Shown piece by piece: positions 1 through 64,000 of a DNA stretch of 64,000 nt (position 1 is the first letter of the stretch; each line of letters starts with the position of its first letter). The DNA is from Heteronotia binoei. Its lineage: Eukaryota. The translations under genes and the position numbers were made by a program. Below the pieces are notes generated by a model. It saw nothing but the letters and a program-made list of their open reading frames with translations. It did not search any database and was not told where the DNA came from. The stretch is from positions 8,556,001 to 8,620,000 of the forward strand of contig NC_083228.1 in the NCBI RefSeq assembly GCF_032191835.1, read 5' to 3'.

Positions 1-355
1 GTCCTCATTCTGGGAGCTCTCCAGTTCTCATTTGGATGTTGTCATTTGCCCTCTGTTGCCCTCCTGATATGCTCCCTTACTCGTGTTCCTGCCTGGCTCA
101 TTGGAACCTTTAGGTCTGAGCTGGGGAACTCGGGAACAATGGGCAGGAGGATTCAAATCTCTGCTGCCCTGCTCCAATCACGGGCCGCCTGCTGGTTCAA
201 ATGACCCAATGGCGTCCTTGCGCACGAACCTTGAAGTGTATATAGTTGGCCGCATTGGCCCAGTTTAGCAGTCTTCTAGTTCAGTGATTACCATGCTGTA
301 ACTTAATAAAGAGCTATGATCACAGCTACCTCCCCTCGTCTGTACGTTGAACCCG
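1..355 (+). mobile_element. Probable 3' part of an LTR, cut by the window edge
   Basis: CCAAT motifs (~174, ~207), TATA-like GTATATAG (~238) and AATAAA (~304) in U3-R-U5 order. No partner LTR seen. Confidence 0.35.
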
Positions 356-519
356 CTATATTGTACCCTCGATGAAGTTCAGTGTGTCCCCTCAGGTTTC
401 CCTAGCGGAGGCCCCAAGAGCAGGGATTCCCCCATCACCACTGTCAGTTCAAGAGAGTCACGGGACAAGCACGAATTCAGCTGAGATTGGATTCCAGCTA
501 AAGATTCACATCAATGAAA

Positions 520-1415
520 TGCAGTGACATTTAATGGACAGGGGATTTTTACATTTCACAAATCTAAAACTAGGACTTCATTCCTCTCAGCTGGGATGGA
601 ATCCAGAGGTATCAGAGCGGCTGGGCCCAGCCGGCCTTTTCAGCATCCTCTTGAGTTCCTGTGGAGCCCTTTTCAGTCTCTGCCTTTAACCTTTTTACTT
701 GGGCTAAGGGGACACAAGAGAAGTATTTGGGGTGTCTTCTCTTCCAATCAAAATGTTCTTCTGTTGTGTATCCAGGAGCAATTTAGAGACCAACAAGATT
801 TTCAGGGGAGAAAGTTTAACTCCCAAAAGGTCATAGCCCCAGAACTGCAGACTGTCAACATAGTAAATAAAGTATTGTAGAGAGTGAAAATTCTCAGTCC
901 TGGGGATCTGGATAGCAACTAAGACAGAAAATAATCTATTTTCGCTTCAGGAAACAGATCAGGAATTTCAGCAATTGGGAGAGAAGGATATATTTTTTTC
1001 AAAACCCCTAAGAACAAGAGGGAAAGAAAATCTGCAAAAGTGTCCTACAATTTATCTTTCCAGGAATGGACCATTTCCTCCCATTAGAGTGAAATGGCCC
1101 AAGGCAGAGAGCATCTAATTCAGACTGTGAGAATGACCTCCATTGTGATTCAAGAGGTCCCCACTCAGGAAAGAGTCCTCAGATTGCAGGCTCATTTGCA
1201 CTCAGGTCTAATGGGGAGACAGATAGGGACCTCTGAGTCACCCCTTTGTTGCATGAAGCACCAAAGACCCTGGTTATGTCCCCTATTCCCTGGGGAAATA
1301 AAGCAGAGCTTTTAGGCAGAGCCCTTAAAGTCCAGCTACTGGATTCCAGCAGCTTTTCTGGAATAAAAACATCACCTAGGGAAAGTGGGCTATAAACTTC
1401 CAAAATATGTGCAAG
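520..1415 (+). promoter_or_regulatory. Locus-specific duplicated module, copy A
   Basis: 520-1250 aligns by eye with 12745-13510; 1080-1410 aligns in reverse with 31520-31950. Contains ATTTGCAC (~1194), TGAGTCA (1234-1240) and TATAAA (1391-1396). Promoter role is inferred. Confidence 0.55.
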
Positions 1416-1579
1416 AACACAGTGTGAGGAAATGACCCCTCTTTTTCAGTATTATAGTCACAAGCATGGTTGCCAGGGTGCCTGGAGATTTGACTCTCAC
1501 ACATCTGCTCTAAGAAGTGGACTTTGCTTACAGTTTCTAAGGCTTATGTGGCAGCTTTGCATTCTACATCTCTGAAGGG

Positions 1580-2690
1580 TGTTAGCCAGAACTACAGACA
1601 TGCTTCAGCTGCTCCTTGTGTGCCCAGTCTTGGCCGCTGCAGTGGAAGAAGCCAGGCTACCATGTTTCCAGCCTGTCTCCATGAACCAAAAAGGCTTACA
1701 CCAGAATCCATATTGCTTTCCTGATACAAGCATACCCTGCCAAGCTGAACTAATTCCTCCTTAGTGGGAAAGTCACAGGTACACACCCTGAGCCTGCAAG
1801 CAACCCATCCACTTCATAAAAGGGATTAATAGCTCAACTGGTAATCTTGAGTGTCTAGCAGTACCCTAGACAATGGATCCTGCCAGGACGAAGATAAGGA
1901 AGAGGAGAACATCTCCAGTCTTCATCAAGTCTTTTGTCTACCGGGAGTACCTAGGTGCATATCTGAGCCCCTATTGTTACCTTCCCAGTTAATCACATTT
2001 AAACTTAAGTACCCTGCCATTCCCATTCATATCCCAGTGCAGTACCCTGGAGCCATCCCAGATCCTGTAGCACCTTGGAAATTTCCAGGTTGCACAGGTA
2101 AAAGTGAAGCTCATTGGTCAAAACAGACATCCAATTGAATGTCACCCAAGAGCTCACCATTGGTCCCACTAATGTCCAGCCTTCGCTGTCATCACGGACC
2201 CTCCTTTCTCTCCTCCCTTGGACCTCCCAGCCCTAAGGGCCTAAGAGAGTCTATTTAACCTCTGACCCAACTCCACTCATGTGTGCTTCTATTCAGCAAC
2301 CCACCTTCCGCTGTCTAGATCCATCCCCAATTCTGGCCACAGTTTTGGGTCCATTTCCCCTGTCCTCATTCGTCGCCATCGGAGTCTTCCTTGGAGTCTG
2401 CGAGAGGTAGTATTACCCTGTCTGTTTACCCATATATGTTTCCCTGTCAATCTATCTACTTTTTCCTAGACCCTTTTATGAATGTGTGAATGTTTGTAAT
2501 TGTACCTTGTGTGAAAGAACTTTATCACTTCAAATAAATTACAATTGATTTTATTAAATTAGAGTCCTTTATTGAGCATTTACTGTCTGGACGGTTGAGC
2601 CTGGTATACAATTGATAACAAAGATCCTATTGGGTCAGCTGTCTCTCAGTCTAATTCCCCAAGTTCATTTTGAGAGCAGTTACCCTAACA
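1580..2690 (+). mobile_element. 5' LTR of an endogenous retroelement (about 1.1 kb)
   Basis: Begins TGTTAG and ends CTAACA (perfect inverted termini). Followed 4 nt later by a PBS, then leader and gag-like ORF. Confidence 0.75.
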
Positions 2691-2694
2691 GAAT

Positions 2695-2716
2695 TGGTGG
2701 AGAAAGCGTTGGCATT
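2695..2716 (+). promoter_or_regulatory. Primer-binding site, resembling complement of tRNA-Ala 3' end
   Basis: TGGTGGAGAAAGCGTTGGCATT versus the recalled tRNA-Ala(AGC) complement TGGTGGAGAATGCGGGCATC. First 10 nt identical. Confidence 0.7.
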
Positions 2717-2719
2717 ATC

Positions 2720-2757
2720 CTGTTTGTATGAACACACGCGTGTCTTCATACAGACAG
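2720..2757 (+). other. Stem-loop with palindromic loop in the retroviral leader
   Basis: CTGTTTGTATGAA / TTCATACAGACAG forms a 13-bp stem with one G.U pair, enclosing the palindrome ACACGCGTGT. Confidence 0.6.
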
Positions 2758-3165
2758 ACGTAGGGTTGCACCGTTCAAACAGTCTTGCTAGCGAGGCTAT
2801 TGCGTGAGTGATTGAGTGAATGAGTTCTGTGTGAACGGCTCTAGTGAGCATCTCTATAATTGTGGGTTGGGCTGCTCCCTTTCTATCATTCAGCGTGGAC
2901 TTCTCAGCCGCCCCTAGAAGGCCAGACACCTTGCAAAAGGACTGAGCCCGATAGATTGCAAGGGAGAAGTCCCGTGAAGCCTGGCCGCTGTCCCGAGGCC
3001 TTCTAAACGCGTCTATCGTGGGTGGGAATGTCAGGATAGGTCAGAGCTGTTAAGATCTGGACAGAGCACCCTTCCCTTCTCCCCTTTCTTTAGAGCTTAG
3101 TGCACACACGCACACACACTGCACATACACACTCATACACTTACACACACACGTTAAGTCCCTAC

Positions 3166-3688
3166 CCAACCCCGGTCGAGGCCAGTCGCAGTGACAGGCT
3201 CACCGCTAACTCCGGTCGAGGCCAGTCGCAGAGACAGGCTCACCGCTAACTCCGGTCGAGGCCAGTCGCAGAGACAGGCTCACCGCTAACTCCGGTCGAG
3301 GCCAGTCGCAGAGACAGGCTCACCGCTAACTCCGGTCGAGGCCAGTCGCAGAGACAGGCTCACCGCCAACTCAGGTCGAGGCCAGTCGCAGAGACAGGCT
3401 CGCCGCCAACTTAGGTCGAGGCCAGTCGCAGAGACAGGCTCGCCGCCAACTCAGGTCGAGGCCAGTCGCAGAGACAGGCTCACCGCTAACTCCGGTCGAG
3501 GCCAGTCGCAGAGACAGGCTCACCGCTAACTCCGGTCGAGGCCAGTCGCAGAGACAGGCTCGCCGCTAACTCAGGTCGAGGCCAGTCGCAGAGACAGGCT
3601 CGCCGCCAACCCCAGGTCGAGGCCAGTCGCAGAGACAGGCTCACCGCTAACTCCGGTCGAGGCCAGTCGCAGAGACAGGCTCGCCGCC
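3166..3688 (+). repeat. 40-bp CpG-rich tandem repeat, about 13 copies, in the retroelement leader
   Basis: Unit CACCGCTAACTCCGGTCGAGGCCAGTCGCAGAGACAGGCT recurs at 3201, 3241, 3281 ... 3601, 3642. Confidence 0.95.
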
Positions 3689-4362
3689 CAAAACTTTTAG
3701 CCGAAGCGCAATTAGAGATTGGCAGTAGGCAAAACAAAAGAAGGGAACATAAGTAAAGTTGCCAGCCCAAGTGTAAAATAGCACATAGGAGCCAGAAAGC
3801 ATCTGGAAATATGCTGCTAGTTCTTACACTTGGCTGTGCCTTTAAGAGAATTTAGTGGAAGGAGCAAGAAGCTCTCCCTTAGGGTTAAAAATTTGTCCCG
3901 GGTCTGAGGAGATAGGAACTCTTCCCAGCCGAAAAATTTCCCTTTTGCTTAGAGCCAACGGAGGAAAAGCTCAGGCTCTGAGACTTTTAAAACCTTTTGG
4001 TGAACTCAGGACTGCCCCACTAAGGAAAGGTGCAGGGCCAGTGACTTTTGATGGGTTTGGAGGCAGAGGCTAGAGAAAAGTCCTCCTGAGGACCTCAACA
4101 ATGTGTGCAAGGCCACAAGCCTATGCCACAAACATTTGCTAGTGTTGCAGAGAACTAAGGAAGGTCCTGCAACTCCCTCCTTTACTTGTGAGACACACAG
4201 AGGTGTCCTGGAAGTTCTTTGCTCCCCAATAGGCAGGAAAGTGCCAAGGAAAGCTCCTGCATCAGTTAATTTTGGTGGCCTGTGGTTAGGCACCTAACAG
4301 TGCAGGAAAACCAGCCCTGCAAGTAAAGTAAGAACTTAGAGAGGATACACCCCTGAGCTGAA

Positions 4363-6801
4363 ATGGATCTCTTCACCAAAAAGGAGGAAATCCCCAAACT
4401 GGAAAAGTGGCTGGTAAAGAAAGGGGATAACCCCTGGAAGAGGGGAGTCTTTAACAAAAGCTCCGACCCCCTACAGTTCCTCAGAGATACACTCGAGGAG
4501 CAATGTAAAGCCAAAACGATAAGCGCAGGGAAAATAGACCTGTTCGCTTCATGGGGTTTATTCATAGCCTTGCAGGACAGCGTGGCTATGATTAAACAAC
4601 TTAGAGAACAAAATCAGAAACAAGAGACAGAACTGGAACAAGCTCTTAAAGGTCATGCAACAGCATTAGAACAAGCATACCAAAAATATGCGGAAGAAAA
4701 CAATAACCTAGAACTAGACTGGCAAGAGGCAAAGAGGGAAGTAGAGCAGCTAAAGGTAGAGAAGTTTGCCTTAGCCATGGCACAGCAGGAAACTTTACCT
4801 GCTCTAAAAAAGGCCCAATCGCAGGTAAAAGCGTTGGGAAAAGAGCTGGAACAAACTAAAAACCGAAATGACAAATTGCAACATGCCCTAGAATACGCCT
4901 CAGAGAAAAACAAAAAGGCAAGGGAGGCAGTTAGTCACGAGGTATGTAAGAAGGAGATTGCCGCTCTACAAAAGAAATTAAACCTTAAAAGTGCTTTCAT
5001 AGCTGCCGTCTCAGCCCCTGGCCTCTATGAGTTTTCATCAGATGAGGAAAGTGAGGACGAGGCAGTTGGGAAGTTCAGAGCAGAACAGCCAGCCCCAGTC
5101 CGTCCTGTGGTCACTAAAAAGACCACAGCCAGGAAACAGAAGGAAGCTGAATCTGTAAAAGTAGTGAAGGAAACCAGATCTTGGGGAGCAGAGGATATTA
5201 AAATGACTGCCAGCTTCCTCGGCCCCTATAACATAGACACCTCAGTATTGTGGATGGCTAGCGCTAGAATTAACTACAAAGAAGCCTCCCTAACTGAATT
5301 AAACCATGTGCTGAGATTATGCGCCTCAGGCCCTGAACTAGACAAAGTAAGAAATGTAATGTATTGCCTGAACCCTTCTAATGCCACCATCTTAGAATGG
5401 ATGGCTGAGGTAATATCTTACACCTGGGATGGAGAGGATATAAAAGATCTCTACCATCAGACCTTACAAGGTCATGATGAGCATCCAGTGAACTATCTAA
5501 TAAGGAAGAAATTCCTAGCAGAAGCAGCTAAAGTAGTATTACCCAAAGACAATAGGGAACCAGATTACGAGAATCAAAATTTCATATCGGACGTGATCAG
5601 AGGTCTCAATATACCCACCGTGAAGTGCTATGGCATAACAGCCATGGTAAACACCACCTGGAAAGATCTAGAGGCTAATCTCTACAGAGTTGGCAAATTT
5701 ATGGTAAGAGAGAGTAAAATGAAAGCTGACTATGCAAAAAGGGAAATAATTCATGAAGACTACCCAGCTAGATTAAGTGCTTATGAGAAGGAGATAGAAA
5801 ATCTAACCCACACTCTCCATGAGGCCAAATGGAGACTGGAGAATGCTCTAAAGCATGCCCAAGTCTCTGAACAAAAAGTTGCTGTTTTAGAAACACAGCT
5901 CACTCAGGCACAATTTAATGGCAGAGGCCAGCACCATGCTTACTGGAATCAAGAGCAGGGTGGGCATGGAAAAGAGAGCCAGAACTGGAAGTTCCAAAAC
6001 AGTGGCTTTGGTTCCAGCTCTTCTTGCCATCCCCAGCTTGTCCCAAAGGTTCCCCTTCACAAGCAGGCTCATGCTCCTAGGCAGACACAGTCAGCCTCTG
6101 AGCAACCCTGTCCTCCCTCAGCCCAGTGGACCCCTCGAGACAAGGTCAGAATGGCAGCCTGGTCCCAGCTTAGAGCCACTGGAGCAGACATGAGGCAGTT
6201 TGATAAGCAGCCCACACATGTGCTACTTGCTGCCCTTTCAGAAGCCATGAAGCCACCAGGGCACATGGTTCCCAGAGCCACAGAGTTTGCAGAAAATGGA
6301 GATAGCTTCCCCAAGGCTACTGCTTTGGAAGATTTCCCTAATAAGGAAATGGTAGGGAAAATTACAAATCCTACCCAGGAAAAAGATTTAGAAATCCAAA
6401 AGCTTGCTGAGAAAAATCAGGAACTCCAGCAAAAATTAGAAGCTAGTAAAGAAAAGGAAACTGCCAGTCTCCTGCAACATGTCCTGGAGTCTTGCAGGGC
6501 CACAGAGAGGAGACTAGAAATTCTGGAAGGGCTGGATAAGAGGAAACATGGCGGGGCAAACCCAGCTGTGCAGCCCCAGACTTCTTTCCCCCATGAAAAT
6601 GAGAAAACAATCCCTGTTTCAGTTCTCTTACCCCAGAATCATGAAGGAAATGTGGTCTCTGAGCCTATGCAGAGTTCCACACTCATGGCACAAGGTATTC
6701 CTTTTAGCAAGGACTTGCTCCAGACACTCCTACATGAACAAGCCTCAGTCCTTCTTGCCAGAAATTTTCTGTCCTTAGCTCATCCCATTTGGGGAATTTG
6801 A
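4363..6801 (+). CDS. Gag-like protein, 812 aa, class III (ERV-L/spuma-related)-like
   Basis: Uninterrupted ATG ORF after LTR, PBS and leader. N-terminal coiled coil, PVRPVVTKK, no CCHC knuckle. Motif WSQLRATGADMRQFDKQPTHVLLAAL resembles the recalled ERV-L gag motif W-L-xxx-G...D-xx-PT-xx-LL. Confidence 0.75.
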   Translation: MDLFTKKEEIPKLEKWLVKKGDNPWKRGVFNKSSDPLQFLRDTLEEQCKAKTISAGKIDLFASWGLFIALQDSVAMIKQLREQNQKQETELEQALKGHATALEQAYQKYAEENNNLELDWQEAKREVEQLKVEKFALAMAQQETLPALKKAQSQVKALGKELEQTKNRNDKLQHALEYASEKNKKAREAVSHEVCKKEIAALQKKLNLKSAFIAAVSAPGLYEFSSDEESEDEAVGKFRAEQPAPVRPVVTKKTTARKQKEAESVKVVKETRSWGAEDIKMTASFLGPYNIDTSVLWMASARINYKEASLTELNHVLRLCASGPELDKVRNVMYCLNPSNATILEWMAEVISYTWDGEDIKDLYHQTLQGHDEHPVNYLIRKKFLAEAAKVVLPKDNREPDYENQNFISDVIRGLNIPTVKCYGITAMVNTTWKDLEANLYRVGKFMVRESKMKADYAKREIIHEDYPARLSAYEKEIENLTHTLHEAKWRLENALKHAQVSEQKVAVLETQLTQAQFNGRGQHHAYWNQEQGGHGKESQNWKFQNSGFGSSSSCHPQLVPKVPLHKQAHAPRQTQSASEQPCPPSAQWTPRDKVRMAAWSQLRATGADMRQFDKQPTHVLLAALSEAMKPPGHMVPRATEFAENGDSFPKATALEDFPNKEMVGKITNPTQEKDLEIQKLAEKNQELQQKLEASKEKETASLLQHVLESCRATERRLEILEGLDKRKHGGANPAVQPQTSFPHENEKTIPVSVLLPQNHEGNVVSEPMQSSTLMAQGIPFSKDLLQTLLHEQASVLLARNFLSLAHPIWGI

Positions 6802-9800
6802 AAGCCAGAATTCTGTGGAACTTCAGGGAACGGTAGTCCCACATGGGCAGGCAAGGTTCCTTTGTCTCTGAACCTCCCCCACCCAAAGGAAAATCTTACA
6901 TCTAGACTTGAATGTCTCTTAAAAACAGAGAGGTCTGGCTTTGTAAGGTCTAAAGGTAACAAGGGCACCTTTTCCCTTGACTAAATAAGAAAACATACAA
7001 GCAATGACTTGGACTACAATTAGACCAGGCCATTTCTCCAGGTGAGGCCTGGAGATCTCCTGGAATCTCAGCAAGGGTTCCAGCCTGCAGAGTTAGTTTT
7101 CTCTGTAGGGTAATGGGAGCTTGATGTAATATATTTAGGTTAACCCTTTAAAAATGCCAGCATCAAGTACCTGAGAAAGAGTGGTTGAAATAATTTTTGT
7201 TAATTCAAAGCATTCAGAGCAAAATGTAAGAAACTGACTGTTTTAACTTTCAAATTGGCTGAATGAAAATCTGTGAAACTCCCAAGTTCACCTTTCTCTC
7301 TCTCATGCTTATAAAGTCAGAACATATTTGTTTTCTCAGTTCTATGAATTTTAAATGGTATAGCCTCTGAGCTTGTACAGAGTGCCTGCAGATCAGCCCA
7401 AATAGAGCTGGCTAAAGTATTGCAAATGCTTAGCACTCTTGCCATCAGGAAGAAATGCTAATTGTTCTCCCTCTTGCTCAATGGAAGTCTGAAGCAGTGA
7501 AGGTTTGATAAGTAACTAAGGCAAAGGAATAGAGTTTTAAATGCATTGCCCTGAGAAGTTAAATTTTTATCTCAGGTCTCTTTAAGGTACAAGCAACTCA
7601 ATGTCTTTGAGAGAAAGCCTAATTTTCTTATAGACCTATAACTAGCCAGTGGCAAGAAGAATAGTTTTTGTTTGCCACCATTTGTGTAAAGAACTTTTGC
7701 CCCAGTATCTTCCAGTGGATTGCTGGCTAGGAAAGTTTTCTTGCAGAGCCTCAGAAGAGATCAAATTCAGTGTTTGTAATATAAGAGGTGATGCCTCTCC
7801 TTCTCAAAGGTCACAGCAACACAAGACAGCTAACCTCAAATGGGCAAATCCGTAATTTAAATTTTAAGGTACAGAAAGTAGAGCCTCCAGCTGCAGGAGC
7901 ATCAACAAATGATGTAGTACTGATTGGCAAATCTCATACAGACCCTCTTGAAATAAACTCAGCCAAATTCAGCTTGAGTTAAAGAAACTGGAAAGAGTTA
8001 CAATTTTGAGCCCCACCCAGGCAGAAAGCCCATGATTTTCCTCTCCACCTTTCTTTGTGAAAACTTATCAGGATCAGATAAGAGAGTACTGGCCAAATCC
8101 ATTGTGTCTGTTTTAGCCTTTTGTTAAGCTAAAGCCTTCCCTCACCCCAGAGGGAAGGAATTTTGGATTTGTCTGTTAAAACCTTCCCCTCCTTTCACAT
8201 CTGGGGGGGGGGGGGTGGAAATACAGTTGAGGTATTTTGTGCTATTTTGAATTCTCATCCCCTGACTTTGGGGTCTAAAAGATATAATTTCAAAGGTTTT
8301 TCATTACAAAACTTTTTTTTCAATGTTGCAGTCTCTCAGAGACAGCCTCTTCCCAGCCAGAGAAATACCTGGATGGAAGATGTGCATACTACTTTGTTTT
8401 TGTAAGGTTGCCAGTCTCCAGGTGGGACCTGGAGGTCTCTCCCAAAATCATAGCCTTTTCCCCAGTACATTGAGGCTAGTGCCTCTGGAGGAAATAAGTG
8501 TCCAAGGAAATGGACTGCATGCCTTGTGATTTCCAAATTTGACCCAAATTTCTAGAAATCTCCAGCCTGGAGCTGGCATCCCAAGGTTCTACTTACAGCA
8601 AATCCTTCTCTGCTAGAGAAAATCCTCTGCCTGTAAACTGCCCTAATACCAAGAGTTCTCCTAGATTAGAAGCTTTTTATCTCACAAATTTTGGTTCCTA
8701 CAAGAAGTATAGGACATCTGTACACTTTCTTGGGGTAAAAGTACCCTCTCCCTGTGCTTTTCCTCTCTCAAGCCTCAAGAACTAATACTCTTTGGCAGAA
8801 TTCCTGAAAGGTCTTGGTCTCCATTAGAAATTTGGACTCCTCAAATGTACTTCAGCCATTGATATCTTCATTTGCTCTCTGAATGTCATTTATAGTTATG
8901 TTCCATCTATGATCAATCTTCCCTTTGTGCTATTTGGTGAAGCTTGAGTTTTAATTTTAGTTTAATCCAGTCTGCCTGTGGAAAGAGGTATCCACATGTT
9001 CTTAAAGGGCCCCACCTTGGGGGGGTCAGTATCTTTGTTTGGCCTTAAGCAATATAATGACCAATAGTATATCTTGTTAGAACTAGACTTTTCCTGAGTG
9101 AAAACCCTTTTCTATTTTTCATGTTTTCAAAGAAATGAGCAATAATCTGTCAGATTCTTAACGTAGATTCCTCAGAGTTGATTTCTGATCATGATTTTCT
9201 TCTTGCTACTAAATGTCCTTTTGTGTTATGATTGCACCTATTAAGGCTTTCCAAATTAAGTCTTGTGTTATGCTCAAATTTTGGTCTACTTGATATTTCT
9301 ACTTGGTATCTCTGACTGTTATATTTCAATCTAGAATTGGTCATCTGCCTTGACCATTCTCTCTCCCTCAGTTATTATGATCACAGCATGTTGCCTTCTA
9401 GCAACACATTCTTTGCACTCTGTGTATGCACAGAGGAAAATTGTTCTATGGCACAAGCCTTAAACCTGGAGCATCATCCTAGTTCTGCCTTTTACTCCAT
9501 AAAAGGTTTCTTCCTAAAGAGATATGCTTTCATGCTTCAAGTCTTTCTTTTGACTTGTCCTTGCAACAACTCAGCATTTTAATCTTGGTAGTACAGATGC
9601 CCTGCCACATCTTTTTGCTTTTTATGAATTGTTTTAGTGTGTTTGTCAAGGAATTAACCATAATTTGATTTCTAGGATTTTGTAACTGTCTTGTTAAACT
9701 TGCTCATCTTTTCTTTCAATATAGATGTGCAGGGAATCTGGACCTGCAAATCAAATCTAATGCATGCTCAGTAGTTTTAAGAATTGTTTTATGTATGTGT

Positions 9801-10230
9801 AACCATTATGTTGCTTTTCAGAATTCTTGTTTTGTTAAGTTTTTGTTGGAATCTGTGCTCACATGTGAGATCGTTTTAGCTGAACTAGCCCAGAGAAAAA
9901 CTGGATTTAGTGGGACCTGATCAGCTCACTAATGTCCAGGGTTTTTATTTCTCTGCTCTAGCTCACCTGTCATTTTGGGTATGATCCCTCTCATATAAAG
10001 CTAACTAGCATTGTTCTATTGAGGCCTCAGTTTTTGTTTTTGAAGTTTTTCTATTGTTTTGACAATTTATTATATTCCAAAGCTATAGCAAAGGTTTTCT
10101 TTTGTCTCTTCTTTGTGGAACTATTTTCATTATATGGGGGACGCCCCAAACTATGGTCATTTTCCTGGAGCTCCAAGCTTATGCATAATGTTTTATTTTG
10201 CCCTGTTAATTTGGATGACATGCTGTAAGA
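6802..10230 (+). mobile_element. Degenerate or non-coding internal region of the retroelement
   Basis: No long ORF. Only weak RT-like fragments: ESP*FSSPPFFVK (~8024-8063) and TSVHFLGVKV (~8713-8742). No protease DTG or YxDD found. Confidence 0.3.
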
Positions 10231-10367
10231 ATCCAATTATCACCATCCTCAGGTAGCTGTTTTAGGGCCACAATTTTAGGGCAATTGTAGGACCAGCTGT
10301 AAGTATATTTATTCCTTTCTAACTCTATTGATTTCAGGGATTTTAGACTGGGTTAAGTCTGTATAGG

Positions 10368-10665
10368 AGCCCCGTGGCGCAGAGTGTTAAAGCTGCAGTA
10401 CTGCAGTCCTAAGCTCTGCTCCCAACCTGGGTTCGATCCCCGGCGGAAGCTGGGTTTTCAGGTAGCCAGCTCGAGGTTGGCTCAGCCTTCCATCCTTCCG
10501 AGGTCGGTAAAATGAGTCCGCAGCTTGCTGGGGGGGAAGTGTAGATGACTGGGGAAGGCAACGGCAAACCACCCCGTAAAAAAGTCTACCATGAAAACGT
10601 TGCGAAAGCAACGTCACCCCAGAGTCGGAAACGACTGCTGCTTGCACAGGGGACCTTTCCTTTTC
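10368..10665 (+). mobile_element. Sauria-type SINE with 14-bp TSD
   Basis: tRNA-like head and typical tail; TAAGTCTGTATAGG duplicated at 10354-10367 and 10666-10679. Confidence 0.9.
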
Positions 10666-11072
10666 TAAGTCTGTATAGGGTTGCATTGTGAGTCCCTCTG
10701 GTTTGCTTTTGCCTCAGTAGACTCAGGAGTGGGAAGTGCGGGCCTGTAGCTACAGGGGGCCCAGGGGGAGTCCAGGCCCATCCTTTCAAAACCCCCTTCC
10801 AACTCTATGGCCCCTCCGTTGGAGGGCCCTTCGCTGACCGCCACTCTGAACACGTAGTAGCCTTGCTGCTGGTCTTTTCGCTTTTTTCTCTCCCCTTCCC
10901 TAACACAGCAAGCAGAGCAAAGGGGGGGGGGAGTCAAGAGGGGAACATAAGAAAGGGGTGGGGGAGCGGAGCTGCTGTGACTGCCCAGGATAATGGCGGG
11001 GGGGGGGGCGGTAACTTGTGGAACTCAAGGCAGCTTACAGTACTGAGAGCGCAGGGCTGCCAGACCAGGTGG

Positions 11073-11559
11073 TAGGGTTGCCAAGTCCAATTTAAGAAAT
11101 ATCTGGGGACTTTGGGGGTGGAGCCAAGATCAAGGCTATGACAAGCATAATTGGACTCCAAAGGGAATTCTGGCCCTCACATTGAAAGGGACGTCACACC
11201 TTTTCAATTCCTTCCTTCCACAGGAAATAATGAAGGATAGGGGCATCTTTTTTGGGGGCTCATATAATTGGACCCCCTGGTCCAATCATTTTGAAATTTG
11301 GGGGGGTATTTTGGGGAGAGGCACTGGATGCTATACTGATAATTTGGTGCCTCTACCTCAAAAAACAGCCTCCCCCAGAGCCCCAGGTACCCACAGATCA
11401 ATTCTCATTATTTTCTATGGGAATAAATCTCCATAGGGAATAACAGAGTTTCCAGCAGACATTTCCCTCCCCTCCCCCCGCTTTCTGAGGACCCTGAAGC
11501 GGGGGGAGGGCCTCCAAACCGGGGGTTCCCCTGCCCCCACCTGGGGATTGGCAACCCTA
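11073..11559. mobile_element. MITE with TAGGGTTGCCAA terminal inverted repeats
   Basis: TIRs at 11073-11084 and 11548-11559. Related full or partial copies near 19507-19968, 25675-25996, 26480-26850, 34500-35030, 43290-43655, 50740-51245 and 52020-52482. Confidence 0.8.
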
Positions 11560-12739
11560 CCAGGTGCCCCCCCCTCCCCCCAAACAACAGATCCTGTTGT
11601 GGGCCCCACCAAACAGCCCTGGGGAAGGGCCAGTTTCTTTGACTTGCCTTGTTTTTAGAACCCCATCCAGACCACCTCCTGTTGCTTCCATTGCTTTTAG
11701 TAGGAGAGGTTAGGATGGATTTTGATGGCCTTGCCAATCGGTGCCCTTGCCAAATCCAAGCCCATTTAATCCCTTGTTTTTTTCTCCCTGAGAAATGTGG
11801 CCTGGATCACTCCAGCAATTGTGGGAAGGGGAAATAATGTGGGAGGGGAGTTGTAGATGGGGGGGGGAGTAGCTGCTGTGAATGAAACAACCCCAATATT
11901 AAGGATTATGTCCCTTCCCCAGAACTTCCAGCCGTGAAGCCCTTTCCAAATTTGCTGGTCTCTCAGCGCCTTTCTAGGAAATCCATCTGTTTCTCAAGGG
12001 AAGGCCTTTTGCTTCCCCAAAATTGAGCTTCTCTGCTCTGCCACTGAAGCGCTCTGTGGGATCTTGGGCCAGTCACACCCTCAGCCTGGCCCACCTCACA
12101 GGGGGGTTGTGAGGATCAAATGGGAAAAGGGAGAATGTGTTATACCACTCTAGCTTGCCATTGGGGACCAAAGTGGGGGGGGGGTAAAAATGAAGGGAAT
12201 CGTACTGGTCTTTAAGGTGCATCCACTAGACCTTGCTTTCCTATGGGATGTTTAGGCCAGATTCTTTGTGGAGTGAGCACACAGAATCCAGCAGTCAGGG
12301 CGCCGCTCGTGAGCAGTGTTCCCTCTGAGTTAGTGTGAGCTAGCTCACCATTTTTTAGTCTCCAGCTCACACATTTTTGTCTCAGCTCAGGAAAAAGGGA
12401 CCCAGAGCGTACTAATTTATGCAGGAGCTCACCACTTTAATGGCAGTAGCTCACAAAGTAGAATTTCTGCTCACGAGACTCCACAGCTCAGAGGGAACAT
12501 CGCTCATGAGGTATCCTCCCTGGTTTTCCCCCTATTCTTCAGGCCCTGAATGTGAATTCTGGAGGCAGCCACAGAAGGAAGCAGACCACAGTCACATAGC
12601 AACAGGTGGACGTGATGAGCAATGTAAATGATGTTTATAATGTGATGCACTTACATTGCACTTGAAGGATTGAGTTCCATTGTCACCTCTGCTTTAAATA
12701 TATTATTAATTTAGAGTCTTGGGTATTGTAATCAGCGAA

Positions 12740-13775
12740 ATGTACTGACATTTAATGGGCATATTTTGCATTTCACAAATCTAAAACTGGTACTTCATTC
12801 CTCTCAACTGGGAAGGAATCCAGAGGTCTCAGAAAGGCCGATCTCTTCAGAATCCTCTTCAGGTCTTGTGAAACCTTTTACAGTCTCTATCTTTAACTTT
12901 TTTACTTGGGCTAAGAGGACACAAGAGAAGTGTTTGGCGAATATCTTCTCCTCCAATCAAAATATTCTTCTGTTGTGTTTCAGGAGCAACTTAAGAGACC
13001 AACAAGATTTTCAGAGTAGAAAGTTTAACTCTTTTTTTTAATAACTTAAATTTTATTAAATTTTTATACTAGTCAATCAGCAACACTTATAGAATATTGC
13101 CCATCAAAGGTAAAGGAATAGCAATGAAAAACAAACTGCAGACTGTCAATATAGTAAATGAAGTATTGTGGAGAGCAAGAAAATTCTTAGTCCTGGGAAT
13201 CTGGATAGCAACTGAGACAGAAAATCCATCTATTTAGGCTTCAGGAAACAGATCAGGAATTTCAACAATTTTGGGAGAAGGATGCATTTTTTTCAAAAAC
13301 AAGAGGGAGAGAAAATCTCCTGCAAAAGTGTCCTATAACATCTTTCCAGTGAAATGGCCCAAGGCAGAGAGTATCTAACTCAGACTGCAGGAATGACCTC
13401 CATTGTGATTCAAGGGGCCCCACCCAGGAAAGAATCCTCCAGATTGTAGGCCCATTTGCACTCAGGTATAATGGGGAGATAGATAAGGGACCTCTGAGTC
13501 ACCCTCTGAAGCACAAGAGACCCTCAGGGATGGTGCCAAATCACCCTCCATGCTTATCTCCCATTGAAGGATGATTAAGGTGTTGCCTCTCAGGAGGACT
13601 ATAAGAGCTTGGCCCCAACCCAGCTTCCCTCATCCAGGGATCCTGCTCTAGAAGAAGACCTGGTCCTGCTGTGATCTAGCCGAGAGGCTTTGCCCTAAAT
13701 TCAACTGAACAAAGAGCCAACTTCTCTCCACAGAAGCCTGACAAGATAGAAGCTGTTGCTGGAGGAGGTAAGCAG
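12740..13775 (+). promoter_or_regulatory. Duplicated module, copy B2
   Basis: Homologous to copy A, and in reverse to 44340-44570. ATTTGCAC (~13454), TGAGTCA (13495-13501), TATAAG (13600-13605), donor GAG|GTAAGC at 13767/13768. Confidence 0.55.
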
Positions 13776-14089
13776 GGGTGCCAGATAATTGTTGGCGGGG
13801 GGTGGTGGTGGTCTGGGGGTAGAATCTTCCTGGTCCCTCCAAGCTGCAGAGTCTTGTGAGTAAAAATTCTACTTTCTAAGCTACTGGTATTAAAGCTGTG
13901 AGCTACTGGCATGAAAGTTGTGAGCTCCTGTATAAATCATTGTGCTCTGGAGCCATTTTTCCTGAGCTGAGACAAACGTGTGTGAGCCGGAAGCTAAAAA
14001 TCTGTGAGCTAGCTCCCGCTAACTCAGTTCAGAGGGAACACTGCTCCTAGGTCATGTGGCTTCACTGGAATTATCCGTTCATTGAACAA

Positions 14090-15135
14090 GCTATGTTGAG
14101 AACAAAGCAAGAGTCAAGTAGGACCTTTAAGATCGACAAAGTTTTATTCAGGAGGAAGAAGAACACTTTATCAGACAGTAGGATGGAATGGCCAGCAGTC
14201 CTAAAAGTAGAGAAAGTGGGCAGTGAGTTAGTATGTAGAGTCATGGAAATGTTTTTAGCAGATTAAAAGAATAGCAAATTGGGGGTCTGGTGTTTGTTAG
14301 TTTGTGTTAATGAAGGGTAATATAAATTGGAATAGCAGATTGATGTCCATGTACTAAACCCGTTAAGTATCCTGGGTGTGAAGTGCAATAAATGAGAGTC
14401 TGTTGTAATGTTAGCTCTGGGTTAAAATGAGGGCAGAGGTTTCTCAGAGGTTTGATTTCAACACGTAATGCACATATAAACATAATTCTAGTTTGCCATT
14501 AGAAAAAAGAATACGTTAACATATAGTGGAAGACGGGTTAGTATATCTAATGAGAGAAACAGCCAGTATCCCTATTTTAATATGTCAATACAAAAAAAAC
14601 ATTCTTCTGATACACTATCCTAAAAGAGAAATACATTGGAATACTGTGAATATATAGGTATACTTAGTGAAAGTGGGTTTAGCATCTGTAATGAGATTAA
14701 AAAAACAATATCCCTGTTCAGTCCTGGGAAAGTGTTTGTTCCAAGTTTCATAATAATTTGTAATTCAGCAATTTCCCTCTCCATTCTGTTCTTGATGTTC
14801 CATTGGGTTTAGTACATAGACATCAGCCTGCTATTCCAACTTATATTACCCTTCGTTGTTGTTTCAGCCCAGTTAACACTAACTAACACCAGACCCCAAC
14901 TTGTGACTCTTTTAATCTGCTAAAAAATATTTCCATGACTGTGCATACTAGCTCACTGCCCACTTCCTCTCTATTTAGGACTTCCTGCCATTGCATCCTA
15001 TGGTCTGGTGAAGTGTGCTTAGAGCACATGAAAGCGTGCATTCTGAATAACAAATTGTTGGTCTTAAAGGTGCCACTTGACTTTTGCTTTGTTCTGCTGC
15101 TTCAGACCCACACGGCTGCCCACCTGGATCTAAGC
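14090..15135. mobile_element. Penelope-like element fragment with long inverted arms
   Basis: About 14095-14365 is an inverted copy of about 14790-15100. Carries the terminal motif CTTCAGACCCACACGGCTGCCCAC also seen near 26910, 35430 and 62020. Family name from recall. Confidence 0.65.
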
Positions 15136-15149
15136 TATGTTCAGGTGGC

Positions 15150-15740
15150 TCCTGCTGGTTTAGAAAACTTGGATGGGGGATAAGAGGGGTTCATGGAGGT
15201 GCAAAAGTCCCAGAGGGGCCAGTAGCCAACCAGGGCCTCCATGCTCAAGGGCAGTCTGTTCTTAAATGCTGGTCTTTGGGGAGCAGCTTTTGGGGGTGGC
15301 TGTTTCCTCCATTCCCCGGGGAAGTCAAGTGGAGATTTTAAAGGCCAGCCCTTAAAGGCAAGCTGTCGGATCCCGACATATGTTTTTGCGGACTAAAAAG
15401 ATTACCTGGGGAAAGGAAGGCTAGAAACATCCAAAATTTGAGCAAAACCCCAGTTTTTTCTTCTGTAAGTGGGCAAAAGAACCCCCTGGGTTTGAAACTG
15501 CAATTGGAGGGTGGGAGTTCTGTTTTCATGGTTTCTGCGGCCCAAGAGAAAACAGCCTTTTCTTCTCAGGGAGATTTGGTGGGGCTTTGCTATACAAATG
15601 CATTCAGGACTGAAATTCTTATGAGCATGTTTCCACTCCCATGCAAAATGACAGCAGTCCAAGCCTGTTGATCCCGTGTCTTTACCCTGGAACAACAATG
15701 CTTGGATTGCCATGTTCATTTGGTCTGCGTGATACAACAA
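15150..15740 (+). promoter_or_regulatory. Duplicated module, copy B1
   Basis: Reverse-homologous to 30940-31700. Donor TCT|GTAAGT at 15465-15470. 47-codon ORF at 15528-15671 is collinear with 31439-31296. Confidence 0.55.
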
Positions 15741-16149
15741 ATAATAATGGGAGTGACTGTTTAAAGCAGTTTGTAGGAAAAGCCGACACTCAGGCAAACA
15801 ATACACTAATGATTGTACACAATTGACGTCCTGGATATAATTAATTGATTGACGGTTAGCCTGTATGAATAATACATGACATTATGATATTAATTATAAT
15901 GCAATTCATTTTAGTTCACATGTGATTAATGTAGAATTATGTGTCATATTTTAGAGCCCTAACCACTGTGTAAGAAAAAACTGAAATGGAGAAGAAAAAT
16001 ATCTAGGACCTTCGTTTGGAACTGGGCTATAAGACCACTGTGTTGGACACAATTATTTAATAATTAATAATTATTATTAGTGTATTTTTTTGCCTAAGTG
16101 TTGGGATTTCCTACAAACCATTTGGACTATGTGACATGAGAGTCATATT

Positions 16150-16286
16150 ATCCAATGAGGATCCTGTGAATTTAGGGGGAGATATTTGTGAGTTTCCTGC
16201 ATTGTGCAGGGGGTTGGACTAGATGACCCTGGAGTCCCTTCCAACTCTGTGATTCCAACTATATGATTCCAACTCTATGATTCTAT
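16150..16286 (+). mobile_element. CR1 LINE 3' end
   Basis: GGACTAGATGACCCTGGAG...CCTTCCAACTCT and GATTCTAT-type tail, matching 39900-40016. Confidence 0.85.
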
Positions 16287-16382
16287 CCCCAGGTGTCAAT
16301 TTTAAATTGTAGCTATAAACATACTTATTCCTTTCTAAATCCTGTCAAAAAGATTCGGTTTCCGAGACGCTTCGGAGGCAAG

Positions 16383-16982
16383 ATGGCGTCGGGCAGTGGG
16401 ACTAAAAACCTGGACTTCCGCAGGAAGTGGGACAAAGATGAGTATGAAAAGCTTGCGGAGAAACGGCTCACGGAAGAGAGAGAGAAGAAAGATGGCAAGC
16501 CAGTACAGCCTGTCAAGCGAGAGCTTCTTCGGCACCGAGACTACAAGGTGGACCTGGAATCCAAACTGGGGAAAACCATTGTTATCACCAAAACAACTCC
16601 TCAGTCTGAGATGGGCGGGTATTATTGTAATGTCTGTGACTGTGTAGTGAAAGATTCTATCAACTTCTTGGATCATATCAATGGCAAAAAACATCAGAGG
16701 AACCTGGGCATGTCAATGAGAGTCGAGCGCTCGACGCTGGATCAAGTGAAGAAGCGCTTTGAAGTGAACAAGAAGAAAATGGAGGAGAAGCAGAAGGATT
16801 ATGACTTTGAGGAGAGGATGAAAGAGCTCCGAGAAGAGGAGGAAAAGGCCAAAGCCTACAAGAAAGAGAAACAGAGGGAGAAGAAGAGGAGGGCGGAGGA
16901 AGACTTGACGTTTGAGGAGGATGATGAGATGGCGGCCGTGATGGGCTTTTCTGCGTTTGGCTCGACCAAGAAGAGCCACTGA
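16383..16982 (+). CDS. ZMAT2: Intronless ZMAT2 (Snu23 homologue) retrocopy, full length 199 aa
   Basis: [29 protein letters not shown]...[25 protein letters not shown]...GSTKKSH. Zinc ligands intact, no introns, short CpG-rich leader, 3' UTR with AATAAA. Confidence 0.95.
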
Positions 16983-17306
16983 GCGGCCTTGGGACTTTTC
17001 CTCTCGACCGAGCTTGTTTCTGACCAGGTGACACTTGAAAACCCCTGGAAGATTTTGCAGGGAATTTCTACCTAAATGCCCCGAGAGGCAGTGGCATTGG
17101 GAGCTGGGAAGCCAGAGGGGAAAAAACATAGAATTTGAAGAATATAAATGGGAGGAGGCTCACAAGGAAGCTGGAATTAAGCAGAATTCTTTTGCCTTAT
17201 GCAAGAGAAAACAAATTTCTGTAAGCAAAATTGTTTCCATGCACTGGGCTTAAAAAAGTGAATTATCGCTTAACATTATAACTATGTTTTGTAAGCAAAG
17301 ATCATA

Positions 17307-17312
17307 AATAAA
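17307..17312 (+). terminator. Polyadenylation signal of the ZMAT2 copy
   Basis: AATAAA 325 nt after the stop codon. Confidence 0.55.
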
Positions 17313-18054
17313 AGCTTATTTTTTAAACTTTGTTTTCTTTTTTAAAAAATCTTTTATTATACATATAAAACCAAACACGTGTAACATTAATACAAAGTCT
17401 ATTTCCTCTCCAGTTAATAGAATTTTCATCATTTATCTATCAGACATTTAAAATCTAATTAATTAAAAATTATGTGTCAGACAGACAAATAATGCCCCCC
17501 CCCCCCAAGTCTAAGTATTTCTTAGGAACTGAGGAGTTCTGGCACAAATCTGGGCAAAAGAAAGGTCTTAATCCAATTTAATTTTTCTAAAAATGTATTT
17601 GTAATTGTAGTAGCAGTCCATTCCATTGTGTTTTCTTTTTTTAAAAAGTCTGCATAGGATTGCATAATGAATCCCTCAGGCTGCTTTTGAACATAGACGG
17701 AATCAGACGGTTGGATGGGCATCCAGGAGGTCACTGCAGATGCTCCTTTTACATTTAGTAAAAACTTTTAAAAGAATCATACAAATCTTTCATCACATTA
17801 TAAAGAAATAGAACCTTACAAAAAAAAAATCCCAGGCAGTGAGGACCCGGATGTAGGCTTGCCAATGTGAGGTGTAAATCTATAAATTTAGTTAAGGAAT
17901 AGATATTCTCTTTTGATCTTTAAATCATTTATATCTGTTTACATCTAGAGCAGGGGTGTCCAACTTGCAATTTGGGGGCCGAATCAGGCCCTCGGAGGGC
18001 TCCTATCAGGCCTCTGAGCAACTGGCTGTCATCTGCCTCCTTCTCCCTCTCTAC

Positions 18055-18435
18055 GCCAGTTTGGTGTAGTGGTTAAGTGTGCGGACTCTTATCTGGGAGA
18101 ACCGGGTTTGATTCCCCACTCCTCCACTTGCACCTGCTGGCATGGCCTTGGGTCAGCCAGAGCTCTGGCAGAGGTTGTCCTTGAAAGGGCAGCTGCTGGG
18201 AAAGCCCTCTTGGCCCCACCCACCTCACGGGGTGTCTGTTGTTGGGGAGGAAGGGAAAGGAGATTGTGAGCCACTCTGAGACTCTTCAGAGTGGAGGGCG
18301 GGATATAAATCCAATATCTTCACCTATCTCACAGGGTGTCTGTTGTGGGGGGGGGGGGAAGGTAAAGGAGATTGTGAGCCGCTCTGAGACTCTTTGGAGT
18401 GGAGGGTAGGATATAAATCCAATATCTCTTCTTCT
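18055..18435 (+). mobile_element. Squam3-type tRNA-derived SINE with duplicated tail, nested in a MITE-like repeat (~17952-18935)
   Basis: CCAGTTTGGTGTAGTGGTTAAG...GGACTCTTATCTGGGAGAACCGGG head and (TTC)n tail. Other copies at 18965-19245(-), 20860-21135(-), 58270-58510, 61335-61590 and 62190-62370(-). Confidence 0.8.
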
Positions 18436-21239
18436 TCTTGCTTCCTTCTGCATAACAGCTTGCTTTGCAAGGCTTGCTCAATTGCACAGGAGCTACAGAG
18501 CAAAACCTCTATTTTCTCCATTGGCTGAGGCTTCTCCCTTGGGGAGGAGAGGGGGGGAAGAATAGCTTGCTTTGCCAGGCTCTCTCAATTGCAAAGCAGA
18601 GCTACTGAGCCAAGCATCTCTCCCTTCTACTGGCTGAGGCTCCTCTCCCCCCCACAGTCCCCTGGGGAAGGAAGGAAAGAGCCAGAGCTTCCTTTGCCCA
18701 GTTCCCTGGATGCTATGGAAGAAATAAAAAGAAAGCATCTTTAAAACCAATGAGTGCTAATGTTTTAAGCATGTTTTAAGTTTTTTTTAAAAAAAAGTAT
18801 TTGTTTGTGTCCTTTATAAAGTTTATATATCTGTTATCTAATCTTAAATAGCTACACACATGGCCCAGCCCAGCACAGCCTGGCCCAACAAGGTCTCCGG
18901 CCCTCATAACGAATGAGCTTGACACCCCTGATGTAGAGTTTCTGTTTTACAAAGTACAAACCTACTTAAGAAGAAGAAGATATTGGATTTATATCCCGCC
19001 CTCCACTCCGAAGAGTCTCCGAGCGGCTCACAATCTCCTTTACCTTCCTCCCCCACAACAGACACCCTGTGAGGTGGGTGGGGCTAAGAGAGCTCTTACA
19101 GCAGCTGCCCTTTCAAGGACAACCTCTGCCAGGGCTATGGCTAACCCAAGGCCATTCCAGCAGGTGCAAGTGGAGGAGTGGGGAATCAAACCCGGTTCTC
19201 CCAGATAAGAGTCCACACACTTAACCACTACACCAAACTGGCTCTCTTAGGATCTTTTCTTCATTTGTGAAGGGAGGGGGAGAACCTACAGTCGCTCTGC
19301 AAAACCGGATGGGAAAAGAATTCTTAGCCGAAGGACCGAAATCTGTTAAAGACTGGTTCCAGATCACACTGGCTGGTTCCCTTCATCAGATGCAAATTGC
19401 CAGATCTGGCGACTTCCTTTCGTTTATGGGCTGTTTGTGAGGGGGGTGGGGAAGAGAAGGGTGTCCTACTTGGGAATCCAGCTCCTGGCATTTCTACCAG
19501 CATGTTTAGGGCTGCCAAGTCCAATTCAAGAAATATCTGGGGACTTTGGGGGTGGAGCCAGGGGACTTTGGGGGTGGAGCCATAAGCAAAGTTGTGACGA
19601 GCACAACTGAACTCCAAAGGGAGTTCTGGCCATCACATTTAAGGGGACCACATACCTTTTTAATGCCTTCCTTACATTTGAAATAATGAAGGATAGGGGC
19701 ACCTTCTTTCGGGGCTCATAGAATTTGACCCCCTGGTCCAATCCTTTTGAGGAGAGCATTTTGAGGAGGCTCATCAGATGCTACGCTGAAAATTTGGTAC
19801 CTCTACCACAAAAAACTGCCCCTCCAGCACCCCAGATACCCCGGGATTAATTCTCCATTCTACCCTATGGCCCAGCAGACATTTCCCTCCCTCCCCCTGC
19901 CCCCATTTCTGATGACCCTGAAGCTCCCCTGCCCCCACCTGAGGGTTGGCATCTCTACTCATGAGTTGCTGAACTTCCAAGTTTTTCTCAGTACCACAGG
20001 GCAACCAAAGGTTCAAGTTCACCTTCACACTATGCAAAGGAGCTCTGCAAGGATTGTGCAACCAGCAGAGGGTCTGGGCTCCTTTCACAGCCATGTTGTT
20101 CTGCCTTCTCCCCGCCTGCCCTTCAGCCTTAAAGACGCAGACACCCCATCCCAAGAGGAAGGCTTTTTCAAGTAGAGACTGAAGCCTCCGGAGGTGGAAA
20201 GGCACATGGTGGCTGTGGGGGTGGGGCTTCCCCCCTGCCGGCCAGCTGACTGGGGGCGGGAAGGAGCCTGGGAAAGCGGGAGAACCCCCGCTGGGAGCTG
20301 GGGATTGGCAAGCCTAAGCGTGTTACAGGTGAAAAGCAGTGGCTGAGAACTCGCACCCCAGTAATCAGCTGTAAAACACCATCCCTCCTTTGTCCCATTC
20401 AAAATCCCCCCTCCCCTGCTGAGGAATTGAGGGGCATCAAGTGATGACCCCTCCCAGCCAGGGGTGCAGAAAGACACCTGAGGAGAGAGGGGAGGGGCAG
20501 GCAGCGCGGAGTCTGCTGCTATCCAGAGGGATGAAGAAGGGCTGCCATGTTACTCTGTCTGCAGCCGTAGAAAAGTGTAAGAGTCAAGAAGCACCTGAAA
20601 GGCCAACACACTTGGGGGGGGGGGTGGATACAACTGTATACAACTGTATCTGAAGAAGTGAGCAGCGACTCATCAACACTCCCGCCCTGCCACAAATGTT
20701 GTTAGTCTTTAAATTGCTCCTGGACTCCTGGACTCTCACGCTTTTCTACGCGTATCCGGCTGGAAAGTCTCCTAGGAATCCTGTGCAACCTGAGAAAGGA
20801 TTCTGTGTCTGTATCTCAAAAAATATGTATTTGTTGTGGGAAGGCATTTATTTTTTGAAGAAGACTACAGATTTATACCCTGCCCTTCTCTCTGAATCAG
20901 AGTCTCAGAGCGACTTACAATCTCCTTTATCCTCTCCCCCCACAACAGACACCCTGTGAGGAGGGTGGGGGCTGAGAGAGCTCTGACAGAAGCTGCCCTT
21001 TCAAAGACAACTTCTGCGAGAGCGATGGCTGATCCAAGGCCATTCCAGCAGGTGCAAATGGTGGAGTGAGGAATCAAACCCGGTTCTCCCAGATAAGAGT
21101 CCACACACTTAACCACTACACCAAACTGGCTTTTTTGAAAAGAAAAAAAGTCTGACTTTGTAAATTAATCTCAAAAAAGAAGTACACAGAAGTCAGCCTG
21201 GTGAGGACTAAATTTTCTCCAGAAGGGAGACCCTCAGCT

Positions 21240-21770
21240 AAAGGGATGGAGAAAGTAGAGAAAGAAGTCCTTTTCTCCCTTTCTCACAATACAAGAACTC
21301 GTGGGCATTCAATGAAATTGCTGAGCAGTCGAGTTAGAATGGATAAAAGGAAGTACCGGTACTTCTTCACACAAAGGGTGATTAACATGTGGAATTCACT
21401 GCCACAGGAGGTGGTGGCGGCTGCAAGCATAGACAGCTTCTAGAGGGGACTGGATAAAAATATGGCGCAGAGGTCCATCAGTGGCTATTAGCCACAGTAT
21501 ATTATTGGATCTGTCTGGGGCAGTGATGCTCTGTATGCTTGGTGCTTGGGTGGGGGGGCGGGCAAAGTGGAAGGGCTTCTAGACCCACTTGTGAACCTTC
21601 TGATGGCACTTGGGTTTTTGTTTTGTTTTTTGCCACTGTGTGACACAGTGTTGGACTGGATGGGCCTTTGGCCTGATCCAACATGGCTTCTCTTATGTTC
21701 TTACGTGACACAGAGTGTTGGACTGGATGGGCCTTTGGCCTGATCCAGCATGGCTTCTCTTATGTTCTTA
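21240..21770 (+). mobile_element. CR1-clade LINE 3' fragment with duplicated terminus
   Basis: Encodes RTRGHSMKL...RKYFFTQRVINMWNSLPQEVV and ends CTTCTCTTATGTTCTTA. Same family at 62850-63370. Confidence 0.8.
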
Positions 21771-22389
21771 ACTAAGGGGGAAAGAACGGGGAGGGGGGAG
21801 AGGAAAGAACAGCCAGCAAGTTTAAAGAATCTCAAAATTGTCTTCCCTCCCCAGTGATTCTTCACAGGACTCTTGGTTTACAATTTCTCTGCCTCTTAAA
21901 CCAGCCCAGTTTGAGTAAGCTGATTTCTAAGGAGAGCTCAGACAAAAATCCAGATTTTTAAGGGCAGCTGATGCTTTCTGAGAAGTCTGTCAAATCTGTA
22001 GCATAAATATTATCCACCCAACTGGCAAAAGTTCTCTGCTGAAGCTGCCACCATCTCAGACCTAGGCCACGAGAGAATGAGTTACCTCGTCTTCATTTGC
22101 CAAGCATTTCTCCCTCTTCCTCTATCACAGTCTAAGTGAGAGAAACAAACTCCTGGGGCTGAACTCACCTTGCTCCTAAAGGTCACGTCAAGGCAGGCTC
22201 CTCAGCAGGGAGGAATGGTGATGCCTCATAACGAGAGAGAGACCACAATATCATACTGCTAAGGGGGAGGGGTACCTCAGGCCTTCATAAGTAAAGAAAG
22301 TAGGGTGGGGAAAGGAACGATGTGTGTATCTGTTGGTCTTTGCTCAGTTTCAGGGAGGACAGACACAGTGAGAGACAGAAAGTCCTATG

Positions 22390-23625
22390 AATGAAGACAT
22401 GTCTTTCCTCAGGGATGCATCCTGATGGGCTCCTCCAACCAGGAGGGGAAACCTGCCTCATAATGAGGAACTGTGACCTGGATGAAGTCATGGGTCTCCT
22501 CAGGGACACATCCTGATGGGCTCCTCTCAACCAGGAGGGGTGACCCTGCCTCATAATGAGAAACTGTGACATGGATGAAGTCATGGGTCTCCTCAGGGAC
22601 ACATCCTGATGGGCTCCTCCAACCAGGAGGGGTGACCCTGCCTCATAATGAGGAACTGTGACATGGATGAAGTCATGGGTCTTCTCAGGGACACATCCTG
22701 ATGGGCTCCTCTCAAATAGGAGGGGTGACCCTGCCTCATAATGAGGAACTGTGACATGGCTGAAGTCATGGGTCTCCTCAGGGACACATCCTGATGGTCT
22801 CCTCTCAAACAGGAGGGGTGACCCTGCCTCATAATGAGGAACTGTGACCTGGATGAAGTCATGGGTCTCCTCAGGGACACATCCTGATGGGTTCCTCTCA
22901 AACACGAGGGGTGACCCTGCCTCATAATGAGGAACTGTGACCTGGATGAAGTCATGGGTCTCCTCAGGGACACATCCTGATGGGTTCCTCTCAAACAGGA
23001 GGGGTGACCCTGCCTCATAATGAGGAACTGTGACCTGGATGAAGTCATGGGTCTCCTCAGGGACACATCCTGATGGGTTCCTCTCAAACAGGAGGGGTGA
23101 CCCTGCCTCATAATGAGGAACTGTGACATGGATGAAGTCATGGGTCTCCTCAGGGACACATCCTGATGGTCTCCTCTCAAACACGAGGGGTGACCCTGCC
23201 TCATAATGAGAAACTGTGACCTGGATGAAGTCATGGGTCTCCTCAGGGACACATCCTGATGGGTTCCTCTCAAACAGGAGGGGTGACCCTGCCTCATAAT
23301 GAGGAACTGTGACCTGGATGAAGTCATGGGTCTCCTCAGGGACACATCCTGATGGTCTCCTCTCAAACACGAGGGGTGACCCTGCCTCATAATGAGAAAC
23401 TGTGACATGGATGAAGTCATGGGTCTCCTCAGGGACACATCCTGATGGTCTCCTCTCAAACACGAGGGGTGACCCTGCCTCATAATGAGAAACTGTGACC
23501 TGGATGAAGTCATGGTTCTTCTCAGGGACACATCCTGAGGGCTCCTCTCAACCAGGAGGGGTGACCCTGCCTCATAATGAGGAACTGTGACATGGATGAA
23601 GTCATGGTTCTTCTCAGGGACACAT
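22390..23625. repeat. 93-bp tandem repeat, about 13 copies
   Basis: Unit starts recur 93 nt apart (e.g. 22811, 22904). Explains the 31-aa periodic ORFs on the minus strand. Confidence 0.95.
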
Positions 23626-23918
23626 CCCCCGGCTCTTGTGACCTCAGAGGCCTGGTCACAGAGGAGGGCTGGGCTGACGGGGGAGAGGCTGCTGCTGCTA
23701 GGGGAGGCAGGGGGGCTGAAGTCCTGGCCTGTCCCCACAGAACCCATCCCCTGGCCCTTGTGGCCTCAGAGGCCTGGTCACAGAGGAGGGCTGGGCTGAC
23801 TGGGGAGAGGCTGCTCCTCTCTATATATATTTCTCTCTGAAAGGTTACAGCTTTTCTGGCAGGCCGCGTTTTACAGTTAACATCACAAAACATCCCAGTG
23901 TTTTTTCCAAGGTAATTG

Positions 23919-23924
23919 TTTATT
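23919..23924 (-). terminator. AATAAA downstream of the KIN17 copy
   Basis: Plus-strand TTTATT about 330 nt beyond the KIN-frame stop. Confidence 0.45.
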
Positions 23925-24256
23925 GAAATGTTGCAAAAGAAGCCAAAAACAGAATGCAGAAGTAAAACTAGAAAATGCGACAATCAAGGGTATGTAGAAT
24001 TCAAATTATAACTATACAATGGAACCACTTTAATGTTAGCAGTAGTAGGAACCAGAATTTTAAGTACTGAGTACAGTAAGGATAACCCCCCTCCCTCCAG
24101 TTTAAGTGAGCTAGAACAAATACCATTAAATAAACCAATCCTAAAGTTTGTTAAGGGGATCAGACAGAAAGCTTTCATCCAAGACTGCTTTTCTTGCTCG
24201 CTTGCGTCTGCAAACAAATTGTAAAAGTCCAGCTGTGGTACAGTGGCAGTCACAGC

Positions 24257-25156
24257 TCAGGGCGCCTTCAGGCTGAATCTTTTTCTAGAGCCCACCACAA
24301 TTCCACGTTGCAGCCAGTTGTCCGTAGGGGCGGACTTTTTCTTCTCTTCTTCCAGCTCCATGATCTCATCCAGTGCTGTCTTTCTCTTCTTTTCTTTCGA
24401 CTGCCCGGAGTTCAGAGGGATTTCTTTCCGCTTCACCGTCTGTGCTGGTCCTGCCGTCCACAGCCCGCTGCGTCTCAACATACAGGGCTTGGGTGGTGGC
24501 TCTGTGGAAGTTCTCGCTCCTTGGTTCAGACTAAAGACCACTTTCTCTTTGTTGTTTCCTCGCTTTAGTTCTGTGTAGACCGGGACTTCCTGCTCCTTCC
24601 CCTGCAAGCCTCTCCTGATTTGCTCCTGAATGAACCTGGCCCTCTTCTCTTCATCGTCCAAGGCCTGCTTTCTCTTCTTCTCATGTTCCTGCTGCTGGTG
24701 GACCGTCTCCGGGTTCCGGTTGATGTACTGGAGGTACCAGCCTTTGGAGGTTTCGTCCACCTTGCAGTAGCCTTCTCTCCCGAGCCACTTGGTGAAATCG
24801 CTCAGCGTCTCCCACTGGGTGGCGTTCAGGTGGATGTGCTCCCGATAGCTGATGTATTCGTTGTACACAGCATTATTGTGGACTCTCTTGGTTCCAAATA
24901 GTCTCCGGAGGAGTTCCAGGAAATTGTTCTGGAATTGCTCCGAAAAGGAATCCAGGAACCGCTGAGGGTTTTCTGACGCCAGCAGCAGCTGTCTCTGGTG
25001 AGATTCGGACATGCAGTGACACCTGAAGCCGTTCTCATCCCTGCACTGCTTCCGGCACATCTGGCAATACCAGCGCAGCTTCTGCAGCCCCTTCGCTCTG
25101 ATGCGGTTGCCAATCGCCTTGGGGCTCAGGAAATCTGAGCTCTTTCTTCTTCCTCG
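24257..25156 (-). CDS. KIN: Intronless KIN17 retrocopy: no ATG, 3'-truncated, frame open
   Basis: SDFLSPKAIGNRIRAKGLQKLRWYCQMCRKQCRDENGFRCHCMSESHQRQ...TDNWLQRGIVV; homology ends near 24293. Zinc finger and winged helix present, C-terminal SH3-like/KOW region absent. Preceded by a pyrimidine tract and CAG at 25159-25157. Confidence 0.9.
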   Translation of the reverse strand, partial: RGRRKSSDFLSPKAIGNRIRAKGLQKLRWYCQMCRKQCRDENGFRCHCMSESHQRQLLLASENPQRFLDSFSEQFQNNFLELLRRLFGTKRVHNNAVYNEYISYREHIHLNATQWETLSDFTKWLGREGYCKVDETSKGWYLQYINRNPETVHQQQEHEKKRKQALDDEEKRARFIQEQIRRGLQGKEQEVPVYTELKRGNNKEKVVFSLNQGARTSTEPPPKPCMLRRSGLWTAGPAQTVKRKEIPLNSGQSKEKKRKTALDEIMELEEEKKKSAPTDNWLQRGIVVGSRKRFSLKAP

Positions 25157-25360
25157 CTGGGAAGGGGGGGAGGGACAAAGAGGGTGGGGGACTGGGCAGG
25201 CTGTGGGGTGGGGTTGCAGGGCTGTGGGCCAGTCTCCTAGTTCGCCTGGCTTCCCCCTGCCCTCGTGCTGCTCAGGAGGAAGCAGAAGGGGGAAGCACAC
25301 ACCAGGCTTTTTATGTTTTTAACATTAATTCAATTAGTGGTGCCCCCCTGGAAGAATTTC

Positions 25361-25486
25361 CTAGATAAGGCCCGAAGGTGGGGTCAGCTTTCTGGGGGCC
25401 CTCGGCTGGTTCCCGTCCTTGGGGTCTGCTACGGGCTCCTCCTCCTTGAGCCCAGGATGCCCGGCCTTTCGGTTCTGAAACCAGAC
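25361..25486 (-). CDS. DUX-like homeobox gene 1, helix-3 exon (VWFQNRKAGHP...LI*)
   Basis: Acceptor TTCTTTCCTTGCCTCTCTGCAG, then GTC TGG TTT CAG AAC CGA AAG. Phase 0, matching the donor at 27529. Stop after 41 codons. Confidence 0.85.
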   Translation of the reverse strand, partial: VWFQNRKAGHPGLKEEEPVADPKDGNQPRAPRKLTPPSGLI

Positions 25487-27529
25487 CTGCAGAGAGGCAA
25501 GGAAAGAAGCAAAGAGTCACCGTTATCTCTGGACACAAACCTCTCCTGCTTTCCACTTTCCACAAATCACAGAGGAGAATGATACTTGCCCATCCTAGCG
25601 GAATTCATTCCTGCCCCCTTTTCCTGGCTTCCGTGTCACCGGTTATTCCAGAAGGACAAATGTCTCTAGCCTGCCCCAGAGATTTGCAGCATAGCATCCA
25701 GTACCTCTCCCCAAAATACCCCCCCCCCAAGTTTCAAAAAGATTGGACCAGGGGGTCCAATTCTATGAGCCCCAAAAGAAGGTGCCCCTATCCTTCATTA
25801 TTTCCTATGGAGGGAAGGGATTTTAAAGATGTGTGGTCCCTTTAAATGTGATGGCCAGAACCCCCTTTGGAATTCAGTGATGCTTGTCACAGCCTTGCTC
25901 CTGGCTCCGCCCCCAATGTCTCCTGGCTCCACCCCAAAATCTACTGGCTCCGCCCCCAAAGTCCCCAGATATTTCTTGAATTGGACTTGGCAACCCTCCC
26001 CCCATCTGTTCCTTAAGAACCGCCCATGAAAAGCACTTCCTGATGGTCAGCAAGCAACCCTTCAGAAAGGCCCGGGGCTTTTTTGTAGGAGGACCTCCTT
26101 TGCATATTAGGCCACGCCCCCCTGGTGTAGCCAATCCTCCTGGACTTTACAGGGCTCTTAGACCAGGGCCTACTGTAAGCACATCAGAGGGGTGTGGCCT
26201 AATATGCAAAGGAGTTCCTGCTACACAAAAAAATCCCTGGAAAGGCCCATCCCAATATTTCCCAGCTGAGTGGTTGGCCCGGGAGCAGAGGCTGGATCAG
26301 GTAGGGGGCAGGGGGCAGAGGTTTCCAGCATCTGGGGAGGAATTTGTGGCTCTTTCTGGGACTGCCACACATGGGACAGAATGCTAACATTTCTGAAAAA
26401 AAACCCCAAACTTCTTCCCCCTCAGCAGGGAGGACGCCCTTCAACCCAACAGGATCTTCTTAAGGAACAGATGGGGGGAGGGTTGCCAGGTCCAATTCAA
26501 GAAATATCTGGGGACTTTGGGGGCGGAGCCAGGAGCAAGGGTGTGACAAGCATCACTGAACTTCAAGGGAGTTCTGGCCATCACGTTTAAAGGGACCACA
26601 CATCTTTTAAATCCCTTCCCTCCATAGGAAATAATGGATAGGGGCACCTTATTTTGGGGCTCATAGAATTGGACCCCCTGGTCCAATCTTTTTGAAACTT
26701 GGGGGGTATTTTGGGGAGAGGTACTGGATGCTATGCTGCAAATCTGGTGCCTCTACCTCAAAAAGCAACCCCCCCAGAGCCCCAGATACCCGAAGATCAA
26801 TTCTCCATTATTTCCTATGAGAATAAGTCTCCATAGGGAATAATAGAGTCCCCCCCCCATTTTCTCTCTCTCACCCACACACCCGCTTCACTGTCTCTGG
26901 GGCAAGTGGGCAGCCGTGTTGGTCTGAAGCAGTAGAACAAAGCAGGAGTCTCCGGTGCCTCCACAAGGAGGTCTGGAAAGTACAGGGGCTACGCTGCTCT
27001 TTTACACACACACACACACCCACACACACACCCACTCACTTGTCCGAAAGGAAAGCCAAACAAACAGAAGGGCTGCACCCTCAGGAGGTCTGCTGTTGCT
27101 AACCCTTCCCCATAAAGGACTTCCTGCTCCAATTTAAAGGCACACACACATTTTAAAACTGGACCTGTTTGCTGGTCCTGCCCAAGATCTAGAGGTACGG
27201 GGGGGGGGGGGGGGCTGTGGGGGAGGAGCTTCCCCCGCCGGCCAGCTGGCTGGGGGCGGGGGGGGAGCCTGTAAAACTGGGGAATCCCCCGCTGGGACCT
27301 GGAGGTTGGGAAGCCTAGATGGGGGGAAACGCAGGGCGCACACACTCAGACCCAACCTTGTCTCCCTCCAATTGTACAAAAATGCGGGTTCCGTTTCAAG
27401 GATGTAGACACCTCACCACCGCTGCTCAAGTTTGAGAATCTTCCAACCCACTCAGTCATTCTAAAAGCACAACGAATGGACACACACGAAACATAAAAGT
27501 GAGAAAGGGATATTGAGGAAGCAACTTAC

Positions 27530-27705
27530 TTGGACCCAGCTTCCAGGGACTCCTGTTCTCCTTGCCACTTCCTCCCATTTCCTGAAGCTCGGATACAGAA
27601 TATCCTGGAAGGCTTCCTCCAAAATGTCCAACTGTTTCTTCATGAAATTCGTTCTCTTTCTTCTATCTCCGCCTTGGAAAGTAGCATTCCGGTTGAAAGG
27701 AGCGT
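27530..27705 (-). CDS. DUX-like homeobox gene 1, helix-1/2 exon
   Basis: GDRRKRTNFMKKQLDILEEAFQDILYPSFRKWEEVARRTGVPGSWVQ then GTAAGT. This is the classic PRD-class intron between homeodomain residues 46 and 47. Phase-1 acceptor CCCCCTGCAG upstream. Confidence 0.85.
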
Positions 27706-28062
27706 CTGCAGGGGGAAAATGAAGAAGGTGGAGTGCCTCATGAATGCCCAATTCCCACTGTGCTCACTCCGCAATTAATCCAGCCTCCACATTCCATAGG
27801 ACAGGAACATCTAACGGACACACCTCCTAGACTGTCATTCTCCTTTTTTCAATTTGCTCCTCACAACCCCTTGTGAGGGAGGCCAGGGTGAGTATGTGTG
27901 ACTGGCAAAAGATGGCACTGGGAGCTTCAATGGCAGAGCTGGGAAGCTCACGGATTGGGAAGCAAACTGTCTTCCTTGAGAAGGAGATGGATTTTCAAGC
28001 AGGGCATCCAGAAGACCACCAAATTTGGTGAGAGTCAGTTTGGTGTAGTAGTTAAGTGCATG

Positions 28063-29462
28063 CAACTGAGAGTCATCGTTTACTATGCATCACCATACGC
28101 CCTCCCTGCGTGGGTCCAGATTGAAAAGGCAAACTTGCCCAGCCTACTTCTACACGAATTCTTTTGGTCCTCGAGAGCAGACAGAAAGGAGCTTAAAATA
28201 TCAAACCCATTTTTAAAATTTACCCTCCAACTTTGGGATCAATGGAGGAATACTATTACACCGGCTTCATCTCCAGTTATGGCCTTCCTTGGGCAATCTT
28301 GGTTCCCCCCGGGAAAAGACAAAACTCAATTTAGAGTCTGGAGGGAGAACAATATTTTTAAGTTAACTGATATTACTTTGAATGGTAAATTGTGTTCCCA
28401 CTCCCAACTAGAAAGTAAATTTAAGATCACCATCCCATGGTTCCAGTACCTACAAGTACACCATGCATTACATCATATAATACCCATTGTAATGCATAAC
28501 AGGCCACTAAACCCGGTCGAGAAATTAATTAACATAGGTAACTGCACCATAAAAGGAGTTATTTCTATGATTTATATTCTTCTAAACCAAAAAACATGGA
28601 GATGCCCCTCCACTCATCTAAACAATTGGCAGAAAGATTGTGCAATCTCAATTAATGAAGACCAATGGAGCCAGCTTTGGACATCGCCTTTATTTAAATC
28701 CAAATCCCTTTATTTTTGTCTTCAAAATTATAAGTTATTCGCAAGATGGTATATGACTCCTCTTAATCTTTTTAAGGCAAAGGTGAAGGCTGACCCCCGG
28801 TGTTGGAAAGGGTGTGGGCTTTCAGGTTCATTCTTCCACTGCTGGTGGGACTGTCCCAAGGTAACTGATTTCTGGAAATGTATTCTGGAAATAATTTCAA
28901 AAATAATAGGGGTTAATATCCCTTGCACTCCTGCAGTGGTCCTGCTAAATCTATGGCCTGATCAATTGCTGTCCACATTAAAACAGGAATTGGTTACTTT
29001 ACTTTTGCTGGCTGCTAAAATTACTTTGGCATCATACTGGAAACACCCGGATACCCCTCCACTCCAGAAATGGTGCACTAAAGTGTGGGACGTCTTGATC
29101 CAGGACAAGCTAACTACTGCCATATCTATGCTTGATAATATGAAATCAGGAGACTGGTTCTTACAGAAATGGTTTAGCTTCCTTGATTACGTAAATAGTT
29201 CCGACACTATATTTGGGAAACTGCCAGCGAAATATGTGAATTTTATGATTTATTAGTTCTGACCTGATGCAATCTATAGCTTTTTGAAATCCTGATCTAT
29301 ATGTATTTCTTGAGAGATCCTCTCTTCTTTGTTAAAATCTGCTGACAATAACGAATGTGACGGTACATTTAAGGCAATGTCGTAGACCCCATGTTGGGGC
29401 GTGTTGTTGGTTATTGAAATGTTATTTAAACTTCTTTAATAAAAATTTAAATTAAAAAAAAA
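28063..29462 (+). mobile_element. 5'-truncated L1 (ORF2 C-terminus, 3' UTR, polyA) inserted in a Squam3-type SINE
   Basis: ORF open to 29256 with the L1 cysteine motif CWKGCGLSGSFFHCWWDC. AATAAA and polyA tail. TSD AAGTGCATG at 28054-28062 and 29463-29471; SINE halves on both sides. Confidence 0.9.
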
Positions 29463-30144
29463 AAGTGCATGGACTCTTATCTGGGAGAACTGGGGTTGAT
29501 TCCCCACTCCTCCACTTGCACCTACTGGAATGGCCTTGGGTTAGCCATAGCTCTGGCAGAGGTTGTCCTTGAAAGGGCAGCTGCTGTGAGAGCCCTCTCA
29601 GCTCCACCTACCTCACAGGGTGTCTGTTGTGGCTGGGGCGGGGGAGGCAGAGGAGATTGTGACCGCTCCGAGACTCTGAGATTCAGAGTATAGGGAGAAA
29701 TCCAATACCCAATATAAATCCAATATCCAAATTTGGAAAGGGCTTCATGGCTGGAAGGTCTTAGGAGTGGGCATCATTCACAAATATTACTTTCAAGGTG
29801 GGAGAGCTGATTGAAGCCAACGAACACTACTTTTATCTCCTCCCCCGTGTAATTCCTTTACAGGTAACAAACAAAGTGGCAACACAGTATATTACAGACC
29901 AAAATCAATACCACTGTGTATACAAGCAATTTGAAAAGTCTCTTATTTTCCAAAGACACCTTATACACAGTACAACAATCTGCAAAGGGGGTGGATTCCA
30001 CAACAAATTTCTAGCCAATTCTTTCACCAATTTTCCATACAATTTATACAGGAAAGTTCCTTGTTGAAACTTTCATTTAGAGGATAAGTTTTTAGTCCTT
30101 CTCGTTGTGGCAATTACATTTCCTTATCACTAGTCGTTTTCAAC

Positions 30145-30420
30145 TCTGGAGTGTCGTTGCTTTCACAACGTTTTCACAGCAGATTTTTTACGGGCTGGTT
30201 TGCCATTGCTTTCTCCAGTCATCTACACTTCCCCCCAGCAAGCTGGGCATTTGTTTTACCGACCTTGGAAGGATGGAAGGCTGAGTCAACCTGGAGCCGG
30301 CTACCTGAACCAGCTTCCGCTGGGATCGAACTAAGGTTATGAGCAGAGGGCTCCGACTGCAGTACTGCAGCTTTACCACTCTGCACCATGGGGCTGCTTG
30401 CACAGGGGACTACCTTTACC
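30145..30420 (-). mobile_element. Sauria-type SINE
   Basis: Reverse complement of the 10368-10665 family. Confidence 0.8.
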
Positions 30421-30939
30421 TTTTAGAATAACGGCTCCAATCTTCTCCGCCTGTCAACTTAATGGGTCACGTTTAGCAGAGACGCTTGATCATAGGGCCA
30501 TTCTCCAAATGCAATCTTTTGACGTCAAAACTAAGACTTCTTGCATTCACAAAAGCCACAAGCCCCCAATCTACAGCTGTGTCCACCACCACAACAAATG
30601 CTGGATGAGCCAGGCGGTGTTTCTCAGGAAGGAAAGGAATACAAGGAATTAAACAGGCTTGTATTCAGCATGGCAGTCCAACTCTCCTAAAAGCAAAGGA
30701 AGTAACTTTCTGCTCTCTGGATGGAATTTTCAAAAACAAGCTAAGCTAGAGAAATGGGCCCTTCTCAGTCTGGAGTTTATTTATTCAAAAGAAAACCGGA
30801 GGATTTCACAATGCAATCCTATGCAGACTTACTCCAGTCTAAAGTCCCTGAAATCAATACATTTAGGAAGGAGTAAGTGTGCTTACAGCTGAAGTTCAGT
30901 GGCCCTGAAATTGCCGCCTGGTGGCGAACGTTGGATTTC

Positions 30940-32000
30940 CATGACACATTGTCCAAATTTACAAGGCAATCCATACACCAGGGGTGGCCAAACTTGCTTA
31001 ATGTGAGCCAATAGAATGGTCAGGTGTTTGAGAGCCCCAAGACATGAACGCCAGAGGTAGGTAGGTAGCTAGGAAGGAAGGAAGGCAAGCTACTATAAAT
31101 GCATTCTCCAAGCTGACAGATGACCTGGTTTGGAGAAGTGATTTAAAGAGAGAAATGCCTTCGCCAGGCTGGCTGAGCAGGGGGGGGGGGGGCTTCAAGA
31201 GCCACATAAAATGTATTAAAGAGCCACATGTGACCCCCGATCCACAGCTTGACCACCCCTGCCAGGCACTGTTATTCCAGGTTAAGGACATGAGATCAAG
31301 GGGCTTGGGCTCTTTTGATTTTGCATGGGAGGGTAAAGATGTTCCTAATTATTGCAGTCCTGAATGCATTTCTCTGGCAAAACCCCTCCACATTTCCCTG
31401 GGAGGAAAAGGCTTCTTTCTCCTGCGCCACATCAGCCATGAAAAGAAAACTTTTCCCCGATAGTACCTTCGAATCAAGGGGGTTCCTGCAGCCACTTACA
31501 GAAGGACGAACTGGCTTCTTGCACAAAACTTGGAAGTTTATAGCCCTCCTTTTCCCCAGGTAAAGCTTTTAGTCCACAAAAGCTTCTCCTGGGATTCAAG
31601 GGCCAGACTTCAAGGGCTTTGCCTAAGAGCTCCACTTTCCTTCCCCAGGGAATGGAGGAAACAGCCAAGCCAAAAGTTGCTCCCCCAGTGCCTTGACTGT
31701 ACCCTTCATCTTTATCACATGGGAGACAAACTAGGAGGGTGTTTATGGCACCATCCCTGGGGATCATTTGGGCTTCATGCAACAAAGGGGTGACTCAGAG
31801 GCCCCTATCTATCTCCCCATTAGTGCAAATGGGCCTGTAATCTGGAGGGCTCTTTCCTGGGTGGGGCCCCTTGAATCACAATGGAGGTCCTTCCCGCAGT
31901 CTGAGTTAGATGCTCTTTGCCTCGGGCCATTTCACTCTGCAGGGGACACGTTGAAAGGGAGAAAATGTTCCATTCTTGAAAAGATAAAGTTAAAGGCTGC
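30940..32000 (-). promoter_or_regulatory. Duplicated module, copy C, pointing towards homeobox gene 1
   Basis: GTGCAAAT (~31823), TGACTCA (31791-31797), minus-strand TATAAA (31542-31537) and donor GTAAGT (31499-31494). Interrupted by a MITE at about 30980-31262. Confidence 0.55.
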
Positions 32001-32232
32001 AAGGACACCTTGGCATGAGATTTCATTAAATATAGCTGCAATTTGCAATGTTGCTGCCCTATATGTGCTGTACTGTGTAACTTCTCCCCTTACTGGTTTT
32101 AAGTGTCTTCTATTCCCACACTCATCTCCAAAGTTCTAAAAACAGAGAGTGAAGAAGGGGGTAGTCTCTAAGCAAGTGAAAAAAGATGTGCTATATTTTA
32201 AAAACAAAAAAACACCAGATTCCTAGTCTCCT

Positions 32233-32450
32233 ATAAGGCTGGGGAGGGACGGTGGCTCAGTGGCAGAGCATCTGCTTGGGAAGCGGAAGGTCCCAGGTTC
32301 AATCCCTGGCATCTCCAAAAAAGGGTCCAGGCACATAGGTGTGAAAAACCACAGCTTGGGACTCTGGAGAGCCGCTGCCAGTCTGAGTAGACAATACTGA
32401 CTTTGATGGACCAAGGGTCTGATTCAGTATAAGGCAGCTTCATATGTCCA
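32233..32450 (+). mobile_element. tRNA-derived SINE (Squam2-like)
   Basis: A/B-box head GGTGGCTCAGTGGCAGAGC...GGTTCAATCCC followed by a non-tRNA body. Confidence 0.65.
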
Positions 32451-35424
32451 AGAGCTATTTTAGCTCAATTTCTCAGGGACTGTCTGCCATTTCCTCCCCA
32501 CGGCTGTTCTGTATAGTTTTAAAATTAGTATTAAATTAGCACATATCTGTTTGCTTCTTTGGTTTGGATGTCTGAATATCAGCCAGGATGGAGAAGTGGG
32601 GGGGGGGGGGGGCAGAGCTTACCTAAGAGAAGCCATGTTGGATCAGGCCAATGGCCCATCCAGTCCAACCTTCGATGTCGCACAGTGGCCAAAAACCCCC
32701 CAAGTGCCCTCTAGAGGTCCACCAGTGGGGCTAGAAGCCCTCCCACTGTGCCCCCCCCCAGCACCAGAATACAGAGCATCACTGCCCCAGACAGAGAGTT
32801 CCAACGATAAGCTGTGGCTAATAGCCACTGATGGACCTCTGCTCCATATGCTTATCTATGAAGCTGTCTATGCTCGTAGCCGACACCACCTCCTGTGGCA
32901 GTGAATTTCAGCTTCAGCTGAGAATTTCTGCTTGAACACCACATTCCCAACCCAAATGAGACCGGGGGGGGGGGTGTCCTGTTGCATTATCAGGGATTTT
33001 TATTCTCCACACTGCCCCCCCCCCTTTGTTATGAACCATCAGGGTTGCCACTATACCTTGGCACTACAGTGTTGAGAGCTACTGTTTCCAACTCTTTCTA
33101 GCCCAAGGGAGTCGAACTCATTTGTTACGAGGGCCAGATCTGACATAAATGAGCCCTTGTTGGGCTGGGCCATGTTGGGTTGGGATGAGACATGCCAGGC
33201 TGGGCCAGGTGCGTACCTATTTAAGATTAGGCAGTAGAGAAATAAACTTTTTAAAGGACACAGACAAACACAACATTAAAAAAAATCCCTTAAAACACAA
33301 CATGCTTAAAACATTAGCACTCGTTGGTCTTAAAGGTGCTTTCTGTGTATTTCTTCCATGGGATCCAGGGAACTGAGCAAAGGAAGCTCTGTCTCTTTCC
33401 TTCCTTCCCCAGGGGACCAGGAGGGTCAGAAGCCTCAGCCAATAGAAGGAAGAGAGGCTTGGTTCAGTAGCTCTGCTGTGCAATTAAGAGAGACTGGCAA
33501 AGCAAGCTCTCCCCCCTTCCTTCCCAAGGGAGGAGCCTCACCCAATGGAGAAAGCAAAGTCTTTGCTCTGTAACTCCTGTGCGATTGAGCAAGTCTGACA
33601 AAGCAAGCTGAGATGCAGAAGGAAGCAAGAGAGGGAGAAGGAAGCAGACAAGAGAAAGTTGCTCGTGGGGCTGATAGGAGCCCTCTAGAACATGATGCAC
33701 AATGCAGGAAACTCACAAACACCCCCCCCCCCCTAAATTCACAGGATCTTCATTGCTGTCAGATGGCCATCTAGCCTCTGTTTAAAAACCTCCAAGGAAG
33801 GAGAGCCCACCACCTCCCGAAGAATCCTAGAGTTGGAAGGGACCTCCAGGGTCATCTAGTCCAACCCCCTGCACAATGCAGGAAACTCACAAACCCCTCC
33901 CCCTAAACTCACAGGACCTTCATTGCTCTCAGATGGCCATTGAGCCTCTGTTGAAAAACCACAGTTAAAGGCTCGCAGCCCTGCAGAGCAGCCTAACTGC
34001 CACCTGCAACCACACCCAATTGAGCTAGGCAGAGCGTGACCTGATGTCTCAGGCACTGGGCTCTTGGAGAGCCCTAAGAGGCATCAGGCAGGTACTTTAA
34101 AAACAGTAAGGCTTTTATAAGAAAAGCAAGTCAAAGTTTTAAAGGTAATTAAGGAAGTGCCAAAGAAAACAAAAACACTAACACAAATAAACAAACTAAT
34201 ACAACAGACAGCAGACAGGCAATTTACCATGTGGTTCCACCGCTTCAGTCGGACAGCATTCGTCACCCTGAGAGTGGCTAGAAGAGCGTAGGCAGCATGA
34301 CCCACGCCCTCTGCAATCATCCCTCCAGAGTGGTGAATAGTTATAGGGATCCCAATTCCCAGGAACATTCTGGACCGCCAATTAGAAGAGGCTCCTCATT
34401 GGGAGATGACTCAGCAGATCTTAAATGGAGTTTTGACAGCTGTCAAACTAACTGCTGCCCACCGCAGTTTCTGGTCTAGCTCAACATTAGGCCTGATTAG
34501 GCATATCTGGGATTAGCAAGTCCAACTCAAGAAATATCTGGGGACTTTGGGGGTGGAGCCAGGAGACTTTGGGGGTGGAGCCAGGAGACATTGGGGGTGG
34601 AGTCAGGAGCAAGGGTGTGATGAGCATAATTGAACTCCAAAGGGAGTTCTGGCCATCACATTTAAAGGGACCACACACCTTTTCAATGCCTTCCTTCCAT
34701 AGGAAATAATGGATAGGGGCACATTATTTTGGGGCTCATAGAATTGGACCCCCTGGTCCAATCTTTTTGAAACTTGGAGGGTATTTTGAGGAGAGGCACC
34801 AGATGCTATGCTGCAAAATTGGTGCCTCTACCTCAAAAACAGCCTCCTCAGAGCTCCAGATACACGCAGATCAATTCTCCATTGTACCCTATGGGAATTG
34901 GTCTGCTTAGGGAATAATGGAGTGTCCAGCAGACATCCCCCCCCCACCGCTTTCTGATGACCCTGAAGCGGGGGGGGGGGGAAGGCCTCCAAACCAGGGG
35001 ATCCCCTGCCCCCACCTGGGGATTGGCAGTCCTAGCCATATCTCACAGATGGAGGAAATCAAGGCCATTCTACCTTCTAGGCTGGATCTTAAACGGCCCT
35101 TTCCACTTGCTGATGTTATTTATGCTTGTGCACCAGGCCACAGTCGCTGATTCAGGGCTTAGAAATCAGGAAAAGGCCAAGGCCACAGGCCTTTTCATGA
35201 CATGCATGCAGATGGGTCTTCCCCAGCTAAAAATCCTTCCTCTACAGTACCTGAACCTAAAGGAAGAAGATGTCGACCAAAGCTTGCATGGGTGGGGTAG
35301 GACATCATTCTTAGGGATAAGGAAACCTGTAGCAGCCAATGAAACCCAATAAAAATGCAAAACCCACCCCATGACTAACCAGCACACACATTGGGGGCTG
35401 GTATTCAGAGACATAGGAGGCCCA

Positions 35425-35930
35425 TAGGATTAGATCCAAGTGGGCAGCCGTGTTGATCTGAAGCAGTAGAACGAAGCAAGAGTCAAGTAGCACCTTTAAG
35501 ACCAACAAAGTTTTATTCAGGATGTAGGCTTTCGTGTGCTCTAAGCACACTTCATCAGGTGAGGTAGAGTGAGCAGAGCTACATATAGCTGGTAGGGAGG
35601 GGTATAGAATGCAAAATGGTACAAATTTAAGATCCAATGACAGAACAGTAAAATTAACAAATTGAGCAAACCTTTGATCAGGGTAGCATGAGTGCGAGAA
35701 ACAAATAAAACAGTAACATGTCAAAATGTGAGAATGTCTGTTAATCACTCTATTGTTATAAGCCTGGGCCAAAATGAGGGCATTTCTTTCTCAGACATTT
35801 TTCCCATCCAGCTAATTTACCTTTTAGCATGTGACATACATGTAGTTCACCATTAGAAAAAATACATTAAAATATAGTGGAAGATGGGTTTAGTATACGT
35901 AATGATATAAACAGCCAATATCCCTATTTG
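35425..35930. mobile_element. Penelope-like fragment
   Basis: Same terminal motif and internal sequence as 14090-14700. Confidence 0.6.
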
Positions 35931-35939
35931 AGAATTAGA

Positions 35940-38590
35940 GGATTTGAGGATGAGGTTAGCATCCCTTGAGATGGCTCGCCAATGTTCTTCCTGCAGGAAT
36001 TCCCCTGGGGCCACTTTCTTCCCTAGAAAAAACTTAATGTCTCTCCTTGCATGCAAGTCCTAAAAGTTGTGATTGGGTTGAGCTCTTGAATGTGAGCAAT
36101 TTGGTTTTTATTTTTATCTGCGAATGATAGAGACTTGGTGGTATTTGTGATGCAAGTATGCCTGCGTAGAAGGAATCAGAGCGCGGAAGAAGGGGTGCCT
36201 GAGGATTTGATAAATCACAGATTTTCATAGCAGAACAACACCGGTTGAATTTCTGCAGCCGTTTCAAATGCTAGCCCAATGTGGTGGGTTTTCTGGAAGG
36301 TAAAGAAACCCCTCCCCAACTCTTCCAGGGTTGCTGGATGTCTGCAAAGCAGTCTTGAGCTGGTCGCAGTATTGGGGTGGGGGGAGAGCTGCTCTCTGCA
36401 ATTTTGGATACCTGGGATCCACTGAGCAGAGAACAGAACATCTCAGACCTGAGATTCTACTCCCAGGAAGTTCATTCCTTTGACCCCCACTTGGAAGGTT
36501 CCTTGCCCAATGGTCCTTCAGACCAATGCAGATCTTCCCCAGAAAAACTAACAGTGGGTTGTGGATTTTGTGACTTGGTGGGAGGTCCTTTGGCCTCAAG
36601 GGAGAACCCCCAGTTTCAAAAAGGGGAGAAGCCAATGGCAGCCCACCCCTTGTGCAGCTTCACCATCAGCAGGCTAGAGAGAGCACCTGGCACAGTTTCT
36701 ACATCACAAGTAGAGGGGCTGATGTGCACAGCACTCAGACCTGCAACCCAAGGTAGACTTCGGTAAGCTGAGAGTTGAGTTCACTCTTGTTGGTAACACA
36801 AAAGAACATGCGTATTTTGAGAGCAGCAGTTAAGTTTTGGGATTTTGTCATTGACTGATGTGGCTCCCTGTCCTCTTTCTCCCTCGAGAGAAGGGAAGCT
36901 GGAAAAGTTCTGGGTGAGTTCCTCTCTCTGAGGTTTCTTAAAAGTCTCCCCTCCCATCCTAAAGGTGCTAAGGTGGTAGCACCCCTTGGGGGGGGGGTGG
37001 ATAGAGCAGAAGGCTGTGTGCCCTCTGGGATGCATCCCTTGTCATCACCAGCTCCCTACTTCCCCACTCCTAATTCTAAGGTACAAGGAAAGGAGGTAGA
37101 GTTTAAAATTCTTCCCCTTTACATTTGGAATACAAAATGCTGCAAAATCACCTTCATCTTTGGCCCTGCCCTTCCTTGCCTTGACTGAAGATCTCAGCTC
37201 AGGTATTCCAGAAAGACCCATTTCTTTTTTTCCCTTTGGGATGTGTGTGTGTGCGATTATGTCACTCCTCCGGTTGCTAGAGTGGCCTCTCACTTGCCAA
37301 CAGGACTGAAGAAGGAATGCCCTGTCTCTTTAAGAGAGGCAGAAATGGGCAGCTGAAGCTTTTCATGGCCTGGAAGCAGATATTGCCCTCTTATGCCTCT
37401 CTTAAAGGGGCAGGGTGTTTTTTTCCAGGTGGTTGGCAACCCTGCCTTCCACATAGATATCAGAGAAGTCACATGCAAGGTGGAATCCAAACCCAAGGCA
37501 GACCCCCCCCCCCTCTCCTGATGTCAGGCCACTGCTGTCTCTTTCCCATCACCCAGCCCAATACAATCTACAACAGACACAAAATAAGAATATTATGATT
37601 AGATGGAAATACACTGAGATGGATTTTTCCAAATGTTTCTCTTTTTTCCTTACCCACATTCAGGCCTCATTTTGGGCAGGAGCTCACAGGAAAGCAACTG
37701 CGGAACCTCTAAATTTTATTATGCTCTTTCTTACCTACCCCCTCCCCCCAAAAATACTTGCTTCTGGGCTCCATTGTTCAAAACCTGCTGGGAAAATTTT
37801 GCTGAACTCTTAAGATCTGACAAACTTTCTAATATTTTTTCCTACAAGAGATGGGAAAATAAGCAAAACATATCGAGTAGACCAATGAAAATCTTCCTCA
37901 TGCCACTTGGCCACAGAGGAGAAAGTGATTTTTTTTAAGTATGATGGGGGTAAGTTTTTATTATTACAATTATAATTCAAGGAGCATTTTAAGGTTCCAC
38001 GGGTTATGTGGAAGAATGCTGATATAAACCCTCCAGTGGTGTCAGGATGCCTGTGGCTTTATGCACCTGAGTTATGCAAATGAGTGGTACTAATGAGCTC
38101 CGGCACCTCTTTTTCTACAAACAGCCCAGGTTAAAAAGGTGACTGTGTATCAGGTAATAGGCGATGAGACCTCAAGATGATCATTAATGAGGCGGGGCCC
38201 ACCCTTTCCAATAACTCTGAATTCCATTACTGCAAATATGACAGACTTTGTCGGTCTCTATTTCTGAAAGGCAAAACCTGTGGGTCAAGTGTTATTAACT
38301 GATGTGACGTCTTTAGCTTGCATAGAAATTAGCGGATGCTCATCCAAGGCTCTTGGGTCTAGATGAGCCCTTGAGGAGAATAAATTAAGTTTCTACCCAA
38401 TGGGAGATGTCTGCTCTTTCACATGGATTTCTAATCCCCTTCAGTGGACATGCACAGACCACTTTATGCTCCCTCACCACAGTCTGGGCCTGCTGAGATC
38501 CCTGCACTGATTGTGCCCACCTTTCAGTTTGTGCACTGGGCTGATTTCCAAGCGCTACTGGGCCAGGCTGCTCTTTTGCATCATGCAATA
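35940..38590. repeat. Locus-specific duplicated segment E1, possibly a decayed terminal exon
   Basis: About 36370-38590 is collinear with 46840-48560, with shared peptides such as CPFKRGIRGQYL.PGHEKLQLPISAS. Minus-strand acceptor TTTTGTGTCTGTTGTAG near 37570. All frames contain stops. Repeat inserted at about 37660-38130. Confidence 0.6.
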
Positions 38591-39039
38591 ACTGACCCTC
38601 CCCTTTTTTAATTCAGCATGCTGGGAATCAAACCTAGGGTCTTCTGCATACAGAAAGTTTCCTCAGATTCTCATGAAGGCTGTTCTATGTACTGAAGATT
38701 TTTATTCTTAACCTTATTCACTGAATGCTGACGTGGGCTTCCTTGGTTAGGAGTCCCAGAATATCAGCCAGGATGGAGAAGGGGGCGGGGCAGAGCTTCA
38801 GCTGAGAAAGCCACATTCTAAACCCAATGACTGGAGGTGTTTCTGTTTCCAGCATTGGTTTGGGGCTGCTCACACAGAAGCCGCTTCTTGCATACAAACC
38901 TTGCTTAGCAGTACCTGAACCTCATGGTGGGGCATGAGTTTCTGTGAGGCACTGCTCACTTCTTCATCAAAAAGAGAGCCGGCAAAGCACAATAAAAAAG
39001 CAAAAGACCCTCCAGAAAGGGTGGGGTGTGGTGGGTATC

Positions 39040-40016
39040 TTTTTTCCACTCCACAAACATCCTCCAAAAGGATGATGGTTCCTCATCCTCTTGGAGAGGA
39101 GTGACAAGTGGAGTGCTTCAAGGATCTGTCCCAGGGCCTGTTTTGTTCAACATCTTTATCAGTGATTTAGATGAAGGAATAGAGGGAATGCTTATTAAAT
39201 TTGCAGGTGATACTAAATTGGGAGGGGTTGCAAACACAGAAGAGGACAGAAACAGGATACAGGATGACCTTGACAGGCTGGAAAACTGGTCTAAAAGCAG
39301 TTGGTCTAAAACCAATAAAATGAATTTTAACAGGAAGAAATGTAAAGTTCTGCATTTCAGTAGGAAACATGAGTCAATAGTGTGATGCAGTGGCTAAAAA
39401 GGCAAATGCAGTTTTGGGCTGTATAGTGTCCAGATCATGTGAAGTGATGGTATTGCTTTTCTCTGCTCTGGTAAGACCTCGCCAGGAGTATTGTGTTCAG
39501 TTTTGGGCACCACATTTTAAGAAGGACATAGACAAGTTGGAATGGGTCCAGAGGAGGGCAACGAATATGGTGAGGGGTCTGGAGACCAAGTCTTATGAAG
39601 AAAGGTTGAAAGAGCTGGACATGTTTAGCCTGGAAAGGAGGCGGCTGAGAGGTGATATGATCACCATCTTCAAGTACTTGGAAGGCTGTCATAGAGAGGA
39701 TGGTGTGGAATTGTTTTCTGTGGCCCCAGAAGGCAGGACCAGAACCAATGGGCTGAAATTAAATCAAAAGAGTTTGCGGCTGAACATTAGGAAGAACTTC
39801 CTGACTGTTAGAGCGGTTCCTCAGTGGAACAGCCTTTCTCGGGAGGTGGTGGGCTCTCCTTCCTTGGAGGTTTTAAAACAGAGGCTAGATGGCCATCTGA
39901 CAGCAATTAATATCCTGTGAATTTAGGGGAGGTGTTTGTGAGTTTCCTGCACTGTGCAGTGGATTGGACTAGATGACCCTGGAGGTCCCTTCCAACTCTA
40001 TGATTCTATGATCCTA
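39040..40016 (+). mobile_element. CR1 LINE 3' fragment with internal deletion
   Basis: [23 protein letters not shown]...[11 protein letters not shown]1 ORF2 C-terminus and (GATTCTAT)n tail. Confidence 0.9.
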
Positions 40017-40539
40017 TGAAACACCCCTGGGGCTGGTCTTCAAAGGTGGATTAGCCCTATGTGATTAAGTTAGGCGCCCTTGCGGTGGGGCAGGTTAAAG
40101 ACCCACCCTCTGAAAGTCCAGGAAAAGGGAAAGGAACCCTTGGGACAAAGGGAGAGTCTCCTCTATCAAATACAAATCTCTCGCTGTCTTCCAACACTCT
40201 GAATTAGGGCATTTCCTTAAATCAGAACCCTGCATTGGTTTACACTGGTGACACCCACTGACTGTCTGGAAGATGCTGCCAGCGACTTTCTTGTCTTCTG
40301 TGGCACCAATTCCCAGTTCCTACCAACTCTGAAAAAAATAACTCCGGGAGCTGCAGATCTGTGTTGGCAAACAGTTGCAATCCTCCATTTCTTCCCCTCC
40401 TCGCTGCAGCTCCCTAATTTGTACTTGCTGTTGATCTGTGTGGTTCCTGTGACTTCAGGAATGATTTTTCTAGGAAAGGAATGCTCAGGGGAGTATCCAT
40501 ATCCGCCAATATCTTTTGCTAGTGGCTGGCAACCTGGCA

Positions 40540-40800
40540 TTTTATTTATTTATTTATTTATTTATTCATTCCGTAACTTATACCCCGCCCTTCCCACAGA
40601 GTGGCTCAGGGCGGCTCACAGCAAACGATAAAACAATAAAACAAAGTGCAGAATGATTACATTTAAAAAGTCAAAGCATTTAAAAACCTAAAAACCTAAA
40701 ATTCTTAACATTAAAACTATACAATACAATTCACAGAAGTCTAATAAGCTGCATTTATCCAGTCAGGCGTAGGCTAACCGGAAGACGGTTGTCTTCAGCT
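40540..40800 (-). mobile_element. LINE 3'-end fragment (L2/RTE-like), cutting the SLU7 3' UTR
   Basis: (TTTA)n followed by CCCGCCCTTCCCAC...GCTCAGGGCGGCT. Same family at about 60065-60520 and 45270-45420. Confidence 0.55.
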
Positions 40801-40930
40801 GAAACACCTGCAGTAAACTCTTTCAGCTTAAAATTGCTATATATATATATATATACAAGGCAGAAAACGGGCAGAGCTTCGTTCACTTGGTCACCATGCC
40901 CTGTGGGCTTGTGAGTTCTTTTCACAAATA

Positions 40931-42682
40931 CTACTGTCCCAAGAAAGAGGCCATGGGATCATCTGGACGCTGACGCTTCATTTGATAAGCCTCCATTTCT
41001 TCTTCTGTTGGCTCCCGGCTTTCATACATGCTGTTATAAGGTCTCTTTCTTTCATCTAATTGCATGATCTCTTTCACGTGGAGGAGACGGGCTTCTTCTG
41101 CATTTAGTGCCTTTTTCAGTTTTTCCTGTTTTTTTCTCTCTTCTCCCTCACTGTCAGAACTGGTACTTTTCTGATGCCTTTTCTTCTTCTTCTTTTCTTC
41201 TCCCTGTTTTTCTTGATGGATCTCTACAAGAGTTTTGGGAACAGTCCCGTACTCTTCCTCATTTGATTCTCCAGCAGGCAATTCTTCATCAGCATTAACC
41301 ATTTCTTTTCCAGCCTCTCCTGTGCAGTATGAATACTTGACAAATGAGTAGCAGCATTTATATCCCCATTTGTCGTCCTTCCAATACGAACCCCAAATAC
41401 ACGTGTGATTGTTGATCATAACGTCTTCTTCATATTTAGAGCGAGCAACTGCCTTTTCTTGGCCTTTAATAACTGTTCCATGTCTAGAATATTCCACATA
41501 ATCTTCTGTTTGAGCAAGCAGTAATTCATTTGGTGGGGCATCCAGATGTTCTTGCCCTCCATACTTCTCCAGGATGCTCTCTTTCTGCTGCTCCTTGAAG
41601 TCTTCTTTTTTCACTTTGAACGATTTGTACAAAAGTTCGAGTTTTGTAGGATCTGCTTGGAGATGAACCTCAGAGCCTTTTTCATAAGCCTCCCAAGCAA
41701 ATAGCTGTGTTTGTGCCATTGAAATGGTATCCCCAGTGTAACGAACAAAGTTATCACCTGCATAACTGACCTCATCTGGATTCTTTCCTGCATTGGCATA
41801 TGGATTCTCCCTCATTGCTCTTGTCTTGGGATCATAGTATGCTGAATTGGGGTCTAGATCCCGCAAGTATTTGGCAATATCTTCTCGAATGCGCAGATTC
41901 CGGACTGTAATGCGCCGCTTGGAGTCAAAATTCTGCCCAGGCATGTCAATGTCATCTGCGTATTTGTCTTCATCCTCATCTTCGCTGTTATGATCTCGTT
42001 CCATCTGTGAATTTGGTTCCTCTTCGCCCCACCGATGCCTTGGAGAGCTCACCTGCTCTGTCAGTTTTCCGGAAGCCAACTCCTCCTGCAGTTTCTGTGC
42101 TTTCAGTGTGCGCTTAGCTAAATCAACTTTGGCATATTCCTCTACAATCTTCACGTGCTCTTCTGGGTTGTAGCCATTCCAACGGTCTCTTTTTCCATCA
42201 TAATCAAACTTCAGCTGTGGCTGCATGTGCTCATCAGGTGCAATGTTCGTTCCTGTGCATTTTGCTCCAACTTTTCTAGGTCTCTCCAGGCAATCTTTCT
42301 TCTTATGTGTCAACGCACCACAGTTTTCACAGGCTCCTTTGCGGTATTTTGTTGCAACGGAATTCTCTTTCACCCCTCGCTTATACCATTCTCCTTGTGC
42401 AGTCAATTCTTTCTGCTTCTCTGGCTGGGGTCTCTGATGCTTTAGTGTAGGTCTTTTGGAAGGGTCTATATACCATGGCACAGAGGAAATGTACTGAGGA
42501 ATATGAGGATTAATGTCCTTTCCCTCTTCATCCACTTCAGCTGGTGCATTGCCCAGTTTTCTCTGTTCTTCCAACTCTTTCTTCTTTCTCCAGTCCTCCC
42601 TTGTCATTTTTTTAGGCTCTTCTAAACCATTTGACCCTCCAGCAGGGTTAGATGCTATTGCTTCCATATTTACAGATGCCAT
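40931..42682 (-). CDS. SLU7: Intronless SLU7 retrocopy, full length 583 aa
   Basis: [46 protein letters not shown]...[14 protein letters not shown]...[12 protein letters not shown]. No introns or stops. ATG placed at 42682 by homology. Confidence 0.95.
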
Positions 42683-42727
42683 CGTCGTCTTGCTAAAGAT
42701 CAGGCTCTCCTCGTACGCCACCGGTTC

Positions 42728-42805
42728 CACTTCCCACAATGCACGCTGCAACACCGTTTCCTGCAATAAGACGACAAACTGACGTCACTAATGGCGCATT
42801 TCCGG
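42728..42805 (-). promoter_or_regulatory. Housekeeping-type promoter motifs at the 5' end of the SLU7 copy
   Basis: CCGGAAAT (42805-42798), ATGGCG/CGCCAT (42791-42796), TGACGTCA (42780-42787), GGAAGTG (42734-42728). Confidence 0.55.
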
Positions 42806-43808
42806 TGAGACATCTAAACCTACCACCAAAAATTCTTTTTTTACAAAAAAAATGCAATGTTCTCTTTGTTTGCAGAGCTACACAAAGTCCAAGAAATCCC
42901 AAAACGGGAGTACACTGGAATGAGACTACTGTTTGACAAAGATCCTGAACTAACTTACAGCTTGCAGCTTTTACAGCAAACCTTTCAGGATCCTGCATTA
43001 ATTTAGAACTTTTTTAACAACCATGGTTACAAAAAATTATTTAACCAAACTGAAGACTTTTAAATGCATCAGACTGACGGAACTGGAGGCAGCGCCATCT
43101 AATATCAGATTTTTCAATAGTAACAGAACCAAAAAAAACTTTTTATATCAACACAAGTTTGAAATGAACAACAGACTGGAATTGGTACAAAGGAGAGGAC
43201 TTTATTTAATGTTTACAATTTATCTCTGAAATGACTCCACTTGAAGGACTGATCACTTTAAAAGCTAATTTACCAGTTTGTGCCATAACTCTCAACACGA
43301 GTAGATGGCGTTCCCATAGGAAATAATGGAGAATTGATCCATGGCTATCTGGGGCTCTGGGGTGGAGGGGCTGTTTTATGAAGTAGAGACACCAAAGTTT
43401 TGAAACTTGGGGGGTATTTGCAGTGCCTCTCCCTGAAATACCCCCCAAGTTTCAAAAGGATTGATCCATGAGCCCCAAAAGAAGGTGCCCCTCTCCTTCA
43501 TTATTTCCTATGGAGGGAAGGCATTTTAAAAGGTGTGCCGTCCCTTTCAATGTGATGGCCAGAACTCCCTTGGAGTTCAATTATGCTTGTCACACCCTTG
43601 CTCCCACCCCCAAAGTCTCCAGCTATTTCTTGAACGGGACCTGGCAACCCTTCTAGGATCTGAGTAGGCAGGTTCCATTCTGAGGATTTCTTCCCGCACT
43701 GCTGAGAAGTTTCCAACCCGCTCAGTCATTTGAACCGCACAATGAACACACCAGACACACAACCAGGCAAAAGGGAGGCAGAAAAACCAAGGAACCCCCC
43801 CGACTTAC

Positions 43809-43996
43809 TTGGACCCTGCATTCCGGGGCGCCGATCCTTCTTGCCAGCTCCTCCCTCGTGCCGATGCCTGGGTACCGGTGCTTCTCAAAGGCGCCCACCA
43901 AAATCTCCAGCTGCTGCTTCGTGAAGACCGTCCGCTTCCTCCTGCGGCCCGCTGCGGAGCTGCCCTCCAGCCACTGGGGCCCCGGGAAAGCGGCGC
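43809..43996 (-). CDS. DUX-like homeobox gene 2, helix-1/2 exon, in a CpG island
   Basis: AAFPGPQWLEGSSAAGRRRKRTVFTKQQLEILVGAFEKHRYPGIGTREELARRIGAPECRVQ then GTAAGT. Phase-1 acceptor CTTTCCCCGCAG. Downstream intron resembles 27420-27480. Not in the ORF track because it has no start codon. Confidence 0.9.
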
Positions 43997-44339
43997 CTGC
44001 GGGGAAAGCACAAAGGGGGCGCTCGCCTTGAAGCCGCTCCCTCCAAACCCGACCTCGCGGCCTCGCCCGCCCGCAGCAGCAGAAGGGAAGGGCAGGGCAG
44101 GTCCCCGGGGCGAGCCCCAGTCACCCCGAGGTGGGAAAGCCTTTGTGCCGTCCAGGAATCGCAGAGCCCCAGCTGTTTGGTGCCCACCGACCGTGATCGG
44201 GGGAGACTTTGCCCGAAGCTTGCTCGAGGGTGACCCAGCCTTCTATCCTCCCGAGGTCAGTTAAACGAGGACCCGGCTTGCTGGAGGGAAGGTGTAGCTG
44301 ACTGGGGAAGGCAACGGCAAAGCGCCCCGTCCAAAGCTG

Positions 44340-44570
44340 AAAACCAAGTCTTCTTCTACGGCACAGTCATTGGACAAGGGATGCTGGCTCAGGGGCCAAG
44401 ATTTAAGGGCTCCTTGTGGGGGCCCTGCCTTGACCCCGCCCTTGATCGTCTCCAATGGGAGGTGACCTGGGAGGGTCGTGAAGTTCTCAGCTGGGGAATG
44501 AGGCCTTCTTCAGGTTGTTTTGATGCTTTATGCAAAGAGGGGGTGACTCAGAGGGACCTTATCTTGATCT
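44340..44570 (-). promoter_or_regulatory. Duplicated module, copy D, pointing towards homeobox gene 2
   Basis: TGACTCA (44544-44550). On the minus strand CCATTGG, GGGCGGGG and CTTAAAT, at the position where copy B2 has TATAAG. Confidence 0.5.
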
Positions 44571-46259
44571 GGGCCAGGGAAAGACACAGATAAGCAGCTA
44601 AGTCCCTTCCGGCTGTGGAGCCCCTTTGACTGCAAAGACCTTTCTTGGGCCCCTGCCAGAAAAAAGGGCTAGAGCTCCATCCCCCCTCCTTGGCCCTCTG
44701 CAATCTGAACAGGGCCCAGCCTCTTCCCTGCCAAGTTCCAATCCTGGGCATGTTTCTCTGGGCCTAAGTCTCACCTTATGCAATTCCATTTACATGCATA
44801 GGACTGGGCAGGCCTCATTTGGGGCAAGAACTCACAGGAGCAGAACTCTGGAACCTCTAAATTTTATTGTGCTCTTTCTTTCTCTCCCCACCCCCCCAAT
44901 ACTTGTTTCCGGGCTCCAGTGTTCAACCCCCCCTGTGAGAATTTGGCTGAACTCTAAGATTTGACAACCTTTCTAATATTTCCCCCCACCAAAAAATGGG
45001 AAAATAACCAAAACATGTAAAAGCAGACAGATCATAGAATCATAGAGTTGGAAGGGACCTCCAGGGTCATCTAGTCCAACCCCCTGCAAAATGCCACTGC
45101 GGCTACATAGGAGAAAGTCATTTGAAAAGTATGATGGGAGCAGTGTTCCCTTGAAGCGGAGTTAGTGTGAGCTGGCTCACAGTCTTTTCGCCTCTGGCTC
45201 ACACATTTTTTGTCTTAGCTCAGGAAAAATGGCCCCAGAGCAAGCTAATTTATGCAGTATCTCTTTACTTTTTACTTTATTTGATTTACATTCCGCCCTT
45301 CCTGCCGAAGCAGGCTCAGGGCGGCTCACAACATAAAATCACAACAATTAAGATTCCACAACTATATTACAAAATTTAATTCCATAAATAAAACGATCTG
45401 GTGCTAGCGTCCTTCAAGATAGTTCCAATGGCTTCAGTATTTCTTAAGATTTCCCTACAGTAAAAATGGCTCCGCATCAGTCAGACTTTAATGCCAGGAG
45501 CTCACAAAGAAGAATTTTTGCTCACAAGACTCCACAGCTTAGAGGGAGTATTGGATGGGAGCAAGGTTGATTATGACAATTGTACTTCAAGCAGCATTTG
45601 AAGGTAGAGGCTGAGCTGATATAATTTGGTTCACCTTCCGGTGACGTCAGGGGTGTGTGGCATATGCAAAGGAGTTATGCCAATAAGTTGTGCTAATGAG
45701 CTCTGGCACCCCTTTTTCTATGAAATGACCCCTGGGACTGGGCCCAAAAAATTATTCTCCCCAAATTTTGGTGGATGGGGGAGACGGTTGGCTGTGCAGG
45801 CAGAGGGCAAACCTGACCTCCAGTTTCCACTTCTGCAAGCTGACTCAAAGCCGTTGAGTGCAAAGAAAGGGCAAGATTCAAGTCCAGCAGGTTAAAGACC
45901 CGCCAGATTTCTGGGGATATTAACTTTAGAGATTCAAAGTCCCTGTCTTTACGTTCAAGTTGGAACAGAGATCTCGAAACCCTTACGTTGCAGGCATCTC
46001 CATCCTTCCTTGTATCAGACCCACAGTGGCTCCTGTTGCTCTTCTCTAGTCAAACTTCTTCCTCACAACAACCCTGTGAGGTAGGCTAGGCTGTGAGTCT
46101 GTGACTGGCCCAAGGTCACCTACCAAGCTCCATGGCACAGGCTGGGATTTCTATAAATAGGAAAGGCACAACATCACAAATCAACTTGTTCTGGAGTTGT
46201 GGGTCTCACTCACGGATGGCTGAGAAACTGCATTCCTGTGGCGACCCCTGGCCTTCTGT

Positions 46260-46830
46260 TTTTTTCATGCATGGAATCATAGAGTTGGAAGAGACCTCCA
46301 GGGTCATCTAGTCCAACCCCCTGCACAATGCAGGCAACTCACAAATACCTCCCCCTAAATCCACAGGATCTTCATTGCTGTCAGATGGCCATCTAGCATC
46401 TGTTTAAAAACCTCCAAGGAAGGAGAGCCCACCACCTCTCAAGGACGCCTGTTCCACTGAGGAACTGCTCTAACAGCCAGGATGTTCTTCCTAATGTTGA
46501 GTTAGAAACTCTTTTGATTTAATTTCAACCCCTTGGTTCTGGTCCTACCTTCTGGGTCCACAGAAAACAACTCCACACCATCCTCTATAGGACAGCCCTT
46601 CAAGTACTTGAAGATGGTGATCATATCACCTCTCAGCCGCCTCCTCTCCAGGCTAAACATGCCCAGCTCCTTCAAGCTTTCCTCATAGGACTTGGTCTCC
46701 AGACCCCTCAGCAGTCTTCGTTGCCCTCCTCTGGACCTGTTCCAGCTTGTCTATATCCTTCTTAAAATGTGGGCCCCAAAACTGAACACAAGACTCCAGG
46801 TGAGGTCTTATCAGAGCAGAGTAAGCAAGG
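46260..46830 (-). mobile_element. CR1 LINE 3' fragment
   Basis: Reverse complement of 39460-40016. Confidence 0.85.
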
Positions 46831-46839
46831 CAGTCTTAC

Positions 46840-47733
46840 TCTTGAGCTGCTGGTGGTCAGTATTGGGGGGGGGGGGAGCTGGTCTCCCCAGTCGCTGACC
46901 GCTGGGATCCACTCATCAGAGAACAGAAGAGAAGATCTTGGGCCTGGGGTTCTACTTGGAGGAAGCTCATTCCTTTGGCCCCCACCTCCCCAGGCCCCAT
47001 TCAGACCAAGGCAGATCTAGTTCAGAAAATCTTCCCAGCGGGTTGTGCATTTTGTGACTTGGGGGGAGGCCCTTGCCCTTTGGCCTCAAGCGAGAGCCGC
47101 TGGTTTCAGAAAAGGGAGAAGCCAATGGCAGCTCAGCTCTCGTCCAGCTTCACCAGCGGCAGGCTAGAGAGAGCATCTAGCACAGTTTCTACGTCACAAG
47201 TAGAGGGGCTGATGTACAAAGCACTCAAATCTGCAACCCAAGGTAGACTTTGGTGAGTTGGGAGTGGCGCTCACTTTTGTTGGTAACACAAAATAACACG
47301 CATATTATGAGAGCAGCATTTCTAAGCTTTTTAGTTTTGGGATTTTTGCCATCAACTGATGTGTCTACCTATCCTCAGGGAGAGAGGTGAAGTTGGAAAA
47401 GTTCTGGGTGGGTTCCTCTCTCTGATGGGGCTTTAACGTCTCCCCTCCCATCCTGAAGGTGCGAAGGTGGCAGTGCCCCTGGGGATGGATAGAGCAAGAG
47501 GCTGGGTGCCCTCAGGGGGATGCCTCCCTTGTCATCACCAGCTCCCTACTTCCCCACTCCTAATTCTAACTACAAGGAAAGGAGGCAGGGTTTAAAATTC
47601 TTCTTCCCCTTTACATTTGGAATGCAAAATGCTGCAGAATCACCCTCATCTTTGGCCCTGCCCTTCCTTCCCTTGACTGAAGATCTCAGTTCAGATATTC
47701 CAGAAAGACCCATTTCTTTTTTTCCCCTTTGGG

Positions 47734-47771
<38 letters not shown>

Positions 47772-48560
47772 AATTATGTCACTCCCCGGTTGTTAGAGTG
47801 GCCTCTAACTTGCCTACCAACAGGGATGCCAACAGGACTGAAGAAGGAATGCCCTGTCTCTTTAAGAGAGGCTTCAGAGGCTGAAATGGGCAGCTGAAGC
47901 TTTTCATGGCCTGGAGGCAGATATTGCCCTCTTATGCCTCTCTTAAAGGGGCAGGATGTTTTTTCTCTAGGTGGTTGGTAATCTTGCCTACCAAAGTCAC
48001 ATGTGGGGTGGAATCCAAACTCAAGGCAGACCCCTCCCCCCATCAACTGATGTCAGGCCACTGCTGTCTCTCTCCCATAACCCAGCCTCATATCAGTGTG
48101 CAACATATACAAAAAATAATATTTGAATTAGAAGAATTTATGCTGAGATGGATATTTCCAAATGTTTCTCTTTCTGTTAACCTTAGGGGAGTGTGTAACA
48201 GGTAATATGAGAGGAGACAGATGATAATTAAGAAGTCAGCTGGGCTCACCCTTTCAAATAACTGCAAATATGACTGACTTTGCAGTTTTCTGTTTCTGAA
48301 ATGCAAAATCTGTTAGCTAAACGTTATTCCCTTCTACTGATGTGACATAGGTAGCTTGCCTAGAATATCAGCTGATGCTCACCAAAAGCTCTAAAGTCTA
48401 GACAAGCACTTGATGGGAATAAATTAAGTCACTACATAATGGGAGATGGGAGATGAAGTGGATTTGTAATCCCCTCCTCCCCACATACATCCCCCCCTCA
48501 ACACAACATGGGCCTGCTGAGATCCTTGCACTAATTGTGCCCATCTTTCTGTTTGTGTCC
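46840..48560. repeat. Locus-specific duplicated segment E2
   Basis: Collinear with E1. Includes a (GT)n at about 47737-47770; the E1 acceptor AG is lost. Confidence 0.65.
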
Positions 48561-48932
48561 AGGGCTAATTTCCAAGGTCACAACTGCAGTGTTGGAATGG
48601 CTTGAAATTGGATTTCAGGTGAAACTCTCTGCCTTAAAACGAAGGCCCCAGCTTCCTCTTGCAACTGACATGAAGTTTCCAACCAGTCATGAGTAAAACT
48701 GAAATGTATCCTAAAATCAGGAATCCCTTCTAACTCCATTGAAGTAAATAGGACAGGGGTGGCCAAATCATGGCTTAGGAGTGGCCAAACCATGACTCTT
48801 TCACATATGTTGTGTGGCTCTTGAAGCTCCCACAACCCTGTCAGCTAGCTTGGCGACTTCTTCAATCCAAGCCAGCCAGTGGAAGAGAAATGGCTCGGCG
48901 AATGCATTTAAAGTTGCTTTCTTTCCACTTTC

Positions 48933-49064
48933 NNNNNNNNNNNNNNNNNNNNNNNNNNNNNNNNNNNNNNNNNNNNNNNNNNNNNNNNNNNNNNNNNNNN
49001 NNNNNNNNNNNNNNNNNNNNNNNNNNNNNNNNNNNNNNNNNNNNNNNNNNNNNNNNNNNNNNNN
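48933..49064. other. Assembly gap (132 N)
   Basis: Run of N; the two flanks belong to different repeat families. Confidence 1.
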
Positions 49065-51269
49065 GCGTGCCTTGCAGGCCTAAGAGTCATTTTGTAGAAA
49101 AAGAGATGCCGGAGCTCATTAGCACAACTCTTTTGCATATGCCACACACCCTGACATCAACTGAAGATGTACTAAATTATATCAGCTCAGCATCTTCCTT
49201 AAAGGCTTCTTGAATTATATTTGTCATAATAAAACCTTACTGTCATCATACTTTTAAAATTACTTTCTCCTATGTGGTCACAATGGCATGATGAAGATTT
49301 CCATCTGTCTGCCTTATATGTTTTGGTTATTTTTGCGGGAGAAAACATTAGAAAGTTTGTCAAATCTTAGAGTTCAGCAAAATTCTTATGGGGGCTTGAA
49401 CAATGGAGCTCAGAAGCAATATTGGGAGGAGAGGAGGGGGTTAAAAAAAAAGAGCACAATAAGATCTGGAGGTCCCAGAGCTCCTGCCCAAAATGAGACC
49501 CACCTGCGGCTCTCAAACATCTGATGTTTATTCTATGTGGCTCTTACATTAAGCAAGTTTGGCCATCCCCGAAATAGGCAGAGAAGGCTGATAAGGTAAA
49601 TAGGCAGAGATGCCTGCTTAGAATCGCATAGTAAGAGGGGGAATGAAAATGACAACTGAGAAGAGACTGAGCATAAGTATGCAAATACCTGAATGGGAGA
49701 GGGCTTACTTGCCTTAAAAGTGAGTGCTTGAGTGAAGCAGGATGCTGGCCCATTTGTCTAATACATTGGCACACTTCCTGTCTGGTGAACACCTTTGAAG
49801 TGGGTGAGTGCAAAAAATGTCAGCCAGTTGTCATGATGTCATAATGCCTTATATAAAATAACTGGTTAGCCACTGGCTGAAGAAGGATGCTAGCCCATTG
49901 GTCTGTTCCAGCTGCACACCTCCTGTCCTGTCAGCGCCTTGGAAATGGCTGGGTGAGAGAAATGTAAACTGGTTGTCATAATTCCATAAATGTCATCATG
50001 CCATATATAAATGATACAAAGGAACTGTTTAGCCACTGATTGAAGCAGGATACTGGCCCATTGGTCTGACCCAGCAGCAAACCTCTTGTCCCGTGAGCTT
50101 CATTGAAGAAGGTGAGTGACCAAAATGTCAGCTGGTTGTCATAATGCCATAAATGTTGCCATGCCATAAATAAATAATATAAAGCCATCAGTTAGCCACT
50201 AAGTGAAGAAGGATTCTTTCGCCAGGCCGGTTTGACCAGAGATCCTGAAGGTATATTTGCCATCTTCTGGGCATGGAGCAGAAGTCACTGGGTGTGTGTG
50301 GGGGAGGTATTTGTGAATTTCCAGGGAACTCTACTAGATGACCCTGGAGGTGCCTTCCAACTCTATGAATCCATGAACTTCAGCCTCCTGGCTCCAGCCC
50401 AGTTAGAAAGCTATCTTTTCCTCCCTCTTTCAAGTCGAATTTTCCCATCCAAAGGCACTTTGCAAATATTTGGTGTCTCTGATCTCATCATCCTAGAGCC
50501 ACAGCTCAGGTTACAACTACAACTATGCTGCAGCCTTTGAACTAGTCGCCTTTCTTCCTGCGCTGTTTCGCTCTTAATTTGAACCTCAGCCAAAAAGGAG
50601 GATGAACAAAGATAACTGCGTTTGCTTTCATTCAAATATATATTTGTGGTAAAGGACAGAATACGTGGGTTGGGGGCGCAGACTATGCGCCTGTTCTTTT
50701 TGTACAGAGTTTTATGTTGCTGCACGTGGGTGATTTAATTAGGGTTGCCAATCCCCAGGTGGGGGCAGGAGATCCCTTGGTTGGAAGACCCTCCCCCGCT
50801 TCAGGGTCATCAGAAAGCGGGGAGGGGAGGGAAATGTCTGCTGGGAACTCCATTATTCCCTATGGAGACTTATTCCCATAGGAAATAATGGAGAATTGAT
50901 CTGTGGGTATCTGGGGCTCTGGGGGAGGCTGTTTTTTGAGATAGATGCAGCAAATTTGCAGCATAGCATCCAGTGCTTCTCTCCAAAATACCTTCCAAGG
51001 TTTAAAAGGATTGGACCAGGGCGTCCAATTCTATGAGCCCCAAAAGAAGGTGCCCCTATCCTTCATGATTTCCTATGGAAGGAAGGCATTGAAAAGATGT
51101 GTCGTCCCTTTAAATGTGATGGCCAGAACTCCCTTTGGAATTCAATTATGCTTGTCACAGCCTTGATCTTGGCTCCATCCCTAATGTCTCCTGGCTCCAC
51201 CCCCAAAGTCCCCAGAAATTTCTTGACTTGGACTTGGCAACCCTAGACTTAATTCATTTTATTTCAGAG

Positions 51270-51720
51270 TCGGACAGCCTCTGTCGCAGCCGTCGCGGCG
51301 TCTCCTAAGAGGGCGGCTCAACAGCGGGCGGCGGGCCAGCGCCTCCGGCTGCCCTTTTCCTCCTCCCCCCCCCCCCTTCGCTCTCCGCCAGACTCGGCTT
51401 CAAGGCGACTTGCAGGCCGAAGCCTCCGGAGGCGCTGGTAGGCCTCGGAACGCCGTCGCCATGGTGACCCTGTTAGTGCAGCAGCTATCGCCTTCCCCCT
51501 GCTGCGGAACTAACATCGCCGGCCTCGGTTTCGGGGAGGGGCGCGAAAAAGAGAGCGCAGCCATCCACACGCGCTGCGGGCGGCGCCGGGGCAGGTAAGG
51601 GGAGGCTTGGCCGGGCGGGGGGCGCCCAGAGGGGAATGAGCCGAAGGGAAGAGGCGGCGGCGGGGGGGGGCGCTTATTTCTCACCTCTCCGCTTTGGGGG
51701 GCTTGCGTTGCCTATTCCGC
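51270..51720 (+). promoter_or_regulatory. BMS1: CpG-island promoter and probable non-coding first exon of BMS1
   Basis: Dense CpG, donor CAG|GTAAGG at 51594/51595, next acceptor at 55125/55126 upstream of the BMS1 ATG. Confidence 0.7.
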
Positions 51721-54324
51721 CGGGGAATCTTCAGATATGTTCCTTTTTGGAAGGATAACCTGCAGGGGCATTTCGACTTACAAGTACTTTGTAGCACTAA
51801 AGCACTTTAAATTATTTGTTCTGATGTAATTGTGCTTAGATGCGTTTTTGGAAATGAATTATACGTACTTACCTTACAATCCTAATTATGGCAATGGATT
51901 GTGACAATCAGATACTCTGAAGGTTTATACACTAATAATTGCAAGTGAATTTATGATTGTATTCGTCACGGTTTTTCTTTGGGTTCTCATTCTGTTCCGT
52001 GGTTCTCTCCATTGTATTTTTAATCCCCAGGTGGGGGCAGGGGATCCCCCAGTTTGGAGGCCCTCCCCCCCGCCTCAGGGTCACCTGAAAGCGAGGGGGG
52101 GGAGGGAAATGTCTGCTGGGCACTCCATTATTCCCTGTGGAGACCGATTCCCATAGGAAATAATGGAGAATTGATCCATGGGTATCTGGGGCTGTTTTTT
52201 GAGGTAGAGGCACCAGATTTGCAGCATAGCATCCGGTGCCTCTCCTCAAAACACCCTCCAAGATTCTAAAAGATTGGACCAGAGGGTCCAATTCTATGAG
52301 CCCCAAAAGAAGGTGCCTCTATCCATTCTTTCCAATGGAGGGAAGGTATTTAAAAGGTGTGTGGCCCCTTTAAATGTGACGGCCAGAACTCCCTTTGGTG
52401 TTCAGTTATGCTTGTCACACCCTTGCTCCTGGCTCCACCCCAAAGTCCCCAGATATTTCTTGAATTGGACTTGGCAACCCTACTCAGGAGCCACATGTGG
52501 CTCTTTCTGTGTGGCTGTTGAAGCCCCCACCACCCCATTGGCTGGCTTGGAGAAGACATTTTTCTCTTTCAACCACTTCTCCAAGCCAGCTGATGCTTGG
52601 AAAATGTATTTGAGGTTAAAGTTGCTTTCTTTCCACCTCTCTCCCCCATCTTCCTTCGTCTTATGACTCTCAAACATCTGACATTCATGTCTTGCTGCTC
52701 TCAAGCTTCTGATGTTTATTTGGTGCCTCTTATGTTAAACAGGTTTGGCCACCCCTGGCCTAGGCGAAGTCTCAGTGGTAGAGTTGCCAGCAGCCTGGAG
52801 GGGAGAGAAATGCCTTTTAAGCAGAGACTTAATCTGTGTGAGTCGGGAGTTGAAGCTTTGCATGGCCTAGAATAGGGATGGCCAAACTTGCTTAATATAA
52901 GAGCCACATAGAATAAATGTCAGATGTTTGAGAGCTACAAGACATGAGTGTCAGGAACGAAGGAAGGAAGGAATGCAAATAGATGGGGAGGGAGGAGAGA
53001 GGGAGAAGTGGAAAGAAATGCATTCTCCAAGCCACCAGCTGGCTTGGCTTGTGGAAGTGATTTAAAGAGACAAATGCCTTCTCCAAGCCAGCTGACCAGG
53101 TGGTGAAGGCTGAAAGAGCCACAGTTTGGCCACCCCTGGCCTAGAAGAAAGTAGCATCCCCTGGTAAATAGCGCGATGTTATGCACCTTGGGCCAGGGAA
53201 GTTGCTGTGTTAGTCAGTTGCAGCCCAAATAGGAATCTGGTTCCCAGCAGGGAATGAGGGGGAAGGGTTGCCAGAGGCTGGAAAACGGGAGATTTGGGGG
53301 TGCAGCATGGGGGAGACATGGACATCAGTATAATACAGTGCCATAAAGTCCACCTTCCAAAGCACCCATTTTTTTTCAGAGAAACTGATATCAGTCGTCT
53401 GGAGATGAGCTGTAATTCTGGGGGGTCCCCAAGTTCCGCCTGGAGGTTGGCATCCTAGGGTTCTCATCTTCCAGGCTGGGCTGAAGCTCTCCTGGAATTA
53501 AAACTGATCTCCAGGCTGCCTAAATTGCTACCCAAATGGCTACTTTGAAAGGTGGGCTGTGTGACATTATATCCTGCCAAAGTCCCTTCCCTCCCTAAAG
53601 CCCACTCTTCTAGGCTCCATCCTCAAATCTCTAGGTATTTCCAAACCTGGAGGTGGCAACCCTAAAACCCAGCACAAGCTTTTGTGAATTATTTTTCACC
53701 TACAGATTCCCCAGGGGACTGGGGGGCGGGGTAGCCTCAGCCAATAGAAGGAAGAGAGGCTTGTGAAGTCTTGTGAGCAAAAGTTCTGCTTTGTGAGCTC
53801 CTGGCATTAAAGTTGTGAGCTCCGGCATCAGTTAGTGTGCTCTGGGGCCCTCCTTCATGAGCAGGCTGAGTAAGACAAAAATGTGTGAGCCAGAGGCTAG
53901 AAAACTGAGCTAGCTCACATGAACTCAGGTTAGGGAGACACTGGTGGTGAGTTGGTTGGCCCAGGATTTGGGAGACCCCGTTTCAAAACCCCGCTCTGCC
54001 ACAGAGCTTGCTGGGGGATCTTGGGCAAGTTGCATATGCTCAGCTTATCCTACCTCACAGGGTTGTTGTGCGGATAAACTGGAGAAGAGGGGAATGTTGT
54101 GAGCCACTTTGGATTTCCATAGGAGAGGAAATTGGGGTAGGAACAAAGGAAATGATTTTTTTGCAGCCATATAAATACATAGAAACTTTTTAAAGTCTTC
54201 CCCGTTTTGTTGGCTTCAACATAATTAGATTGGCTTTTCTGGCATTTGTCCTGATTTTGCATCTAAAAGAAAAAGAAAGGAAATAGTAGGAACCGTTTCC
54301 AAGGTTCCCATTCACTTGCTTGCT

Positions 54325-55020
54325 AGAGAGCCAGTTTGGTGCAGTGGAGAAGAGCACAGACTCTTATCTGGGAGAACCGGGTTTGATTCCCCACACCTCC
54401 ACTTGCACCTGCTAGCATGGCCTTGGGTCAGCCATAGCTCTGGCAGAGGTTGTCCTTGAAAGGGCAGCTGCTGTGAGAGCCCTCTCAGCCCCACCCATCT
54501 CACAGGGTGTCTGTTGTGGGGGAGGAAGGTAAAGGAGATTGTGAGCCGCTCTGCGACTCTTCGGAGTGGAGGGCGGGATATAAATCCAATATCTTCATCT
54601 ACCTCACAGGGTGTCTGTTGTGGGGGAGGAAGGGAAAGGAGATTGTGAGCCGCTCTGAGACTCTTCAGAATGGAGGGTGGGATATAAATACAATATCTTC
54701 ATCTACCTCACAGGGTGTCTGTTGTGGGGGAGGAAGGGAAAGGAGATTGTGAGCCACTCTGAGACTCTTCGGAGTGGAGGGCGGGATATAAATCCAATAT
54801 CTTCATCTACCTCACAGGGTGTCTGTTGTGGGGGAGGAAGGGAAAGGAGATTGTGAGCCGCTCTGAGACTCTTCTGAGTGGAGGGTGGGGTATAAATCCA
54901 ATATCTTCATCTACCTCACAGGGTGTCTGTTGTGGGGGAGAAAGGGAAAGGAGATTGTGAGCCGCTCTGAGACTCTTCGGAGTGGAGGGCGGGATATAAA
55001 TCCAATATCGTCTTCTTCTT
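54325..55020 (+). repeat. Squam3-type SINE with 104-bp tail repeated five times
   Basis: CTCACAGGGTGTCTGTTGTGGG recurs at 54499, 54603, 54707, 54811 and 54915. Confidence 0.9.
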
Positions 55021-55171
55021 CTTGTCTCTGGTGTTCGAGAAGCAGAGGCATCATTTGGCATCTCTTCTGTTCAAGGCGTGCCACGTGGAGTCCCTGGTTT
55101 CTCTCTTCCTCGGTGATATTGGCAGAACCACATTGTGCACTGTCAGCGGTAGCTGACCGCCGACCAAAGAG

Positions 55172-55347
55172 ATGGACGAAAAAGAACAGAAACATCATCG
55201 CAAGAAACACAGTGGGCCCAAAGCGAACAGGAAAAAGAAGCGCCATTTGACAGACCTTGGCCTTGAAGATGAGGAGGACGCCAGGAAGAGAAACCCAAAG
55301 GCCTTTGCGGTCCAGTCTGCGGTGCGGATGGCCAGAACCTTTCACAG
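55172..55347 (+). CDS. BMS1: BMS1 ribosome biogenesis GTPase, first coding exon
   Basis: MDEKEQKHHRKKHSGPKA...RKRNPKAFAVQSAVRMARTFH then AG|GTACGG. Confidence 0.95.
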
Positions 55348-55609
55348 GTACGGCACGTCGAGATGTTAATCCATCTGCAATGACCGTCCTATCAGCATAC
55401 GGTTTATTTTCTTTGTATCACAGCATTTCTAGATTTGACTTGTGGCATTTGTGTAACAGCGTCGTTTTTATTTAGCTGTAGCCACGGGAGAGATGCATTC
55501 TTGCTTGTGGGCAGAAACCGTGTTCATTTAAAGCTTTTTCTTGGTTTATTTTGCATAGAATGGTGTTGTATCTTCACTAGGAACCCCAGGAGAGAGGTTT
55601 TGGTGATAG

Positions 55610-57480
55610 TCATCGAATCATAGAATTGGAAGGGACCTCCAGGGTCATCTAGTCCAACCCCCTGCACAATGCAGGAAACTCACAAACGCCTCCCCCAAAA
55701 TTCACAGGATCTTCATTGCTGTCAGACGGCCATCCAGCCTCTGTTTAAAAACCTCCAAGGAAGGAGAGCCCACCACCTCCCAAGGAGGAAGCCTGTTCCC
55801 CTGAGAAAGCACTCTTAACAGTCAGGAAGTTCTTCCTAATAGAATCAGAGAGTTGGAAGGGACCTCCAGGGTCACCTAGTCCAACCCCCTGCACAATGCA
55901 GGAAACTCACAAACGCCTCCCCCTAAATTCACAGGATCCTCATTGCTGTCAGATGCCCATCTAGCCTCTGTTGAAAAACCTCCAAGGAAGGAGAGCCCAC
56001 CACCTCCCAAGGAGGAAGCCTGTTCCACTGAGAAACTGCTCTTAACAGTCATAGAATCCTAGAGTTGGAAGGGACCCCCAGGGCCATCTAGTGAGTCCAA
56101 CCCCCTGCACAATGCAGGAAACTCACAAACGCCTCCCCCTAAATTCACAGGATCCTCATTGCTGTCAGATGCCCATCTAGCCTCTGTTGAAAAACCTCCA
56201 AGGAAGGAGAGCCCACCACCTCCTGAGGAAGCCTGTTCCACTGAGAAACTGCTCTTAACAGTCATAGAATCCTAGAGTTGGAAGGGACCCCCAGGGCCAT
56301 CTAGTGAGTCCAACCCCCTGCACAATGCAGGAAACTCACAAACGCCTCCCCCTAAATTCACAGGATCCTCATTGCTGTCAGATGCCCATCTAGCCTCTGT
56401 TGAAAAACCTCCAAGGAAGGAGAGCCCACCACCTCCTGAGGAAGCCTGTTCCACTGAGAAACTGCTCTTAACAGTCATAGAATCCTAGAGTTGGAAGGGA
56501 CCCCCAGGGCCATCTAGTGAGTCCAACCCCCTGCACAATGCAGGAAACTCACAAACGCCTCCCCCTAAATTCACAGGATCCTCATTGCTGTCAGATGCCC
56601 ATCTAGCCTCTGTTGAAAAACCTCCAAGGAAGGAGAGCCCACCACCTCCTGAGGAAGCCTGTTCCACTGAGAAACTGCTCTTAACAGTCATAGAATCCTA
56701 GAGTTGGAAGGGACCCCCAGGGCCATCTAGTGAGTCCAACCCCCTGCACAATGCAGGAAACTCACAAACGCCTCCCCCTAAATTCACAGGATCCTCATTG
56801 CTGTCAGATGCCCATCTAGCCTCTGTTGAAAAACCTCCAAGGAAGGAGAGCCCACCACCTCCTGAGGAAGCCTGTTCCACTGAGGAACTGCTCTTAACAG
56901 TCATAGAATCCTAGAGTTGGAAGGGACCCCCAGGGCCATCTAGTGAGTCCAACCCCCTGCACAATGCAGGAAACTCACAAACGCCTCCCCCTAAATTCAC
57001 AGGATCCTCATTGCTGTCAGATGCCCATCTAGCCTCTGTTGAAAAACCTCCAAGGAAGGAGAGCCCACCACCTCCTGAGGAAGCCTGTTCCACTGAGAAA
57101 CTGCTCTTAACAGTCATAGAATCCTAGAGTTGGAAGGGACCCCCAGGGCCATCTAGTGAGTCCAACCCCCTGCACAATGCAGGAAACTCACAAACGCCTC
57201 CCCCTAAATTCACAGGATCCTCATTGCTGTCAGATGCCCATCTAGCCTCTGTTGAAAAACCTCCAAGGAAGGAGAGCCCACCACCTCCTGAGGAAGCCTG
57301 TTCCACTGAGAAACTGCTCTTAACAGTCATAGAATCCTAGAGTTGGAAGGGACCCCCAGGGCCATCTAGTGAGTCCAACCCCCTGCACAATGCAGGAAAC
57401 TCACAAACGCCTCCCCCTAAATTCACAGGATCCTCATTGCTGTCAGATGGCCATCTAGTCTCAGTTTAAAAACCTCCAAG
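55610..57480 (-). repeat. Tandem array of a CR1 3' end: 213-bp unit, about 6.7 near-identical plus 2 diverged copies
   Basis: Identical ORFs recur every 213 nt from 56059 to 57124. The unit is the reverse complement of the CR1 terminus at 39830-40016. Confidence 0.95.
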
Positions 57481-58844
57481 TCACCCAACAAGCTTCATGG
57501 CTGAGCAGGGGTTTGTAATACCCAAGCCCAGCACTTGTAAAGCTCTCTTACAGTGCCGTCCTGCGCAGAGTTCTTTCAGTAAGACTTGTTTGACTTAGGC
57601 TGGCGTATTTCTGCCTAGGATTGCATTGTCAATACTGGAGAGGAATGTTCATTTAATTGTTGGAGCCGTGGTTGAATCAATAAATGAATGGATGGTTGCA
57701 AGCGAAGGTACTCTGTTCCATTCTGGTGAATGAAAGAATTCGGGAACGGGTGAATCACTGGATTGAATAAGTGGAGTTCTTCTCCTCTTTGTATGTGGGA
57801 GGAGACATGGCCAGGCTTCTGTGGCAAGTTTTCTTCAAAGTGAAATTTGATGACTGCAAAACAGCAGTGATTCCTTTTAAATTACATTTGAAGTGAAGTT
57901 TTAATTGCATTTGAAGTGAAGTGTTTTCCAAGCTGAAGACTGCCTTCTGTGTCATAAAATGGCACTTAAAACAAAGTACAACCCCCAGAGAATGGTAATA
58001 GGAAAGAACGAGGCATGCTCATGATTCAGGAATGCTTATAGTTCTTCTAGTCGTGAACTTCTGAGCTGCTTTTGGGAGCTTTAGGGTTACCAGCCTCCAG
58101 ATTGGGTCTTGAGAGCTCCTGGAGTTTGCAACTGATCCCTAGATCAGACTACAGAGAGATCAGTTCCCCTGGAGAAGTGGATGCTTCGAAGGATAGACTT
58201 TGTGGCAGGGGTGGCCAAACTGTGGCTCGGAAGCTCTTTGACACATATTGTGTGGCTCTCGGAGCTCTCTGAGAGCCGGTTTGGTGTAGCGGTTAAGTGT
58301 GGGGACTCTTATCTGGGAGAACTGGGTTTGGTTCCCCACTCCTCCCCTTGCAGCTGCTGGAATGGCCTTGGGGCAGCTGCTGTGAGAGCCCTCTCAGCCC
58401 CATCCACCTCACAGAGTGTCGGTTGTGGGGGGAGAAGATAGAGGAGATCGTAAGCCGCTCTGAATCTGATTCAGAAAGAAGGGCAGGGTATAAATCTGCT
58501 ATTCTTCTTCTTCCCATTGCCCCATCAGCCGGCTTGGAGAAGGCACTTCTCTCTTTAAATCACTTCTCTGAGTCAAGCCAGCTGCCAGCTTTGGAGAATG
58601 CATTTACAGTTAAAGTTGCTTTCTTTCTTTATGGCATTATAGTCTTCTGAGCGCCCTCTGCTCTTCCTCCCCAGGCTCCATTCCCCAAATCTCCAGGAAT
58701 TTCCCAACTCAGAGTTGGCAACCCTAGTGGGCTTGGTTACTGACAAATTTGTGACGCCCCACCATTGCAAAATTTTCTGGTTCTTGAGCTGGAGTTCTGC
58801 ACGTAGCCCAATTCAAGCACATAGCTTAACTTTGCATCACCGTA

Positions 58845-59125
58845 TAGTAAAGCTGCAGTGCTACAGTCCAAGCTCTCTGCTCATGGCCTGAGTTTGATCC
58901 TGGTGGAAGCCAGGTTCAGGTAGCCGGCTCAAGGTTGACTCAGCCTTCCATCCTTCTGAGGTAGGTAAAAAGAGTATCCAGCTTGCTGAGGGGAAAGCAT
59001 AGATGACTGGGGAAGGCAATGGCAAACCACCTCGTAAAAAGTCTGCCGTGAAAACATTGTGATGCGACATCACCCCAGAGTTGGAAACGACTGGTGCTTG
59101 CACAGGGGACTGCCTTGACCTTTTT
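58845..59125 (+). mobile_element. Sauria-type SINE
   Basis: Matches the 10368-10665 family and ends just upstream of a BMS1 acceptor. Confidence 0.8.
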
Positions 59126-59169
59126 ATAGTTATTGCAAGTTCGTAATTTTCCTTGTTCTTAAAAAACAG

Positions 59170-59360
59170 GACTCAGGATCTGAAGACAAAAAAACATCAT
59201 ATTCCTGTGGTCGACCGCACTCCCTTAGAGCCACCGCCAGTGGTGGTGGTGGTGGTTGGCCCCCCGAAAGTAGGGAAGAGTACCTTGATAAGATGTCTCA
59301 TTAAGAATTTCACCAGGCAGAAGTTGGTTGAAATTCGGGGCCCTGTCACAATTGTCTCAG
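59170..59360 (+). CDS. BMS1: BMS1 coding exon 2 (P-loop GPPKVGKS)
   Basis: AACAG|GACTCAG...TCAG|GTAAGA; TQDLKTKKHHIPVVDRTPLEPPP...GPVTIVS. Confidence 0.95.
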
Positions 59361-59733
59361 GTAAGAACTGATCGGAGCCTGTGCCAGAGCGTGCTTGCGT
59401 TTATAGCTAATCCTCAATTCAGACATCACACCAAACTGTAGTTCGGGTTAGCTGCAGTTAGAGCCCAAATCATGGCTGGACTGTCCAGATGTACAACAGA
59501 GAAATCATGGCTTCTCTACGCTGGTCAGCCATAGCTTAGTTTGTCAATTCAGGGGATTTGCAATTATCTTTTGTTTTTGTTGGGGACACTTTACTGTAAC
59601 CAAGAGGAACGGTGGGATATAAATATTGTAATAAATAAATTAAATAAATGCTCTCCTAGAACTGAAAATGTTTTTGCACTTTGCAAGGCAGTACTGAAAT
59701 TTGTTGTGTTTTGCTCTTTCTCCTTCTTTACAG

Positions 59734-59813
59734 GTAAAAAACGCAGACTGACCATAATTGAGTGTGGATGTGATATTAGTACAATGATCGACCTGGCGAA
59801 AGTTGCTGATTTG
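59734..59813 (+). CDS. BMS1: BMS1 coding exon 3
   Basis: TTTACAG|GTAAAAAACGC...TTG|GTGAGT; GKKRRLTIIECGCDISTMIDLAKVADL. Confidence 0.95.
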
Positions 59814-61654
59814 GTGAGTGGTTGGCTACGAAGAGGCAGATTTTCTTGGGGGGAGAAGAAGGGCACGCTTAATAACCAGAGGGTGTATTTCATCCTTGTT
59901 TTGTCCCACTGGGATTGGGCTCTGATGTCATAGCGTTAGGCTGCATTCTCTTCCATTCATACATGGGAGTTAAGTCCCGCTGAATTCTGAGTAAGCAGGC
60001 ATACAATTGCACTGCGTGTCATTTTTATTGTTTGTTCTGTATAGAAAAGTGGTTTTTCAGGTACACCTTGCAGTTTGTTTATTTATTTATTCGGGATTTG
60101 TATCCCGCCCTTCCCACAAGTGGCTCAGGGCGGCTTCCAACAATTGATCACGCATAAAATTTAAACAATTTTAAGTATAAAACAATTAGATACTTAAACA
60201 TTTAAAACCTTAAAAACCAGTAACATTTCAATTTCATAAAAACAATTAAACCTTAAAAACCAGTAACATTTCATTTCATATAAACAGATGGCTGGCCAGT
60301 TACATCAAGTTTTCATCCCAGCTAGGTGTAAGCTAGCCGGAAGAGGGTCGTCTTACAGGCCCTGTGGAATTGAATCAGGTTCCGCAGGGCCCTCACCTCT
60401 TCCGGCAGCTGATTCCACCATGTGGGGGCCATAACGGAGAAAGCCCTTTCTCTGGTGACTTTCAAACGCGCTTCTTTTGGCCCGGGGATAGAGAGGAGAT
60501 TTTGTGTTCCTGACCTCAGTTCTCATGTTGGAGGTGGTCTTACCCTTCTCAGGGTTGAGGTGGTCTTATCCTTCTCAGGGTAGAGATTCCTAAATCTTTC
60601 GGAGCTGTCTGAAGGATGACATGCTCTCATGGTCTCTTGCCTCTCACAACTGAATGGAGGCCACTGGCTGCTCTGGGCAGGGCCTTCTTAGTGGTGGTGC
60701 CACAACTGCGCAGCTATCTCACCCAGGCTTGCTGAGGACAGTTCTCATTATTTTTGTTCCTGGTTAAGATTTTTTTTTATTACTTTAAAAAATTGAATTC
60801 ATTTGGTAGGATTTTATTTGTTGCTATGAAAACTGGTGCTATTGGAGACTTTAGTTACTGCTGTTCTCTTTTGTTGCATTTCATTCAGATTTTTATTGTT
60901 TCTTGCTGCTTATTCTTGCTGCTGCTTTATTAGTATGCTGCTTTCTTTAGATATTTGATATGAAGTTTGAAAAGGTTTTTTTTGGCAAGGCAGGGCAAAC
61001 CTTTTAAATAAGTCATTGTTTAAGACTTTTCTCTTAAGGGCATTCCGTGCCAGCCTCTTTGTCTGGGCCCTATTGTTGCATTAGCTGTTTAATTATCTAG
61101 TTATTCTGATTCTCTCTATAGCTGTCTGGTAGTTTTTACGAGTAGTTTATTGGAAACCATTGAATTTCAAACAGTGTAATATGACATTTAAAACAACGTG
61201 TTACTGCAATCACTGATTTTTTTTTCTTTTTAAATAAAACATGCTTTTTGTAGATTTCCTCTTAATGGGAACCATCTGACCCTAGGGTCTGTTGCTTTTC
61301 TTCATTACATATAGCCCTTCTATATGCTCTCTAGAGAGTCGGTTTGGTGTCGTGGTTAAGTGCCTGGATGCTTCTCTGGGAGAACCGGGTTTGATTCTCC
61401 ACTCCTCCACTTGCAGCTGCTGGAAGGGCCTTGGGTCAGTTGTAGCTCTCGCGGAACTGTTCTTGAAAAGACAGCTTCTAGGAGAGCTCTCTCAGCCCCA
61501 CGTACCTCACAGGGTGTCTGTTGTGGGGGGGAGGGGAAGGTAAAGGAGATTGTGACCGCTCTGGGATACAAATCCAATATCATCATCATCGTCTTACTGT
61601 CACTGACTCTTAATGGGGCCTTAAAATGCAGCATTTTATGCTTTTCCTCTTCAG

Positions 61655-61843
61655 GTGTTGATGCTCATCGATGCCAGTTTCGGCTTTGAAATGGAAACGT
61701 TTGAGTTCCTGAACATTTGCCAGATACACGGCTTTCCGAAAATCATGGGTGTCCTCACGCACTTGGATACTTTGAAGAATAACAAACAGCTGAAGAAGAT
61801 GAAGAAAAGACTGAAACACAGATTCTGGACTGAGGTGTATCAG
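61655..61843 (+). CDS. BMS1: BMS1 coding exon 4
   Basis: TTCAG|GTGTTG...CAG|GTAACG; VLMLIDASFGFEMETFEFLNIC...RFWTEVYQ. Confidence 0.95.
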
Positions 61844-62446
61844 GTAACGGGATCTCAGTCACTCGGGATAAATGGCAGGCTCTGTGACGTGTTCTCTAGA
61901 AGGGAAGGAAACCAGTTTAGCTCGGTGGTTGTGTGGTAAATGTGAGCTTCTGCCGGTTATCAACCCAACGAACTCATTCTCACGAAAACATGGTTGAGAG
62001 GGCAGAATACTCAGATTAGATCCAGGTGGGCAGCCGTGTTGGTCTGAAGCAGTAGCACAACAGACTATTTATTGCACTTCACATCCAGGATACCTTAATG
62101 ACATAGACATCAGTCTGCTATTCTGACTTACGTTGCCTTTGTTGTTGTCTCAGCCCAGTCAACACAAACTAACAAACACCAGACCCCAACTTGTGAGGTA
62201 AGTGGGGCTGGAGAGGGCTCTCACAGCAGCTGCCCTTTCAAGGACAACTCCTGTGAGAGCTATGGCTGACCCAAGGCCATTCCAGCAGGTGCAAGTGGAG
62301 GAGTGGGGAATCAAACCTGGTTCTCCCAGATAAGAGTCCGCACACTTAACCACTACACCAAACTGGCTCTCCAGTTTGGTACTCATAAAAGTACGTACGT
62401 TTTTTGAAATCGTTGAATTTTTGTGTGTGTGTGTGTTTTCTTTTAG

Positions 62447-62589
62447 GGCGCCAAGCTGTTCTATCTCTCCGGCATGGTACACGGAGAATATCAAAAGCAG
62501 GAAGTCCACAACTTGGGACGCTTCATCTCAGTGATGAAATTCCGGCCGCTCACATGGCAGACATCTCATCCTTACGTTCTGGCAGACAG
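62447..62589 (+). CDS. BMS1: BMS1 coding exon 5; gene continues beyond the window
   Basis: TTTTAG|GGCGCC...GACAG|GTAATT; GAKLFYLSGMVHGEYQKQEVHNLGRFISVMKFRPLTWQTSHPYVLAD. Confidence 0.95.
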
Positions 62590-62849
62590 GTAATTTCCCT
62601 GCACTCTCCTGCTGCTTCCCTTATTTTACAAAATAACGTTTTAGTAAAGATTGGATGTTTCTAGTGTTTGATGTTGGCTGCGGCAAAGCTGTAGAACAGT
62701 TTTATTTTAGATATTTAAAAAGCAGTTTTAGCCAACCCAGCATTTTCAGATCCAGGGACATAAATTATGGGGGTTCAGCCCCCTGAATTTCCTGGAGGGG
62801 GCATTCCCCCCCCCCCCAACTTCCATCATGAAGCTGCTTAAGATTATGC

Positions 62850-63370
62850 CTGGGATGGAGAAAGTAGAGAAAGAAGTACTTTTCTCCCTTTCTCACAATA
62901 CAAGAACTTGTGGACACTCAATGAAATTGCTGAGCAGTCAGGTTAAAACGGATAAAAAGGAAGTACTTCTTCACCTAAAGGGTGATTAACATGTGGAATT
63001 CACTGCCACAGGAGATGGTGGCGGCTACAAGCATAGCCAGCTTTAAGAGGGGATTGGATAAAAATATGGAGCAGAGGTCCATCAGTGGTTACTAGCCACA
63101 GTATATATATGTGTGTGTGTGTATATATATGTATATGTGTGTATATACACACACGCATATTGGCCACTGTGTGACACAGAGTGTTGGACTGGAGGGGCCA
63201 TTGGCCTGATCCAACAGGGCTTCTCTTATGTTCTTATGTGACACAGAGTGTTGGACTGGAGGGGCCATTGGCCTGATCCAACATGGCTTCTCTTATGTTC
63301 TTATGTGACACAGCGTGTTGGACTGGAGGGGCCATTGGCCTGATCCAACATGGCTTCTCTCATGTTCTTA
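62850..63370 (+). mobile_element. CR1-clade LINE 3' fragment with triplicated terminus
   Basis: Same family as 21240-21770; terminal unit of about 66 bp repeated three times. Confidence 0.8.
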
Positions 63371-64000
63371 AGCTTAAACTGTACATTTCCCATCCCCATT
63401 CATACAGAGGCTACCAATGCCACTTTCTTTCTTTGGGACATTTACTTGCGAGACAGGTGCATCTGTTCACTGCCTTACCTTATTTTGTCCTTGGGATGTT
63501 CAGAAGCACTCACTCTGGTTGTCTTTGGAGGCCCTACTTCAATTGCTGCTGCTTTCTGAAGCTACAGTGAAAAAACAGGGACGGGGAGAAAGACTATAAC
63601 AACCAGAAAACACCAGATATCTCCCTTGTATAATGAAAACCATGCGCTAAATATCTCCAACACATAAATAATACACAAAACACTAGTATTACTTATGAGA
63701 AAAATTCAAAATGTTGTAACACACACACACTGTCGCCAATAAATACAATATCCAGAATCATAAACCAAACCACCAGGTTCCATTACAGTTCCAGGCTCCC
63801 AAGGAATATGTAAAGGACTTGTACAACACTCAAAAGGTGATATAAATATATTCTCCAACTGTGCGTAAAGGATGTTTTCAACGGAATTTCGATCGTTATA
63901 TATCCCGTTTCGATTAATATCTTTGTCAAGAGATGCACATATGAATAACTTAAGCCTTTACTTTGAGGCTCTCTAAACCATATCTCAGCTTCGGAAATAT

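What the first reader, a model, noticed from the sequence alone, without database searches (positions are those of the whole stretch)
520..44570. Candidate system: retro-derived ORFs plugged into duplicated DUX-like transcription units
Seen: five copies of one locus-specific module (A 520-1415, B2 12740-13775, B1 15150-15740, C 30940-32000, D 44340-44570). Each is oriented so its AP-1, TATA and donor motifs point at an open retro-derived ORF on that strand: A to gag, B2/B1 to ZMAT2, C to homeobox 1 then KIN17, D to homeobox 2 then SLU7. Orientation agrees in all four units even though A/B and C/D are inverted relative to each other. Established: mammalian DUX genes are PRD-class regulators of zygotic genome activation that duplicate readily. 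Inference: a duplicated germline or early-embryo promoter repeatedly captured retroposed sequences and now drives them.
Basis: partly seen in the sequence, partly recalled or inferred. Interest (0 to 1): 0.9.

Follow-up and report, generated by a model that had tools for sequence, protein, structure and literature searches.

The report
Gecko sDUX-like genes hosting spliceosome retrocopies
The repeated "module" is the front end (promoter, tiny first exon, start of intron 1) of a locally multiplied, mostly decayed DUX-related homeobox gene of a gecko, and intronless copies of spliceosome protein genes have landed inside these gene copies pointing the same way, which is curious but not yet shown to be a working system.

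Summary
The window is Heteronotia binoei chromosome CM063330.1, 8,556,001-8,620,000. The module is real but is four copies, not five: B2 and B1 are one copy split by inserted repeats, and D is an old remnant. At least 15 copies lie in about 133 kb sampled from this 310-kb region. None is in 56 kb from another chromosome. In one full copy, NCBI's annotated first coding exon of a homeodomain gene lies inside the module. So the module is the 5' end of an sDUX-like gene family, not a transposon.

"A to gag" is not capture. A gag-only LTR retroelement with its own LTR (1423-2690) cut copy A.

ZMAT2 replaced about 31 nt of intron 1 of copy B. SLU7 sits in the homeobox intron of copy D. The KIN17 fragment is fused into the 5'UTR of a sister gene copy outside the window. 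All are in sense. ZMAT2 and SLU7 are intact; KIN17 is truncated and drifting.

A fourth, broken retrocopy (WDR70) lies 8.5 kb left of the window. All four parent proteins are spliceosome components, and I cannot explain that.

Promoter capture is structurally plausible. No transcript evidence was available.

The parts
411..1422 (+). Module copy A. It is the 5' region of sDUX-like gene copy A, of the type that lacks the TATA-like box and exon 1. AP-1 site at 1234-1240, second TATA at 1391. An LTR insertion cuts it at 1422/1423.
1423..10199 (+). Gag-only LTR retroelement inserted in sense into intron 1 of copy A. 5' LTR 1423-2690 (starts TG, ends CA). 40-bp tandem repeats 3166-3688. Gag-like ORF 4363-6801. 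There is no pol, and the 3' LTR is missing here.
10294..12617 (+). The rest of gene copy A: distal intron 1 (10294-12281, with SINE insertions) and a decayed homeobox exon remnant carrying a stop (about 12531-12617).
12731..13837 (+). Module copy B, first part. AP-1 at 13495, CCAAT-like at 13561, TATA-like TATAAGAG at 13600. Exon 1 has ATA instead of ATG at 13746-13748. Donor GT at 13768.
13838..15134 (.).
15135..15726 (+). Module copy B, second part (proximal intron 1). It has a degenerate second TATA (GGCTAGAAAC at 15419) and donor-like CTGTAAGTGG at 15463.
16153..16285 (+). A 3' tail of a CR1-type LINE. It abuts the 56-nt intron-1 segment (16286-16341) that precedes the ZMAT2 insert.
16342..17645 (+). 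ZMAT2 retrocopy (CDS 16383-16982, 199 aa, intact). It replaces about 31 nt of intron 1 of copy B, and intron homology resumes at 17646.
24293..25138 (-). KIN17 retro-fragment, residues 4-285 only, with no ATG. It is a deletion derivative of the arrangement seen in L003 and L007.
25364..25486 (-). Last exon of sDUX-like copy C (homeodomain helix 3, VWFQNRK). The stop comes 35 codons after the homeodomain.
27530..27705 (-). Homeobox exon of copy C (homeodomain residues 1-46), with canonical acceptor and donor.
27898..29256 (+). 452-aa ORF inside intron 1 of copy C, antisense to the gene. It is probably the C-terminal part of an L1 ORF2, judged by eye from a Cys/His motif. It has no Pfam hit.
   Evidence: reading of the sequence
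31262..32027 (-). Module copy C. AP-1 at 31797, second TATA at 31545, donor at 31501. It lacks the TATA-like box and exon 1. It is collinear with the annotated gene in L007 down to the homeobox exon.
40931..42682 (-). SLU7 retrocopy CDS (583 aa, intact). It lies 1.0 kb downstream of the homeobox exon of copy D, in the homeobox intron, in sense.
43809..43996 (-). Homeobox exon of copy D (homeodomain residues 1-46). No helix-3 exon was found in the window.
44343..44564 (-). Module remnant D, the old promoter of copy D. AP-1 at 44550, CCATTGGA at 44458, TATA-like CCTTAAAT at about 44405.

Best explanation
The module is the 5' end of an sDUX-like, single-homeobox, PRD-class gene. It comprises:
- an upstream region with a conserved AP-1 / CCAAT-like / TATA-like core;
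- a 22-nt first coding exon (ATG GCA GCT GCT GCT GGA GGA G, then GTAAGC);
- proximal intron 1, which holds a second TATA-plus-donor unit.

Segmental duplication, tandem and inverted, has multiplied this gene across about 8.30-8.62 Mb of H. binoei chromosome CM063330.1. The window holds four decayed copies.
- A: split by an LTR element; homeobox exon dead.
- B: start codon lost; truncated after proximal intron 1.
- C: promoter-proximal part and exon 1 deleted; homeobox exons structurally intact.
- D: old; no helix-3 exon.

Intronless cDNA copies of host genes have been inserted into these units, always in sense.
- ZMAT2 in intron 1 of B.
- SLU7 in the homeobox intron of D.
- KIN17 in the 5'UTR of a sister copy. 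The window's fragment derives from that arrangement by an 8.9-kb deletion.
- WDR70, just outside the window, in intron 1 of a further copy.

Shown: the anatomy, the orientations and the junctions. Inferred: transcription from the sDUX-like promoters reads or splices into the retrocopies. In B and in the KIN17 fusion the retrocopy's ATG is the first ATG of the predicted transcript. If that inference holds, ZMAT2 and SLU7 could be expressed where sDUX is active. The gag ORF is unrelated to this; it belongs to a separate LTR retroelement.
For: - Species and coordinates.
- Module copies and identities.
- The annotated homeodomain gene (164 aa, PF00046) has its CDS start at L007 19295, inside a full-length module.
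- From that exon to the homeobox exon, the sequence is collinear with window C and with A.
- The exon-1 phase fits the homeobox exon frame, and all splice sites are canonical.
- Homeodomain matches: platypus sDUX (8EJO) 53.9 bits, DUX4 HD2 46 bits, OTX2 47 bits; PMC9882399. Lizard sDUX is known to be multi-copy in mixed orientations: PMC3004920.
- The module is absent from 56 kb of another chromosome that shares the common SINE and CR1 repeats.
- ZMAT2 junctions with resumed intron homology.
- KIN17 junction in the 5'UTR.
- ZMAT2 is 196/199 identical to human. SLU7 shows no excess divergence.
- LTR element.
Against: - No transcript, CAGE or chromatin evidence could be consulted.
- NCBI calls ZMAT2 and SLU7 only as single-exon CDS and calls no homeobox gene in the window.
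- Copies A and C lack the TATA-like box and exon 1.
- The modules are strongly CpG-depleted (o/e 0.10-0.25).
- The KIN17 copies have dN/dS of 0.46-1.0 and a long stem branch. WDR70 is broken and has no module directly upstream.
- ZMAT2 is 2.6 kb from B's exon 1, and repeats lie between them.
- ZMAT2 and SLU7 may be young rather than constrained. The parental genes of this species could not be retrieved to decide this.
Confidence: 0.7

Rival explanations
1. The module is the LTR (or another terminal part) of a retroelement. A and B would be the two LTRs of a provirus whose gag is the 812-aa ORF, and the other copies would be solo LTRs.
For: A and B are direct repeats 12.2 kb apart that flank a gag-like ORF. 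The module carries AP-1, TATA and AATAAA-like motifs, as LTRs do.
Against: - The gag element has its own LTR at 1423-2690. The same LTR flanks a sister element on another chromosome as a 100% identical 1234-bp pair with TG..CA ends.
- Module A ends exactly where that LTR begins.
- The module has no fixed ends.
- It is collinear with an annotated gene's exon 1, intron 1 and homeobox exon.
- It is absent beside the sister element in L006.
Confidence: 0.03
2. Coincidence in a junk-rich, duplication-prone region. The retrocopies would be ordinary processed pseudogenes, some still young enough to be intact, that landed among dead sDUX-like copies. No promoter would drive anything.
For: - The KIN17 copies are truncated and near neutral.
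- WDR70 has an in-frame stop and a C-terminal frameshift.
- The homeobox copies in the window are decayed.
- The region is full of SINE, CR1, L1 and LTR insertions.
- There is no expression evidence.
Against: - Four of four retrocopies are in sense within sDUX-like units.
- Two were inserted within about 45 nt of the same paralogous intron site.
- All four parents are spliceosome proteins.
- ZMAT2 and SLU7 have intact ORFs without excess amino-acid change.
- In B and in the KIN17 fusion the retrocopy ATG is the first ATG of the predicted transcript (reading of the sequence).
Confidence: 0.22
3. Mutational footprint of one cell state. Retroposition or cDNA capture would have occurred in cells, such as cleavage-stage embryo or germ line, where the sDUX array is open and break-prone and where mRNAs for spliceosome factors are abundant. 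Such cDNAs would then pile up in the array whether or not they are useful.
For: - Clustering, sense bias and a shared insertion hot spot.
- A mix of intact and decayed copies.
- ZMAT2 has a 31-nt target deletion, no target-site duplication and at most A5 as a tail. WDR70 has no A-run after its AATAAA. These features fit break-repair capture better than classical L1 insertion.
- DUX factors act at zygotic genome activation and switch on retroelements (PMC9882399).
Against: There is no evidence that these four mRNAs are unusually abundant in that state in geckos. Usual retrocopy parents, such as ribosomal protein genes, are absent from the 133 kb sampled. The timing of the insertions is unknown.
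Confidence: 0.3

Closest known systems
sDUX, the single-homeobox ancestor of the mammalian DUX family (Leidenroth and Hewitt 2010, PMC3004920; Bosnakovski et al. 2023, PMC9882399)
   Same: The homeodomain matches platypus sDUX best. The intron lies at homeodomain position 46/47. There is one homeobox per unit. Copies are multiple, local and in both orientations, as reported for the anole lizard.
   Different: Here the last exon of copy C stops 35 codons after the homeodomain, whereas a long open last exon (mean 989 bp) is described for sDUX. Synteny with TMEM254 (CJ057) and ANXA11 was not checked; the only neighbour seen is a BMS1 exon. Most copies are decayed. No phylogeny was run.
DUX4 / D4Z4 and DUXC macrosatellite arrays of placental mammals
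   Same: A DUX-family gene amplified locally into many copies, with retro-derived sequence involved and a presumed early-embryo or germ-line promoter.
   Different: D4Z4 is a uniform 3.3-kb head-to-tail array in which DUX4 itself is the retrogene. Here the units are irregular (a roughly 52-kb duplication plus inverted blocks), the homeobox genes keep their introns, and the retro-derived sequences are unrelated host genes.
Retrogenes that acquire expression from a host gene's promoter or 5' exons, a general model of retrogene birth in mammals and flies (from my own knowledge, not checked here)
   Same: An intronless cDNA copy sits in sense inside a host transcription unit, downstream of its promoter and first exon. 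The host start codon is absent in B, so the retrocopy ATG comes first.
   Different: One promoter family hosts several different retrocopies, all from one functional class. Chimeric transcripts have not been shown.
Mouse Zrsr1 (U2af1-rs1), a splicing-factor retrogene inside an intron of Commd1 (from my own knowledge, not checked here)
   Same: A retrocopy of a spliceosome-related gene residing in an intron of a host gene.
   Different: As I recall it, Zrsr1 is a single gene lying antisense to its host, with its own imprinted promoter. Here there are four different genes, in sense, within a gene-family array.
Non-autonomous gag-only LTR retroelements (for the 1423-10199 element)
   Same: An LTR with TG..CA ends, a purine-rich stretch just upstream of the sister element's 3' LTR, and a gag with a capsid fold. 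A homologue sits in the gag position before pol in a full element.
   Different: Neither this copy nor the young sister copy has pol or env. The gag family is so far seen only in geckos and matches no Pfam family.

Membership tests
sDUX / DUX (PRD-class homeobox) | Homeodomain most similar to sDUX/DUX homeodomains | tested here: met
   the copy-D exon scores 53.9 bits to 8EJO (platypus sDUX), 46.3 to DUX4 HD2 and 47.2 to OTX2; copy C matches DUX4 HD2 best, but weakly (21.5 bits).
sDUX / DUX (PRD-class homeobox) | Intron inside the homeobox between residues 46 and 47 | tested here: met
   the exons end ...RVQ|GTAAGT (43809) and ...WVQ|GTAAGT (27530). The next exon starts CAG|GTCTGGTTTCAGAAC at 25486.
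sDUX / DUX (PRD-class homeobox) | Long open reading frame in the last exon (mean 989 bp in sDUX) | tested here: not met
   copy C stops 35 codons after the homeodomain. The L003 and L007 copies have a stop inside helix 3. Copy D has no last exon in the window.
sDUX / DUX (PRD-class homeobox) | Synteny with TMEM254 (CJ057) and ANXA11 | not tested
   Only a BMS1 exon was seen, at about 59725-59820. The wider neighbourhood was not fetched.
sDUX / DUX (PRD-class homeobox) | Clusters with sDUX in a homeodomain phylogeny | not tested
   The protein search with the homeobox exon found no candidates, so no set of sDUX sequences was at hand.
Processed (LINE-mediated) retrocopy | Uninterrupted copy of the coding sequence of a multi-exon parent | tested here: met
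   The gecko parental KIN17 is multi-exon, with a 21-kb range next to ATP5F1C. The intron counts of ZMAT2, SLU7 and WDR70 parents rest on general knowledge.
Processed (LINE-mediated) retrocopy | Poly(A) tail at the 3' end | tested here: inconclusive
   ZMAT2 ends in A5 at the right junction. No A-run follows the AATAAA of WDR70. KIN17 is 3'-truncated. The 3' end of SLU7 was not delimited.
Processed (LINE-mediated) retrocopy | Target-site duplication | tested here: not met
   ZMAT2 replaced about 31 nt of target sequence and there is no duplication. The other junctions are not resolvable.
Retrogene using a captured host promoter | Sense orientation downstream of a host promoter and 5' exon | tested here: met
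   The pairs are B to ZMAT2, F to KIN17 (L003, L007) and D to SLU7. The WDR70 copy has intron-1 sequence but no module directly upstream.
Retrogene using a captured host promoter | Transcripts that start at the host promoter and include the retrocopy | not testable with these tools
   No RNA-seq, CAGE or cDNA resource for this species was available. Exact-protein look-ups found only the genome record.
Retrogene using a captured host promoter | Purifying selection on the retrocopy | tested here: inconclusive
   KIN17 copies have dN/dS of 0.46-1.0, so the feature is not met for them. ZMAT2 and SLU7 are intact with no excess amino-acid change, but the parental genes of this species could not be retrieved for a dS estimate.
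LTR retroelement (for 1423-10199) | Flanking LTRs with TG..CA ends | tested here: met
   the sister element in L006 has 1234-bp LTRs that are 100% identical, with TG..CA ends. The window copy keeps only the 5' LTR (1423-2690).
LTR retroelement (for 1423-10199) | Gag with a capsid fold, in the gag position | tested here: met
   homologue P0125 precedes a 1264-aa pol (RVT_1, RNase_H, rve); residues 245-450 are modelled at pLDDT about 90, and the top fold matches are PNMA2, MLV, BLV and HTLV capsids (probability up to 0.99, E about 8e-3).
LTR retroelement (for 1423-10199) | Pol (reverse transcriptase, integrase) | tested here: not met
   neither the window copy nor the L006 copy has a pol-like ORF. 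The element is non-autonomous.
D4Z4-type macrosatellite | Uniform head-to-tail units, each holding one DUX ORF | tested here: not met
   module spacing is irregular (3-6 kb). There is one roughly 52-kb duplication at 94-98.6% identity, plus inverted blocks and many rearrangements.

The most novel reading that the evidence does not exclude
The sDUX-like array would serve as an expression platform for intronless copies of late-acting spliceosome factors. ZMAT2 and SLU7 would be in use now; KIN17 and WDR70 would be earlier members that have since decayed. Firing of the sDUX-type promoter in the germ line or at zygotic genome activation would then supply splicing factors from transcripts that need little or no splicing themselves. 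That would link the DUX programme to the start of zygotic splicing.
Probability: 0.1. Interest if true: 0.85.

Novelty: new variant of a known kind. Interest (0 to 1): 0.6.

Why it matters
Multi-copy sDUX loci and promoter capture by retrocopies are each known. What is new is one promoter family hosting four different retrocopies, all in sense. Two went in at almost the same intron site. All four derive from spliceosome proteins. If the intact ZMAT2 and SLU7 copies are transcribed from sDUX-like promoters, this is a natural case of repeated retrogene recruitment by an early-embryo or germ-line promoter outside mammals. It would also offer a possible handle on how splicing capacity is set up at genome activation. 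If they are not transcribed, the locus still marks an insertion hot spot, and the bias towards one functional class still needs an explanation.

The work also flags likely annotation artefacts. The 405-aa KIN17-like model stitches together fragments 42 kb apart. V2R and MHC-I gene models have absorbed pieces of gag.

Tried and rejected
- Module as LTR of the gag element. Rejected: the element's own LTR is 1423-2690 and recurs on another chromosome.
- A shared RNA leader joined to the retrocopies by template switching. The 56 nt before ZMAT2 and before WDR70 are 96% identical. However, the segment is ordinary intron-1 sequence. Intron homology continues upstream in the WDR70 copy and resumes downstream of ZMAT2. 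These are therefore genomic insertions, not chimeric cDNAs.
- Pfam on the 812-aa ORF and on its homologues: no retroviral family. The single-sequence structure model was useless, with pLDDT 44.
- Protein search with the homeobox exon: no candidates. This left no sDUX sequence set and no phylogeny.
- Retrieving the parental ZMAT2 and SLU7 of H. binoei through cluster listings: not among the members shown. No dN/dS could be computed for these two.
- The 184 nt between module F and the KIN17 ATG: only the last ~17 nt match a gecko KIN17 5'UTR. The origin of the rest is unknown.
- Rfam scan for snRNA copies, prompted by the spliceosome theme: only tRNA-like SINE heads.
- Literature search for ZMAT2 or SLU7 retrogenes, or for this locus: nothing relevant.
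- NCBIfam on WDR70: no hit, because that library covers prokaryotic families.

Full report
**Origin of the window.** Exact look-ups of the ZMAT2-like and SLU7-like proteins place the window on Heteronotia binoei (Bynoe's gecko) assembly GCA_032191835.1, chromosome CM063330.1, positions 8,556,001-8,620,000. Species names on related proteins agree. The DNA is CpG-depleted and rich in interspersed repeats. It has one N run, 48933-49064, which I did not touch.

**The observation.** Self-BLAST confirms the repeated module.
- A 510-1243 matches B2 12731-13504 at 81-82%.
- A 1051-1423 matches C 31988-31510, inverted, at 77-81%.
- B1 15278-15705 matches C 31685-31262 at 76%.
- D is only 46 bp (44564-44519), plus a second collinear 58-bp block (44400-44343) that matches B 13608-13664.

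TGAGTCA occurs in A, B, C and D. A TATA box and a CTGTAAGTGG donor occur in the distal part.

**What the module is.** I fetched related stretches of the same chromosome through the KIN17-like paralogues: L003 (8.359-8.380 Mb), L007 (8.307-8.328 Mb) and L008, which adds 27.2 kb to the left of the window.
- L003 and L007 each hold four more module copies. The left flank holds three or four.
- L007 and L003 are copies of a roughly 52-kb duplication, 94-98.6% identical.
- The left flank is largely an inverted copy of L003 and also duplicates window 31317-34316.
- One copy in L007 (17805-19960) is full length. It runs straight through where window B carries 1.3 kb of repeats (13838-15134). B2 and B1 are therefore one copy.
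- NCBI's annotation places the CDS start of a 164-aa homeodomain protein at L007 19295, inside this module. The sequence there reads ATGGCAGCTGCTGCTGGAGGAG|GTAAGC.
- From that exon the L007 sequence is collinear with window C all the way to the homeobox exon at 27705. It is also collinear with window 10294-12281, downstream of A.
- The 22-nt exon leaves phase 1, which fits the frame of the homeobox exon. All splice sites are canonical.

So the module is upstream region, exon 1 and proximal intron 1 of a homeobox gene family. It is absent from 56 kb of another chromosome (L006), although that stretch shares the common SINE and CR1 families with the window. That sample is too small to exclude a low-copy dispersed repeat.

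**The homeoboxes.** Each unit has one homeobox, split at residue 46/47. Among solved structures, the best single-domain match of copy D is the platypus sDUX homeodomain (8EJO, 53.9 bits). DUX4 HD2 (46 bits) and OTX2 follow. The identity of 8EJO comes from PMC9882399. Leidenroth and Hewitt reported that lizard sDUX occurs as several local copies in different orientations (PMC3004920). The copies in the window look decayed.
- A has a homeobox remnant with a stop.
- B has ATA in place of ATG and ends after proximal intron 1.
- C lacks the TATA-like box and exon 1. It carries K for R at homeodomain position 53 and stops 35 codons after the homeodomain.
- D has no helix-3 exon in the window.

NCBI calls no homeobox gene in the window.

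**A and 'gag'.** The 812-aa ORF (4363-6801) has no Pfam match. It belongs to a dispersed, gecko-only family. One homologue lies in the gag position, in front of a 1264-aa pol and a third ORF, on an assembled contig. With an alignment, residues 245-450 fold confidently, and the top structural matches are retroelement capsids such as PNMA2, MLV, BLV, HTLV and Arc. So 'gag' is right.

However, window 1423-10199 is collinear with an element on chromosome CM063339.1. That element's two 1234-bp LTRs are 100% identical and correspond to window 1423-2690. Module A ends at 1422, exactly where this LTR starts with TGTGAGG. The element is a gag-only LTR retroelement, with no pol in either copy. It inserted into intron 1 of gene copy A, and the window copy lacks its 3' LTR. 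A does not 'point at' gag in any designed sense.

**ZMAT2.** The CDS 16383-16982 is intact. It is 196/199 identical to human ZMAT2 and differs at two residues from the alligator and bird protein. Alignment with other copies of intron 1 fixes both junctions. Intron homology runs to ...CCTTTCTAAATC at 16341 and resumes at 17646. About 31 nt of target is missing, there is no target-site duplication, and the insert ends in only A5. A CR1 tail (16153-16285) lies just upstream. B's exon 1 has lost its ATG, and neither the exon nor the 56-nt intron segment contains an ATG. In a transcript starting at B, the ZMAT2 ATG would therefore be the first one. This last point is an inference from the sequence.

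**KIN17.** The window fragment covers residues 4-285 only and has no ATG. L003 and L007 hold copies with the ATG (92% protein identity). There the homology to the module stops about 200 nt after the TATA-like box. After 184 further nt the KIN17 ATG follows as the first ATG. The last ~17 nt of that stretch match a gecko KIN17 5'UTR. The window arrangement (homeobox last exon, then KIN17 from codon 4) differs from L003 by an 8.9-kb gap at exactly that point. I read the gap as a deletion in the window's copy.

The three copies have pairwise dN/dS of 0.46-1.0. They sit on a stem of 0.3 substitutions per site, attached near the gekkonid KIN17 sequences. That is an old copy under relaxed constraint. 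A different fragment (residues 202-367, with stops) lies in the left flank. The 405-aa RefSeq model joins it to the window fragment across 42 kb, which is probably an artefact.

**SLU7.** The CDS 42682-40931 (583 aa) is intact. It is 539/582 identical to Anolis SLU7, no more diverged than other squamate orthologues are from each other. It lies 1.0 kb downstream of the donor of copy D's homeobox exon, in sense. Its ends could not be delimited.

**A fourth retrocopy.** In the left flank, about 8.5 kb from the window, lies an intronless WDR70 copy. It has an in-frame stop at codon 133 and a C-terminal frameshift. The same intron-1 segment precedes it as precedes ZMAT2 (96% identity over 56 nt). 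Its junction is only about 15-45 nt further along. It has no module directly upstream.

**The unexplained theme.** ZMAT2, SLU7, KIN17 and WDR70 are all chains in human spliceosome structures: 5O9Z, 5XJC, 7ABH and 6ZYM. Screening the long ORFs of the ~133 kb sampled turned up no other host retrocopy; decayed fragments would have been missed. All four are in sense within sDUX-like units. All four keep CpG o/e of 0.42-0.68, while the modules sit at 0.10-0.25. Chance seems an unlikely cause of the shared function, but I cannot say whether selection or a mutational bias is behind it. Two of the four are dead, which argues against a simple 'selected set'.

**Verdict.** It fails for gag. The functional half, that the promoter drives them, is plausible but untested. 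The kind of event, retrocopies borrowing a host promoter within a multi-copy sDUX locus, is known. The repeated use of one promoter family and the spliceosome-only cargo are new.

The LTR element was only described and compared.

Noticed in passing
L008 43577-45391 (chromosome 8,545,670-8,547,484, about 8.5 kb left of the window): An intronless WDR70 copy with an in-frame stop at codon 133 and a C-terminal frameshift. It is a fourth spliceosome-protein retrocopy in the same array, inserted within about 45 nt of the paralogous site used by ZMAT2.
   Followed up: yes
window about 59725-59820 (+): A 32-residue match to BMS1 residues 120-151 (GKKRRLTIIECGCDI..MIDLAKVADLV), flanked by unrelated sequence. 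It looks like one exon of a normal multi-exon BMS1 gene starting at the right end of the window.
   Followed up: partly
L006 31814-42495 (H. binoei chromosome CM063339.1): A sister gag-only LTR element with 100% identical 1234-bp LTRs and an intact 882-aa gag ORF, so it inserted recently. RefSeq models for a V2R-like and an MHC-I-like protein have absorbed pieces of this gag family, which looks like an annotation artefact.
   Followed up: partly
window 25060 to L008 52267: The 405-aa KIN17-like RefSeq model (XP_060096965) joins two separate retro-fragments 42 kb apart. It spans ZMAT2 and two sDUX-like copies and is probably not a real gene.
   Followed up: partly
window 55608-57480; 22388-23818; 54499-55016; 3166-3688: Four tandem arrays. 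The first has 213-bp units built from a CR1 3' tail. The second has units of about 92 bp that create 380-390-aa repeat ORFs. The third has 104-bp units. The fourth has 40-bp units inside the LTR element's leader.
   Followed up: no
window 16383-16982, 40931-42682, 24293-25138; L008 43577-45391: All four retrocopies keep CpG o/e of 0.42-0.68, even the old and drifting KIN17 copies. The promoter modules and the LTR element are at 0.10-0.25. This may reflect low germ-line methylation over the retrocopies.
   Followed up: partly
window 27898-29256 (+); 39026-40011 (+): The first is a 452-aa ORF with a Cys/His motif like the C-terminal part of L1 ORF2, and it has no Pfam hit. The second is a CR1-type reverse-transcriptase fragment with its 3' tail. 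Both LINE types are therefore present locally.
   Followed up: no
window 36353-37644 and 46840-48173: A 1.3-kb direct duplication at 79% identity, flanked by inverted CR1 pieces (39453-40010 against 46828-46270). It is further evidence of segmental rearrangement between SLU7 and the right part of the window.
   Followed up: no
window 32246-32317 (+); L003 2427-2498; L007 2588-2659; L008 47205-47276 and 47921-47992: tRNA-like Rfam hits. The window copy lies in a stretch that also matches another chromosome, so these are probably the heads of tRNA-derived SINEs rather than tRNA genes.
   Followed up: no
L003 764-916 and L007 924-1076: Copies of the homeobox last exon, 96% identical to the window's, carry a stop inside helix 3 (VWFQN*K). 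Those gene copies are pseudogenes.
   Followed up: yes

Follow-up and report, generated by a model that had tools for sequence, protein, structure and literature searches.

Retrocopies of four genes (SLU7, ZMAT2, KIN17 and WDR70) share a single locus of the Heteronotia binoei genome, and at least three of the four retrocopy lineages show purifying selection. The window, by which we mean the whole 64-kb stretch of DNA analysed, corresponds to C6:8.556-8.620 Mb on a chromosome-scale contig (chromosome 6) and forms one end of a segmentally duplicated array of about 0.33 Mb, located beside BMS1, whose units resemble DUX homeobox genes. When the 2.6-Gb genome was searched with the four parents, every retrocopy fell within C6:8.27-8.60 Mb, which confirms the tight clustering proposed in the initial annotation; the copies in the window are the only genomic retrocopies of SLU7 and ZMAT2, and those of KIN17 are all on C6, spread over 0.31 Mb. 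The intron-bearing parents lie on four contigs, none of which is C6. The explanation we cautiously lean towards is repeated cDNA capture of four splicing-linked genes at a break-prone array, followed by selective retention.

Composition and genomic setting of the cluster

The initial annotation had described three mutually unrelated processed copies, and the results agreed with it on both points, in that parental introns are absent in each copy and the parents are different genes found with their introns on other contigs. The zinc fingers are likewise retained (the C2H2 finger of ZMAT2 is unchanged, the CCHC knuckle of SLU7 is present, and the finger residues of KIN17 are in place). As a common theme of the cluster, however, the zinc finger fails, since a fourth retrocopy absent from that earlier reading, located directly 3' of ZMAT2, derives from WDR70, a WD40 protein. 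Three of the parents are documented as spliceosomal proteins: ZMAT2 occurs in both B and pre-Bact complexes, KIN17 in the latter (PMC13501132), and SLU7 is regarded as a typical second-step factor (PMC7845644). The splicing link of WDR70 is softer, as databases list it as 'not linked to splicing', while its knock-down affects splicing and it has been proposed as a member of the Prp19 complex (PMC7845644).

The features of the window are presented in Table 1. The analysis covered about 130 kb of the 330-kb array; about 100 kb of that, comprising the window and neighbouring array, was screened against Pfam using open reading frames of at least 62 aa (window positions 1-51 kb), 85 aa (remainder of the window) and 80 aa (neighbouring 40 kb). 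No further cellular retrocopy was found in these screens, in which a retrocopy with no frame above the 62-85 aa cut-off would be missed. An 812-aa frame at 4363-6801 was ruled out as a cellular retrocopy. The ADAM17_MPD, CysR_MRC2_N and DpnD_N matches in the window and a ZMIZ GBD-like match in the neighbouring 40 kb are likely spurious, probably reflecting tandem-repeat or low-complexity frames, and were not counted as genes. The 93-bp tandem repeat recurs on C6 next to other KIN17-like and WDR70-like copies, and the 3' end of the duplicated flank lies inside a dispersed repeat (positions 136-212 of locus L040 match many dispersed loci).

Table 1. Features of the 64-kb window (positions counted from its first nucleotide)
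Feature	Position	Strand	Details
Segmental-duplication flank, common with upstream side of WDR70-like retrocopies	14793..16341	+	96% identity to L033 1-1552
ZMAT2 retrocopy	16342..17112	+	15 nt filler, 5'UTR from 16357, CDS 16383-16982, cut-short 3'UTR
WDR70-like retrocopy remnant	17109..17389	+	last 27 nt of CDS and 3'UTR with AATAAA
93-bp tandem repeat, within duplicated unit	22387..23627		13.4 units
KIN17-like retrocopy, degenerate duplicate	23900..25150	-	homologous frame 24257-25150, 3'UTR with AATAAA near 23925
sDUX-like unit B, homeobox exon 2 (VWFQNRKA...)	25376..25516	-	stop about 200 nt upstream of KIN17 copy
sDUX-like unit B, homeobox exon 1	27455..27670	-	tblastn, 50% identity to type-A exon 1
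CR1 LINE fragment	39026..40035	+	RVT_1 Pfam match
SLU7 retrocopy	40164..42824	-	5'UTR 42683-42824, CDS 40931-42682, 3'UTR 40164-40930
Truncated sDUX-like unit A	42827..44120	-	exon 1 43725-43988 and first part of intron
ORF with candidate BMS1-like exon (by-eye call), marking array edge	59541..59933	+	ORF translation

Divergence and selection in the four retrocopy lineages

The SLU7 copy encodes 583 aa in an intact frame with a start codon and has neither the 14 introns that separate the 15 GT-AG coding exons of its parent (C5:166581127-166612565) nor the intron after the 5'UTR exon. In comparison to the parent, dS is 0.042 to 0.063 (about 0.05) dN/dS is 0.10 to 0.17, and the differing codons comprise 10 nonsynonymous and 20 synonymous ones, while a neutral copy is expected to show a dN/dS of about 0.5 and 55% to 65% nonsynonymous differences; neutral drift was thus rejected (P = 0.0005-0.015), and the SLU7 copy is under purifying selection. 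At least 7 of the 10 amino-acid changes arose on the copy lineage, and since several strike residues invariant in the seven outgroups compared, the constraint is relaxed. In two RNA runs, the share of SLU7-copy sequence words over the whole stretch was 0.45 and 0.38, in comparison to 0.42 expected from the parental mRNA alone. For the copy-specific 300 nt the shares of 24 sampled words, which could be ancestral alleles, were 0.33 and 0.46 in comparison to 0.15 expected, the higher value (0.46) coming from a run under a different organism label.

The ZMAT2 copy (199 aa, intact with start codon) lacks all five introns of its six-exon parent at C14:15141232-15174259, and is 99% to 100% identical to the parental exons, with about 0.9% divergence. 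Its differences amount to three synonymous and one nonsynonymous in the coding sequence, and two in 130 nt of 3'UTR. With four coding differences only, and because youth alone would leave the frame open, this copy is uninformative on selection.

The KIN17 copy in the window lacks at least seven parental introns and ends in AATAAA with only a short A-run. Its frame is open, with no ATG upstream of the finger, and an internal deletion has shortened the C-terminal domain by about 100 codons that are preserved in a sister fragment at C6:8538797-8539501; this copy is a decaying duplicate. The earlier claim that all three copies have open frames consequently holds for SLU7 and ZMAT2 but says too much for KIN17. 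The KIN17-like family comprises five copies on C6, two of which (L016 and L017) carry full 285-aa frames with ATG, and in comparison to the parent the family shows a dS of 0.5 and a dN/dS of 0.20. In a protein tree, which cannot date the event, the KIN17-like clade is long-branched and falls into an unresolved polytomy with gekkonid KIN17 sequences. For the WDR70-like copies, whose parent has many exons over 140 kb, dS is 0.30 to 0.39 (129 codons) and dN/dS is 0.10 to 0.13, with the 644-codon frame kept in two of three copies. The dN/dS among KIN17-like paralogues is 0.6 to 1.0, and recent KIN17-like and WDR70-like paralogues together show 0.5 to 1.0, so that selection on these two lineages may lie in the past. 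The proposed selection is borne out where divergence suffices to detect it, in SLU7 and the KIN17-like family, and not for the window copy of KIN17, with ZMAT2 too young to tell.

Ordered by dS to the parent, the retrocopy ages are KIN17 (0.50), WDR70 (0.30 to 0.39) and SLU7 (0.042 to 0.063), with ZMAT2 showing 7 differences in about 774 nt; the four captures span dS from 0.5 down to less than 0.02. The NCBI annotation contains the exact SLU7, ZMAT2, KIN17-like and WDR70-like products, and no orthologous copies were found among the annotated proteins of other geckos; the closest annotated proteins outside H. binoei are canonical KIN17 (80%) and WDR70 (83%).

It is possible, though in our judgement not probable, that the locus is a neutral hotspot, i.e., that a break-prone or germ-line open array takes up any cDNA, that the splicing theme is coincidence assisted by a bias towards noticing intact frames, and that the copies of the window have no present function. 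The broken KIN17 copy of the window, the dN/dS of recent paralogues, the youth of ZMAT2, which has had too little time for decay, and the resemblance of SLU7 and ZMAT2 to break-repair fillers (see the next section) all fit such a neutral origin. However, the dN/dS of SLU7 rejects neutrality, and the 285-codon KIN17-like and 644-codon WDR70-like frames have outlasted a dS of 0.3 to 0.5. In addition, all four independent captures came from a splicing-related class estimated at about 1% to 2% of genes, with zero other cellular-gene retrocopies in the roughly 100 kb screened. Contamination with cDNA or a misassembly that placed spliced sequence in the contig is refuted, with hardly any probability left to it, because the copies are 1% to 13% diverged from their parents, one carries a later SINE insertion (252 nt at 40540-40791 in the SLU7 3'UTR), the junctions are sharp with duplicated genomic flanks, and retrocopies recur as diverged paralogues.

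Insertion sites within the host array

Judging by sequence, the array is of the single-homeobox DUX-like (sDUX) type. Among solved structures its homeodomain matches DUX4 homeodomain 2 best (E = 8e-24, in comparison to 1e-13 or weaker for non-DUX4 chains), and an intron interrupts the homeobox between RVQ and VWFQNRRA, in keeping with the intron-split homeobox of sDUX genes (PMC3004920). Such units were found in the window and in four further loci (L038, L039, L049 and L051). Unit A is 93% to 95% identical to L038 220-1554 and L039 243-1559, both of which carry exon 2 and no SLU7, while exon 2 of unit A is absent from the 64-kb window.

The SLU7 copy sits in the intron of unit A and reads in the same direction as its host, with about 0.9 kb separating it from the upstream exon 1. 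At its 5' end it joins the host sequence sharply, across 2 nt of filler, and the host unit has lost exon 2 along with the intron that should follow the insertion; with only the 5' junction defined, the match to break repair is partial. Homology to the parent stops near 40164 with neither an A-run nor a poly(A) tail; matches to the parental locus beyond this point come from CR1 copies (80% to 88% identity) outside the retrocopy. The CR1 fragment and the SLU7 copy face each other tail to tail, their 3' ends about 130 nt apart.

The ZMAT2 copy occupies the place of an older retrocopy. The WDR70 remnant behind it is 94% identical to L040 2130-2409, upstream of which L040 carries an intact intronless 644-codon WDR70 frame, and 771 bp of ZMAT2 cDNA stands where the paralogous unit has 1,963 bp (L040 167-2129). 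The flanks of the older WDR70 copy and its 3'UTR, including the poly(A) signal, have been kept. The two join at 17109-17112 through a 4-nt microhomology (AAGC), and the ZMAT2 copy has no poly(A), the parental homology ending at 17112 without an A-run though the parental 3'UTR goes on. A vector-like cassette, in which ZMAT2 and WDR70 would start at an identical flank base, was rejected, as a dispersed repeat spans that point and WDR70 starts about 47 nt further. No target-site duplication could be recognised for SLU7 or ZMAT2, since both sites have lost target DNA.

The positions of these copies also raise the question of chimeric genes, in which sDUX homeobox exons would be spliced to retrocopies (exon 1 to SLU7, unit B to KIN17) and selection would act on hybrids of a homeodomain fragment and a splicing factor instead of plain splicing factors. 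The loss of exon 2 from a unit that holds SLU7 in the same orientation would suit a fusion, and the SLU7 frame continues without a stop for 28 codons upstream of its ATG, from a site between ...TTATTGCAG and GAA whose phase fits the phase-0 end of sDUX exon 1. Moreover, the window KIN17 copy lost its ATG exactly where sister homology ends, preceded by a pyrimidine tract and then CAG. Yet the candidate SLU7 acceptor is unchanged from the parental 5'UTR exon and was therefore not shaped for fusion, the fusion would hold only two-thirds of a homeodomain, exon 2 of unit B reaches a stop before KIN17, and the intact KIN17-like copies have their own ATG with no homeobox exon within 1.5 kb upstream. 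We regard such hybrids as improbable.

Under the favoured explanation of repeated capture and selective retention, the order of capture would have been KIN17, WDR70, SLU7 and last ZMAT2. The KIN17-like and WDR70-like copies would have become retrogenes under purifying selection and then been amplified with the array, giving copies that now appear to be partly decaying; the SLU7 copy would have entered the intron of an sDUX unit and would still be selected; and the ZMAT2 copy would very recently have displaced a WDR70-like body, inheriting its flanks together with its 3'UTR and poly(A) signal. The two young insertions lack poly(A), target DNA is missing at their sites, and the ZMAT2 junction shows microhomology, all of which suggests that break repair or template switching captured their cDNA. 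The regulatory context of the host array may drive transcription of the retained copies, which would then provide near-normal splicing proteins wherever the array is expressed.

A further-reaching reading, which we consider doubtful, is that the sDUX array is a renewable nest for stage-specific spliceosome factors, with intronless copies of transient spliceosome proteins (KIN17, WDR70, SLU7 and ZMAT2) recruited repeatedly and kept by selection, and with array expression covering a demand that the parents cannot meet. The parents could fall short in germ cells or when the zygotic genome is activated, and the swap of ZMAT2 for WDR70 in a ready-made transcription unit would be the most recent replacement of this kind. 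The connection to genome activation is only circumstantial, namely that the copies lie inside an sDUX-like array and that the DUX genes of mammals are expressed when the genome is activated (PMC10514451). The DUX4 motif TAAYCYAATCA showed no enrichment (2 matches in comparison to 4.7 expected).

Comparison with known systems and significance

Functional RNA-processing retrogenes of mammals, such as CSTF2T, RBMXL2, PABPC3 and Zrsr1/U2af1-rs1, are scattered single insertions usually attributed to X-inactivation of the parent. The H. binoei copies resemble them as intronless housekeeping copies under purifying selection, away from the parent and with a proposed supply in germ cells or the early embryo, but differ in that four parents on four contigs have all their copies in one 0.33-Mb locus. 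The HNRNPC-like retrogene family, amplified within the human PRAMEF cluster, is similar as an RNA-processing retrocopy amplified by segmental duplication in a cluster of early-embryo genes; it derives, however, from one parent gene, in contrast to the four parents and four separate captures seen here.

With published sDUX arrays the host shares the two-exon single-homeobox gene, the intron in the homeobox and, as in a lizard, several local copies in both orientations (Leidenroth and Hewitt 2010, PMC3004920; PMC10514451). Published sDUX loci are linked to TMEM254 (CJ057) and ANXA11 (PMC3004920), whereas the visible neighbour here is BMS1, marked by a candidate exon at the 3' end of the window, and no retrocopies of other genes are reported for those loci, in contrast to the H. 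binoei array, which is studded with splicing-factor retrocopies.

With respect to the insertions themselves, the SLU7 and ZMAT2 copies fail to show the poly(A) and target-site duplications of classical LINE-1 target-primed insertion. Endonuclease-independent LINE-1-type or template-switch insertions lack target-site duplications, have a truncated 3' end or no poly(A), lose target DNA and show microhomology; the ZMAT2 insertion shares the microhomology at 17109-17112, the missing target DNA and the absent poly(A), and differs from them in that its cDNA took the exact place of an older retrocopy's body, from a related functional class, and kept the 3'UTR of that retrocopy. Placed in a WDR70-like body with a retained 3'UTR, the ZMAT2 cDNA would thus stand in a ready-made, predicted transcription unit.

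Retrogenes are normally scattered one-off events, and the sharing of both a locus and a functional class would be a rare case in which landing site and gene class are non-random. The swap of ZMAT2 for WDR70 points to a route by which a new cDNA may inherit the transcription unit of an existing retrogene, and the DUX-related site makes intron-free supply under limiting splicing capacity directly testable. If expression proves absent, the locus would still be a clean natural example of a cDNA-capturing break-repair hotspot.

Intronless copies and their parental genes

The window spans C6:8556001-8620000 of a 2.63-Gb assembly, in which the parents of its intronless ZMAT2, KIN17 and SLU7 frames were located by six-frame genome searches, which found a single multi-exon locus per gene, on contigs C5, C14 and C8 for SLU7, ZMAT2 and KIN17, respectively. 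Relative to these parents the introns are absent from all three frames, which are processed copies, as the initial annotation had proposed. The SLU7 parent was reconstructed with 15 coding exons (AG...GT borders at 15 of 15), and the copy carries the 15 parental exons fused seamlessly, plus a separate 5'UTR exon; six parental exons are fused in the ZMAT2 copy and at least eight in the KIN17 copy. In addition, the NCBI H. binoei protein set contains entries from this contig (C6) that match the SLU7 and ZMAT2 products exactly, together with three 'KIN17-like' proteins and one 'WDR70-like' protein from the same contig. Contamination by cDNA was excluded, because the 3'UTR of the SLU7 copy holds a 252-nt SINE inserted later than the retroposition and the junctions to duplicated genomic flanks are sharp.

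Coordinates of retrocopies and other features (window coordinates unless a contig is named)
Feature	Position	Strand	Description
ZMAT2 copy	16383-16982	+	199-aa frame; ORF listing and Pfam
KIN17 copy	24257-25150	-	Frame with KIN17 zinc finger and winged-helix domain; ORF listing and Pfam
SLU7 copy	40931-42682	-	583-aa frame; ORF listing and Pfam
Other KIN17 retrocopies	C6:8317236, 8369425, 8273071, 8539260		Six-frame genome search
Coiled-coil ORF	4363-6801	+	812 aa; no Pfam family
ORF	27892-29253	+	452 aa; no Pfam match
93-bp tandem repeat	22387-23627		13.4 units; open in two frames
N run	48900-49050		Assembly gap or masked stretch within a listed ORF
Ty3/gypsy-type retrotransposon	C6:8472259-8477156 (L048 8259 to L049 3156)		Open 479-aa gag and 1,052-aa pol
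Tandem short units	C6:8500500-8501400 (L051 6500-7400)		Each encodes a homeobox-exon-2-like 'VWSQNRRARH' peptide
SLU7 exon duplicate	C5:166613179-166613265		87-bp partial duplicate of the last parental coding exon, 94% identity

The claim that all three frames are open held for SLU7 and ZMAT2 and was overstated for KIN17, where homology to the sister copies begins at 25137, unrelated sequence replaces the ATG region, no in-frame ATG is found ahead of one within the zinc finger, and a deletion has removed about 100 codons from the C-terminal domain. These codons are kept in a 5'-truncated sister fragment (C6:8538797-8539501), and the NCBI 405-aa 'KIN17-like' model, which starts at the zinc-finger Met (window 24257-25060) and takes its C-terminus from this fragment, at a distance of about 41 kb, probably reflects an annotation artefact. 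The copies at C6:8317236 and C6:8369425 are 96% identical to the window copy and have their own ATG and a 285-codon frame stopping at the same internal deletion. The WDR70 parent, on contig C4, has many exons spread over 140 kb; the three WDR70 retrocopies found genome-wide all lie on C6, where one is interrupted by stops and the other two are intact. At the SLU7 parent, the stop codon is followed after about 0.6 kb by the partial duplicate of the last coding exon.

The host array and the anatomy of the insertions

The copies lie in a segmentally duplicated array of DUX-like genes (sDUX array), whose homeobox exons are repeated across the region in both orientations, with the intron placed between RVQ and VWFQNRRA. 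The best solved-structure match of these exons was DUX4 homeodomain 2 (E = 8e-24), followed by an unnamed homeobox-domain protein (1e-13) and OTX2 (3e-12), and they fit the description of the single-homeobox sDUX gene, reported as multi-copy in a lizard (PMC3004920). Because other KIN17-like and WDR70-like copies on C6 are also flanked by the 93-bp tandem repeat, this repeat is part of the duplicated unit. The tandem units in stretch L051 of the neighbouring array appear to be part of an sDUX exon turned minisatellite. Two sDUX units precede a copy in the same orientation: exon 1 of one unit is followed about 0.9 kb downstream by the SLU7 copy, and exon 2 of the other, which is more divergent, about 200 nt downstream by the window's KIN17 copy; no homeobox exon was found within 1.5 kb upstream of the intact KIN17-like copies elsewhere.

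For SLU7, the sequence from 44120 to 42827 is 93-95% identical to two sDUX units (C6:8335349 and C6:8281036) over exon 1 and the start of the intron, and the match stops 2 nt short of where the parental 5'UTR exon begins; the remainder of the host unit, exon 2 included, is absent from the window. At the 3' end, parental homology ceases near 40164, without poly(A) and near a CR1 tail. For ZMAT2, the 5' flank (14793-16341) has a counterpart of 96% identity at C6:8454615, and there an intronless WDR70 gene of 644 codons comes next in place of ZMAT2. The shared flank stops at 16341 inside a dispersed repeat which runs on in the paralogue, and homology to the ZMAT2 parent ends at 17112, within the 3'UTR and without an A-run, while the sequence from 17109 onward is the last 27 nt of a WDR70-like CDS and its 3'UTR (94% identity to L040 2130-2409, in the stretch carrying an intact WDR70-like retrocopy), with an AAGC overlap at the junction. 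These two borders indicate that 771 bp of ZMAT2 cDNA replaced 1,963 bp, namely 47 nt of the repeat and nearly the whole WDR70-like body. Since target DNA is missing at both insertions and neither the ZMAT2 nor the SLU7 copy shows the poly(A) and target-site-duplication signature of ordinary LINE-1 insertion, their anatomy is read as cDNA that may have been captured in break repair or via template switching.

Among other elements, the 812-aa ORF resembles a transposon or gag-type ORF specific to the species, its only database matches being partial and to two gene models of H. binoei that are chimeric; the 452-aa ORF is probably LINE-derived, because a shorter related ORF occurs in an inserted block (L040 3706-4098); and the Ty3/gypsy-type element is apparently young, given its open gag and pol frames.

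Selection on the copies

Between the SLU7 copy and its parent 30 codons differ (20 synonymous, 10 nonsynonymous), and the copy has one deletion of 6 nt, in frame, within a run of lysines; dN is 0.007, dS 0.042-0.063 and dN/dS 0.10-0.17, and the UTR identity of 89-97% is consistent with the coding dS. In simulations, the parental CDS was mutated (kappa 1-6, CpG boost 1-10) under a null of a neutral copy and a parent whose replacement sites are fully constrained; the null predicted that 55-65% of pairwise differences would be nonsynonymous, in comparison to 10 of 30 observed (P = 0.0005-0.015). With seven outgroup SLU7 proteins, at least 7 of the 10 replacements were assigned to the copy's own branch, and several hit positions invariant in the seven outgroups. 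Taken together, the simulation and the branch assignment indicate that the SLU7 copy is less constrained than its parent, yet not drifting freely. Its own dN/dS is estimated at about 0.2-0.35, a value that we infer because synonymous changes are unpolarised with outgroups that are proteins and not DNA.

The ZMAT2 copy shows four coding differences from its parent (three synonymous and one nonsynonymous, G191A), and further differences at two of 130 3'UTR sites and at one 5'UTR site, and at this divergence its open frame is uninformative on selection. The KIN17 copy is old (dN 0.105, dS 0.50, dN/dS 0.20 versus parent), and the WDR70-like copies gave dS 0.30-0.39 and dN/dS 0.10-0.13 versus their parent, over 129 codons. 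The 285- and 644-codon frames remaining intact despite dS of 0.3-0.5 imply long purifying selection in the past, while dN/dS among recent paralogues (0.6-1.0 for KIN17-like, 0.5-1.0 for WDR70-like) implies that selection was relaxed once the families were amplified. The selection proposed in the initial annotation is thus borne out for SLU7 and, as regards their past, for the KIN17-like and WDR70-like families, with ZMAT2 too little diverged to tell.

Clustering, shared function and expression

Genome searches showed that all retrocopies of the four parents are confined to C6:8.27-8.60 Mb. The four are related in function: ZMAT2 and KIN17 are both placed in pre-Bact complexes, and ZMAT2 also in B complexes (PMC13501132), SLU7 is a second-step factor, and WDR70, whose knock-down affects splicing, is a proposed member of the Prp19 complex (PMC7845644). 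Pfam screens covering ORFs of at least 85 aa in the whole window, of 62-84 aa in window 1-51 kb and of at least 80 aa in 40 kb of the neighbouring array returned nothing beyond homeodomains, transposon proteins and the known copies. The main rival explanation is a neutral cDNA-capture hotspot. Four independent captures of one splicing class by chance are unlikely, on screens that miss retrocopies lacking an ORF of at least 62-85 aa and with about 130 kb of the 330-kb array read.

Of the words sampled from the SLU7 stretch, RNA runs under the same organism label contained 0.45 and 0.38, and 0.42 of the 31-mers of this stretch were computed to be common to the parental mRNA, so that a transcript of the copy is not needed for those shares. 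For a 300-nt stretch with 15% of words shared with the parent (24 sampled words), the shares were 0.33 and 0.17 under the same label and 0.46 under another label, which are at best a hint of transcription of the SLU7 copy, since other lineages may carry ancestral alleles that confound them. In general, the best-supported reading is that a single duplicated sDUX locus captured cDNA repeatedly and that copies were then retained by selection.
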